A stretch of 59,963 bases of DNA, the filler included, from Isurus oxyrinchus (taxonomy: Eukaryota): the NCBI GenBank assembly GCA_026770705.1. It is 2 parts of 2 records of this genome, joined end to end, with 100 filler letters (N's around TTAATTAATTAA, not from the genome) between each part and the next. Parts side by side here need not be neighbours in the genome. Positions count along the whole stretch, not along the records: positions 29,670 to 59,963 come from JANJGN010001343.1; 1 more part is not named here. One strand, written 5' to 3'. The notes under the pieces were generated by a model. The model had not been told where the DNA came from and made no database searches. It saw only the letters and a list, made by a program, of their open reading frames with translations. Below are positions 1 through 59,963 of the stretch, one piece after another; within the stretch, counting starts at the first letter, position 1, and every line of letters begins with the position of its first letter. Position numbers and translations under genes: made by a program.

Positions 1-12780: not shown

Positions 12781-15700
12781 ACTGGAGGGGAGAGCTGTCT
12801 TGTAAATGAGTGATTGAAGGGTAGAGCTGTCTTGTCAATCAGTGACTGAATGGTAGCGATGTCTTGTCAATCAGTGACTGAATGGTAGCGATGTCTTGTC
12901 AATCAGCGACTGAATGGTAGAGATGTCTTGTCAATGAGTGACTGAATGGTAGAGCTGTATTGTCAATGAGTGACTGAATGGTAGAGCTGTCTTGTCAATG
13001 AGTGACTGAAGGGTAGAGCTGTCTTGTCAATGAGTAACTGAAGGGTAGAGATGTCTTGTCAATCAGTGACTGAATGGTAGAGCTGTCTTGTCAATGAGTG
13101 ACTGAATAGTAGAGCTGCCTTGTCAATGAGTAACTGAAAAATAGAGCTGTCTTGTCAATCAGTGACTGAACGGTAGAGGTGTCTTGTCAATGAGTGACTG
13201 AAGGGTAGAGCTGTCTTGTCAATCAGTGACTGAATGGTAGTGATGTCTTGTCAATCAGTGACTGAATGGTAGCGATGTCATGTCAATGAGTGACTGAATG
13301 GTAGAGCTGTCTTGTCAATGAGTGACTGAATGGTAGAGCTGTCTTGTCAATGAGTGACTGAAGGGTAGAGCTGTCTTGTCAATGAGTAACTGAAGGGTAG
13401 AGCTGTCTTGTCAATGAGTGACTGAAGGGTAGAGCTGTCTTGTCAATGAGTAACTGAAGGGTAGAGCTGTCTTGTCAATGAGTGACTGAAGGGTAGAGCT
13501 GTCTTGTCAATGAGTAACTGAAGGGTAGAGCTGTCTTGTCAATCACTGACTGAAGGGTTGAGCTGTCTTGTCAATGAGTGACTGAAGGGTAGATCTGTCT
13601 TGTCAATGAGTGACTGAAGGGTAGAGCTGTCTTGTCAATGAGTGACTGAAGGTTAGAGCTGTCTTGTCAATGACTGAATGAAGGGTAGAGCTGTCTTGTC
13701 AATGAGTGACTGAAGGTAGAGCTGTTTTGTCAATGAGTGACTGAAGGGTACAGCTGTCTTGTCAATGAGTGACTGAAGGGTAGAACTGTCTTGTCAATGA
13801 GTGACTGAAGGGTAGAGCTGTCTTGTCCATGAGTGACTGAAGGGTAGAGCTGTCTTGTCGATGAGTGACTGAGGAGTAGAGCTGTCTTGTCAATGAGTGA
13901 CTGAAGGGTAGAGCTGTCTGGTCAATCAGTGACTGAAGGGTAGAGATATCTTGTCAATGAGTGACTGAAGGGTAGAGCTGTCTTGTCAATGAGTGACTGA
14001 AGGGTAGAGCTGTCTTGTCAATGAGTAACTGAAGGGTAGTGCTGTCTTGTCAATGAGTGACTGAAAGGTAGAGCTGTCCTGTCAATCAGTGACTGAAAGG
14101 TAGAGCTGTCTTGTCAATGAGTGACTGAAGGGTAGAACTGTCTTGTCAATGATTGACTGAAGGGTAGAGCTGTCTTGTCAATGAGTAAATGAAGGGTAGA
14201 GATGTCTTGTCAATGACTACCTGAATGGTAGAGCTGTCTTGTCAATGTGTAACTGAAGGGTAGAGCTGTCTTGTCAATGAGTGACTGAAGGTTAGAGCTG
14301 TCTTGTCAATGAGTGACTGCAGGTTAGAGCTGTCTTGTCAATGAGTGACTGTAGGGTAGAGCTGTCTTGTCAATGAGTGACTGAAGGGTAGTGCTGTCTT
14401 GTCAATGAGTGACTGAAGGGTAGAGATGTCTTGTCAATGAGTGACTGAAGGGTAGAGCTCTCTTGTCAATGAATGACTGAAGGGTAGAGCTGTCTTGTCA
14501 ATGAGTTACTGAAGGGTAGAGCTGTCTTGTCAATGAGTGACTGAAGGGTAGAGCTGTCTTGTGAATCAGTGACTGAAGGGTAGAGATATCTTGTCAATGA
14601 GTGACTGAATGTTAGAGCTGTCTTGTCAATGAGTGACTGAAGGGTAGAGCTGTCTTGTCAATGAGTGACTGAAGGGTAGAGCTGTCTTGTCAATGAGTAA
14701 CTGAAGGGTAGTGCTGTCTTGTCAATGAGTGACTGAAAGGTAGAGCTGTCTTGTCAATGAGTGACTGAAGGGTAGAGCTGTCTTGTCAATGAGTGACTGA
14801 AGGGTAGAGCTGTCTTGTCAATGAGTGACTGAAGGGTAGTGCTGTCTTGTCAATGAGTGACTGAAGGGTAGAGCTGTCTTGTCAATCAGTGACTGAAGGG
14901 TAGAGCTGTCTTGTCAATGAGTGACTGAAGGGTAGAGCTGTCTTGTCAATGAGTGACTGAAGGGTAGAGCTGTCTTGTCAATGAGTGACTGAAGGGTAGA
15001 GATGTCTTTTCAATGAGTGACTGAAGGGTAGAGCTGTCTTGTCAATGAGTGACTGAAGGGTAGAGCTGTCGTGTCAATGAGTGACTGAAGGGTAGTGCTG
15101 TCTTGTCAATGAGTGACTGAAGGGTAGAGCTGTCTTGTCAATGAATGACTGAAGGGTAGAACTGTCTTGTCAATGAGTGACTGAAGGGTAGACCTGTCTT
15201 GTCAATGAGTGAATGAAGGGTAGAGCTGTCTTGTCAATCAGTGACTGAAGGGTAGATCTGTCTTGTCAATGAGTGACTGAATGGTAGAGCTGTCTTGTCA
15301 ATGAGTGACTGAAGGGTAGAGGTGTCTTGTCAATGAGTGACTGAAGGGTAGATCTGTCTTGTCAATGAGTGACTGAAGGGTAGAGCTGTCTTGTCAATGA
15401 GTGACTGAAGGGTAGAGCTGTCTTGTCAATGAGTGACTGAAGGGTAGACCTGTCTTGTCAATGAGTGACTGAAGGGTAGAGCTGTCTTGTCAATGAGTGA
15501 CTGAAGGGTAGAGCTGTCTTGTCAATGAGTGACTGAAGGCAAGAGATGTCTTGTCAATGAGTGACTGAAGGGTAGAGCTGTCTTGTCAATGAGTAAATGA
15601 AGGGTAGAGATGTCTTGTCAATGATTAACTGAATGGTAGAGCTGTCTTGTCAATGAGTGACTGAAGGGTAGAGATGTCTTGTCAATGAGTGACTGAAGGG

Positions 15701-18405
15701 TAGAGCTGTCTTGTCAATGAGTGACTGAAGTGTACAGCTGTCTTGTCAATGAGTGACTGAAGGGTAGAGCTGTCTTGTCCATGAGTGACTGAAGGGTAGA
15801 GCTGTCTTGTCAATGAGTGACTGAAGGGTAGAGCTGTCTTGTCAATGAGTGACTGAAGGGTAGAGCTGTCTTGTGAATCAGTGACTGAAGGGTAGAGATA
15901 TCTTGTCAATGAGTGACTGAAGGGTAGAGCTGTCTTGTCAATGAGTGACTGTAGGGTAGAGCTGTCTTGTCAATGAGTGACTGAAGGGTAGAGCTGTCTT
16001 GTCAATGAGTAACTGAAGGGTAGTGCTGTCTTGTCAATGAGTGACTGAAAGGTAGAGCTGTCTTGTCAATCAGTGACTGAAGGGTAGAGCTGTCTTGTCA
16101 ATGAGTGACTGAAGGGTAGATCTGTCTTGTCAATGAGTGACTGAAGGGTAGAGCTGTCTTGTCAATGAGTGACTGAAGGGTAGTGCTGTCTTGTCAATGA
16201 GTGACTGAAGGGTAGAGCTGTCTTGTCAATCAGTGACTGAAGGGTAGAGCTGTCTTGTCAATGAGTGACTGAAGGGTAGAACTGTCTTGTCAATGAGTGA
16301 CTGAAGGGTAGAGCTGTCTTGTCAATGAGTGACTGAAGGGTAGAGATGTCTTTTCAATGAGTGACTGAAGGGTAAAGCTGTCTTGTCAATGAGTGACTGA
16401 AGGGTAGAGCTGTCTTTTCAATGAGTGACTGAAGGGTAGATCTGTCTTGTCAATGAGTGACTGAAGGGTAGAGCTGTCGTGTCAATGAGTGACTGAAGGG
16501 TAGTGCTGTCTTGTCAATGAGTGACTGAAGGGTAGAGCTGTCTTGTCAATGAGTGACTTAAGGGTAGAGCTGTCTTGTCAATGAGTGACTGAAGGGTAGA
16601 CCTCTCTTGTCAATGAGTGACTGAAGGGTAGAGCTGTCTTGTCAATGAATGACTGAAGGGTAGAACTGTCTTGTCAATGAGTGACTGAAGGGTAGACCTG
16701 TCTTGTCAATGAGTGAATGAAGGGTAGAGCTGTCTTGTCAATCAGTGACTGAAGGGTAGAGTTGTGTTGTCAATGAGTGACTGAATGGTAGAGCTGTCTT
16801 GTCAATGAGTGACTGAAGGGTAGAGGTGTCTTGTCAATGAGTGACTGAAGGGTAGATCTGTCTTGTCAATGAGTGACTGAAGGGTAGAGCTGTCTTGTCA
16901 ATGAGTGACTGAAGGGTAGAGCTGTCTTGTCAATGAGTGACTGAAGGGTAGAGCTGTCTTGTCAATGAGTGACTGAAGGGTAGAGCTGTCTTGTCAATGA
17001 GTGACTGAAGGGTAGAGCTGTCTTGTCAATGAGTGACTGAAGGGTAGAGCTGTCTTGTCATTGAGTGACTGAATGGTAGAGCTGTCTTGTCAATGAGTGA
17101 CTGAAGGGTAGAGCTGTCTTGTGAATGAGTGACTGAAGGGTAGAGCTGTCTTGTCCATTAGTGACTGAAGGGTAGAACTGTCTTGTCAATGAGTGACTGA
17201 AGGGTAGAGCTTTCTTGTCAATGAGTGACTGAAGGGTAGAGCTGTCTTGTCAATGAGTGACTGAAGGGTAGAGCTGTCTTGTCAATGAGTGACTGAAGGG
17301 TAGACCTCTCTTGTCAATGAGTGACTGAAGTGTAGACCTGTCTTGTCAATGAGTGACTGAATGGTAGATGTGTCTTGTCAATGAGTGACTGAAGGGTAGA
17401 GCTGTCTTGTCAATGAGTGACTGAAGGGTAGAGCTCTCTTGTCAATGAGTGACTGAAGGGTACATCTGGCTTGTCAATGAGTGACTGAAGGGTAGAGCTC
17501 TCTTGTCAATGAGTGACTGAAGGGTAGATCTGCTTGTCAATGAGTGACTGAAGGGTAGAGCTGTCTTGTCAATGAGTGACTGAAGGGTAGAGCTGTCTTG
17601 TCAATGAGTGACTGAAGGGTAGTGCTGTCTTGTCAATGAGTGACTGAAGGGTAGAGCTGTCTTGTCAATGAGTGACTGAAGGGTAGAGCTGTCTTGTCAA
17701 TGAGTGACTGAAGGGTAGAGCTGTCTTGTCAATGAGTGACTGAAGGGTAGAGCTGTCTTGTCAATGAGTGACTGAAGGGTAGAGCTGTCTTGTCAATGAG
17801 TGACTGAAGGGTAGAGCTGTCTTGTCATTGAGTGACTGAATGGTAGAGCTGTCTTGTCAATGAGTGACTGAAGGGTAGAGCTGTCTTGTGAATGAGTGAC
17901 TGAAGGGTAGAGCTGTCTTGTCCATTAGTGACTGAAGGGTAGAACTGTCTTGTCAATGAGTGAGTGAAGGGTAGAGCTTTCTTGTCAATGAGTGACTGAA
18001 GGGTAGAGCTGTCTTGTCAATGAGTGACTGAAGGGTAGAGCTGTCTTGTCAATGAGTGACTGAAGGGTAGACCTCTCTTGTCAATGAGTGACTGAAGGGT
18101 AGACCTGTCTTGTCAATGAGTGACTGAATGGTAGATGTGTCTTGTCAATGAGTGACTGAAGGGTAGAGCTGTCTTGTCAATGAGTGACTGAAGGGTAGAG
18201 CTCTCTTGTCAATGAGTGACTGAAGGGTACATCTGGCTTGTCAATGAGTGACTGAAGGGTAGAGCTCTCTTGTCAATGAGTGACTGAAGGGTAGATCTGC
18301 TTGTCAATGAGTGACTGAAGGGTAGAGCTGTCTTGTCAATGAGTGACTGAAGGGTAGAGCTGTCTTGTCAATGAGTGACTGAAGGGTAGAGCTCTCTTGT
18401 CAGTC
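12781..18405. repeat. 32-bp minisatellite, about 175 copies (TCTTGTCAATGAGTGACTGAAGGGTAGAGCTG)
   Basis: Head-to-tail units with scattered substitutions and no unique spacers. Confidence 0.97.
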
Positions 18406-19126
18406 ATTGAAGGGATTCTTCAGACTTTAGTTGTTCTGGAGCCACATGTGACTGCCGGCCCAGGGAAATCTGGCTGGCTCTTTAACTGCCCTGAAATGGC
18501 GCCGGAAATCATGGTTTATCCCATCCATCTTTATAATGGACTGGAGAGGTTAGTGGAGCTGCTCAATGACACACTCTCAAGGACAATTGGATGTTGGAGT
18601 TGGCAGCGATGGGTAGTCCCTATAAATAATAAACCAACAGAACACATTATTGTGCTCATCAGTGCCTGAAATAGATCTTATTTTTGTCTTGAGCTGACAT
18701 TTGGATTGATATCTGTCTGTATATTATTATTATTGATGGGCCATCAGCATTGTCACCTGTACCAATCCATCTCTCCTCACCTGCTCATCCCCTAAAGAGC
18801 TCCTATTTCATTGTGCAGTTGTTATTTTTTTATCCAATTCAGCTCCCTCAACTCGGCCAGGCAGATAATTCCAGATCACAACATCTCCCTGCGTAGAAAA
18901 GAAACTCTCCTTCTGCGCTCTCTTCAGCTTTTGCTAATTCCCTTCACTCTATGGACTCTATTGTTTATAGACGACACGCTCGGCGGATTGACTCTCCTTA
19001 TCACCTCTATCCAATCACTCCTGACAGTAGCTAACTGTGATAATATCGCCCCGCCTATCCTACTGTCCTGTATAATTGTGTAAACGTACCGACAGAAGCA
19101 ATGTGGGGGAGGCTGGTTTCTCAGAC

Positions 19127-19136
19127 AGTGACGTTT
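19127..19136 (+). promoter_or_regulatory. CRE-like motif (AGTGACGTTT) upstream of the V leader
   Basis: Lies 130 bp before ATG 19257 and partly matches the conserved TCR V-beta promoter decamer AGTGAYRTCA. Confidence 0.45.
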
Positions 19137-19256
19137 GCACCATAATAACCAGCAGATGCTCCGAGTGTAACCAGTCCCAGCAGAGACGCTGCCCTCACTC
19201 GGGTTATTGGGCTACACTCCGTTCACACATCGACCTGGGTGTCGAAGGAATAGATC

Positions 19257-19305
19257 ATGTTTCCTGGAGTTTACTCCCTCATCTCGGTGGCTGCGATTTT
19301 GCCAC
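19257..19305 (+). CDS. TRBV: Leader exon of TCR V-beta-like segment 1
   Basis: 49 nt (typical V leader exon size) encoding hydrophobic MFPGVYSLISVAAILP+C, then a GTATGT donor (phase 1). Splices in frame to 23668 (...LPRILA/SYVEQ). Confidence 0.75.
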
Positions 19306-19469
19306 GTATGTCAAAGTTCACCAGGTTGTGGGTGGGCTTGGGAGGGGGGTTGGGGGGGTAATTGTTTCTGATACTGAGTTGTGATTTAGTCGGTAGAAAC
19401 TCTCACATCTGAGTGAGCAGGTGAGAGGAAGGAGATTCACTCCAGACGGTTTGAGTTTGTAGCCAAGTC

Positions 19470-22400
19470 TGGAAACTCCATGTGTCACTACTGAACTCTC
19501 CATGTGTCACTACTGAACTCTCCATGTGTCACTACTGAACTCTCTATGTTTCACTACTGAAATCTCCATGTGTCACTACTGAACTCTCCATGTGTCACTA
19601 CTGAACTCTCCATGTGTCACTACTGGAAACTCCATGTATCACTACTGAACTCTCCATGTGTCACTACTGAACTCTCTATGTTTCACTACTGAAATCTCCA
19701 TGTGTCACTACTGGACACTCCATGTGTCACTACTGAACTCTCCATGTGTCACTACTGGAAACTCCTAGTATCACTACTGAACTCTCCATGTGTCACTATT
19801 GAACTCTCCATGTGTCACTACTGAACTCTCCATGTGTCACTACTGGACACTCCATGTGACACTACTGAACTCTCCACGTGTCACTACTGAACTCTCCATG
19901 TGTCACTATTGAACTCCCCATGTGTCACTACTGAACTCTCCATGTATCACTACTGAACTCTCCATGTGTCACTATTCAACTCTCCATGTGTCACTACTGA
20001 ACTCTCCATGTGTCACGACTGAACTCTCCATGTGTCACTACTGAACTCTCCATGTGTCACTACTGGACACTCCATGTGTCACTACTGGACACTCCATCTG
20101 TCACTACTGAACTCTCCATGTGTCACTACTGAACTCTCCATGTGTCACTACAGAACTCTCCATGTGTCACAACTGGACACTCCATGTGTCACTACTGAAC
20201 TCTCCATGTGTCACTACTGAACTCTCCATGTGTCACTACTGAACTCTCCATGTGTCACTACTTGACACTCCATGTGTCACTACTGAACTCTCCATGTGTC
20301 ACTACTGGACACTCCTTGTGTCACTACTGAACTCTCCATGTGTCACTACTCGACACTCCATGTATCACTACTGAACGCTCCATGTGTCACTACTGGACAC
20401 TCCATGTGTCACGACTGGACACTCCATGTGTCACTACTGAACTCTCCATGTGTCACTACTGGACATTCCATGTGTCACTAATGAACTCTCCATGTGTCAC
20501 TACTGGACACTCCACGTGTCACTACTAGACACTCCATGTGTCACTACTGGACATTCCATGAGTCACTACTGAACTCTCCATGTGTCACTACTGAACTCTC
20601 CATGTGTCACTACTGGACACTCCATGTGTCACTACTAGATACTCCATGTGTCACTACAGGACACTCCATGTGTCACTACTGGACATTCCATGTGTCACTA
20701 CTGAACTCTCCATGTGTCACTACTGAACTCTCCATGTGTCACTACTCGACACTAAATGTGTCACTACTGAACTCTCCATGTATTGCTACTGAACTCTCCA
20801 TGTGTCACTACTGAACTCTCCATGTGTCACTACTGGACACTCCATGTGTCACAACTGAACTCTCCATGTGTCACTACTGAACTCTCCAGGTGTCACTACT
20901 CGACACTCCATGTGTCACTACTGAACCCTCCATGTGTCACTACTGAACTCTCCACGTGTCACTACTGGACACTCCATGTGTCACTACTGAACTCCCCATG
21001 TGTCACTACTCGACACTCCATGTGTCACTACTGAACTCTCCATGTGTCACTACTGAACTCTACATGTGTCACTACTGAACTCTCCATGTGTCACTACTGA
21101 ACTCTCCATGTGTCACTACTGGACACACTATGTGTCACTGCTGAACTCTCCATGTGTCACTACTGAACTCTCCATGTGTCACTACTGGACACTCCATGTG
21201 TCACTACTCGACACTCCATGTGTCACTACTGAACCCTCCATGTGTCATTACTGGACACTCCATCTGTCACTACTGAACTCTCCATGTGTCACTACTGGAC
21301 ACTCCATGTGTCACTACTGGACACTCCATGTGTCAGTACTGGACACTCCATGTGTCACAACTGGACACTCCATCTGTCACTACTGAACTCTCCATGGGTC
21401 ACTACTGAACTCTCCATGTGTCACTACTGGCAACTCCATGTGTCACTACTGGACACTACATGTGTCACTACTGGACACTCCATGTGTCACTACTGAACTC
21501 TCCATGTGTCTCTACTCGACACTCCATGTATCACTACTGAACGCTCCATGTGTCACTACCGGACATTCCATGTGTCACTACTGGGCACTCCATGTGTCAC
21601 TACTGAACTCTCCATGTGTCACTACTGGACACTCCATGTGTCACTAACGGACACTCCATGTGTCACTACCGGACATTCCATGTGTCACTACTGGACACTC
21701 CACGTGTCACTACTAGACACTCCACGTGTCACTACTGGACACTCCACGTGTCACTACTGGACTCTCCATGTGTCACTACTGAACTCTCCATGTGTCACTA
21801 CTGGACACTCCATGTCACTACTGAACTCTCCATGCGTCACTACTCGACAATCCATGTATCACTACAGAACGCTCCATGTGTCACTACTGGACAATCCATG
21901 TGTCACTACTGAACTCTCCATGTGTCACTACTGGACATTCAATGTGTCACTACTGAACTCTCCATGTGTCACTACTGGACACTCCATGTGTCACAACTGG
22001 ACACTCCATCTGTCACTACTGAACTCTCCATGTGTCACTACTGAACTCTCCATGTGTCACTACTGGCAACTCCATGTGTCACTACTGGACACTACATGTG
22101 TCACTACTGGACACTCCATGTGTCACTACTGAACTCTCCATGTGTCAGTACTGGACGCTCCATCTGTCACTACTGAACTCTCCATGTGTCTCTACTCGAC
22201 ACTCCATGTATCACTACTGAACGCTCCATGTGTCACTACCGGACATTCCATGTGTCACTACTGGGCACTCCATGTGTCACTACTGAACTCTCCATGTGTC
22301 ACTACTGGACACTCCATGTGTCACTAACGGACACTCCATGTGTCACTACCGGACATTCCATGTGTCACTACTGGACACTCCACGTGTCACTACTAGACAC

Positions 22401-23228
22401 TCCACGTGTCACTACTGAACTCTCCATGTGTCGCTACTGGACACTCTATGTGTCACTACTGAACTCTCCATGTGTCACTACTGGACTCTACATGTGTCAA
22501 TACTCGACACTCCATGTCTCACTACTCGACACTCCATGTGTCACTACTGAACTCTCCATGTGTCACTACTGGACACTCCATGTCACTACTGAACTCTCCA
22601 TGTGTCACTACTCGACAATCCATGTATCACTACAGAACGCTCCATGTGTCACTACTGGACAATCCATGTGTCACTACTGAACTCTCCATGTGTCACTACT
22701 GGACATTCAATGTGTCACTACTGAACTCTCCATGTGTCACTACTGGACACTCCATGTGTCACTACTGGACACTCAACGTGTCACTACGAGACACTCCATG
22801 TGTCACTGCTGGACATTCCATGTGTCACTACTGAACTCTCCATGTGTCACTACTGAACTCTCCATGTATTGCTACTGAACTCTCCATGTGTCACTATTGA
22901 ACTCTCCATGTGTCACTACTGAACTCTCCATGTATCACTACTGGACACTCCATGTGTCACTACTGAACGCTCGATGTGTCACGACTGAACTCTCCATGTG
23001 TCACTACTGGACACTCCATGTGTCACTACTGAACTCTCCATGTGTCACTACTGGACACTGCATGTGCCACTACTGGACACTCCATGTGTCACTACTGGAC
23101 ACTCCATTTGTCACTACTGAACTCTCCATGTGTCACTACTGAACTCTCCATGTGTCACTACTGGACACTCCATGTGTCACTACGCGACACTCCATGTGTC
23201 ACTACTGGACACTCCATGTGTCACTATT
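19470..23228. repeat. 22-bp minisatellite, about 170 copies (CCATGTGTCACTACTG[AACTCT/GACACT])
   Basis: Tandem units with two interspersed main variants, inside the predicted leader-V intron. Confidence 0.97.
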
Positions 23229-23667
23229 ACCGGGAACAACACCCTTCCCGAGTGACCATATCTTTTTGGGGGTGGGGGGGGGGGGGCCGGGTGGGACATG
23301 AGACAGGTCCGTCCCCTCAGCTGTTGGAAAGTGACCCCATAGTCCCTGTTGTTGTTGATGCGGAGGGGGAACAGCAGGGAGCTCCCCTGCGCCCTTTGCA
23401 AATTTCTGAAACCGACCAGCACCCTTTCAGCAAAGAAATAAATCCCCAAATCTATTGCCCCCTAATGGTATTTGCTGTCTGGAATCTTGCTGCCTGCAAA
23501 TTGGCGCTGGCCTTATCCGCAGTGACTGCTCTTTGAGAATAGAAACAGCCTTTGGGTGGGAAGCGCTCTGGAAAAGGCCTGAGGCTTTAATTTGTCTCTT
23601 TCCAGGCACCCCTCCTTCATAGCAGCAGGACTGGAAATGTGAACCTGCTCCATGTTCCACTCCACAG

Positions 23668-23962
23668 GAATTCTGGCCTCTTATGTGGAGCAGTTCCCTT
23701 CTACCGAGTCTCAGTCAGCAGGAGAATCCACAACCCTCGAGTGCACTCTGAGCAGTACTGCATCTCGCTCCATGTCCTGGTACACACAACAGGCAGATCG
23801 GGCAATGGAAGCTCTGTTCTATTCTGCTGGGAAAGATATGGTGACAAATGACACCGCCGACTCTCTGAGCACCAACAGGCCCAGCGATACCCTGTTTACC
23901 CTGGAATTGAGAGGGGCCTCTCTCTCTCATGCCGCTCTCTACGTCTGTGCTTGTAGTTATTG
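23668..23962 (+). CDS. TRBV: T-cell receptor V segment 1 (beta-type), apparently intact germline V exon
   Basis: CCACAG acceptor (phase 1). Ig V framework: VEQFP, TLEC, MSWYTQ, RPSDTLFTLEL, AALYVCACS. Followed directly by a 23-RSS. Beta assignment is from framework resemblance. Confidence 0.85.
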
Positions 23963-24001
23963 CACAGCCAGTGAGAAGGTGGATCCGCAGGCACAAAAAC
24001 C
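23963..24001 (+). other. Recombination signal sequence, 23-bp spacer
   Basis: Heptamer CACAGCC (23963-23969), 23 nt, then consensus nonamer ACAAAAACC (23993-24001). Confidence 0.92.
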
Positions 24002-24029
24002 CGCATTGCATCGGTGGCCGGTTAGGGCA

Positions 24030-24540
24030 CATTTCCACCTCCCCTCCCATCCCATTCCCCATCCCCCTCCTCCCCCCCTCCCCCTCCTCCCCCTCCCCTC
24101 ACCCCCTACCCCTCCTCTATCCTCCCCTCCCCCTCCCCTTGCCCTCCTAACCCTCCCCTCTCCTCCCTCCCCCTCCCCTATCCTCCCCTCCCACTCCCCT
24201 TGCCCCCCTAACACTCCCCTCTCTCCCTTCGCCCTCCCCACCCCCTCTCCCATTCCCCCTCCCCTCGCCCCCCTTCCCCCTGCCGCACCCCTCCCGTCCC
24301 CCTCCCCTCACCACCCCACCCCCTCCCCTCACCCCCCCTCCCTTCGCCCCCCCACCCTTCCCCTCCAACTCTCCCTCCCCTCGCACCCCCTCCCCCCTCC
24401 CCCTTTCTTCTCCCGCTCCCCTCGCCTCCCCTCCCCTCCCCTCACCCCCCTCCCCTCGCCCACACCCTCCCCCTTCACACCTCCACCCCCCTTCCCTCCC
24501 CCCCTCTCCCCCTCCCCCCCCACTCCTCCTCCCCCTTTCC
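24030..24540. repeat. C-rich polypyrimidine low-complexity tract
   Basis: Direct inspection. It produces the spurious Pro-rich extension of ORF 23652-24614. Confidence 0.9.
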
Positions 24541-24977
24541 TGCCAGTCGCCAGCAGTGGATCATCGTTCAGGGCAAGTTTCCTTCCCAACAGGAGCTTGG
24601 AAACCACACAATGAGACAGGGAGTGAATAAGCCCATCGTGTCCAGGCTGCTCCTTCCGGTGCCTGGAGAGAACTGCTCAGTAAATCACACACCCCACCCC
24701 ACCCCCTCCCCCTCCGCCTCCCACCCTCCCCCAACTCGTCCCCCTCCCCACCAACTATCCCCTCCCCACATCCCCAACCTCCTCCCCTTCCCCCTCCCCC
24801 ACTCCCTCCTTGAACCTTCCAACAGTTCCCTCCATAGATCCACTCTTTTATCTTTCTGCAGCTATTCGCCAATCTTGCTCCCAACAGCGGTGCGTTCAAG
24901 GTCACGGAAATCATGACAGGTCCTGGCTCAGAATAGACATTTCCCCTCTCCCTACCACCCCACCCTCCGCTGCTGCG

Positions 24978-27792
24978 GAGATATCGGACTTGGGATGTCA
25001 ACCTGGAATTGACAATCTAATTAGATATCACACTTGGGATGTCAACCTGGAATTGACAATCTAATTAGATATCAGACTTGGGATGTCAACCTGGAATTGA
25101 CAATCTAATGGGATATCAGACTTGGGATGTCAACCCGGAATTGACAATCTAATTAGATATCAAATTTGGGATGTCAACCTGGAATTGACAATCTAATTAG
25201 AAATCAAACTTGGGATGTCAACCTAGAACTGACAATCTAATTAGATATCAAACTTGGGATGTCAACCTGGAATTGACAATCTAATTAGATATCAAACTTG
25301 GGATGTCAACCTAGAACTGACAATCTAATTAGATATCAAACTTGGGATGTCAACCTGGAATTGACAATCTAATTAGATATCAGACTAGGGATGCCAACCT
25401 GGAATTGACAATCTAATTAGATATCAAACTTGGGATGTCAACCTGGAATTGACAACCTAATTAGATATCAAACTTGGGATGTCAACCTGGAATTGACAAT
25501 CTAATTAGATATCAAACTTGGGATGTCAACCTGGAATTGACAATCTAATTAGATATCAGACTTGGGATGTCAACCTGGAATTGACAATCTAATTAGATAT
25601 CAAACTTGGGATGTCAACCTGGAATTGACAATCTAATTAGATATCAGACTTGGGATGTCAACCTGGAATTGATAATCTAATTAGATATCAGATTTGGGAT
25701 GTCAACCTGGAATTGACAATCTAATTAGATATCAGACTTGGGATGTCAACCTGGAATTGACAATCTAATTAGATATCAAACTTGGGATGTCAACCTGGAA
25801 TTGACAATCTAATTAGATATCAGACTAGGGATGCCAACCTGGAATTGACAATTTAATTAGATAACAGAATTGGGATGTCAACCTGGAATTGACAATCTAA
25901 TTAGATATCAGATTTGGGATGTCAACCTGGAATTGACAATCTCATTAGATATCAGACTTGGGATGTCAACCTGGAATTGACAATCTAATTAGATATCAGA
26001 CTTGGGATGTCAACCTGGAATTGACAATCTAATTAGATATCAAACTTGGGATGTCAACCTAGAACTGACAATCTAATTAGATATCAAACTTGGGATGCCA
26101 ACCTGGAATTGACAATCTAATTAGATATCAAACTTGGGATGTCAACCTGGAATTGACAACCTAATTAGATATCAAACTTGGGATGTCAACCTGGAATTGA
26201 CAATCTAATTAGATATCAGACTTGGGATGTCAACCTGGAATTGACAATCTAATTAGATATCAGACTTGGGATGTCAACCTGGAATTGACAATCTAATTAG
26301 ATATCAAACTTGGGATGTCAACCTGGAATTGACAATCTAATTAGATATCAGACTTGGGATGTCAACCTGGAATTGACAATCTAATTAGATATCAAACTTG
26401 GGATGTCAACCTGGAATTGACAATCTAATTAGATATCAAGCTTGGGATGTCAACCTGAAATTGACAATCTAATTAGATATCAGACTTGGGATGTCAACCT
26501 GGAATTGACAATCTAATTAGATATCAGACTTGGGATGTCAACCTGGAATTGATAATCTAATTAGATATCAGACTTGGGATGTCAACCTGGAATTGATAAT
26601 CTAATTAGATATCAGATTTGGGATGTCAACCTGGAATTGTCAATCTAATTAGATATCAGACTTGGGATGTCAACCTGGAATTGACAATCTAATTAGATAT
26701 CAGTTTTGGGATGTCAACCTGGAATTGACAATCTAATTAGATATCAAACTTGGGATGTCAACCTGGAATTGACAATCTAATTAGATATCAAACTTGGGAT
26801 GTCAACCTGGAATTGACAATCTAATTAGATATCAAATTTGGGATGTCAACCTGGAATTGACAATCTAATTAGATATCACACTTGGGATGTCAACCTGGAA
26901 TTGACAATCTAATTAGATATCAAACTTGGGATGTCAACCTGGAATTGACAGTCTAATTAGATATCAGACTTGGGATGTCAACTTGGAATTGACAATCTAA
27001 TTAGATATCAGATTTGGGATGTCAACCTGGTATTGACAATCTAATTAGATATCAAACTTGGGATGTCAACCTGGAATTGACAATCTAATTAGATATCAGA
27101 CTTGGGATGTCAACCTGGAATTGACAATCTAATTAGATATCAGACTAGGGATGCCAACCTGGAATTGACAATTTAATTAGATATCAGACCTGGGATGTCA
27201 ACCTGGAATTGACAATCTAATTAGATATCAGATTTGGGATGTCAACCTGGAATTGACAATCTAATTAGATATCAAACTTGGGATGTCAACCTGGAATTGA
27301 CAATCTAATTAGATATCAAACTTGGGATGTCAACCTGGAATTGACAATCTAATTAGATATCAGACTTGGGATGTCAACCTGGAATTGACAATCTAATTAG
27401 ATATCAAACTTGGGATGTCAACCTGGAATTGACAATCTAATTAGATATCACGCTTGGGATGTCAACCTGGAATTGACAATCTAATCAGATATCAAGCTTG
27501 GGAACTCAACCTGGAATTGACAATCTAATTAGATATCAGACTTGGGATGTCAACTTGGAATTGACAATCTAATTAGATATCAGACTTGGGATGTCAACCT
27601 GGAATTGACAATCTAATTAGATATCAGACTTGGGATGTCAACCTGGAATTGACAATCTAATTAGATATCAGACTTGGGATGTCAACCTGGAATTGACAAT
27701 CTAATTAGATATCAGACTTGGGATTCCAACCTGGAATTGACAATCTAATTAGATATCAGACTTAGGATGTCAACCTGGAATTGACAATCTAA
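24978..27792. repeat. 44-bp minisatellite, about 64 copies (GGGATGTCAACCTGGAATTGACAATCTAATTAGATATCAGACTT)
   Basis: Highly homogeneous tandem units with internal palindromes. Confidence 0.97.
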
Positions 27793-28020
27793 CGATGACT
27801 ATGAATCCAATATCGATTGTCGTAAAACCCCATCTGCCTCACCAATGTCCCTTGAGGGAGGGAAATCTGCTGTCCTTACCCTGGTCTGGCCTACATGTGA
27901 CTCCAGACCCACAGCAATGTGGTTAACTGTTAGAAACGCTCTCTGAACAAGGGCGGTTATGGATGGCTAAGAAATGCTGGCCTAGCCAGTGACGCCCACA
28001 TCCCATGAATGAATAGGAAA
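27793..28020 (+). mobile_element. SINE or LINE-UTR-type interspersed repeat, 3' part
   Basis: Homologous to the reverse complement of about 2430-2570. Ends in a LINE-like tail (gcccacatcccatgaatgaata) also seen at about 54160-54180. Confidence 0.65.
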
Positions 28021-28029
28021 AGGATTACT

Positions 28030-28560
28030 CACTGGCCACGCCAGCAGCTGCTGTTCATTCCTGGTCGCCACTGGGGAGGGCGGGCTCGGGTTCCGCTTCT
28101 AGGTGGTAGGGACCGTGCGATTCGCAAGTGTGACTGAAGGAGCCTTGGTGGATTGTTTCTATGCATCTTGTATATTGTAGCGACTGTGTCCGTGTGTTGA
28201 ATGTTGAAGGCGGCGGGTGCACTCACCATCCTGTTGGTCCGCTTTATCCTTCATTGCGCAGAGCTCCTGGAGAATAATTGGGATCTGCACTTATCGGTGC
28301 AAATGGAGTGTGAGCCATCACAGTGATGCCTTTTACCTTGTAGTTGGAGGACAGGCTTTTTGAGTGCAGAATCTCCAGGCCCTGACCTGCTCCTGTAGCA
28401 GCAGCATTTACACGGATAGGCCAGTCCAGTTTCTGGTGAACGGTAACCCCTAGGGCGTTAGTGGCAGGGTTTAACTGATGTTCCTGTTGTTGAATATCTA
28501 GGTGCAATGGTTAGATTCTGTCTGTTGCAGACCATGGCCCATTGCCTGGGACATGTGTGT
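28030..28560 (-). mobile_element. Decayed LINE 3' fragment
   Basis: LGVTVHQKLDWPIRVNAAATGAGQGL resembles LGITIDLKLNWTSHINTVATRAGQRL of ORF 53104. Confidence 0.65.
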
Positions 28561-28957
28561 GCATGTGTCACCAGGCCAGGAAATGTCCATTGTCCTACCG
28601 GTGCCGTGTTTGGGGGAAGGTTTGATGCATCTTCCTGGATGAAGAGGCAGGTGTGGTTTTAACTTGTGCTGTTGTAGGAAGCAATTCAGTCAGTTAAAAG
28701 CTAAATGCGGCAGATGCTGGAAACCTGAAACATGCTTTTCCAGCTGGTCCACCGACCTCGGGTACTGAGGCCAATTGCATGGCTGTCGTGCTGCTACAAT
28801 AGAATTGGAGGGACCCTGAGGGTCCAGGAATTACAGCGTGTAGCTTCAGCCAGTTGAGTGCGCACCGTGAGGTTTGACAGGGGAGTTTCTCACTGTCCTT
28901 ATTCTGGCTGTGCTTATATGATCCGTTCTCTCTCTCATCTTTTCCTTTCCTCCTCAG

Positions 28958-29258
28958 ACACTTGCAGGAGCGCCTCCTTACCCAGTGGGGGGTCCGGCTG
29001 TCTGTTGTACAGGGGCAGACGGCGGAGATGCACTGTTACCAGAACGACACTGAGCATATCAACATGTACTGGTACCGTCAGCACCCCGGGGCAGGGCTGC
29101 AGCTCATGGTCACCTCGGTGGGTACCTCAGAGCCCAGGCCTGAAGAGGGGTTCAAGGAGAGGTTTGAAGTGACGAGACACAACACCAAGTGGTGCAGCCT
29201 GAAAATACTGAGCGTGGAGCTGACTGACCCTGCGGTTAGTTCCTGCGCTGCTGGTGAA
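28958..29258 (+). pseudogene. TRBV: TCR V-beta-like segment 2, probable pseudogene
   Basis: V framework TQW, AEMHC, MYWYRQHPGAGLQLM, EEGFKERFEVTR, SLKI, DPAVSSCAAG. A phase-1 reading from the CTCAG acceptor (28957) is out of frame with the V body, YxC has become SSC, and the RSS is degenerate (CACAGGG at 29259-29265, poor nonamer). Confidence 0.75.
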
Positions 29259-29569
29259 CACAGGGAATGAGAGCTGCTCCCGGGCTGGATCAGGAACAGA
29301 CTCACCTCTGGTCCTGTCAGACTCAAGTACAGGAAACTCCAGTCAGCTGCACTGGTAAAAGTCACCAGATCATTGATGAAGGGTGTCCGATTTCCCACAA
29401 GATTGTGACTGGCTAGAACAATGTCTCAGCTTCTCAACAGTTCGGAACCCCAAACTCAGCACCTCCCAGAGCGGAGGGAATTAGCTCGAGTGAAAGGTGA
29501 AGGTTAACACGGGGACAGTGTTCAGTTCAAACTGCTTCATATCCCTTCTCAGTAATTCCATTCCCTCAA

Positions 29570-29669
29570 NNNNNNNNNNNNNNNNNNNNNNNNNNNNNNN
29601 NNNNNNNNNNNNNTTAATTAATTAANNNNNNNNNNNNNNNNNNNNNNNNNNNNNNNNNNNNNNNNNNNN
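29570..29669. other. Artificial scaffold-joining spacer (44 N + TTAATTAATTAA + 44 N)
   Basis: Exactly 100 bp, symmetrical, with a six-frame stop linker at 29614-29625. Confidence 0.95.
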
Positions 29670-30492
29670 TGTTCCTGATGGAATAGCGGATGGTCATTCT
29701 TATTGCTTGAAGGTTCCCCGTTGTGTAGGGTCTGTTTGGATCAGTGCACGGCTCTTTGTAGCTGCATGAGCCTTTGCTCTAGTGCCCTGCCGCTGTCAAT
29801 GGCCCTTTCTGCCACAAGCCTTGCAGGATTGGTGGAAAGCTGGGCATTTCCTTGGTGCCTGCAGAAGGCCACACCTTCCACATGTCTCACTAGGTTTGGA
29901 TGTTCTAGTCAGTGTGTCAACAATTGATGTTGTACTGAGGACCTGTAAGCTTCGTTGACCTGCGAGGATCACTTCGTATTTATGTCGATCCTTGAGTAGC
30001 TCTTCAATGCTATAGGTTTTGGTCTTATCTAGCAGATCTCACCACGAGGGATCCGTTTGCTCCCCAGCTCTTTACTTGAGCTCTTTCCCGTCACTGTGTC
30101 TTCAAAGGTTTCCTGAGCAGTCAGTACACTGCGATTTCAACCCTCTCTGATGCTGTGTCTCTGTTATGGTCTGACCAAAGCGTTGAGGGTCGTCTCATGT
30201 CATGTAGCTCGATCTCAGGCTGTTCACCACGTCATACCTGTACTGAATCTTGCTGCCAGAATGTTTGGCCACCGCTGATCACCATGTTGTGTTTTTATAA
30301 TGATATAAAGGCACCAGCCACTGATACGGAATTAGGTAAATACATTGTGGATTCATTTATTTAGAATAGTGACATGAGAACAGATACACAAGGATAGAAA
30401 CTGGGAGACACCTGCAGCCAAACTGTGTGAGCTGTGTTCTGCTCACAGGCCAAAGTGAAACTTGGACTGGATGGTGTTATCATCCCAGCTGA

Positions 30493-31716
30493 TGTTACTA
30501 CTGGGCAAGTCAGATCCCAGGGTGGAGCTCAGCTTGATAGGTCCTAACTTTTATTTTTTATTTTGGAATGTGGAGTGCGGCTACTGAACAGAGTCACAGG
30601 AGTCATCTGATGAACGTCTAACAAAAGAATAAAACATTTATTAAACTAGGAAAGACAAACTATATGACATTACTCCTTCACCCAGACCTATACCTTTACA
30701 GATACATAAGTAGAACACAAATTACGATAACTATCTTATATTCTCATGTTCACACTAAGTACACAGTCCGTGTAAACCAATAGACGACCTGTGGTCAGGG
30801 ACACAACATTCTGAAAGCAAGTGGCAGAGCCCACTTGAAACAACTTCTATGTCTCATCTGTCCCCAGACGCTTGTTACACTGTGAGCCAACCAGTCTCAC
30901 TGAAAAGCTTCTTTCATATGAGAGTTTCCAATCTCCACTCTCCAAGAACTCTCTTTGGAATCTCCTCCAACATGACACTTTCACTCAGACACCTTCCACA
31001 AGGGTCCACTTTCACTATTTCAAACTCTCCTTCCCATGTTCCTGCCCCCTGGATCGCCACGTGCATTCAGCCTTCCTTCCACGCCCTGTCTCTCCAAAGC
31101 TCAGCCGTGTCAATGGAACACCATGGCTTCACATGGCCGTAGTAATGAGTCACCAACCTGTGGTGTCTCCCAGGATCTTCTGGCTTCTCGCAAGCCTATT
31201 TTGCTTTAGGCCTGTGTCCTGCTGCTTTCTCCCTTTATGCTTGAAGCCTTCTTCTGCTCCTCACTCTTAACTTCACTTTACAGGGCCTTTTCCAGATTTG
31301 ACGAGAAGGTTTTCTTGGGCCCTTTCTCCTGTTCCACTCGATGGTTTTTGCTTCTTCTTTACTTTGGGACTGACTATCTGGCCCGCTCCTTTGCTGCTTC
31401 TCCTGGCAACTCCTTTCAACAGAACTGAAAGTACTTTTCTCTTTTTCTCGGTCTCTGTGGGTCCTTCCCTCTGGATCACTGTTGCTAGGCAACAGCACAG
31501 TTTCTTACACCTTGTATTTGTTTTGACTTCCCTTCAACAGTCATAAAACCTCAAAGGAATGCTGGCTTCTTTTAAAGTCAAATTCTATCTTTTCAAAACA
31601 CCTAAACACAAAAATACAAACTAAACTTGAACTTAAAGATAGACCTTATGCCTAACACACAAATAGACACATAGAACTGACTTAAGCCATCCGCCGTTCC
31701 TATAGATCACATGACA
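30493..31716. mobile_element. Putative solo LTR
   Basis: Non-coding, TGTTAC...ATGACA-like termini, composition similar to other LTR-like repeats here. No clear TSD. Confidence 0.3.
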
Positions 31717-31769
31717 CACTTCCCCTCGAGTGATGTCATGCTGCTGTCCCTGAAAGGCATATTACAATA

Positions 31770-32150
31770 GTGTTATCACTTGGCAGGTGATGTGTGCCAG
31801 GCAGACCAAGTCCATGAGAGAAAGGTGGTCACACTATCATAATGATTTTGCAATTTGTATTTATTATGAGATGTGTGCACTGAATTCAGAAGCAATAACT
31901 CCACCAAGAAAATTAGAGAATTAAAAAATAAATTAAAATATTTGTCATCAAAATAAAAGATTTCAAGCACATACATAAGACTACAATGACTGTTATAATA
32001 ACTCCTCGAATTCCTAATTAACCTGATCCCCAGTTACACTCATTTTAAAGCAACAGACCAAAAATAGATGTAAGATTTAAAACAAACTCAGCAAGTTAAC
32101 CCAATGCCCTGGACAGTGGAATTCCAAATGGATTTTCCCCAACTTCAGTT
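31770..32150 (-). mobile_element. Partial LTR, inverted homolog of 52186-53149
   Basis: tttgcaatttgtatttattatgagatgtgtgcactgaattcag is the reverse complement of about 53029-53071. Confidence 0.65.
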
Positions 32151-32393
32151 CTGTTGGATAGCAGGCTTGTGCACAAACAGGGTCCTGAGGACCATGAGCC
32201 AATGTAGAATGACCTTGTCAACTCCTGTGTCCAGGATTCCCTTCCATCCGTTGTGAAACCTTGGGGAGTTCCATGTGTGTCCTGTAGATGGTCCACACTG
32301 CAGCCACTGTGCCCCAGTGATGGAGGGAGTGGATATCGAGTCTAGTGGATCTACAAATTATCCAGATTTAAATATTGATATTTCTCTCCCCAG

Positions 32394-32762
32394 TTGGACT
32401 GTCACAAGAATGGGAAAGTAACACTCCACGAGAGGTGACAGCGCAGGAAGGTTCATGTGTACAGATTCCATGTCATTACAATTACCCATCACATTTGTTA
32501 GAGAAAACACGTGTCGGAATCTGGAATATGAGGAGGGACAAATGGAATACATTGTCTACAGCCTTTCACTCCAAGGATCACAGTCACGAGTTACCACGGT
32601 TCCACCATCGGACCCGGCTGTCTGGAGACCTGAAAGATGGTGACTGTTCCCTGATTATAAACAACATCAGACGGGGAGATACAGGATTTTTTTTTTTCAG
32701 AATAGAATTTGACAATGGTCGGAGCCACAACTATTATCCTGTAACCCAGCTTCACGTTTCTG
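32394..32762 (+). CDS. Siglec/MAG-like receptor, V-set exon A
   Basis: AG/GT-bounded, 369 nt, phase 1-1. Siglec V-set signature CVQIPC, GDCSL and the F-strand essential Arg (FFRIE). Confidence 0.88.
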
Positions 32763-33114
32763 GTAAGTGCTATGTTATAATTACTCAACAATTCACATTC
32801 AACACTCAATGGGAAATAACACAAACTGTGATGTTTACATATTAACACAAAACACAGCTTATTTTAACACATTGTCTGATTCTCAATAACCTGGTGATGG
32901 CTTCCAGTTCAGTCCTAAAGCAACGTCTAATACTCACTTTAATATCAATGATGATGAACATTAACTGTATTATCAGGTTACCACTCCCATCAATCTCTCC
33001 TGTCCTGTTTAAAAGTCTGACGTATCGATAAAAGAAAGATGTGCATTTCTGCAGCGCAATTTACCACCTCCCTATTACAGTAATCTCCTCCTTTATCTTC
33101 ATCCACGGCAACAT

Positions 33115-34070
33115 TCCCTATCTCAGGAGCCTCCTCCAGTCCCTACAACCCTCTCTATCTCAGGAGCCTCCTCCAGTCCCTACAACCCTCCCTATCTCAG
33201 GAGCCTCCTCCAGTCCCTACAACCCTCCCTATCTCAGGAGACTCCTCCAGTCCCTACAACCCTCCTATCTCAGTACTCTCTTCCAATCCCGAAAACCATT
33301 CCTATCACTGCAAACTCCTCCGGACCCAACACCCCTCCCTATCTCTTTAACCTCCTCAAGCCCCAATAACCCTCGCGATATTTGTTGCCTCCTCCAGTCC
33401 TAACAACCTCCCCTATCTCTGCAACCTCCTCCAGACCGAATACCTCTCCCTATCTCTGTAAGCTGGTCCATCTCTTACAACCCTTCATATTTCTGTAACC
33501 TCCTCCAGCCCACTACAACCCTCCCTATCTCTGTAACCTCCTCCAGTCCCTAAGAGTTTCCTTTATCTCTGTAACCTCCTCCAGCCATTATAACCCTCCC
33601 TATCTCTGTAGCCTCCCTCAGCCCCAGCCACACTCCATATCTATGTAACCTCGTCCTGCCCTTACAACCCTCCCTATCTCTGTAACCCCATCCTGCCCCA
33701 AAAACTCCCCCATCTCTGTAAACTCCTCCAGTCCCTGCAACCTTCCCTACCTCTGAAACCTCCACCAGCCTTTCCAAGCCTCCCTACCTCTGCAATCCGT
33801 CCAGCCCCTACAACTCTTCCTACCCCTGTAAACTCCTCCAGACCCTAAAACCCTCTCTGCCCTTGCAGCCTCCTCCAGTCCCTACACGCTCCCCATCTCC
33901 ATAAACTCCTCAAATCCCTACAGCCCTCCCTATCTCTGCAACCTCCTCCAGGTCCTACCACCCTCCCTCTCTGCGTAACCTCCTCCAGTATCTACAGCCC
34001 TCCCTATCTCTGTTACCTCCTACAGCCCCCACAAACCTCCCTATCAGTGTAACCTCCTCCAGCCCCTGAT
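33115..34070. repeat. Degenerate 37-bp tandem repeat (CTCCCTATCTCTGTAACCTCCTCCAGTCCCTACAACC)
   Basis: Direct inspection. A reverse-complement array lies at 44960-45260. Confidence 0.85.
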
Positions 34071-34139
34071 GGAAGGTGGGTCGAGCGGGTCAGTCACTTG
34101 CATGTTTATTCTGCAGCTTTAATATTTTAAGATGGTATG

Positions 34140-34930
34140 AATGTAGGAACATAAGAAATAGGGACAGGAGCAGGCCATTCGGCCCCTCAAGCCTGCTCTC
34201 ACTGATCTGGTTGTGGCCTTAACTCCATTCTCCTGCCTGTCCCCCAAACCCTTGACTCCCTTGTCGATCAAAAACCTGCCTCACTCAGCCTTGAGTCTAT
34301 TCAATGGCCCAGCCTCCACTGCTCTCTGGGGAAGAGAATTCCACAGGCTAGCGCCCCTCTGAGAGAGGAAATTCCTCCTCATCTCAGTCTTAAATGGGAG
34401 AGGCCTCATTCCGAAACTGTGCTCCCTGGTTCTAGATTCCCCCACGAGGGGGAAACATCCTCCCAGCATCCACCCTGTCAAGCCCCCTCGGAATCGGATA
34501 TGTTTCAATAAGGTCACCCCTCATTCTTCTAAACTCCAATGGATACAGGCCCAACCTGCTCAACATTTCCTCACAGGACAAACCCTTTAATCCCAGGAAT
34601 CAGCCCAGTGAAGCTTCTCTGAACTGCCTGTACACAATGATCCTGTTACAATCTCACTAACGCCCTGTGCAGCTGTTGCAAGACTTCCCTCCTTTTATAC
34701 TCCATCCCTTTGCAATAAAGGCCAACATTCCACTTGCCTTCCTCATTCCGTGGTGTTCCTGAATGCTGACTTTCTGTGATTCATGTACAAGGACACCCAG
34801 ATCCCTCTGTACTGCATTCTGCATCCTGTCTCCATTTAAATAATATCCTGTTTTTCTATTCTTCCTGCCAAAATAATTTGTTGCCATTCTCCTCAGTATT
34901 GACCATCCCCCCAATTCAGCCTCATCAGTA
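34140..34930 (-). mobile_element. CR1 LINE 3' fragment
   Basis: FKTEMRRNFLSQRGASLWNSLPQRAVEA and VQRDLGVLVHESQKV are CR1 ORF2 C-terminal motifs. Confidence 0.85.
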
Positions 34931-34992
34931 AATTTTGAGTCTAGTGGATCCACAAACCATCCAGAGTTAAATATTGATATTTCTCTCCCCAG

Positions 34993-35361
34993 CTGAACCC
35001 TCACAAGAGTGGAAAGGTGACACTCCACGAGAGGTGACAGCGCAGGAAGATTCGTGTGTACTGATTCCGTGTCATTACAGTTATCCATCGTGTCTGGAAA
35101 ACCAACCGCGAGGTGGAGTCTGGTTTAATAATGAGGAACAGATTTCCTGGGCTCCCATTGCCTTTTACTCCAAGGATCACAGTCACGAGTTACCACGGTT
35201 CCGCCATCGGACCCGGCTGTCTGGAGACCTGAAAGATGGCGACTGTTCCCTGATTATAAACAACATCAGACGGGAAGATGCAGGACCTTATTTTTTCAGA
35301 ATAGAATTTGACAATGGTCCGAGCCATAACTATTACCCTGTAACCCAGCTTCACGTTTCTG
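34993..35361 (+). CDS. Siglec/MAG-like receptor, V-set exon B
   Basis: 369 nt, phase 1-1, with CVLIPC, GDCSL and DAGPYFFRIE. Tandem duplicate of exon A at an offset of 2599 bp. Confidence 0.9.
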
Positions 35362-36174
35362 GTAAGTGCTGTGTTATAATTACTCAACAATTCACATTCA
35401 ACACTCAATGGGAAATAACGCAAACTGTGACGTTTACATATTAACACAAAACACAGCTTATTATAACACGCTGTCTGATTCTCAATAACCTGCTAATAGC
35501 TTCCAGTTCAGTCCTAAAACAACCTCTAATAATCACTTTAATATCAATGATTAAATGTATTGACTGTGTCCATCAATGTTATCAGGTTATCCACTTACAT
35601 CAATCTCCCTAATCCTGTTTAAAATTCTTACATATCAACAAATGAAAGATTTGCATTTCTATAGCGCCTTTCAACACCTCTGGACGTCGCAAATGGATTC
35701 ACAACCATTGAAATAATTCTTGAAATGTAACCCTTGTTGTAATATAGGAAACACAGCAGCCAATTTGTGCACAGGAAGCTCCCAGAAACAGCAATGTGAT
35801 CAATAACCTGATCATCTGCTTTAGATGCCAGTTCAGTGATTGGTTCAAATGGATTCTCTCCTGGTGGCGACAGGATAGAATTTAAATCTGGCAGATTTCA
35901 GAGAAAGTAACAAGCCAGTGTGTCAGGAACTGTGAGCTGCTCCCCCGCCCTCACCTGGGATTGTCAATTCAATTGTCTCAAAGTGGAAGTGAATTCATCT
36001 GAGAGACAGAAATTCCACTAAGTCTGAAAATAGGAAATTCTCTCCTGATCATTGTAACCTCTCAGATCTGATATCATCCTTGTAAAATTGCTTTCTCTTG
36101 TTGGACTGTGATTTCTATTTGAACTGATGCTTCATGTTATATTTCTCTAAAAGGATCCATTCTCTGTCTGTTAG

Positions 36175-36471
36175 ATTTCACAGATAAACCCATGATATTC
36201 CCTGCTGAAATTATTGCAGGAAAGCGTGTGGATGTAAGCTGCACCTTCAACACAACGTGCAATGGAACAGCAGCACCTGTCTTAACCTGGGACACTCCCA
36301 CTGACGTACCTGGATCAGTCTCAAACACTGTAACTCAGCATGGTGTCACTCTGACCTATACTTCTGTTCTGACCCTGATCCCATCACTCAAACACCACGG
36401 ACACACTCTCAGCTGCAGAGTGAGATATCCATCTGTTTCATCGGAGCAGACCCTTATGCTAACTGTAAAAT
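36175..36471 (+). CDS. Siglec-like receptor, domain-2 C2-set exon
   Basis: TTAG/GTAAGT-bounded, 297 nt. DFTDKP..VSCTFNTTC..PVLTW..SVLTLIPSLKHHGHTLSCRV, including the extra Cys for the Siglec D1-D2 disulfide. Confidence 0.9.
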
Positions 36472-36839
36472 GTAAGTATGGATTCCCTTCATTCTATATT
36501 AGCTGTAATAGGATACAATGTGCAGAGCAAGATCCCACAAACATCACTGGGTTGAAGACAAAACAGGTCCTTTTTTATTAGTGATATTGACCAGGGAGAG
36601 CTCTTCCTGTATTGAGCCTTGGGATTGTTTATGCCTACCTGATAGGGCAGAGGGGGCCAAGGTTGAACTTAAAAGACAATATAGGATAATATAAATATTG
36701 TCTTCATTGATGTCAAAGATTTTGGGGGAGATGTAGTATAAAAGTTTAATATTAACAATGTAAATAGATAGTATTTATCATCAGTTACTCAAGGTCACAT
36801 GAGAATAGAACACGGAGAGAGATAGTTCTATAGATACCT

Positions 36840-38900
36840 AGGTACATAGAAACTAGGAGCAGGATTAGGACATTCAGCCCTTCAAGCCTTCTCCGCCATT
36901 CAATATGATCAAGGCTGACCCTCTATCTCAAAGCCTTATTCCCGCTTTCTCTCCGTACCCTTTGATGCCCCTAATATCAAAATATTTATCAGTTTCTTTC
37001 TTGAATACACTCAGTGACCCGGCCTCCACAGCCTCTGTGATGGAGAATTCCACAGATTGACCACCCTCTGAGTGAAGAAATGTTTCCCTATCTCAGTCCA
37101 AAATGGCCTGCCCTGTATCCTGAGATTGTCGCCCTTGGTTTTAGACTCCCCAACCAAGGGATGCATCCTCCCTCCATCCAGTCTGTCTATCTCTGTTAGA
37201 ATTTCTTACGTTTATTCAGGTCTCCTCTCATTCTTCTAAACTCTAGTGAATACAGACCCAGTCGTACCAATTCTCCTCATACGACAGTCCTGCCGCCCCT
37301 GGTATCAGCCTAGAGAACCTTCTCTGCGCTCTCTCGACGGCAAGTCTATCCTTTTTTAGGGAGGGAGACCAAAACGGCACGTAGTACCCCATGTGCAGTC
37401 TCACCAAGACCTTGTATAACTGCAGTAAGACATCCCTACTCCTGAACACAAATCCTCTTGCAATGAAGGCCAACATACCATTTGCCTTCCAAATTACTTG
37501 CTGCACCTGCCTGTTTACTTTCATTGGCTAGTGCACAAGGACACCCAGATCCCTTTGTACATCCACATTTCCCATTATATCACCATTTAAATAATACTCT
37601 GCCTTTCTGTTTTTCACACCAAAGCCTACAATGTCACATTCATCCACATCATCTGCCATGTGTTTGCCCACACACACAACATGTCTAAATCGCCTTGAAG
37701 TCTCTTTGCATCCTCCTCACAGCTCACACCCTTACCCAGCGTTGTGTCATCAGAAAACCTGGAAATATTGCACTTGGCTCCCTCACCCAAGTCATTTAAA
37801 TATATCGTGAATAGTTAGGTCCCAAGCACGGATCCCTGTGGTACACCACTAGTCACTGCCTGCCACTCAGATAAAGACTAATTTATTCTGACCCTCTGTT
37901 TCCTGTCTGTTGACCAATTCTCAATCCATGCCAGTAAATTACCCCCAATCCCATGGGCTTTAATGTTGCCCACTAGCCTCTTATGTGGGACCTTATCAAA
38001 AGCCTTCTTGAAATCTAAAAACACCACATCCACTGGTTATCCCTTATCTATTCCACAAGTTACATCCTCAAAATCTCCAGTAGATTAGTTAAGCATGATT
38101 TTCCTTTCATTAACCCATGCTGACTTTGTCTAATCCCATTAATGCTTTCCAAGCGTTCCGTTAGCACACCTTATATAATAGGCTCTAGCGTTTTCCCCAT
38201 GACTGATGTTAGACTAACTGGTCTGTAATTCTCTGATTTTTCTCTCCCTTCTATTTTAAATAGTGGAGTTACAATTGCCACTCTCCAATCTATAGGAACT
38301 GCTCCAGAGCCTATAGAATTTTGGAGGATGACCACCAGTGCTTCCAATATTTCCAGGGTCACTTCCGTTAGTCTCTGGGATGTAGATTTTCAGGCCCTGG
38401 GGACTGTTCAACCTTTAACCCATTAATTTCTCCAGCTCCATTTTTTAAAACTAATCCTGATTATCTTCAATTCCTCCCTCTCACTAGACACTTGGTTCCC
38501 TAACATTCCTGGGAAATTATTTGTGTCCTCTTTTGTGAAGACAGAACTAAAATATATGTTCAGTTCTTCTGCCATTTCTTTGTTTCTCATTAGAATTTCC
38601 CCCATTTCTGACTGCAAGGAACCTACATCAGTCACTGCTAATCTTTCTCTCTTCACATATTTATAGAAGCTTTTACAGTCGGTTTTTACGTTCCCTGCAA
38701 GTTTACTCCCATGTTCCATTTTCCCCTTCTTGATCAATCTTTTTGTCCACTTTTGCTGAATTCTAAACTGCTCCCAATCCTCAGCATTGCCGCTTCCCCT
38801 GGCAATTTTATGTCTCCTCTCTGGATCTAATACTATCCCTAATTTCTTTTGTAAGCCCTGGTTGAGCACCATTTCCTGACTTATTTTTACGCCAGACAGA
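36840..38900 (-). mobile_element. Decayed CR1 LINE (intronic)
   Basis: NYRPVSLTSVMGKTLE, KSFYKYVKRER and KANGMLAFIARG fragments. Confidence 0.88.
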
Positions 38901-39029
38901 AATGGATAATTGTTGTAGCAAATGCTTCAGCCTTATCTTTTGCCCTGATGTGCTGGGCTCCCCCTTCATTGAGGATGGGGATATTTGTGGATTCCCCTCC
39001 TCCAGTGAGCTAATTGTCCGTTACCATTG

Positions 39030-39900
39030 GATACGAGCATTAGTGGACTGTATTAGACCATTATCGAAAATGAAAGCCGGACTCCAGTATGGCCTCACTA
39101 TGATGGATATGACAAATCGATTTCCAGAGACCATCCCTTTAGGAACAATTACAGCTAAAGTAGTAATAGGGAAGTTAACCCAATTTTTTACCCATTATGG
39201 ATTACTGCTGGAGATCCAGTCAGATCAAGGTTCCATCTCTATGTCTTAAAATTTTCCGAACATAATGAGTAATTTGGGTATAAAACAGTTAAAGTCCACA
39301 GCATATCATCCATAGACACGGGGATCTTTAGAGAGGGACCAACAAACCCTCAAAACAATGATTGAAGCTATTGTCATGAACTCCCCATGACTGGGACAAA
39401 GGACTGGATTTTCTTGTATTTCCCACACGAGATTCACCAAATGAATCGGCAGGTTTTAGTCTTTTTGGAATAACTTATGGACACGAGATAAGAGGCTGTC
39501 TGAAATACATCAAAGAAAGATATTCCGGACAGAGGGATGAATCCTCTATTTCAGATGATGTGTCCATGTTTCAGGAACGGCTCATAGGAGCCTCCAAAGT
39601 GGCACAAGAACATCTTATAGTTTCTCAAACAGAAATGAAGGAATGGGGCAGACAGGCAAGCTGTGACCCGAACATCACAACCAGGGGGATGACGTGTTAG
39701 TATCATTGCCTTGGCAGGGGGAGCCTCTGAAAGCGTGGTTCAGTGGTCCCCACAAGGTAATTAGGAGGGTTGGTCAAGTAAATTATTTGATAGACACCCC
39801 AGATTGTAGAATAAAGAATCGGCTGTGACACATCAATATGTTAAAACGATACCATCGTAGGGAGGGAGGTAAAAAGGAGCAGGTATTTCATTTCCAACCA
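39030..39900 (+). mobile_element. Gypsy-type LTR retrotransposon integrase remnant
   Basis: VDCIRPL..LTMMDMTNRFPETIPL..FFTHYGLLLEIQSDQGS matches an rve core. Stops and frameshifts follow. Confidence 0.8.
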
Positions 39901-40079
39901 GATTCTGCATACATTACAGAAAGGTTAATGCAGCAATAAAACCAGATTCCTACCCAATCCCCCGTTTAGAAGATGGTATTGACGGGGTTGGCAGTGCCAT
40001 GTTCCTTACTGAGATAAATTTGTTGGCAGTGGGAGGTGTTCGTGACCATCAGTGTGGAAGGGTTAGGTTTACAGGTTAC

Positions 40080-40605
40080 ACAGACCACACACGCACCAAC
40101 AGACACACACACACATGNNNNNNNNNNNNNNNNNNNNNNNNNNNNNNNNNNNNNNNNNNNNNNNNNNNNNNNNNNNNNNNNNNNNNNNNNNNNNNNNNNN
40201 NNNNNNNNNNNNNNNNNNNNNNNNNNNNNNNNNNNNNNNNNNNNNNNNNNNNNNNNNNNNNNNNNNNNNNNNNNNNNNNNNNNTACACGCACACGCGCAC
40301 ACAGACAACACACACGCACACACAACACACACACACCTGCACACACGCACATGCACACACACGCACACACACACACACACGCATACACACACACACGTAA
40401 GCACGCACATTCACATGCACACGCACACATACACAACACACNNNNNNNNNNNNNNNNNNNNNNNNNNNNNNNNNNNNNNNNNNNNNNNNNNNNNNNNNNN
40501 NNNNNNNNNNNNNNNNNNNNNNNNNNNNNNNNNNNNNNNNNNNNNNNNNNNNNNNNNNNNNNNNNNNNNNNNNNNNNNNNNNNNNNNNNNNNNNNNNNNN
40601 NNNNN
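40080..40605. repeat. (CA)n-rich microsatellite with two assembly gaps
   Basis: Direct inspection. Confidence 0.9.
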
Positions 40606-41015
40606 TCAGTGCTGCACTGGAGTCTCGGTGTCAGCTCCGATTCTGTGCTGAAGGAAGGTAAACTCCAGATCAACAAGACCCTGAATTGGATGAGCAACCT
40701 CCTGAACAGAGAATTGTAGATTTACCCCTCAGTGCTCCATCGATCAAATACAATCATTGCCTGTCAAGCCCTTGGGGACATTCTGAGGATGTGAAAGGGA
40801 GTTTCTTTAAATCTGGATGGGCAGGGTCTCTGGTGGGAGAATGCTCCTGCAGTGTGACAGTTTACATAGGCAGTGCCCATTGTAAATGTGACATAGGAAA
40901 ATATCTTGAGGGAAGGTACCTGGAAATGCATACAGACATCAGATACAGAGACATGATGCATGGAGTCTTGCTGTGCACTATGTTTGCTCACGTTAAAATC
41001 TTTATATGTTTTTAG

Positions 41016-41297
41016 ATGCACCACGGAATCTCTCAATCAATTCTCTTGATATGATTAACGCTTCATGGATCAATATAATTGAGGGGAATTCTGCAGTGAT
41101 AATCTGCTCTGTCGAGAGCTTCCCAGCTTCTAACCTGACGTGGCGACATCTTAATGTCCCACTGATCAGAACAAGTTCCAACGATGAGCTGTGGCTGGTG
41201 ATTCCTCACGTTACATCCAAGGACACTGGAAACTATCAGTGTGTGGCAGAGAATGAACATGGAGCAGTGGAGGGATTCATAAACATCACTGTGGAAT
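41016..41297 (+). CDS. Siglec-like receptor, C2-set exon 3a
   Basis: TTTAG/GTGAGT-bounded, 282 nt, phase 1-1. YAPRNLSI..IICSVESFPASNLTW..DTGNYQCVAENEHG. Confidence 0.88.
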
Positions 41298-41319
41298 GTG
41301 AGTTAATGCAAACTTCAAC

Positions 41320-41359
<40 letters not shown>

Positions 41360-42184
41360 CACACACAAACACACATACACACACACGTGTCAGCTCCCTC
41401 TCCTCTCTCAGTGCTGCACTCGAGTCTCGGTAGCAGCTCTGATTCTGTGTTGAAGGAAGGTAAACTCCAGATCATCAAGACACTGAATTGGACGAGCAAC
41501 CTCCTGAACAGTGAATTGTAGGTTTATCACCCAATACCCCATTATTCCAAAGCAATTCCTCCATGGTGAAATCTCCGTGAACATCCTGATCATGTGAAAG
41601 ACACTTTCTTTTCTTCTAGCCCGACAGTGTCTCCTCTGGTGGAAGGCTGTAATTACAGCGTGACAGTTTACATATCCACACGCAGCAAGAGCTGAGCAAC
41701 ACTCAGCTTGGGCTGAGAAATGACAAGTAATGTTCACACCACACAAGCACCAGGCAGTGATCATCTCCAACAAGAGAGAATCTAACCATCTCCCCTTGAT
41801 GTTCAATCACTTTCCCATCGCTGAATCCCCCATGATCAACATCCTGGGGGATGTTAACCAAACACCGAACTGGACCGGCCATAAATACTGTGGCTACAGG
41901 AGCCGGTCAGAGGCTGGGAATTCTGTGGGTGTGAAAAACTCACCACCACCTCCTCAAGGGCAATTAGGGATGGGTAATAAATGCTGGTCTAGATAGATAC
42001 ATCCACTTCCCATGAATATGCAAAAAGGAACACACTGGCAGTGTCTGTTACAAATGGTGACATAGAAAATCATAATGGAGAAAGAAGCCTTGACATGCAC
42101 ATAGACACCAGATGGAGAGAGATGATACCTGGAGTCTTGCTGTGCACTGTGTTTGCTCACAATGAAACCTTTATTTGTATTTAG

Positions 42185-42466
42185 ATGCACCACGGAACCT
42201 ATCAATTACTTCTCTTGATATGATTAACGCTTCATCCATCAACATAATTGAGGGGAATTCTGCAGTGATAATCTGCTCTGTCGAGAGCTTCCCAGCTTCT
42301 AACCTGACGTGGCGACATCTTAATGTCCCAATGAACAGAACAAGTTCCAACAATGAGCTGTGGTTGGTGATTCCTCACGTTACATCCAGGGACACTGGAG
42401 ACTATCAGTGTGTGGCAGAGAATGAACATGGAGCAGTGGAGGGGTTCATAACCATCACTGTGGAAT
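42185..42466 (+). CDS. Siglec-like receptor, C2-set exon 3b (duplicate of 3a)
   Basis: 282 nt, phase 1-1, near-identical to 3a (DTGDYQCVAENEHG). Confidence 0.88.
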
Positions 42467-42779
42467 GTGAGTGTGGAGATACATTTGTTTGTTTGTTGTC
42501 TCCGTGGTCTCCATGGAGCCATTGGGATCGTGTTGTTTTTAATCCAGTTTTCTTCAATCCTCGCTCAGTCCACGTTATCCACACACCCAATTTTTCCTCT
42601 TCCTTTCTGTTTTTGCTCTCAGTTTCTCCTTCAATGGTTGTGAGGACAAGGCTGTCAGGTCTTCGTTTCCAATCTCCGTACTTGATGAACTTTCTCTCTC
42701 TAACTGTCCTGAACTACCCTTTTAATTGCTGAACATCTCCTCTTGATCTAAGTCACTCATTGGTCTTTCTGTCCATCCA

Positions 42780-43960
42780 GCTGATTCTGAGCATCTGGCA
42801 GCATCTGTGGAGAGAAAGACAGGGTTAGCGTTTGGAGTCCGTAAGACTCCTCTTCAGAGCTAAAGGGAAGTAGACATGTGGTGAAATATATCCTGTCTAA
42901 GGGGGGGCGATGGGACAGGTGGAGCTGGATAGAAAACCAGCGATAGGTGGAGGCAATGGAGAGATTGTGGAAGATGTCATAAACAAAAGGTCAAAGGGTT
43001 GTTAACAGTGGTGGTATTGGATAAAGGAGGTGCTAATGGTGACATTAAGCAGAGTGTGATAATGGGGGACCAGGGTAAGCACTCTGGAAAGAGACAGATG
43101 GCCCTTGTGGGGGTGTGGCAGGGGGAGGGGACGGTGGAGGGAATAAAGATCGAAAATAGACTAAAATCTGTGGATAAAACAATCAATAAAAATGGAAATG
43201 AATTTCAAATAATAATAATAAAAATAAGTGGAAAACAGTCAACAAATAAAACAATTAAAATGAATACATAAAAAAAGGGTTCAAAAAGCAGTGAAGATCG
43301 AGGAGAGAGTTCATGATCTGAAATTGTTGAACTCAATATTCAGTCCGGAAGGCTGTAAAGTGCCAGGTCGGAAGATGAGGTGCTGTTCCTCCAGTTTGTG
43401 TTGGGCTTCACTGGAACAATGCAGCAGGCCAAGGACGGACATGTGGGCATGAGAGCAGGGTGGGGTGTTAAAATGGCAAGCGACAGGGAGGTCTGGGTCA
43501 TGCTTGTGGACAGACCGAAGGTGTTCATCAGAGCGATCACCCAGTCTGTGTTTGGTGTCTCCAATGTAGAGGAGACCACATTGGGAGCAGTGAATGCAGT
43601 AGATTATATTGAAGGAAGTCTGCATGAAGCGCTGCTTCACCTGGAAGGAGTGTTTGGGTCATTGGACAGTGAGGGGGGAGGAAGTAAAGGGGCAGGTGTT
43701 GCACCTTCTGCAAATGCATGGGAAGATGTCATCGGAGAGGGTTGAGATGCTAGGGGTGATGGAGGAGTGGACCAGGGTGTCCTGGAGGGAATGATCCCTG
43801 TGGAATGCCAACGTGGGGGGGGGGTGGGGGGGGCGGATGTGGTGAAGGGAAGATGTGTTTGGTGGTGGCATCATGCTGGAGTTGGCGGAAATGGCGGAGA
43901 ATGATCCTTTGAATGAGGAGGCTGGTGGGGTGAAAAGTGAAGACAGGAGGGACCCTTACG
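42780..43960 (-). mobile_element. Penelope-like element fragment (GIY-YIG)
   Basis: IYCIHCSQCGLLYIGDTKHRLGDRSDEHLRSV in ORF 43311-43640. Confidence 0.82.
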
Positions 43961-44335
43961 TTGCTCTGGGAGGGAGAGGAATTTGCAAGGGGGGATGCGC
44001 GGCAGATACACAATCTCCAACTCTTTCTCAACCATTAAGATGCTCCTTAAAACCATTAAGACACACCATTAAAACCTCCTGCTTTCAGCGAGCTTTTGCT
44101 CACCTCTCCTAATATCTCCTAATGTGACTCGGGGTCAGATTTTGTCCGAAGGAGGTGAGAAATGATGGAGGGAATTCCAGAGGTTAGGGTCCAGGCAGCT
44201 GAAGGCACGGCCGCCAATGGTGGAGAGATGGGAATGGGAGAATGTGCAAGGGGTCAGAATTGGAGGAGCGCAGAGATTTCGGAGAGCTGTGGGGTGTGGG
44301 GATTACCTGCTGATTGTTCTCTGTCTTTGTTCCAG

Positions 44336-44611
44336 ATTCCCCACAGGAGACGATGGTGTCCATCAGCAGATCCTCAGGTGGGATAAGAGAGGGAAGCAAT
44401 ATCACATTAACCTGCTCCAGTGAAAGTGTCCCACCGATATCTCATTACACCTGGTTCAGGATCGAGGGGAACACCAGCACCCAGTTAAACACAAGTAGCC
44501 GCACTCTCTCCTTCACTCCTGTAACACGGGAGAATGATGCAGGTTTCTACTGCACAGCGAGGAACCCAATGGGTAACAGCACCTCCAACATCACCCACCT
44601 GAACGTACAAT
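44336..44611 (+). CDS. Siglec-like receptor, C2-set exon 4
   Basis: TCCAG/GTAAGC-bounded, 276 nt. IREGSNITLTCSSESVPPISHYTWF..DAGFYCTARNPMG. Confidence 0.9.
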
Positions 44612-44959
44612 GTAAGCATTTTACTCCCCCTGTCTCTGCTTAAAACTCAAACACTTTCTGTCTGAGGGCAGCTTCCTTGCTGTGGTTTAGCATAACTAGC
44701 ATCACCTCCCTGCTTTTTTCACCCTGCGCCTCTCCGAGATACATAAGGAGATATTAGAACAGGGACTGAAAGCTCAGAGAAAGAGGCCGGATTTTAAGGA
44801 GTGTCTGAAATGAGGAGAGAGATAGAAATGGAGAGGTTTACGGAGGTAATTCCAGAGCTCGGGGCCCAGGCAGCTGAAGGCACGGCCGCCAATGGTGGAG
44901 CGGTAGGAATCGGGGGATGGTCAAGAGGCCGGAATTGGAGGAACGCAGAGACCTCGGAG

Positions 44960-45260
44960 GGATGTAGATGCTGGAGGAGGTTACAGAGATAGGGAGGGTT
45001 GTGGGGTCTGGAGGAGGTTACAGAGATAGGGAGGGTTGTGATGGCTGGAGGAGGTAACAGAGATAGGGAGGGTTATAGGGGCTGGAGGAGGTAACAGAGA
45101 TAGGGAGGGTTGTAGATGCTGGAGGAGGTAACAGAGATAGGGAGGGTTGTGGGGTCTGGAGGAGGTTACAGAGATAGGGAGGGTTGTAGGGTCTGGAGGA
45201 GGTTACAGAGATAGGGAGGGTTGTAGGGGCTTGAGGAGGTTACAGAGATAGGGAGGGAGT
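44960..45260. repeat. 37-bp tandem repeat (GGAGGAGGTTACAGAGATAGGGAGGGTTGT...)
   Basis: About 8 units, reverse complement of the 33115-34070 family. Confidence 0.85.
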
Positions 45261-45567
45261 AAGGAGGGATTTGAAACGATGATAATTTTAAAATTGTGGC
45301 ATTGTCGGACCGGGAGCCAGTGTAGCTCAGTGACCAACAGGGAGTGATGTCTGAACGGGACTCGGTGTGAGTTAGGACATGGGGACAGCAGAGTTTGGGA
45401 TGAGCTGATGTTTCCGGAGAGTGGAAGATGAGAGGTCGGGCAGGAGAGTGTTGCGATAGTCGAGTACGGAGGTAACAAAGGCAGGAATGAGTGTTTCAGT
45501 GTGAAGATTCTATCTTACGCTCTAACTTTGCTATGAAGTTGTCTCATTGTTGTCCTTCCCTCCTCAG

Positions 45568-45861
45568 ATAAGCCGGAGATTTCCCAGCAGTCAGAGTGCA
45601 CTCGGAGGTCAGAGGGGGTCACCTGCATCTGTGTGGCCAACTCCAACCCACCCGGAGACCTCACCTGGCACCTGCCCAGTGCCAACATCAGTGCTAACCA
45701 AACACACGGAGGTTTTGTGTCGTGGCAGGTCAGAGATGGGCATCTGGTGACTGGTTCCCTCACCCTGATGAGACCCCAGGATGAGGGGGGAGTGATTGCA
45801 TCCTGCTCGGTTCAAAACCCACATGGGGAAGCCATGTTCAAGATGTATCTGTGGGTCAAAG
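45568..45861 (+). CDS. Siglec-like receptor, membrane-proximal Ig exon (MAG domain-5-like)
   Basis: CTCAG/GTGAAA-bounded, 294 nt. SECTRRSEGVTCICVANSNPPGDLTWHLPSANIS shows the C..CxC..SNP pattern of MAG and CD33-related proximal domains. Confidence 0.88.
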
Positions 45862-46209
45862 GTGAAAGACTCGCTCAGGATCGATCTCCACTCAGCTGGA
45901 TTGATCCCTAAACTCGAGAATTCGCTCCCTCAACCTCTCCACCTCTCTCTCTACCTCCTCTAAGATGCTCTTTACAACTGACCCCTTTGACCAAGCTTTG
46001 AATCGTCTGACCTCATGTGACAATGGCAACACTTGGTCAAATTGGAGCCAGGCCGTTCAGGGGGTGATGTCAGGAAGCACTTCTTCACACAAAGGGGAGT
46101 GGAAATCTGGAACCCTCTCCCCCAGATAAGCTGCTTCATTGGGTGCAAGACAGAAAGCTTTGACAAAATGTCCTTTCTCAGCAATACTCAGGTTCTCCTC
46201 CCAAACGAT

Positions 46210-46355
46210 AAAATATTATATATAAACATTTCATAGATTACATTGATAAATATTATATATAAATGTTACATAGATTACATTGATAAATATTATATATAAA
46301 TGTTACATAGATTACATTGATAAATATTATATATAAATGTTACATAGATTACGTT
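46210..46355. repeat. AT-rich 37-bp tandem repeat, about 4 copies
   Basis: catagattac recurs at 46232, 46269, 46306 and 46343. Confidence 0.85.
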
Positions 46356-46782
46356 GAGAAACGCAACAGCTGATTTGTGCAGAGCAAGATCCCACAAACA
46401 ACAGTGTGAAGATGAGGTGATAAATGATTATTTTAGTGATGTTAGTTGATACATATATATAGAAATTAAAGATATAATTACACATTTAGTGAGGGAAACC
46501 TGTCCATTTTAACAGGTCTGGGTGTGTATGTGACTCCAGTCTCAAACACCAACATGGTTAACTCTTACCTGCCCTCTGAACTGGTCTCCCAGTTTGGGAC
46601 AAACCAGTGGTTCAGGAGGAAGACCCCCCACCACCTTCTCAAGGGGAAACTAGGGATGGACAATAAATGTCAGCATTGCCCGAGAATGAGTATTTAAACA
46701 CTGAGTGAGTGTATCGCTTCTCGAGATACATCGGAGCATCATTGTAAACCTGTAGTGCAGTAATTAATGACTGTTTTTACAG

Positions 46783-46879
46783 GTAGAGACTCCAGTAAAT
46801 GGACAGTAGGATTGTTCACGGCTGGGATCATGTTGAGTGTTTTCCTGGCTGGAATCTTCATCTTCATCTGTGTGAGAAA
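46783..46879 (+). CDS. Siglec-like receptor, transmembrane exon
   Basis: TTTTACAG/GTAAGT-bounded, phase 1-2. GRDSSKWTVGLFTAGIMLSVFLAGIFIFICVRK has no charged TM residue. Absent from the ORF track. Confidence 0.88.
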
Positions 46880-46999
46880 GTAAGTCTGAAGATTTAACTT
46901 GATTTTAATATAAACATTTGTTTAGGATTAATTGGACAGTTTTTACAAAGGGCCAGCACAGGCACGATGGGCTGAGTGGCTCCCTCCTGAGCTGTGAGA

Positions 47000-47470
47000 T
47001 TTTAAATTCTTTCATCGAATGTGACTGTCACTGGCGTGGCCAATACTAATTGCCCATTCCCTAAATGCCCCTTGAGAATGAGGTGGTGAGCTGCCTTCTT
47101 GAACCACTGCAGTCCATGTGGTGTAGGTACACCCACAGTGCTGTTAGAGAGGGAGCTCCAGGATTTTGACCCAGCGACAGTGAAGGAACGGTGATATATT
47201 TCCAAGTCAGGATGGTGAGTGACTTAGAGGGGAACTTCCAGGTGGTGGTGTTCCCATGTGTCTGCTGCCCTTGTCCTTCTAGATGGTAGAGGTCGTGGGT
47301 TTGGAAGGTGCTGTTGAAGGAGCCTTGCTGAGTTGCTGCAGTGCATCTTGTATATGTTACACACACTGCTGCCACTGTGTGTTCATGGTGGAGGGAGTGA
47401 ATGTTTAATGTGGTGGATGGGGTGTAGATCAATCGGGCTGCTTTGTCCTGGATGGTGTCGAGCTTCTTAA
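47000..47470 (-). mobile_element. LINE 3' end (duplicated at about 49470-49935)
   Basis: Reverse complement of the 53750-54180 family. Confidence 0.8.
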
Positions 47471-47602
47471 TTCTGTGCTTTGTGCAGAAGTGATTTAAAG
47501 AGACAGTCCAGTCGTTGGTGTAAGGTTACAGTGGGCACTGTGTCTGTGCTGCACTGACTCTCTGCTATGTGATAACCACAGTGTGATATTGTGTTATTGC
47601 AG

Positions 47603-47684
47603 GAGGAAGACAGCGATGGAGGAGAGAGTTTCAGGGACCAGTGACATTGCATTGACCCCCAGTCCACTCTCTGTGAAGCACCAG
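47603..47684 (+). CDS. Cytoplasmic tail A, exon 1
   Basis: TTGCAG/GTACAG-bounded, 82 nt, phase 2-0 matching the TM exon. RKTAMEERVSGTSDIALTPSPLSVKHQ. Confidence 0.8.
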
Positions 47685-48670
47685 GTACAGGAGCTGTTTA
47701 CACTCACTCCAAAGCTTCAATCTCAGTGTGTAGACAACACATGTCCCAGATTCCCTGCCCAGTTACCCACTGATTTGTACCTGTGGAGTCAGCAATGGTT
47801 CAGTATCATGCTGTCTCTCTGTTATGACACAGCAACTGGTAAAGGCTGTTGTTTAAAAACCCAGAGGGAAACTTTAAACAACTGTCATAACCTATATTTC
47901 CCAGTGGAATGTTTGAGATGCATCTCTAAATTCAGGAATAAGACCACCAGTTCTCGAGATGGGTTTATATCAAACTAAATGAGACATATATTAATTTACA
48001 CAAGTTAAACATATGCACATGGTTACAAACTAGTATTATCATAACTTTTTAACAAATTCTCAAACTAATCTCCTCTAAGACAACCCATAGTCTTTAAGCA
48101 GATTCCAGGCATTTTCACCTCACAAATTCCAGTTTCTCTCTCTATCTCAACCTCCCTTTCTTTCTCTCTCTTTCTCTCTCTCTCATCCTCTCTCTGATTA
48201 CAAGGTTCATGTTATTGAGCCTCACGTCAGGCACCTGTGTGCAGAATCCAAGCCGTCACTCACCAGAGCCATTACCGATTGAGTGCGAGACTGACAGAGG
48301 GTCAGTACTGAGGGAGCGCTGCACCATCGGAGGGTCAGTACTGAGGGAGCGCTGCACTGTCAGAGGGTCAGTACTGAGGTTTTTGCTGCGCTGTCGGAGG
48401 GTCAGTACTGAGGGAGTGCGAGACTGACAGAGGGTCAGTACTGAGGGAGTGCGAGACTGACAGAGGGTCACTATTGAGGATGTGCTGCACTGTTGGAGGG
48501 TCAGTCCTGAGGGAGCACTGCACTGCCATAGGTGGTTTCTTTCATAAGACATGGGAGAGAGAGTTAAACCCACTGAGACACGACTGACATTAACGAAGCT
48601 GCACAATAATTTAACCCTATCAGTGCCAGTAAATAATGTGAGGATGTCTTCTGTTTCCATTTCTCTGTAG

Positions 48671-48919
48671 GGTAAACAGAACGTGCTGATTACTGAGCCC
48701 CGGAACACAACCAGAGACACAACTAGTGAGGGGGAGACCCCAGCTCCCCGGGGTCTCTCTGAAGATGCAGTGGGAGGCGATGCTGGACTTGGGAACCCCG
48801 GCAAACCTGAAGAGTTTCTCTACGCCAATCCCCAAGTTTTGAGGGTGTCCAGTGATGATGGGTCTGTCCACAGGGAAGAGGAGACGGAATACGCACAGAT
48901 CAGGTTTGAGCATAACTGA
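48671..48919 (+). CDS. Cytoplasmic tail A, terminal exon (FLYANP degenerate ITIM, distal TEYAQI)
   Basis: CTGTAG acceptor, phase 0, open to TGA. Confidence 0.8.
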   Translation, partial: GKQNVLITEPRNTTRDTTSEGETPAPRGLSEDAVGGDAGLGNPGKPEEFLYANPQVLRVSSDDGSVHREEETEYAQIRFEHN

Positions 48920-49445
48920 ATGAGAAATGGGGAGTGGGAGTGAGGAGATGTGGGTGTGCGGGTAGGGATTGAGATCCCTGGGAACAGGAAACAACCCACT
49001 GGGGGAGAGGGGGAGAGAGGGAGGAAGGGATGGAATTGGGCTGCGGTTGGTGTGGTTTGGAATGAAATGCTTCTCCAGAGAGGACTGGATGCTGAGCCAT
49101 TGAGGAGTGAGATTCACTGTCTCTCTCTCTCTCTCTCTCTCTTCCTCTCTGTCTCTCTCTTTCTTTCTGTGTCAGTCTCTCATTCTCTATCTCTTGCTCC
49201 TCCTTTAAGATGACCCTTAATGACTGACTTTGTTGACTCAGCTGTTGGTCTCCTGTCCCTAATATCTCCTCATGTGCCTCAGAGTCAGGTGAAATGTGAC
49301 TAACAATCCCCGGATGAGCCTTGGGACATTTTGCTACATTGAAGGTGCTATATAAATGCAAGTTGTTGCAGTAACTCTGATCTGCTTCGATTAACAATGG
49401 AACCACAGAGGTTCCTTCGACAGGGCGTGTGTGCAGCAGGGTCAC

Positions 49446-49451
49446 AATAAA
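49446..49451 (+). terminator. Candidate polyadenylation signal for tail A
   Basis: AATAAA about 530 bp after the stop, just before the second duplicate block begins (about 49458). Confidence 0.5.
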
Positions 49452-50068
49452 TACATTGAGCTGTGAGATTTTTAATTCTTACATCGAATGTGGCTGTCAC
49501 TGGTGATGTCCGCATTGATGCCAATCTCTAACTGCCCTTGAGAAGGTGGTGGTGAGCTACCTTCTTCACCCGCTGCAGTGCATGTGGTGTAGGTACACCC
49601 ACAGTGCTGTTAGAGAGGGAATTCCAGGATGTTAACCCAGCGACAGTGAAGGAATGGTGATATATTTCCAAGTCAGGATGGTGAGTGACTTGGAGGGGAA
49701 CTTCCAGGTGGTGGTGTTCCCATGTGTCTGCTGTCCTTGTCCTTCTGGATGGTAGAGGTCGCGTATTTGGAAGGTGCTGTTGAAGGAGCCTTGCTGAGTT
49801 GCTGCAGTGCATCTTGTAGATGGTACACACACTGCTGCCACTGTGTGTTCATGGTGGAGGGAGTGAATGTTTAATGTGGTGGATGTGGTATGGATCAATC
49901 GGGCTGCTTTGTCCTGGATGGTGTCGAGCGTCTTGATTCTGTGCTTTGTGCAGAGGTGATTTAAAGAGAGAGTCCAGTCATTGGTGTAAGGTTACAGTGG
50001 GCTCTGTGTCTGTGCTGCACTGACTCTCTGCTATATGATAACCACAGTGTGATATTTTGTTATTGCAG

Positions 50069-50150
50069 GAGAAAGACAGCGATGGAGGAGAGAGTTTCAG
50101 GGACCAGTGACATTGCATTGACCCCCAGGTCACTCTCTGTGAAGCACCAG
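50069..50150 (+). CDS. Cytoplasmic tail B, exon 1
   Basis: 82 nt, phase 2-0. RKTAMEERVSGTSDIALTPRSLSVKHQ. Confidence 0.8.
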
Positions 50151-50285
50151 GTACAGGAGCTGTTTACACTCACTCCAAAGCTTCAATCTCAGTGTGTAGA
50201 CAACATATGTCCCAGATTCCCAGCCCAGTTACCCACTGATTTGTACCTGTGGAGTCAGCAATGGTTCAGTATCATGCTGTCTCTC

Positions 50286-51218
50286 TGTTATGACACAGCA
50301 ACTGGTAAAGGCTGTTGCTTAAAATCCCAGAGGGAAACTTTAAACAGCTGTCGTAACCTATATTTCGCAGTGGAATGTTTGAGATGCATCTCTAAATTCA
50401 GGAATAAGACCACCAGTTCTCAAGATGATTTTATATCAATCTAAATGAGACATTTATTAATTTTCACAAGTTAAACATATGCACATGGCTACAAACTAGT
50501 ATTATCATAACTTTATAACAAATTCTCAAACTAATCTCCTCCAAGACAACCCATAGACTTTAAGCAGACACCAGGCAAAGCATTTTCACCTCACAAATTC
50601 CAAATGAGGTTCCTTTCACTTTGGTTCCTTTGCAGACAGGTGTAGGCTTACAGCTGCTTTGATGTTACAAGCCTCTGCTCTGCACACACAAAACTGCTCA
50701 AGTTATACCCAGCTCTTGAGTGTGAAGAAGATGGAGATTGATGGGCTCTTGATTGGTCAGGGGATCAATGGTTAGGAGAGAAGGTGGGAGAATGGGGTTT
50801 GTGAAACATATCAGCCATGTATGAATGGTGGAGCAGACTCGATGGACCGAATGGTCTAATTTCTCCTCCTATGTCTTATGGTCTTATGGCTTCTGTTTGA
50901 AGGTAAATTCGCAATGTATCATCAGGACCTTTGAACTCCATCTCTTCCAATAATAAATCCTCTTTCATCGTATCAATTTTATTAGTAATATAAACGTTGA
51001 TTGGTTTAACATTTCACTCTCAGACTTTGAATGTTTTATTTAAAAATGCAAATTACCACTTTACCTCTTTGTTTACATCTCAAAACTACTATACATCAAA
51101 GCACACAGACTGGCTGGCTTTAATCCAATTAAAATACACACAGACACACACACAGACTAAACCTCTGTTTAAATAGACAGTTTGCAATTGCAATACAAAC
51201 ATTAATAGATTAATAACA
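50286..51218. mobile_element. Solo LTR-like element with nested CR1 tail (about 50715-50890)
   Basis: TGTTAT...ATAACA inverted termini, flanked by CTCTC and CTCTG (imperfect TSD). Confidence 0.65.
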
Positions 51219-51646
51219 CTCTGTCTCTATCCCTCCTCTATCCCTCTCTCTCATCCTCTCTCTGATTACAAGGTTCATGTTATTGAGCCTCACACCAGGC
51301 ACCTGAGCGCAGAATCCAAGCCGTCACTCACCAGAGCCATTACCGAGGGAGTGCGGGACTGACAGCGGGTCAGTACTGAAGGAGTGCTGCACTGTTGGAG
51401 GGTCAGTACTGAGGGAGTGCTGCACTGACAGAGGGTCAGTACTGAGGGAGCGCTGTATTGTCGGAGGGTCAGCACTGAGGGAGTGCTGCACTGTTGGAAG
51501 CTCAGTACTGAGGGAGTGCTGCACTGCCATAGGTGGTGTCTTTTTTCCGATAGGAGAGAGAGAATTAAACAAGTCTGCACAATAATTTAACCCTATCAGT
51601 ACCAGTAAATGATGTGAGGATGTTTTCTGTTTCTATTTCTCTGTAG

Positions 51647-51895
51647 GGTAAACAGAACGTGCTGATTACTGAGGCCCGGAACACAACCAGAGACACAACT
51701 AGCGAGGGGGAGACCCCAGCTCCCCGGGGTCTCTCTGAAGGTGCAGTGGGAGGCGATGTTGGACATGGGAACCCCGACAAACCAGACGAGCTTTTCTACG
51801 CCAACATCAACTTTTCAAAGCTGCCCGGCGGTGACAGGACTGTGCACAGGAGCGAGGAAACGGAATACGCACAGATCAGGTTCCAGAAAAACTGA
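51647..51895 (+). CDS. Cytoplasmic tail B, terminal exon (ITIM LFYANI plus ITSM-like TEYAQI)
   Basis: CTGTAG acceptor, phase 0. Shows the two-tyrosine arrangement of CD33-related Siglecs. Confidence 0.85.
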   Translation, partial: GKQNVLITEARNTTRDTTSEGETPAPRGLSEGAVGGDVGHGNPDKPDELFYANINFSKLPGGDRTVHRSEETEYAQIRFQKN

Positions 51896-52087
51896 GTGTG
51901 AAACAGGGAGCGGGGCTGTGGGGTGTGTGCAGCCAACATGGTCAAATAGTAATGAACAGAAATATGATGTTGCTCAACTTTTTTTATTGTTTCTGAGTGA
52001 GCTTTCTGAATGCTGCACCTTTTTCCATGCTGTAAAAGATTGTGAGAAGCTTATGAATTATGTATAATGTTACATCTGTTAATACAA

Positions 52088-54180
52088 GGTGAGGTGAGAG
52101 TGACTGCCTTTGACATCAAGGCTGCATTTGACCGAGTGTGGCATCTAGGAGCCCGAGCAAAACTGGAATCAATGGGAATCAGGGGTGGTACGAAAGTATA
52201 ATAATTTGCTTAATATTTTCCTGGTTTGTTGTAAACTAGGTTTATGGGTGTGAGTGTAGATGGGTCTGTCTGTGTGGCTTAATTACACCTGGAGTCAGGT
52301 AGACTGCAAGTTTGAGATTATCAAAAGAAGCTAGACGTAGAAATGTACTTGAAATGCTAATGAGAACACATGGAGGCTGCCTTAGCATGTAAGGTGTGAG
52401 GGGAATTTGCATTTTTAGATAAGTGACGGGATTGTTTGGATTTCAAAGGGCTGTTGGTCTGTTTACAACGAGGCCGATATGCAAGGCAAAGGAGTGTGTT
52501 TATTTTTCCCCAAAGGTTATTGACAACATTGGCAACATGAAAGATTTTATATTATAGGAAATGTATAATTCCAAAGACATATGGAACAATGAAATTTACA
52601 TATCAAAGAGAGAGGAACATAAACAAAGGAGAATGAAAGGCTATTTTGGGGACCATGTAAAATCTAACAAGAGTGTGTGAATCAGCCTTGAAGAAGCCTC
52701 CAGGCATTTGTCCATAGGTCTGTTATGTTCAGTGACTATAGATTGAGAAAGCCATTTGGAATTCCACTCTCAAGTGTGTACTGTGTTAACTTGCTGGTTC
52801 TGTTTTTAAATCTAAAATCTATTTTGGACTGTTGCCTTAAATGGGGTTGTACTACTCATCTCTGGGCTCCCCAATGCCTGTCCACCATCTTTAAGGTTAA
52901 TTAGGAAGTTTAGGATTTGTTATAGTAGTAACCGTATCCTTATGTGTGTGCTTGAAATCTTGTATTTTGTTAATAAATATTGAAATTTAATTTTTAAGAT
53001 CTCTAAATGTCTTGGTTGAAACATTACTCCTGAATTCAGTGCACACATCTCATAATAAATACAAATTGCAAAACCGTTGTGAGAGTGTGACCAAGTTTCC
53101 CTTGTGGATTTGGTCCCCCCTGGCACACATCATCTACCACATCATAACAAAGGGAAAACTCTCCACTGGTTGGAGCCATACCCAGCACAAAGGAAGATAG
53201 TTGTGGTTGTTGGAGGTCAATCATCTCAGTTCCAGGACATCACTGCAGGAGTTACTCAGGGTAGTGTCCTCGGCCCAACCATCTTCAGCTGCTTCATCAA
53301 TGACCTTCCTTCCATCATAAGGACAGAAGTGTGGATGTTCACTGATGATTGCACAATGTTCAGCACCATTCACGGCTCCTCAGATACTGAAGCAGTCCTT
53401 GTCCAAATGCAGCAAGACCTGAACCATATTCAGGCTTGCGCTGACAAGTGTCAGGCAATGACCATCTCCAATAAGAGAGAATCTAACCATCGCCCTTTGA
53501 TGTTCAATGGCATTACCATTGCTGAATCCCCCACTATCAACATCCTGGGGATTACCATTGACCTGAAACTGAACTGGACTAGCCATATAAACACTGTGGC
53601 TACAAGAGCAGGTCAGAGGCTGGGAATCATGCAGTGAGTAACTCACTCCAGACTCCCCAAAGCCTGTCCACCACCTTCAAGGCACAGGTCAGGAGTGTGA
53701 TGGAAGACTCTCCACTTGCCTGGATGAGTGCAGCTCCAACAAGATTCAGTAAACTCAACACCACTCAGGACAAAGCAGCCCCGCTAGATCCACTCTCTGC
53801 ACAACCGACACACAGTAGCAGCAGTGTGTACCATCTACACGGTGCACTGCAGGAACTCACCAAGACTCCTTAGGCAGCACCTTCAAACACACAACCACTA
53901 CCATCTCGAATTACAGGGCAGCAGATACATGGTAACAGCACCACCTGGAAGTTACCCTCAAAGTCACTCACCCCCATCCTGACTTGGAAATATACGGCCG
54001 TTCCTGCACTGTCACTGGGTCCAAATCCTGCAATTCCCTCCCTAACAGCACTGCGGGTGTACCTACCCCACATGGACTGCAACAGTTCAAGACAGCAGCT
54101 CACTACCACATTCTCAAGAGCAATTAGGGATGGGCAATAATTCTGGCCTAGACAGCGCCACCCACATCCCATAAATGAAT
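52088..54180 (+). mobile_element. CR1-group LINE RT and 3' end, interrupted by a solo LTR
   Basis: GVTQGSVLGPTIFSCFINDL..MFTDDC in ORF 53104-53637. The 5' piece is 52088-52185. Confidence 0.88.
52186..53149 (+). mobile_element. Solo LTR nested in the LINE
   Basis: TG...CA termini flanked by AGGGG and AAGGG. The LINE reading (MGIRG/KTLHWLE) resumes across it. Confidence 0.72.
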
Positions 54181-55239
54181 ATAAGAAACAAGCAATTAAA
54201 ATGCTCAGACATTTGTGTACATTGTTTTTCAAATGTGAATACCATTATCTGGTGAATAATTCCATTCTCAAGGCACCATTTCCTGTTATCACGTGCCCTT
54301 TTCATTATTTACAATCATATACCTTCGTTTGTAATGTAACATTCCCATGTAAACATGTCACACTGTAGTTACACCCTCCTGCCAGTGGCGGTGCTCTAGT
54401 GTCATAGTTTTACCTCTCAGAAGATGGAGGAAATATATCCACTGTGTTTACAATATTAGAAACACTCAGGGGTGACCAGGGGATTCTTTAGGTCATGTTT
54501 ACGATGTTGTTAAGATACAAGGGGCCAGTGGGATTTTTCCTACTGCGTTTCCAATGTTGTTAAGACAGGATTCGGGTGAAAGATGTCCTTCAACCCATCA
54601 TCCCTCTCATGCCGCGAGGGAACAATAGCCTTAAGTCAGGGCCTGGCAGTTCGTGGGAACAGTCCCTGTGCCCGATTGGATAGGCTCAAAGTGAACCCAA
54701 TGTTGGGTCTTGAGCCTCAAGATCCTGGAACAGGCACAGAGTGGACACCTCGGATGGATGTCAAAAACCCCATGGACACTTTTTGGGTGAAGTGTAGGGG
54801 GTGGGTATGGAGTCGGGTGGGGCAGTTATCCCCAGGGTCCTGGGACCAATATTTATCCCTAAACCAACATCATTAAAAAAAAACAGATGTTCTGGGTCTG
54901 TATCTCACTGCTGTTTGTGGGATCCTGCTGTGCAGAAATTGTCTGCCATGTTTCCTACTGTTCCACAGCATCCACTGTTCAAAAACATTTCTCAGGGAAT
55001 GAAGGACTATCTTTGAAGTGCGGATCCCCGTTGTAACGTAGGAAACACCACAGTCAATTTGCGCACAGCAAGCTCCCACAAACAGCAATGTGAGAATGAG
55101 CCAGACCATCTGTTTTTAGGGTGTTAGTTGGGGGTAAATATTGGCCCCAGTATTCTAAGGCACTCGATACAGGGTTGAATTTAAGAAGTTTTTGAAGTGT
55201 CCGGCACAGTTTTCTAAAGCCCCTCTCAGACCCCACCTG

Positions 55240-55665
55240 TAGTCACTGGGGTCAGTCCTGGACCCCGCACCTCAGGGAGGGGATATTGTCCTCGGAGGGG
55301 CTGCAGCCCAGAGTCACCAGAACGATCCCGGGGCTGAAAGGGTTAAATCCCGAGGACAGGTTGCACAGACCAGGCTTGTGTTCCCTCGAGTCTCGAAGAT
55401 TAAGGGGTGATCTAATCGAGGGGTTTAAGATGATTAAAGGATTCGATGGGGTCGATAGAGAGAAACTATTTCCCCTGGTGGTGGGGGTGAGGTGAGGGGG
55501 TGGGGGTGGGGGGTGGGGGTGGGGGTGAGGTGAGGGGGGTGAGGGTGGGGGTGGGGGGTAGGGGGTGGGGGTGTAGGGGTGGGGGGGTCCAGAACAAGGG
55601 GGCAGAACATTAAAATTGGAGCCAGGCCGTTCAGGGGGTGTCAGGAAGCACTTCTTCACACAAAG
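55240..55665 (+). mobile_element. CR1 LINE 3' fragment
   Basis: SLESRRLRGDLIEGFKMIKGFDGVDREKLFPLV. Confidence 0.8.
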
Positions 55666-58600
55666 GGGGATGAGGAAAGGGATGAGGAGGGGGATGAGGA
55701 GGGGGATGAGGAGGGAGATGAGGAGGGGATGAGGAGGGGGATGAGGAGGGAGATGAGGAGGGGGATGAGGAGGGAGAGGAGGGGGAGGATGAGGATGGGA
55801 TGAGGAGAGGGATGAGGAGGGTGATGAGGCGGAGGATGAGGAGGGGATGAGGAGGGGGATGAGGAGGGAGATGAGGAGGGGGATGTGGAGGGAGAGGAGG
55901 GGGAGGATGAGGATGGGATGAGGAGAGGGATGAGGAGGGTGATGAGGCGGAGGATGAGGAGGGGATGAGGAGGGGGATGAGGAGGGAGATGAGGAGGAGG
56001 ATGAGGAGTGGGATAGGGAGGGGGATGAAGAGGGGATGAGAAGGGGATGAGGAGGGGGATGAGGAGGGAGTTGAGGGGATGAGGAGGGAGATGAGGAGGA
56101 GGATGAGGAGGGGATGAGGAGGGGGATGAGGAAGGAGATGAGGAGGGGATGAGGAGGGGATGAGGAGGGGGATGAGGAGGGAGATGAGGAGGAGGATGAG
56201 GGGGGATGAGGAGGGGGATGAGGAGGGGATGATGAGGGGATGAGGAGGGGATGAGGAGGGAGATGAGGAGGGAGAGGAGGAGGGGATGAGGAGGGGGATG
56301 AAGAGGGGGATGAGGAAGGAGATGAGGAGGAGGATGAGGAGGGGATGAGGAGGGGGGATGAGGAGGGAGATGAGGAGGAGGATGAGGAGGGGATAAGGAG
56401 GGGGATGAGGAGGGGATGTGGAGGGAGATGAGGAGGGGGATGCGGAGTGGGATAGGGAGGGGGATGAGGAGGGGATGAGAAGGGGATGAGGAGGGGGATG
56501 AGGAGGGAGTTGAGGGGATGAGGAGGGAGATGAGGAGGAGGATGAGGAGGGGATGAGGAGGGGGATGAGGAGCGAGTTGAGGACGGATGAGGAGGGCGAT
56601 GAGGGGGGGATGAGGAGGGGGATGAGGAGGGAGGTGAGGAGGGAGATGAGGAGGGGATGAGGAGGGGGATGAGGAGGGAGATGAGGAGGAGGATGAGGGG
56701 GGATGAGGAGGGGGATGAGGAGGGAGATAAGGAGGAGGATGAGGAGAGGATGAGGAGGGGGATGAAGAGGGGATGATGAGGGGAAGAGGAGGGCGATGAG
56801 GAGGGGGATGAAGAGGTGATGAGGAGGGAGATGAGGAGGGGGATGAGGAGGGGATGAGAAGTGGATGAGGAGGGGGATGAGGAGGGTGATGAAGAGGTGA
56901 TGAGGAGGGAGATGAGGAGGAGGATGAGGAGGGGATGAGGTGGGGATGAGGAGGGGATGAGGATGAGGAGGGGGGATGAGGAGGGGGATGAGGAGGGGGT
57001 TTAGGAGGGGATGAGGAGGGGGGTCAGGAGGATGATGAGGAGGGAGATGAGGAGGGAATGAGGAGGGGATGAGGTGGGGGATGAGGAGGGAGATGAGGAG
57101 ACGGATGAGGAGCGGGGTGAGGAGGACGATGAAGAGGGGGATGAGGAGGGGATAAGGAGGGAGATGAGGAGGAAATGAGCAGGGGGATGAAGAGGGGGAT
57201 GAGGAGGGAGATAGGGAGGGAGATGAGTACGGGGATGAGGAGGGGGATGAGGAGGGGAGGAGGAGGGTGAGAGGATGAGGAAGGGGATGAGGAGGGGGAT
57301 GAGGAGGGGGAGGGGATGAGGAAGGGGATGAGGAGGGGGATGAGGAGGGGGATGAGGAGGGGGATGAGGAGGGTGATGAGGAGGAGGATGAGGAGGGGAT
57401 GAGGAGGGGGATGAGGAGGAGGATGAGGAGGGGATGAGGAGGGGATGAGGAGGGGGATGAGGAGGGAGATGAGGAGGAGGATGAGGGGGGATGAGGAGGG
57501 GGATGAGGAGGGGATGATGAGGGGATGAGGAGGGGATGAGGAGGGAGATGAGGAGGGAGAGGAGGAGGAATGAGGAGGGGGATGAAGAGGGGATGAGGAA
57601 GAAGATGAGGAGGAGATGAGGAGGGGATGAGGAGGGGGATGAGGAGGGAGATGAGGAGGAGAATGAGGAGGGGATAAGGAGGGGGATGAGGAGGGGATGT
57701 GGAGGGAGATGAGGAGGGGGATGAGGAGTGGGATAGGGAGGGGGATGAGGAGGGGATGAGAAGGGGATGAGGAGGGGGATGAGGAGGGAGTTGAGGGTAT
57801 GAGGAGGGAGATGAGGAGGAGGATGAGGGGATGAGGAGGGGGATGAGGAGCGAGTTGAGGACGGGATGAGGAGGGCGATGAGGAGGGGATGAGGAGGGGA
57901 TGAGCATGAGGAGGGGGATGAGGAGGGGGATGAGGAGGGGGAAGAGGAGGAGGAAGAGGAGGGAGATGAGGAGGTAGATGGGTGGGATGAGGAGGAGGAT
58001 GAGGAGGGGAATGAGGAGGGGGATGAGGAGGGGGAAGAGGAGGGAGATGAGGAGGTAGATGAGGAGGGGGAAGCGGAGGGGATGATGAGGGGATGAAGAG
58101 GAGGATGAGGAGGGGAATGAGGAGGGGGATGAGGAGCGAGATGAGGAGGGGACGAGGAGGGGGAGGGGGAGGTGGAGGGGGATGAGGAGGGGAATGAGGA
58201 GGGGGATGAGGAGGGGATGAGGAGGGAGATGAGGAGGAGGGGATGAGGAGGGAGATGAGGAGGAGGATGAGGAGGGGATGAGGAGGAGATGAGGAGGAGG
58301 ATGAGGAGGGGATGAGGAGGGGGATGAGGAGGGAGATGGGGTGGAGGATGAGGAGGGAATGAGGAGGGAGATGAGGAGGAGGATGAGGAGGTGGATGAGG
58401 AGGGGAATGAGGAGGGGATGATGAGGGGATGAGGAGGGGGATGAGGAGGGAGATGAGGAGGAGGATGAGGAGGGAGATGAGGAGGAGGATGAGGAGGGAG
58501 ATGAGGAGGAGGATGAGGAGAGGATGAGGAGGGGGATGAGGAGAGGATGAGCAGGGCATGAGGAGGAGATGAGGAGGGGATGAGGAGGGGGATGAGGAGG

Positions 58601-59963
58601 GGATGATGAGGGGATGAGGAGGGGATGAGGAGGGAGATGAGGAGGGGATGAGGAGGGGATGAGGAGGGGATGAGGAGGGGGATGAGGAGGGAGATGAGGA
58701 GGGGATGAGGAGGGGATGAGGAGGGGGATGAGGAGGGAGATGAGGAGGAGGATGAGAAGGGGATAAGGAGGGGGATGAGGAGGGGATGAGGAGGGAGATG
58801 AGGAGGGGGATGAGGAGAGGGATAGGGAGGGGGATGAGGAGGGGATGAGGAGGGAGATGAGGAGGAGGATGAGGAGGGAGATGAAGAGAAGAATGAGGAG
58901 GGCATGAGGAGGGGGATGAGGAGGAAGATGAGGAAGAGGATGAGGAGGGGATGAGGAGGGGGATGAGGAGGGAGATGAGGAGGAGGATGAGAAGTGGATG
59001 AGGAGGGGGATGAAAAGGGGATGACGAGGGGAAGAGGAGGGGGATGAGGAGGGAGATGAGGAGGGGATGAGCATGAGGAGGGGGGATGAGGAGGGGGATG
59101 AGGAGGGGGAAGAGGAGGAGGAAGAGGAAGGAGATGAGGAGGTAGATGAGTGGGGATGAGGAGGAGAATGAGGAGGGGAATGAGGAGGGGGATGAGGAGG
59201 GGGAAGAGGAGAGAGATGAGAGGGGGAAGCGGAGGGGATGATGAGGGGATGAAGAGGAGGATGAGGAGGGGAATGAGGAGGGGGATGAGGAGCGAGATGA
59301 GGAGGGGGACGAGGAGGGGGGGAGGTGAAGGGGGATGAGGAGGGGAATGAGGAAGGGAGAGAGGGTGAGGAGGGAGATGAGAGGAGGATGAGGAGGAGAT
59401 GAGGAGGGGATGAGGGAGGGAGATGAGGAGGAGGATGAGGAGGGAAGAGGAGGGGATGAGGAGGGAGATGAGGAGGAGGATGAGGAGGGGATGAGGAGGG
59501 AGATGAGGAGGAGGATGAGGAGGGGATGAGGATGAGGGAGATGAGGATGAGAAGGGGATGAGGAGGGGGATGAGGAGGATGATGAGGAGGATGAGGAGAG
59601 GATGAGGAGGGGATGAGGAGGAGGGATGAGGAAGGATATGAGGAGGGATGAGGAGGGATGAGGATGGGGATGAGGAGGATGAGGAGGTGATGAGGAGGGG
59701 ATGAGGAGGAGGGGGATGAGGAGAGGGAGATGGGAGGGGATGAGGAGGGAGGATGAGGAGGGGATGAGGAGGGAGAGAGGAGGGGATGAGGAGAGGGATG
59801 GGAGGAGGGATGAGGAGGGGATGAGGAGAGGGGATGAGGGGAGGGAGGGATGAGGAGGGGATGAGGAGGGAGATGAGGAGGAGAGGGATGAGGAGGGGAT
59901 GAGGAGGGGGATGAGGAGGGGATGAGGAGGAGATGAGAGGGTAGATGAGGAGGGGGAGGGGAG
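55666..59963. repeat. Purine-rich simple satellite, approximately (GATGAGGAGGGG)n
   Basis: Direct inspection. It runs to the window end and the long minus-strand ORFs are artefacts. Confidence 0.96.

Follow-up and report, generated by a model that had tools for sequence, protein, structure and literature searches.

Exons A and B of the Isurus oxyrinchus sequence analysed here probably encode the first- and the inner-type V domains of a tandem-V, Siglec-like shark receptor, in which a 23-residue patch of each domain would be old, the rest of the two exons would have been evened out by gene conversion, and a cysteine bond is predicted to join the two domains. Both exons lie in a stretch of 59,963 nucleotides (the window), and the features of the receptor gene are collected in Table 1. 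Conversion among the V exons of the family would account for the similarity, and in its latest round an inner-type tract would have replaced the A sequence from about position 32561 into the intron; selection would remove the tracts that cross the patch, because the patch holds a position-specific cysteine and the loops that choose the glycan in mammalian Siglecs. Cys21 of A would then pair with Cys33 of B, in the manner of the V-set/C2 cysteine pair of CD33, and Cys21 of B with the first C2 domain. The receptor would be inhibitory and would present two Arg sites that differ in their loops, basic at the outer site and acidic at the inner one, probably with different glycan preferences.

Table 1. 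Features of the Siglec-like receptor gene, in positions of the whole window.
Feature	Position	Strand	Remarks
V-set exon A	32394..32762	+	First-type V domain; Cys 21, 26, 84; F-strand Arg
A patch	32492..32560	+	Basic, with B-C loop, C strand and C-C' loop; 21/23 as Carcharodon P0014 V1
Likely conversion tract	32561..32951	+	Exon A 3' half and intron; differs from the B copy at 23 of 391 nt
37-bp minisatellite	33115..34067		In the A-B intron
V-set exon B	34993..35361	+	Inner-type V domain; Cys 21, 26, 33, 84; F-strand Arg
Extra B-C loop Cys codon of B (Cys33)	35091..35093	+	Predicted partner of A Cys21 (putative pairing)
B patch	35091..35159	+	Acidic; 21/23 as Carcharodon P0021 V2 and Cetorhinus P0001 V7
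First C2-set exon	36175..36471	+	Siglec D2 extra Cys
Ig exon C2a	41016..41297	+	267/282 identical to C2b
Ig exon C2b	42185..42466	+	
Ig exon C2c	44336..44611	+	
Membrane-proximal Ig exon	45568..45861	+	
Transmembrane exon	46783..46879	+	Hydrophobic run without charged residue
Cytoplasmic exon 1, copy a	47603..47684	+	
Terminal exon, copy a	48671..48919	+	FLYANP, TEYAQI
Cytoplasmic exon 1, copy b	50069..50150	+	
Terminal exon, copy b	51647..51895	+	LFYANI, TEYAQI

The original prediction, made from the sequence alone, described A and B as twin Siglec-type V-sets that diverge mainly between the B-C and the C-C' loops, and this description was borne out throughout. Both exons are 369 nt long, with AG/GT ends, phase 1-1 and open reading frames, and 88 of their 122 residues are identical. 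The two 23-residue segments translate as had been given and share four residues, while the last 65 residues agree at 58 positions; the A segment is indeed basic (five K/R and two D/E) and the B segment acidic (one K/R and three D/E), and the FRIE motif with the essential Arg is present in both domains. Among the 66 differences found in 366 coding nucleotides, 41 fall inside the 69-nt patch, and when the differences were shuffled 20,000 times the best 69-nt window never held more than 27, so that the observed clustering beats all 20,000 shuffles and divergence is clearly non-uniform. The downstream introns, also said to be nearly identical, match at 97/100 positions, then at 79/88 and at 97/116 aligned columns. 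On the 5' side 52 of 56 intron positions are identical and the sequence further upstream is unrelated; the aligned block coincides with the duplicated block that had been proposed (32338-33070 versus 34937-35680). An assembly artefact was ruled out, as no gap separates A from B and relatives show the same order.

Several lines of evidence place the gene among the Siglecs. A and B both score above the Pfam cut-off for V-set and Ig_CD22, the exons that follow match C2/Ig families, and the best PDB sequence matches are Siglec-5, Siglec-7, CD33 and MAG. The FRIE of A and B aligns with the FRVE/FRME of Siglec-5 and -7, that is, with the strand-F Arg, and the V-set cysteine trio and its partner in the first C2 domain align with those of CD33, the bonds being predicted from that alignment; the strand-G aromatic is a looser case, with NYY only loosely aligned with the YSY of Siglec-5 and CD33. 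An AlphaFold model of the V-V-C2 portion of Carcharodon P0018 (11 rows, pLDDT 68, pTM 0.48) found its best fold match in CD33. Judged by these sequence criteria, the gene encodes a Siglec-like receptor. Its V domains share the Arg and the cysteine layout with the ectodomains of CD33, Siglec-5, Siglec-7 and MAG, which have one V domain and no inner V domain with a D2-like cysteine, whereas the shark receptor has both kinds of V domain. A search for longer proteins with B returned 108 matches, of which all 107 named ones come from sharks and rays, the closest being Carcharodon (94%) and Cetorhinus (91%), so that the source is likely lamniform. At least two V hits occur in 34 of the 108 homologues, from 14 species (some of them fused or non-adjacent), shark models carry two to seven, and the exon series of the gene described here also fits Rhincodon P0029 and Hemiscyllium P0028. 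These architectures are those of gene models, some of them evident fusions (P0001 starts with a tail), and the name 'lectin 12' used in the database is no more than a label.

Downstream of B the gene continues with five Ig exons, a transmembrane exon and a cytoplasmic part present in two copies, and in-silico splicing with either tail a or tail b yields an open frame of 864 codons. The cytoplasmic duplication spans 46988-48938 and 49457-51914, and each tail splices in frame and has TEYAQI at its end. Their proximal motifs differ, FLYANP in tail a versus an ITIM-like LFYANI in tail b, and a strict ITIM is absent from both under the usual ITIM and ITSM definitions. Two-tail models are also found in Carcharodon (P0027) and Cetorhinus (P0001), and the duplicated tails are possible alternative signalling tails. 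The C2a/C2b pair (41016-42466), whose upstream intron is identical in 119 of 146 columns, is evidently a third internal duplication within the gene.

No leader exon was found in the window by tblastn, by motif search or by a scan for hydrophobic ATG-donor segments, the last of which gave four weak candidates, none resembling the family leader. Gene models of relatives do contain a leader, and that of the present gene may sit on the far side of a gap (29570-29669) that lies 2.7 kb upstream of A. This gap consists of N44, TTAATTAATTAA and N44, where TTAATTAATTAA is a six-frame stop spacer of the kind typical of artificial joins, and linkage of the sequence upstream of it to the Siglec gene is unsure. 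That upstream sequence includes an antigen-receptor-like V segment at 28962-29270 (Pfam V-set; TCR chains among its PDB matches), followed by a heptamer-like CACAG; it carries SSC in place of the usual YYC, and it resembles a TCR V-beta pseudogene or orphon. A single-exon ORF of a rhodopsin-family GPCR (Pfam 7tm_1) lies at 6627-7649, and long tandem arrays occupy 12781-18402 (32 bp units), 19475-23226 (22 bp), 24979-27792 (44 bp) and 55664-59957 (12 bp).

The difference between the two patches is old and not recent, since the same two types are found at 21/23 in other lamniform sharks. The A patch agrees at 21/23 with Carcharodon P0014 V1 and in 15-17 residues with three Cetorhinus P0001 domains, against 4/23 with B, and the B patch reaches 21/23 with both Carcharodon P0021 V2 and Cetorhinus P0001 V7. 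Between A and B, pS is 0.70 and pN 0.57 in the patch (0.53 and 0.39 in its indel-free first 11 codons), and the 67 codons at the 3' end give a pS of 0.067 and a pN of 0.051. Diversifying selection after duplication, one of the two causes that had been put forward, does not fit with a pN at or below pS in the patch and with the retention of each type at 21/23 in other lamniforms. There is thus no sign of positive selection in the patch sequences, although with so few codons some selection may have acted.

The patch also carries the V position, to judge from trees of the full, unpicked set of 23 genes in which V1 and V2 are adjacent and complete. On these trees, built on 22-80 columns and weakly supported, the V1/V2 label needs seven changes when the patch is used with its Cys column removed (0/500 shuffles as low), 12 with the 5' part plus core (19-22/500) and 14 with the core alone (120-128/500), and the framework would carry the position much less. 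The contrast between patch and core is evidently a family-wide trait: in 310 of 325 lamniform pairs conservation is lower in the patch than in the core, and in 95 pairs the patch identity is 0.25 or lower.

The other cause that had been put forward was a gene-conversion patch. Recombination does appear to be involved, but in the reverse direction: the patch would be the old, retained part, and the 3' half of the exon with its intron the recently exchanged one. Differences between A and B amount to 19/154 in the 5' block versus 23/391 in the 3' block (p 0.019), with a pS of 0.28 in the 5' part. At its F-G/G end A is like B in 16/17 and like P0014 V1, its closest patch relative, in 10/17, and the four patch-by-FG combinations are all found among 28 lamniform domains (3, 4, 11 and 10). 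A tree of the 3' half (18 rows) groups A, together with two V1 rows of Carcharodon, with all nine V2 rows (99/96), and V1-V2 core identity within genes averages 0.76 versus 0.69-0.72 between species. The simplest reading is that an inner-type tract likely overwrote A over the interval given in Table 1. In the core, A and B agree at 44/50 residues, the same level as the mean of 0.87 for the lamniform family, so that the donor need not be B and any inner-type paralog could serve; purifying selection would account for part of this core identity.

The B patch opens with Cys33, seven residues past the B-strand cysteine. Among 137 distinct homologous domains, this extra cysteine was found in 34/45 inner, 0/74 first and 1/18 unclassified V domains, being absent from 11/45 inner domains, and it is seen in 11 named species of sharks and rays, two rays included. 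Since it is typical of inner V domains, the patch is likely in part structural and not about ligand choice. The comparison of cysteine and position over phylogenetically independent pairs was not significant (median p 1 and 0.25), and the extra cysteine may have a single origin. In the first C2 domain, a cysteine lies six residues past its B-strand cysteine (74 of the 78 proteins with the motif) and aligns with that of CD33; in Siglec-6, the V-set has been described as joined to the first C2 domain by a disulfide (PMC10122656). It is likely, from this layout, that Cys33 of B forms a V1-V2 disulfide with Cys21 of A and that Cys21 of B pairs with the first-C2 cysteine. Beyond sharks, a profile search was followed through the best 150 of 6506 matches, which gave 133 new proteins, eight of which carry V domains side by side (those of five frogs, one lungfish and one turtle, and a monkey Siglec-12). 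Within these best 150 of 6506 matches, read by eye, a B-C loop cysteine was found in 0/16 inner V domains of the eight non-shark tandem-V models. The tandem-V Siglec-like models of the five frogs, the turtle and the lungfish are P0138, P0142, P0153, P0191, P0226, P0207 and P0182, and, on these gene models, non-shark Siglecs with two V domains may include others besides Siglec-12.

Transcript evidence comes from relatives. A run search returned 24 runs, none recorded as RNA and with a best share of 0.43, and six were examined; they derive from other individuals or species, and their RNA nature is presumed. Joints from a V end to a V start are present in three of the six (X1, X3 and X6, from three studies), with a shorter side of 32, 38 and 21 letters, and the V-to-C2 joint across an 813-nt GT..AG intron in 4/4 runs. 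The whole A patch is covered by contigs in X1 (140 nt with 2 mismatches) and X3 (135 nt with 10), both with zero depth in the downstream intron, and is uncovered in X4 and X8. A leader-type loose end 5' of the exon occurs in X1 and X4, and no contig of the runs examined joins the A patch to a splice joint. Tandem V splicing is likely in the shark family on this presumed RNA of relatives.

It has also been considered how the basic loop of A might have arisen. Just after the conserved Trp, the M-R-R codons of A and the N-E-E codons of B (32525-32545, 35127-35143) share seven nucleotides out of frame. Read one base off, the A loop gives Y-E-E-G-Q-M, and the family has N-E-E-W-x-T/S-S loops one residue shorter than that of A; the M-R-R type is found in 7/139 rows, lamniform only. 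A 7-nt match arose in 293 and 243 of 20,000 shuffles within 5 nt of offset and in 838 and 659 at any offset, the out-of-frame match as judged by local alignment score in 971 and 621 of 20,000, and a synonymous-redraw null gave 795/20,000. For a pattern noticed post hoc, these values (p 0.012-0.05) are at most suggestive of a basic A loop derived from an acidic one via a 4-nt loss and a later 7-nt gain. A bolder reading joins these elements into a disulfide-stapled, two-headed Siglec whose heads differ only in their glycan-choosing loops while conversion levels the remainder, a dual-glycan sensor with an outer M-R-R loop that would come, in lamniform sharks, from a frame-shifted N-E-E between two compensating indels; as a whole it is possible and rather doubtful.

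Other histories of the two exons have to be weighed. A might be a duplicate of B that received nothing but its patch from a first-type paralog. This would suit the B-like 3' half and intron of A, and the donor type does exist in the family; it is nevertheless unlikely, as A has diverged further from B in its 5' part too (pS 0.28; p 0.019) and the order of first type, then inner type, is the rule in relatives. Given that diverged 5' part and that usual order, a single B-type overwrite of the 3' half of A is simpler. It could also be argued that conversion played no part, and that A and B are old duplicates kept alike by the slow pace of shark evolution and by purifying selection that acts on the framework, with the patch as a relaxed hypervariable segment without a ligand role. 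The lower conservation of the patch than of the core in 310/325 lamniform pairs, together with an AU test on the 3' half that does not reject V2 as a single clade (p 0.167), speaks for such a history, but purifying selection at the protein level fails to explain a 97/100 identical intron or a pS of 0.067 beside one of 0.70, and each patch type is conserved between species instead of drifting, which makes it quite improbable.

If one V exon had duplicated recently and its loops had then come under positive selection, flanks and intron might be expected to be 94-97% identical while 19/23 patch residues differ, and the first Ig domain of primate CD33-related Siglecs has been reported to evolve rapidly (PMC6288428). 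Silent sites of the patch have, however, diverged as much as its replacement sites and both patch types are already present at 21/23 in other species, so that this explanation is largely refuted and very improbable. Least probable of all is that A and B are alternative or orphan exons, with one V domain per transcript, or that A is a silent relic severed from its leader. The window is without a leader, retroelement-like sequence lies upstream of A and the A patch is tied to no joint by any contig, but both frames and their splice sites are intact, V-to-V joints occur in three studies, contigs of X1 and X3 span the A patch with no depth in the downstream intron, and a leader may be present on the other side of the gap at 29570-29669.

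It has been established in solved Siglecs that the C-C' loop, along with the G strand, determines glycan preference (PMC7765293, PMC10877568). Different preferences of A and B are plausible because their patches are basic versus acidic, both domains carry the Arg, and the two types are conserved between species. Lys stands in place of Arg in 4/23 V2 rows versus 1/23 V1 rows, and the inner Arg site could instead be part of a spacer. Siglec-12, a primate gene, resembles the shark receptor in its two tandem V-sets ahead of C2 domains, but both shark V domains retain the Arg, and the inner V domain of Rhinopithecus Siglec-12 (P0203) lacks the B-C loop cysteine; orthology of the two genes is unlikely. 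Siglec-12 has been described as the sole Siglec with two V-sets (PMC7876704). Gene conversion over the V-set exon has been reported for SIGLEC11/SIGLEC16 and SIGLEC5/SIGLEC14 (PMC5701461, PMC6288428, PMC13358205), where it acts between paired genes and keeps binding alike, whereas in the shark it would act between V exons of a tandem array with the loops apparently spared. In fact, the near-identical binding domains of a concerted evolution of the SIGLEC11/16 type are not seen here, the patch being identical at 4/23. The whale shark genome paper, as far as its available text goes, names Siglecs once and without detail (PMC8455134), and a search of literature listings that cover a minority of the subscription journals found no paper on shark tandem-V Siglecs.

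The variability of the loop is predicted by Siglec biology and is family-wide, which limits the surprise of the contrast between A and B. Nevertheless, Siglecs are described with one binding domain, Siglec-12 excepted. If the two V domains are indeed stapled and carry two differently looped Arg sites, the tandem-V Siglecs of elasmobranchs would be a natural test of dual glycan recognition, and the reading favoured here, if true, would also show conversion homogenising a scaffold and yet sparing the loop that sets its specificity.

What the first reader, a model, noticed from the sequence alone, without database searches (positions are those of the whole stretch)
32394..51895. Modular Siglec/MAG-like gene with separately duplicated ligand-binding, stalk and signalling cassettes
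Seen: one collinear exon chain V(A), V(B), C2, C2(3a), C2(3b), C2, proximal Ig, TM, tail A (2 exons), tail B (2 exons). All exons are open with intact AG/GT sites. Ig exons are phase 1-1, and both tails accept the phase-2 TM exon. Three local duplications exist (offsets about 2.6, 1.2 and 2.5-3.0 kb) around a single TM exon. Known: the underlying 1V+4C2 plan is that of MAG/Siglec-4, and Siglecs usually diversify as separate paralogous genes. Inference: one gene could mix glycan specificity, stalk length and inhibitory output by alternative splicing. The leader exon was not found in the window.
Basis: partly seen in the sequence, partly recalled or inferred. Interest (0 to 1): 0.8.

Follow-up and report, generated by a model that had tools for sequence, protein, structure and literature searches.

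The report
Shark Siglec gene with repeated cassettes
This is most of one shark immune-receptor gene of the sialic-acid-binding Siglec family whose sugar-binding head, one stalk domain and its signalling tail are each present twice, a layout shared by many shark and ray genes, where the copies seem to be strung together as often as chosen between.

Summary
Window 32394-51895 carries twelve + strand exons with AG/GT sites and matching phases: V(A), V(B), D2, 3a, 3b, D4, D5, TM, tail A (2 exons), tail B (2 exons). There are three real local duplications, at 82-96% exon identity. Both assembly gaps lie in a (CA)n microsatellite inside the D2-3a intron, and no reading frame crosses them.

The gene belongs to a large Siglec-like family of sharks and rays. 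Its closest relatives are automatic RefSeq models of great white and basking shark, at 90-97% per exon.

The either/or splicing reading is only partly supported:
- V(A) and V(B) match conserved first-position and second-position heads.
- An extra cysteine occurs in 35 of 72 downstream heads, 0 of 46 first heads and 1 of 139 single heads.
- RNA contigs show V(B)-D2 splicing in 3 of 4 runs, and a V-end to V-start junction in one run.
- Exon A2 has an in-frame splice donor before its stop. Five lamniform models use that junction to read two tails in series.

I had no RNA evidence for the 3a/3b or tail junctions. Other agents of this scan reported the same family, with doubled tails and multi-V arrays, on other pieces of this genome. 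None of my searches found a paper on shark Siglecs. My verdict is a new variant of a known kind, of moderate interest.

The parts
32394..32762 (+). Exon V(A): first-position V-set head, phase 1-1, 369 nt
   Evidence: Pfam V-set E 2.7e-11 and Ig_CD22 2.5e-8. Best PDB hits are Siglec-5, CD33, sialoadhesin and MAG, with the Arg of FFFRIE aligned to the Arg of Siglec-5 YFFRVE. Groups with P0154_V1, support 90/90. AG/GT sites.
34993..35361 (+). Exon V(B): second-position V-set head with an extra Cys (PSCLENQ), phase 1-1, 369 nt
   Evidence: Pfam V-set E 2.4e-11. Falls in the clade of second heads, support 97/94. Extra Cys statistics. Spliced to D2 in RNA contigs of X1, X6 and X7.
36175..36471 (+). 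Exon D2: C2-set domain with three Cys, phase 1-1. The frame reads on through the donor to a stop at 36581.
   Evidence: Pfam C2-set_2 E 7.8e-9. PDB hits nectin-4, MAG and CD33 domain 2. The read-through peptide is about 83% identical (my count by eye, roughly 30 of 36 residues) to the C-terminus of basking-shark isoform X6, P0162.
40118..40605 (.). Two assembly gaps (40118-40283, 40442-40605) with 158 nt of (CA)n between them, intronic
   Evidence: Flanks are microsatellite, and no frame crosses the gaps.
41016..41297 (+). Exon 3a: I-set/C2 stalk domain, phase 1-1, 282 nt
   Evidence: Pfam Ig_3 E 1.3e-12. 91% amino-acid identity to 3b. dN/dS 0.38.
42185..42466 (+). Exon 3b: duplicate stalk domain, phase 1-1, 282 nt
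   Evidence: Pfam Ig_3 E 2.4e-12. 96-97% identical to D3 repeats of basking-shark P0239.
44336..44611 (+). Exon D4: C2-type Ig domain, phase 1-1
   Evidence: Pfam Ig_3 E 2.1e-12. 89% identical to P0264.
45568..45861 (+). Exon D5: membrane-proximal Ig domain, phase 1-1
   Evidence: Best PDB hit is MAG residues 396-480, E 3.7e-12. Pfam Ig_3 and C2-set_2 fall below cut-off. 94% identical to P0264.
46783..46879 (+). TM exon (single copy), phase 1 to 2
   Evidence: Hydrophobic stretch ending in VRK. 97% identical to P0154 and P0176.
47603..47684 (+). Tail exon A1, phase 2 to 0
   Evidence: 96% nucleotide identity to B1.
48671..48919 (+). Tail exon A2 with motifs FLYANP and TEYAQI, a stop at 48917-48919, and an in-frame internal donor CAG|GT at 48903|48904
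   Evidence: The same junction (TEYAQIR followed by R/K-KTA) is used in P0264, P0176, P0153, P0175 and P0174.
50069..50150 (+). Tail exon B1, phase 2 to 0
51647..51895 (+). Tail exon B2 with the ITIM-consensus motif LFYANI and the ITSM-like motif TEYAQI, then a stop
   Evidence: 85% identical to the terminal tails of P0239 and P0264.

Best explanation
Window 32394-51895 is one gene, lacking its leader exon, which lies beyond the piece. It encodes an inhibitory, Siglec-family type I membrane receptor of a lamniform shark. It belongs to a large shark-and-ray family built from repeatable exon cassettes.

I read the three duplications as stackable modules rather than either/or choices:
1. V(A) and V(B) are the conserved first and second heads of a two-headed receptor. 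They are spliced in series. Each keeps the canonical sialic-acid arginine and its own conserved B-C to C' patch, while the rest of the exon has been homogenised between the copies by gene conversion.
2. 3a and 3b are two stalk domains. Their number varies from 0 to 8 in family models.
3. The two-exon tail cassette is 315 nt (82 + 233) and runs from phase 2 to phase 2 when an internal 5' splice site in A2 is used, 13 nt before the stop codon. The tail can then be read as A, or as A followed by B. Skipping A would give B alone.

All cassettes are symmetric in phase, so inclusion or skipping never breaks the frame.

Shown here: the exons, their phases, the duplications, the V(B)-D2 splice in RNA contigs, one V-end to V-start junction, and the matching architectures in relatives' models.

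Inferred: serial use of 3a/3b and of the tails in this species; sialoglycan binding; and inhibitory signalling through phosphorylated LFYANI (ITIM consensus) and TEYAQI (ITSM-like) recruiting SHP-type phosphatases. The motif consensuses are recalled, not tested. Tail A's first motif, FLYANP, fails the ITIM consensus but keeps Y-x-N. By recalled consensus that is a Grb2-SH2 type site.
For: - Exon structure and phases.
- Duplications.
- Siglec identity: V-set and Ig_CD22 Pfam hits. PDB best hits are Siglec-5, CD33, sialoadhesin and MAG, with the Arg aligned. Cys21, Cys26 and Cys84 are conserved family-wide. The Arg is kept in 24 of 25 first, 38 of 44 downstream and 118 of 123 single heads.
- Family: the V(B) search gave 1209 hits, and its 7 best hits have 2-4 V stretches. 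Names are from automatic RefSeq annotation of sharks and rays.
- Heads in series: P0154 reads V1-V2-D2-D5-TM-tail A and shares V(A)'s patch. In the tree, VA sits with P0154_V1 and VB with second heads. Patch identity VA-P0154_V1 is 24/26 against 7/24 for VA-VB. C-part identity VA-VB is 58/64 against 50/64 for VA-P0154_V1. The extra Cys occurs in 35/72 downstream, 0/46 first and 1/139 single heads. The one exception is a model that starts 3 residues before its V domain.
- RNA: the joint 35360-36174 (GT..AG) is seen in X1, X6 and X7 but not X5. One X1 contig joins 32762 to 35001 with 8 letters between that equal V(A)'s first 8 letters and the start of P0154's second head.
- Tails in series: the A2 internal donor and the 315-nt cassette. 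P0264 reads V-D2-D3-D4-D5-TM-tailA-tailB. P0176, P0153, P0175 and P0174 are joined at the same residue.
Against: - The relatives' proteins are automatic gene models. A predictor tends to include every in-frame symmetric exon, so serial inclusion may be over-called.
- The V-V junction is one contig in one run of another coded organism (A). It could come from a paralogue or a back-splice.
- V(A) contigs in the organism-B runs are only about 94% identical (10 other letters in 163), so expression of this V(A) is not proven.
- Only 15 joints were printed and 171 were not shown. A V(A)-D2 or leader-V(B) joint may exist unseen.
- No RNA was laid on 3a/3b or on the tails.
- The closest full-length model, P0264, has one V and one D3, so it is not a strict orthologue.
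- The A2 internal donor is weak (6 of 9 consensus positions), and AATAAA at 49446 could end tail-A transcripts.
- dN/dS between copies is 0.69 for V and 0.89 for T2. Open frames would survive by chance with probability 0.08, 0.68 and 0.46, so intactness alone proves little.
- The extra-Cys association rests on related sequences. It may reflect a single origin, and 37 of 72 downstream heads lack the Cys (many of these are distant proteins).
Confidence: 0.6

Rival explanations
1. One reading: the duplicates are alternatives. One gene chooses head A or B, stalk 3a or 3b (or both), and tail A or B. This mixes glycan specificity, reach and inhibitory output by alternative splicing.
For: - All cassettes are phase-symmetric and have intact splice sites.
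- The heads differ mainly in the B-C to C' patch, 7/24 identical. The tails differ in the first tyrosine motif.
- Relatives' models include skipped forms: V-V-TM-tail, V-D2-TM-tail, tail A only and tail B only.
- Polyadenylation hexamers lie after both A2 (49446) and B2 (52972).
Against: - A V-end to V-start junction is seen in RNA contigs.
- The first-position and second-position head types are conserved, and the extra Cys is almost confined to downstream heads.
- Serial tails through the A2 donor appear in 5 models.
- No junction specific to this reading was seen, though 171 joints were not printed and only the V region was laid.
Confidence: 0.25
2. One member of each pair is a decaying, never-spliced pseudo-exon left by unequal crossing-over. 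The gene makes a single isoform.
For: Open frames could persist by chance (P 0.08 for V, 0.68 for D3, 0.46 for T2). dN/dS is 0.69 for V and 0.89 for T2. Tail A has lost the ITIM consensus. Another agent's note reports a stop in the first tail copy of a paralogue (unchecked).
Against: - All 24 splice sites and frames are intact.
- V(A)'s patch is 24/26 identical to great white P0154_V1.
- The tail-A type (Y-A-N-P) is kept in 10 models of two lamniform species.
- Exon 3a/3b identity is 94.6% against 78.7% in the upstream intron, and dN/dS is 0.38.
Confidence: 0.1
3. The tandem copies are an assembly artefact: two alleles or paralogues laid side by side.
For: Two assembly gaps sit at the 5' edge of the 3a unit in a microsatellite. 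DNA runs hold only 0.35-0.38 of the sampled words.
Against: - The copies differ by 4-18% in exons and carry indels in introns. That is far beyond ordinary allelic difference.
- Unique sequence separates the copies.
- The same order recurs in other species' models: first head then second head, tail A then tail B.
- An RNA contig joins a V end to a V start.
Confidence: 0.03

Closest known systems
Automatic RefSeq models of great white shark (Carcharodon carcharias): P0264 'myelin-associated glycoprotein-like isoform X2', P0154 'Siglec-13 isoform X2', P0176, P0153. Basking shark (Cetorhinus maximus): P0002 and P0162 'Siglec-12 isoforms X3/X6', P0174, P0175.
   Same: - 90-97% identity per exon.
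- Same leader-less exon types: two heads in the same order, D2, D3 repeats, D4, D5, TM.
- Tail A then tail B, joined at the same residue.
- Same intron-encoded ending after D2.
   Different: None combines two heads, two D3 domains and two tails in one model. None is identical to the window. They are predictions, and I found no experimental description of them.
Primate Siglec-12 (Siglec-XII)
   Same: A Siglec with two N-terminal V-set domains (passage in PMC6288428). It has an inhibitory-type tail (recalled).
   Different: It arose independently in mammals (inference). The shark second head has its own conserved type with an extra cysteine. Both shark heads keep the canonical Arg. The shark stalk and tail are also repeated.
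MAG / Siglec-4
   Same: One V plus four C2-type domains. D5 is specifically MAG-D5-like (E 3.7e-12), and V and D2 also hit MAG. MAG has alternatively spliced long and short tails (recalled).
   Different: The tail carries ITIM/ITSM-like tyrosine motifs that I do not recall in MAG. Proteins named Schwann-cell-myelin-protein-like or MAG-like in sharks exist at only 36-44% identity to P0264. This family is therefore probably not the MAG orthologue.
CD33-related Siglecs (Siglec-5, -7, -10 and others) and CD22
   Same: The V domain is most similar to Siglec-5 and CD33. The tail has a membrane-proximal ITIM-consensus motif and a distal T-E-Y-x-x-I motif. As I recall it, this is like the ITIM plus ITIM-like pair of CD33-related Siglecs. 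CD22 has several such motifs (recalled).
   Different: A separate elasmobranch expansion. Its cassettes are repeated inside genes, and a stop-bypassing donor allows the tail unit to be stacked.
Mutually exclusive exon arrays (for example insect Dscam)
   Same: Tandem, phase-symmetric Ig exons within one gene.
   Different: There is no evidence here of one-of-many choice. The copies are seen or predicted in series.

Membership tests
Siglec family (I-type sialic-acid lectins) | N-terminal V-set Ig domain with the canonical arginine on the F strand | tested here: met
   V-set and Ig_CD22 Pfam hits for both heads. The Arg of F-F-R-I-E aligns with the Arg of Siglec-5 Y-F-F-R-V-E. The Arg is conserved in most family heads. 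That this Arg is the essential one is recalled.
Siglec family (I-type sialic-acid lectins) | Unusual cysteine pattern: a B-E intrasheet pair plus a cysteine for a disulfide to the next domain, and a C2 domain with a third cysteine | tested here: met
   C-x4-C in the B strand region and D-C-S-L in both heads. Cys21, Cys26 and Cys84 are present in nearly all of 257 family heads. D2 has three Cys. This is the sequence pattern only; no disulfide was tested.
Siglec family (I-type sialic-acid lectins) | Binds sialylated glycans | not testable with these tools
   Needs recombinant protein and a glycan array.
Inhibitory (CD33-related-type) Siglecs | Cytoplasmic ITIM (S/I/V/L-x-Y-x-x-I/V/L) plus a distal ITIM-like/ITSM motif | tested here: met
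   Tail B has L-F-Y-A-N-I and T-E-Y-A-Q-I. Tail A has F-L-Y-A-N-P, which fails at -2 and +3, and T-E-Y-A-Q-I. The consensus is recalled. Phosphatase recruitment was not tested.
Inhibitory (CD33-related-type) Siglecs | Orthology or synteny with the mammalian CD33-related cluster | not testable with these tools
MAG / Siglec-4 orthologue | One V plus four C2 domains with a MAG-type domain 5, and closest similarity to MAG over the whole length including the tail | tested here: inconclusive
   The D5-MAG D5 hit is strong, but no other Siglec's fifth domain appeared among the hits, and I do not recall one being solved. The V domain scores Siglec-5, CD33, sialoadhesin and MAG alike. The tail has no Pfam hit. 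Separate MAG/SMP-named shark proteins are only 36-44% identical.
Mutually exclusive exon choice | Transcripts carry exactly one exon of each array | tested here: not met
   For the V pair only: a V-end to V-start junction in an X1 contig, and both heads present in relatives' models. Not tested for 3a/3b or the tails in this species.

The most novel reading that the evidence does not exclude
Sharks and rays have an old class of two-headed (or many-headed) Siglecs with three features. First, a dedicated 'second-position' V domain carries an extra B-C-loop cysteine that staples it to the interdomain cysteine of the head before it. Second, each head keeps its own species-conserved specificity patch while gene conversion homogenises the rest. 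Third, the inhibitory tail is lengthened cassette by cassette through a splice donor that bypasses the stop codon. One gene could then tune specificity or avidity, reach, and signalling dose.
Probability: 0.3. Interest if true: 0.7.

Novelty: new variant of a known kind. Interest (0 to 1): 0.45.

Why it matters
As I recall the field, Siglecs are taken to diversify quickly only in mammals, as separate genes, and fish are usually credited with only the conserved members. If these shark genes work as read here, cartilaginous fish built a large inhibitory Siglec repertoire by a different route: repeating exons inside genes. This gives testable handles on three questions:
- How a second lectin head is attached (the extra cysteine).
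- How specificity loops are kept distinct under gene conversion.
- How the number of tyrosine motifs in a tail can be set by splicing.

This particular gene is one example among many in the same genome, and automatic annotation of other sharks already predicts such models. Its value therefore lies in the family, not in this locus alone.

Tried and rejected
I used their protein models instead.
- Leader exon: tblastn with seven family proteins and motif scans found none in the piece.
- Selection tests: dN/dS between copies and an open-frame survival simulation were not decisive. I dropped them as main evidence in favour of cross-species conservation.
- Pfam on the tail exons found nothing. Pfam on exon D5 fell below cut-off.
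- Extra exons: the tblastn map of 308 family proteins shows none on either strand.
- V(A) as an exon of a separate upstream gene: rejected. Between V(A) and V(B) there is only a 37-nt minisatellite and repeat-derived sequence, with no TM or tail homology.
- Assembly artefact: rejected (see the rival explanations).
- Structure prediction: not run. The tool returns no coordinates, so the proposed head-to-head disulfide could not be measured.
- Literature: six searches turned up no paper on shark or ray Siglec genes. The only listed paper combining Siglec with shark terms in a relevant way is PMC8455134. I read one passage of it, which names Siglec proteins among the immunoglobulin-domain-containing gene families discussed in its section on ancestral vertebrate genome evolution. 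Its Supplementary file 9 may list them, but supplements were closed and I did not ask for them.
- Papers seen:
  - PMC8455134: one passage.
  - PMC6288428: four passages.
  - PMC13358205: four passages.
  - All others: search listing only.
- Recalled and not seen: Siglec-12 splice variants, MAG long and short tails, the role of the C-C' loop in Siglec specificity, the fish Siglec repertoire, and the ITIM, ITSM and Grb2 consensus motifs.

Full report
**What is in the sequence.**

The piece 29670-59963 has four N runs. Two are at its artificial left end, and two lie inside the finding, at 40118-40283 and 40442-40605.

| Exon | Coordinates | Note |
|---|---|---|
| VA | 32394-32762 | phase 1-1 |
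| VB | 34993-35361 | phase 1-1 |
| D2 | 36175-36471 | phase 1-1 |
| 3a | 41016-41297 | phase 1-1 |
| 3b | 42185-42466 | phase 1-1 |
| D4 | 44336-44611 | phase 1-1 |
| D5 | 45568-45861 | phase 1-1 |
| TM | 46783-46879 | phase 1 to 2 |
| A1 | 47603-47684 | phase 2 to 0 |
| A2 | 48671-48919 | ends in a stop |
| B1 | 50069-50150 | phase 2 to 0 |
| B2 | 51647-51895 | ends in a stop |

All Ig exon lengths are multiples of three. A tblastn map of the 308 family proteins held at that point shows homology only at these twelve places and only on the + strand. No leader exon was found, so the 5' end of the gene lies beyond the piece.

**The gaps.**

Both gaps lie in a degenerate (CA)n microsatellite in the 4.5-kb D2-3a intron. 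No exon or frame crosses them. The second gap ends exactly where homology to the second stalk unit begins (40606 against 41408, 92%), and that unit is preceded by the same (CA)n. Relatives' proteins pass directly from D2 to a D3-type domain. The exon chain therefore does not depend on the gaps. Their true length is unknown, and a further hidden D3-type exon cannot be excluded.

**The duplications.**

The repeat finder and self-blastn confirm three local duplications:
- The V unit, offset 2599, 85% identity.
- The stalk unit, offset 1169, 89%.
- The tail unit, offsets 2466-3068, 82-93.5%.

The tail unit begins 109 nt after the TM exon, so the TM exon is single. Exon copies are 82% (V), 94.6% (3a/3b), 96.3% (A1/B1) and 85.4% (A2/B2) identical in DNA. 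At the protein level they are 72%, 91% and 73% identical for V, 3a/3b and A2/B2. Such divergence, together with intron indels and unique spacers, rules out falsely stacked alleles.

**What it is.**

- Both V exons hit Pfam V-set and Ig_CD22. D2 hits C2-set_2. Exons 3a, 3b and D4 hit Ig_3.
- Against solved structures, V(A) is closest to Siglec-5, CD33, sialoadhesin and MAG (E 6.5e-11 to 1.4e-9). The arginine of F-F-R-I-E aligns with the arginine of Siglec-5 Y-F-F-R-V-E.
- D5's best solved relative by far is MAG domain 5 (E 3.7e-12). D2 hits nectin-4, MAG and CD33. D3 is a generic I-set domain that also hits MAG domain 4.
- Tail B carries L-F-Y-A-N-I and T-E-Y-A-Q-I. By recalled consensus these are an ITIM and an ITSM-like motif. 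Tail A carries F-L-Y-A-N-P, which fails the consensus, and T-E-Y-A-Q-I.

**The family.**

A full HMMER scan with the V(B) exon found 1209 proteins at E up to 1e-3, of which 29 were at 1e-30 or better. The seven best hits have two to four V stretches each. Cluster look-up and three word searches name them as automatic RefSeq models from some twenty shark and ray species, under varied labels: Siglec-5/8/10/12/13, CD33-like, MAG-like, CD22-like and hemicentin-like. Per exon, the closest are great white and basking shark models at 90-97%. None is identical, so the window is from a lamniform shark or a close paralogue.

I assigned domains with the window's single exons as queries. Of 219 family models (those with a D2 or tail hit, out of 295 with any hit among 308 proteins):
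- 61 have 2-6 V domains.
- 57 have 2-8 D3-type domains.
- 58 have a tail, and 5 of those have two tails in series.

Proteins P0309-P0316, fetched later, are not in these counts.

**The heads.**

I built a tree of 30 V domains: the two window exons plus the V domains of 19 models that I chose as the closest lamniform and a few other sharks. It puts V(A) with the first head of great white P0154 (support 90/90), inside a group of first heads (94/94). It puts V(B) in a starred clade of second heads (97/94).

By segments:

| Segment | VA vs P0154_V1 | VA vs VB |
|---|---|---|
| Patch, residues 33-58 | 24/26 identical | 7/24 identical |
| C-terminal part, residues 59-122 | 50/64 identical | 58/64 identical |

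By the alignment, the patch runs from the B-C loop to the C' strand (strand names are recalled). The pair is therefore old. The two copies exchange sequence by gene conversion, and the patch is held distinct in each position across species. The patch's high synonymous difference (pS 0.60 against 0.07-0.28 in the flanks) fits this mosaic better than simple positive selection.

V(B) also has a fourth cysteine (P-S-C-L). Counting V segments of at least 95 residues, a cysteine at that place is found in 35 of 72 downstream heads, 0 of 46 first heads and 1 of 139 single heads. The single exception is a model that begins three residues before its V domain. The 35 come from at least eleven species, including rays (names). 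Many of the 37 downstream heads without it are distant proteins, and relatedness inflates such counts.

I infer that the extra cysteine may pair with the interdomain cysteine of the preceding head. I have not shown this. The canonical arginine is kept in 24 of 25 first, 38 of 44 downstream and 118 of 123 single heads, counting heads at least 45% identical to V(B).

**RNA.**

The one run search listed 23 runs. I laid four of them, from four studies and two coded organisms, on 30490-36480. All are contigs, so depth means little.
- The joint 35360-36174, with GT..AG ends, is the V(B)-D2 splice. It is present in X1, X6 and X7 and absent in X5. One X6 contig matches V(B) and D2 with 1 other letter in 258.
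- One X1 contig joins 32762, the last base of V(A), to 35001 with eight letters between. Those letters equal the first eight letters of V(A) and also the start of P0154's second head. I read this as a V-to-V splice in organism A. A paralogue or a back-splice is not excluded.
- V(A) is covered in X1, X6 and X7, but the listed X6 piece has 10 other letters in 163.
- Only 15 joints were printed and 171 were not, so the absence of a V(A)-D2 joint from the print means nothing.

**The tails.**

Exon A2 has a CAG|GT site at 48903|48904, 13 nt before its stop codon. A1 plus A2 up to that site is 315 nt and runs from phase 2 to phase 2, so it can be followed in frame by B1. Great white P0264 (V-D2-D3-D4-D5-TM-tail A-tail B), P0176 and P0153, and basking shark P0175 and P0174, are joined at exactly that residue: T-E-Y-A-Q-I-R followed by R/K-K-T-A. 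The donor is weak (6 of 9 consensus positions), and an AATAAA lies at 49446. A-only transcripts are therefore also plausible, and skipping A would give B only.

The tail-A type (Y-A/S/V-N/S-P) is seen in 10 models, all from the two lamniform species. Every other species has the tail-B type. Tail A keeps Y-x-N, which by recall is a Grb2-type site.

**Other isoform hints.**

The D2 frame reads through its donor to a stop at 36581. The encoded ending is about 83% identical (my count by eye, roughly 30 of 36 residues) to the C-terminus of basking shark 'Siglec-12 isoform X6', and both stop at the same place. This suggests a conserved soluble form made by intron retention.

**Verdict.**

The gene is modular and phase-compatible, but the evidence favours stackable cassettes, with skipping possible, over either/or choice, and the architecture is a family trait rather than a peculiarity of this locus. 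Other agents of this scan reported doubled tails, a seven-V array and modular tails on other pieces of this same genome. I treated those notes as leads and re-derived the family counts myself. Six literature searches found no paper on shark Siglec genes. A passage in PMC6288428 confirms that primate Siglec-12 has two V-set domains.

Noticed in passing
window 33115-34067 and 44956-45257: A 37-nt minisatellite (25.8 copies) lies in the V(A)-V(B) intron, and an inverted 8-copy array of the same unit lies in the D4-D5 intron. RNA-run contigs pile up on it to summed depths of up to about 386,000, so the unit is abundant genome-wide or transcribed widely.
   Followed up: partly
window 55664-59957: A 4.3-kb purine-rich satellite with a 12-nt unit (about 368 copies) runs to the end of the piece. 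It creates spurious open frames of up to 1147 aa on the - strand.
   Followed up: partly
window 36472-36581: The D2 frame continues through its splice donor for 36 codons to a stop. The peptide and the stop position are conserved with basking-shark isoform X6. This may be a conserved soluble isoform made by intron retention.
   Followed up: partly
family proteins (P0154, P0002, P0164, P0277 and others); window 35089-35091 region of V(B): An extra cysteine in the B-C loop (P-S-C-L) marks V domains that follow another V domain: 35 of 72 downstream, 0 of 46 first and 1 of 139 single heads. It may be a head-to-head disulfide partner.
   Followed up: partly
window 53104-53637 (+), 37243-38872 (-), 43311-43640 (-): Retroelement debris in and after the gene. 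There is an RVT_1 reverse-transcriptase fragment (E 4.9e-10), unassigned open frames, and a weak GIY-YIG match below cut-off (E 0.0086). Segments 47049-47382 and 49519-49848 match 53808-54138 in reverse.
   Followed up: no
window 48290-48532 and 51341-51526: A 33-nt tandem repeat lies inside the intron between the two tail exons in both tail units, with different copy numbers. This explains the shifting offset (2466 to 3068) within the tail duplication.
   Followed up: partly
window 51879|51880: Exon B2 keeps the same CAG|GT site before its stop as A2 (5 of 9 consensus positions). A further tail unit could be appended in genes that have one.
   Followed up: no

Follow-up and report, generated by a model that had tools for sequence, protein, structure and literature searches.

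A tandem cytoplasmic-tail module in a predicted Siglec-type receptor gene of the mackerel shark Isurus oxyrinchus

A two-exon cytoplasmic-tail module is present twice in tandem, as modules A and B, 3′ of the transmembrane (TM) exon of a locus which, judged by its sequence, is a Siglec-type receptor gene of the mackerel shark Isurus oxyrinchus. The locus lies in a stretch of 59,963 nucleotides, the whole of which was analysed and is referred to as the window (Table 1). The explanation that best accounts for the data as a whole, and which we consider probable, is that an internal donor would join module A to module B without loss of frame in the main transcript, giving a tail of ~216 residues with four tyrosines.

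Ectodomain and tail exons

All exons (12/12) are open and have AG/GT ends. The predicted ectodomain matched the Pfam families V-set, Ig_CD22, C2-set_2 and Ig_3, with V-set exon 1 matching V-set (7e-11) and Ig_CD22 (1.4e-08) over most of the exon. In a structural database the V domain was most similar to Siglec-5, -7, -9 and CD33 (E 2e-15 to 1e-12) and the top 17 solved-structure matches were all Siglecs, the match to the V domain of CD22 being weak (E 7e-05). YFFRIE aligned with YFFRVE of Siglec-5 and YFFRME of Siglec-7, as did CxxxPC and CSL, and hence the F-strand arginine and cysteine pattern of Siglecs are both present; we take this arginine to be the putative sialic acid-binding residue. 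V-set and C2-type Ig domains are combined with one TM segment, as in Siglecs, although there are two V-set exons. Activating, DAP12-coupled Siglecs have a charged TM segment and no ITIM-like motif, whereas the hydrophobic stretch found here contains no Lys or Arg and the tail bears tyrosine motifs. Ectodomain exons, besides the tail, have been duplicated repeatedly. Neither tblastn nor a six-frame peptide scan detected a leader or signal-peptide exon in the window, and the gene copy may therefore be incomplete; N gaps lie upstream, those of the window being at 29570-29669 and 40118-40605.

Table 1. Features of the receptor locus, with positions counted along the window.
Feature	Position	Strand	Remarks
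V-set exon 1	32394..32762	+	open frame; F-strand FFFFRIE
V-set exon 2, Siglec-type	34993..35361	+	Cys pattern and YFFR align with Siglec-5/-7
C2-set exon a	36175..36471	+	sequence and Pfam
Ig exon b, copy 1	41016..41297	+	sequence and Pfam
Ig exon b, copy 2	42185..42466	+	267/282 nt same as copy 1
Ig exon c	44336..44611	+	sequence and Pfam
Ig exon d, membrane-proximal	45568..45861	+	Pfam; exon-bounded contig pieces in runs X1, X12
Transmembrane exon	46783..46879	+	phase 2 at end; hydrophobic stretch without charged residue
Duplicated block A	46989..48131	+	starts in dispersed repeat; contains cytA
cytA, short tail exon, 82 nt	47603..47684	+	phase 2 in, phase 0 out
termA as internal exon	48671..48903	+	contains YANP and TEYAQI; 3′ end at internal phase-2 donor
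termA read-through end	48904..48919	+	FEHN then stop; intronic in long form
AATAAA of tail A	49446..49451	+	candidate signal; six bases 5′ of duplication breakpoint; crossed by one contig
Duplicated block B	49458..50602	+	repeat 5′-truncated; contains cytB
cytB, short tail exon, 82 nt	50069..50150	+	takes termA donor in frame
termB, last exon	51647..51895	+	ITIM LFYANI and TEYAQIRF, stop; contigs in runs X2, X10, X12
Two candidate poly(A) signals (52972, 53054) 3′ of stop B	52972..53059	+	sequence only

Self-BLAST aligned 46988-48131 with 49457-50602 (1149 nt, 93.3%) and 48159-48938 with 51226-51914 (81-86%). The 15-mer that the first-pass annotation of this DNA gave as the start of a duplicated block is indeed present at both 46989 and 49458. 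The short exons are identical at 79/82 nt and the long exons both measure 249 nt up to the stop (48671-48919 and 51647-51895). As had been noted, the latter are alike at the 5′ end and diverge near the proximal tyrosine, with 5/130 and then 31/119 nt differing, a change point that was reached by 0/2000 shuffles. Also confirmed were the failure of the proximal motif of tail A (FLYANP) to fit [ILVS]xYxx[ILV], which LFYANI of tail B fits, the retention of TEYAQI (fitting TxYxx[VI]) in both tails, and the AATAAA at 49446, 3′ of stop A. The flanks after the two stops share a best local score of 24, which was reached by 26/100 shuffles. Neither tail matched any Pfam family.

The internal donor and the A-to-B joint

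A closer look at termA revealed a feature missed in the first pass, namely an internal donor (CAG/GTTTGA, at 48903/48904) directly after TEYAQI. Its phase is the phase accepted by cytB (50069), and the joint 48903/50069 creates an Arg codon and keeps the frame. The donor matches 6/9 positions of the donor consensus; the donors of the short exons also match 6/9, and the site of B 5/9. The anatomy is that of a composite terminal exon (donor 48903/48904, stop 48917-48919, AATAAA 49446), similar to that of the secreted/membrane-type IgM gene, in which an internal donor is likewise followed by a stop and a downstream poly(A) signal (PMC5928244).

The joint, with GT..AG ends, was found in contigs of runs X1, X2, X12, X5 and X6, that is in 5/6 RNA-type runs examined (4 samples, 4 studies, 2 organisms), from a comparison covering 7 of 23 runs (X1, X2, X5, X6, X10, X12 and X18). 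Run types are software guesses, and X12 was flagged as probably DNA, yet its pieces stop at exon edges. The joint from cytA to 48671 was present in X1 and X2. The A-to-B joint was absent from the DNA-like run X18 (~48% read), though X18 covers the bases past the donor, and also from X10, which seems to hold a short exon joined to a B-type exon only. Contigs bearing the joint have 27-33 letters on the short side and were placed with a likeness threshold of 90%. In exons, the runs and the window differ by ~1-4%; paralogues may therefore supply the joints. The stretch from TM to stop B is covered by no single contig. Given short contigs and a large family, the joint is established for the family and not for this locus itself.

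At the level of the family, then, the two long exons do occur in one transcript, and the earlier proposal that they are simple alternative last exons is not borne out, exon A being spliced internally and in frame to module B. Tail B is no orphan relic, since RNA-type contigs extend over the B-type exon and its 3′ flank; TM-to-B-type junctions appear as loose ends in runs X1 and X2. Termination at stop A with use of its AATAAA, as had been supposed, was not seen among the matches listed, nor were poly(A) loose ends for tail A, although contigs cannot show ends. The expectation of A-only and B-only isoforms fared better in part: both are annotated in the white-shark counterpart, but the A-only form arises by skipping of the second short exon and not from its own poly(A) site.

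Shark homologues and competing explanations

Homologous models were found in white shark and basking shark RefSeq (XP_041037215-221, XP_041037155, XP_041037234, XP_041037239; XP_078389744, XP_078389619), and these have the same TM, two-exon module and in-frame junction after TEYAQI as the window. Among 26 gene-level records with the module, 10 are double (6 A+B, 4 A+A), all with an A-type module first and the junction ..QI-R-[RK][KT]. Six white-shark records share the A-then-B order of the window, although these models are automatic annotation and may in some cases represent alleles placed on different scaffolds; the double tails seen in basking shark are A+A, unlike the window. A-type and B-type tails occur as single-tail paralogues too, and all records from non-lamniform sharks (10/10) are single-module with an ITIM-type proximal motif. 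The B-type tail looks ancestral. The last module ends in RF[KQ] in 24/26 records, which gives A or C at donor +5 (paralogue codon use being inferred), whereas module A of the window ends in RFE, giving G at this position. A second homologue search with tail A as query yielded no further protein, and the 12th match of the profile search, to a repetitive bacterial protein (E 1.8e-04), was set aside, the likeness being at the level of motifs.

For one white-shark gene, isoforms are annotated with A+B (X1, X2, X6), with B only (X4, X5), and with A followed by a frameshift stop and no ITIM (X3), a tally of 3, 2 and 1 of the 6 listed. Taken together, the joint and the concatenated white-shark models point to A+B in frame as most likely the main product, and single-module forms from the locus are plausible. 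The same isoforms could suit a regulated cassette switch, in which one gene makes A+B, B-only and A-only tails in a ratio set by tissue or cell state to tune inhibition. This is a revised form of the first-pass idea and is compatible with in-frame splicing of A into B, but would place the main function in the switch itself. The window sequence permits the frameshift ending of isoform X3, and the TM-to-B-type loose ends are also as such a switch would predict. However, mis-mapped reads from single-tail B-type paralogues, of which there are 5 lamniform records, would yield B-only models, and contig depth cannot yield isoform ratios; we hold the switch to be possible but doubtful.

Strict alternative last exons, with transcripts either ending at stop A with its AATAAA or skipping to B and never containing both, are very improbable. 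Stop A, its 3′ flank and the AATAAA are intact, run X1 has cover just 3′ of the donor, albeit with a large drop in depth after 48903, and X5 and X6, with no cover just after the donor, contain pieces resembling flank A; runs X2, X10 and X12 have no contig cover over this flank. Against this stand the joint and the concatenated white-shark models, the absence of read-through of A from the isoforms of the closest white-shark gene (0/6 listed), the lack of a poly(A) loose end among the matches listed, and an X1 contig that passes across the AATAAA into block B. It is somewhat less improbable, though still unlikely, that the copy is a silent or truncated cluster member or a mis-assembly of near-identical paralogues, the joints coming from other genes and B being the remnant of a deleted neighbour. 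The missing leader exon, the N gaps, the ectodomain duplications and the differences between contigs and window at several sites would fit this. However, every exon is open with intact ends, the exon order is that of the white-shark A+B genes, with best ectodomain and long-tail-exon matches of 79-94%, and an X2 contig is identical to the window over 51991-52142. Moreover, the breakpoint at 49457 is crossed by contigs from both X1 and X6 (the X6 contig at depth 3 and with 14 differences), and the arrangement is therefore not an artefact of this assembly alone.

Origin and predicted signalling of the doubled tail

Plain recent tandem duplication was ruled out, as the 3′ flanks are unrelated and the divergence of the motif halves is old. 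Over residues 44-77, the motif half, window A agrees with the first modules of the six white-shark records at 30-31/34 and window B with their second modules at 29-31/34, whereas window A and B match each other at only 18/34; window A also clusters with the white-shark first modules in a tree (local support 0.947). The 5′ parts behave differently: A and B agree at 39/43, compared with 34-38 (A) and 35-36 (B) of 43 for their white-shark counterparts, and the 5′-part tree places window B among A-type modules, on near-zero branches. Conversion between the modules within the gene is likely but not proved, as the single-tail paralogue P0011 is as near to A in this part (39/43) as B is. The double tail would have arisen when an A-type and a B-type paralogue underwent unequal crossover, breaking at the poly(A) signal of the A-type gene; gene conversion would later have homogenised the motif-free 5′ parts. 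A compensated frameshift as the origin of YxxP gains 3 matches for two indels (29 vs 26 of 42); it was equalled in 1/1000 shuffles, a null which also destroys the ungapped likeness.

The signalling roles suggested for both modules derive from their motifs. LFYANI of module B agrees with the ITIM consensus (S/I/V/L)xYxx(I/V/L) (PMC12151841) and fails the narrower signature ending in [L/V] (PMC7226832); module A fails both. TEYAQIRF fits the (T/V)EYATIx(F/Y) reported for PD-1 except at +2, and the module B ITIM shares Phe+5 and Ala+1 with PD-1, at an ITIM-ITSM spacing of 23 here versus 25 (PMC12151841). The PD-1 ectodomain is unrelated, and the likeness is limited to motifs. The ITIM of module B (Ala+1, Ile+3, Phe+5), with TEYAQIRF 23 residues on, would dock SHP-1/SHP-2 through both SH2 domains, as in PD-1. 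Module A would be a weak phosphatase site, with Pro at +3 and a distal motif that loses Phe+5 on splicing. FLYANP contains YxN, a putative Grb2 site, and YxxP, a putative Crk/Nck/Abl-type site, and module A would more probably bind adaptors of these kinds. Exon skipping would probably add lesser B-only and A-only products. The 'on/off' switch of the first-pass annotation is overstated, as module A retains TxYxxI, and PD-1 engages SHP-2 through motifs of the ITSM type (PMC12151841).

CD33-related Siglecs (Siglec-5, -7, -9 and CD33) have a proximal ITIM and a distal TEYxxI, as here (PMC7165337), but one such pair, whereas here the pair is doubled and its first copy carries YxxP. CD22 (Siglec-2) similarly has a long multi-tyrosine tail with ITIMs and a Grb2-linked site, although its description in the available text of PMC8615218 includes no recent tandem module duplication. 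Long and short Siglec-8 and L-/S-MAG also have tails altered by splicing (PMC8615218). In these, and in IgM, an unrelated end is removed or swapped, whereas the splicing described here appends a further signalling module that is paralogous to the first.

The concatenated tail proteins are already present in automatic annotation; no paper describing them was listed in a literature search. The doubled-tail biology is lineage-specific, with motif functions that are predicted. It is possible, though doubtful, that mackerel sharks evolved a modular Siglec tail code, in which derived adaptor-type (YxxP) and ancestral ITIM modules are shuffled among genes (A, B, A+A, A+B) and, in A+B genes, chosen by splicing, to give adaptor-only, inhibitory-only or combined signalling, while gene conversion evens the spacers and spares the motif halves. 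Inhibitory CD33-related Siglecs were reported missing from fish genomes in a teleost study, in whose available text the word 'shark' is absent (PMC7226832). The present data indicate an expanded family of ITIM-bearing Siglec-type receptors in sharks. They also point to a simple route to a longer inhibitory-receptor tail: a GT lying two codons ahead of the original C-terminus happens to have the phase of the first exon of the module, and therefore the frame is kept through any copy placed in tandem.

Anatomy of the gene and its surroundings

The window carries the 3′ end of a plus-strand Siglec-type gene, with two V-set exons, five more Ig exons, a transmembrane (TM) exon and two copies, A and B, of a tail module. 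Each copy consists of an 82-nt exon, entered in phase 2 and left in phase 0, followed by a 249-nt exon that extends to the stop. No leader exon was found within the window, where N gaps lie upstream. The best solved-structure matches of the V domain were Siglec-5, Siglec-7, CD33, Siglec-8, MAG, Siglec-10 and sialoadhesin, with which its cysteines and YFFR arginine align. The tandem V exons (within 32394-35361) are 86.5% identical and the tandem Ig-b exons (within 41016-42466) 94.7% identical; read from the sequence, the ectodomain is also enlarged through tandem exon duplication, and domain number differs widely among relatives. In contigs of the RNA-type run X2, as in several relatives, an Ig-b-type exon end is joined directly to the TM exon (46783), which would mean either that ectodomain exons are skipped or that a shorter paralogue is the source.

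Features of the window
Feature	Position	Strand	Basis or remark
Possible first exon of GPCR	~4788-4853
Rhodopsin-family GPCR, open 303-codon exon	6741-7652	+	Pfam 7tm_1, 1.7e-21
Long minisatellite arrays	12660-18400, 19480-23230, 24990-27790, 55670-59963
TCR-beta-like V segment	23643-24002	+	best matches are TCR V-beta chains
Second V segment	28957-29300	+	Pfam V-set; antibody and TCR-beta matches
Decayed retroelement integrase-like sequence with stops	39050-39900		intron after exon C2a; by eye
Transmembrane exon	46783-46879	+	exon reading of window
Tail module A, short and long exons	47603-47684, 48671-48919	+
Tail module B, short and long exons	50069-50150, 51647-51895	+

The TCR-beta-like V segment carries a recombination signal (heptamer, 23-nt spacer, nonamer). 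It lies ~8 kb upstream of the Siglec-type gene in window coordinates, the two being on different records (JANJGN010000163.1 and JANJGN010001343.1), and a literature search found no paper on TCR V-beta/Siglec-type gene linkage. The second V segment, in which Ser replaces Tyr before the second Cys and the nonamer lacks a clear match, is likely a pseudogene. Units of ~32, 22 and 38 nt make up the arrays, together with a low-complexity stretch rich in purines.

The doubled tail and its splicing

Self-comparison and exon reading recovered every feature that the first-pass annotation had listed for the doubled tail. Between A and B, identity is 93-96% for the duplicated intron and short exon; in the long exons it falls from 96% over nt 1-130 to ~77% further on, a change point reached by none of 2000 shuffles; the 3′ flanks are unrelated. 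Repeat sequence extends upstream of the first duplicated block, and the second begins six bases past tail A's AATAAA, which places the breakpoint at the A-type poly(A) signal. Contigs bridge this breakpoint in organism A (run X1) and in organism B (run X6, at depth 3). The doubled tail is a real feature, and searches of the non-subscription literature on shark Siglecs or tail duplication yielded no description of such an arrangement.

Missed in the first pass was a donor, CAG/GTTTGA, in the long exon of A directly after TEYAQI. It is in phase 2, the phase accepted by the short exon of B, and the join creates an Arg and keeps the frame. The joint was examined in 7 of 23 listed runs, six RNA-type and one DNA-like. 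Joint 48903/50069, with GT..AG ends, was found in five of the six RNA-type runs (X1, X2, X12, X5, X6), spanning 4 samples, 4 studies and organisms A and B. It was not found in X10, which is without cover over the 3′ part of A's long exon, nor in the DNA-like X18, of which ~48% was read. Because the short side of the joint contigs is 27-33 letters, matching was at 90% likeness, the contigs are ~1-4% different from the window and run kinds are computed guesses, this evidence concerns the gene family and not provably the window copy. One X1 contig, with a single differing base, joins a short tail exon to a further acceptor at 51273 (homologous 48205), in the intron before B's long exon; read in the frame of the window, this joint would yield a short tyrosine-free end.

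We hold a tandem in-frame A+B tail to be the probable arrangement. The earlier proposal, a strict choice between A and B as alternative last exons, now appears very improbable, since the internal donor joins A to B in frame in these runs and in A+B white-shark models. Moreover, an X1 contig crosses A's poly(A) site (49446), although X1, X5 and X6 contain fragments of flank A; pre-mRNA, a short form or single-tail paralogues may account for these. A regulated cassette switch on top of the tandem tail is possible, if doubtful. TM-to-B-type loose ends are present in contigs and are indistinguishable from paralogues. The six listed isoforms of the closest white-shark gene comprise three A+B, two B-only and one A-derived form, where splicing from A's donor bypasses the second short exon and the frame ends after a frameshift; read-through of A to its own stop occurs in none of the six.

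Shark homologues and proposed history of the tail

Close tail homologues occur in white shark and basking shark (identity up to 85-87%), which points to a mackerel shark as the source of the window. Of 54 homologous proteins, 24 isoform records were removed and 4 lacked a recognised module, leaving 26: 9 with A only (one of these an odd fused model), 7 with B only, 6 A+B and 4 A+A. Some of the white-shark records could represent alleles. The A-type came first in all 10 double-module records, with the junction as predicted from the window's donor. Last modules end RFK or RFQ in 24/26 records, and would therefore have A or C at donor +5; in window A this base is G (module ends RFE), which agrees better with the donor consensus (6/9 vs 5/9 at B's site). 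Across 37 modules, the proximal ITIM was present in 13/14 B-type and 0/23 A-type, YxN was retained in 13/14 and 21/23, and the distal TxYxxI in 11/14 and 21/23, respectively. Since each of the 10 non-lamniform records (from whale, zebra, epaulette, cat and smooth-hound sharks) shows a single module bearing the ITIM-type motif, the B-type looks ancestral, and the A-type and the doubling lamniform, with those 10 records as outside sampling. The basking-shark model P0015, with its isoforms, continues from a tail module into the next gene's leader and V exons, which suggests read-through between cluster neighbours or mis-annotation.

The motif half of window A matched white-shark first modules at 30-31/34 positions and that of window B second modules at 29-31/34, against 18/34 between A and B. 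Over the spacer half, 39/43 positions agreed between A and B, more than between either of them and its white-shark counterparts (34-38/43 for A, 35-36/43 for B). The data fit a history in which an unequal crossover of A-type with B-type paralogues would have predated the split of these species, with later conversion of the 5′ parts.

Predicted signalling by the two modules

PMC12151841 defines ITIM as (S/I/V/L)xYxx(I/V/L) and ITSM as TxYxx(V/I), describes SHP SH2 sites as conserved across jawed vertebrates, and reports that SHP-1 binding is favoured by Ala at +1, with Phe at +5 having aided SHP-2 binding in a different motif. Module B likely docks SHP-1/2, because it has both ITIM and ITSM-type motifs, with Ala+1 and Phe+5, spaced 23 residues apart; it would fail the narrower ITIM ending used in PMC7226832. 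The first-pass annotation's premise of a dominant proximal ITIM finds support for Siglec-7/9 (PMC7165337). Module A is likely a poorer phosphatase site, because it has Pro at +3 and splicing swaps the distal motif's Phe+5 for Arg. YxN is preferred by Grb2, and YxxP by Crk/Nck/Abl. The long form would couple an adaptor module with an inhibitory module, a pairing loosely similar to that of CD22 (PMC8615218).
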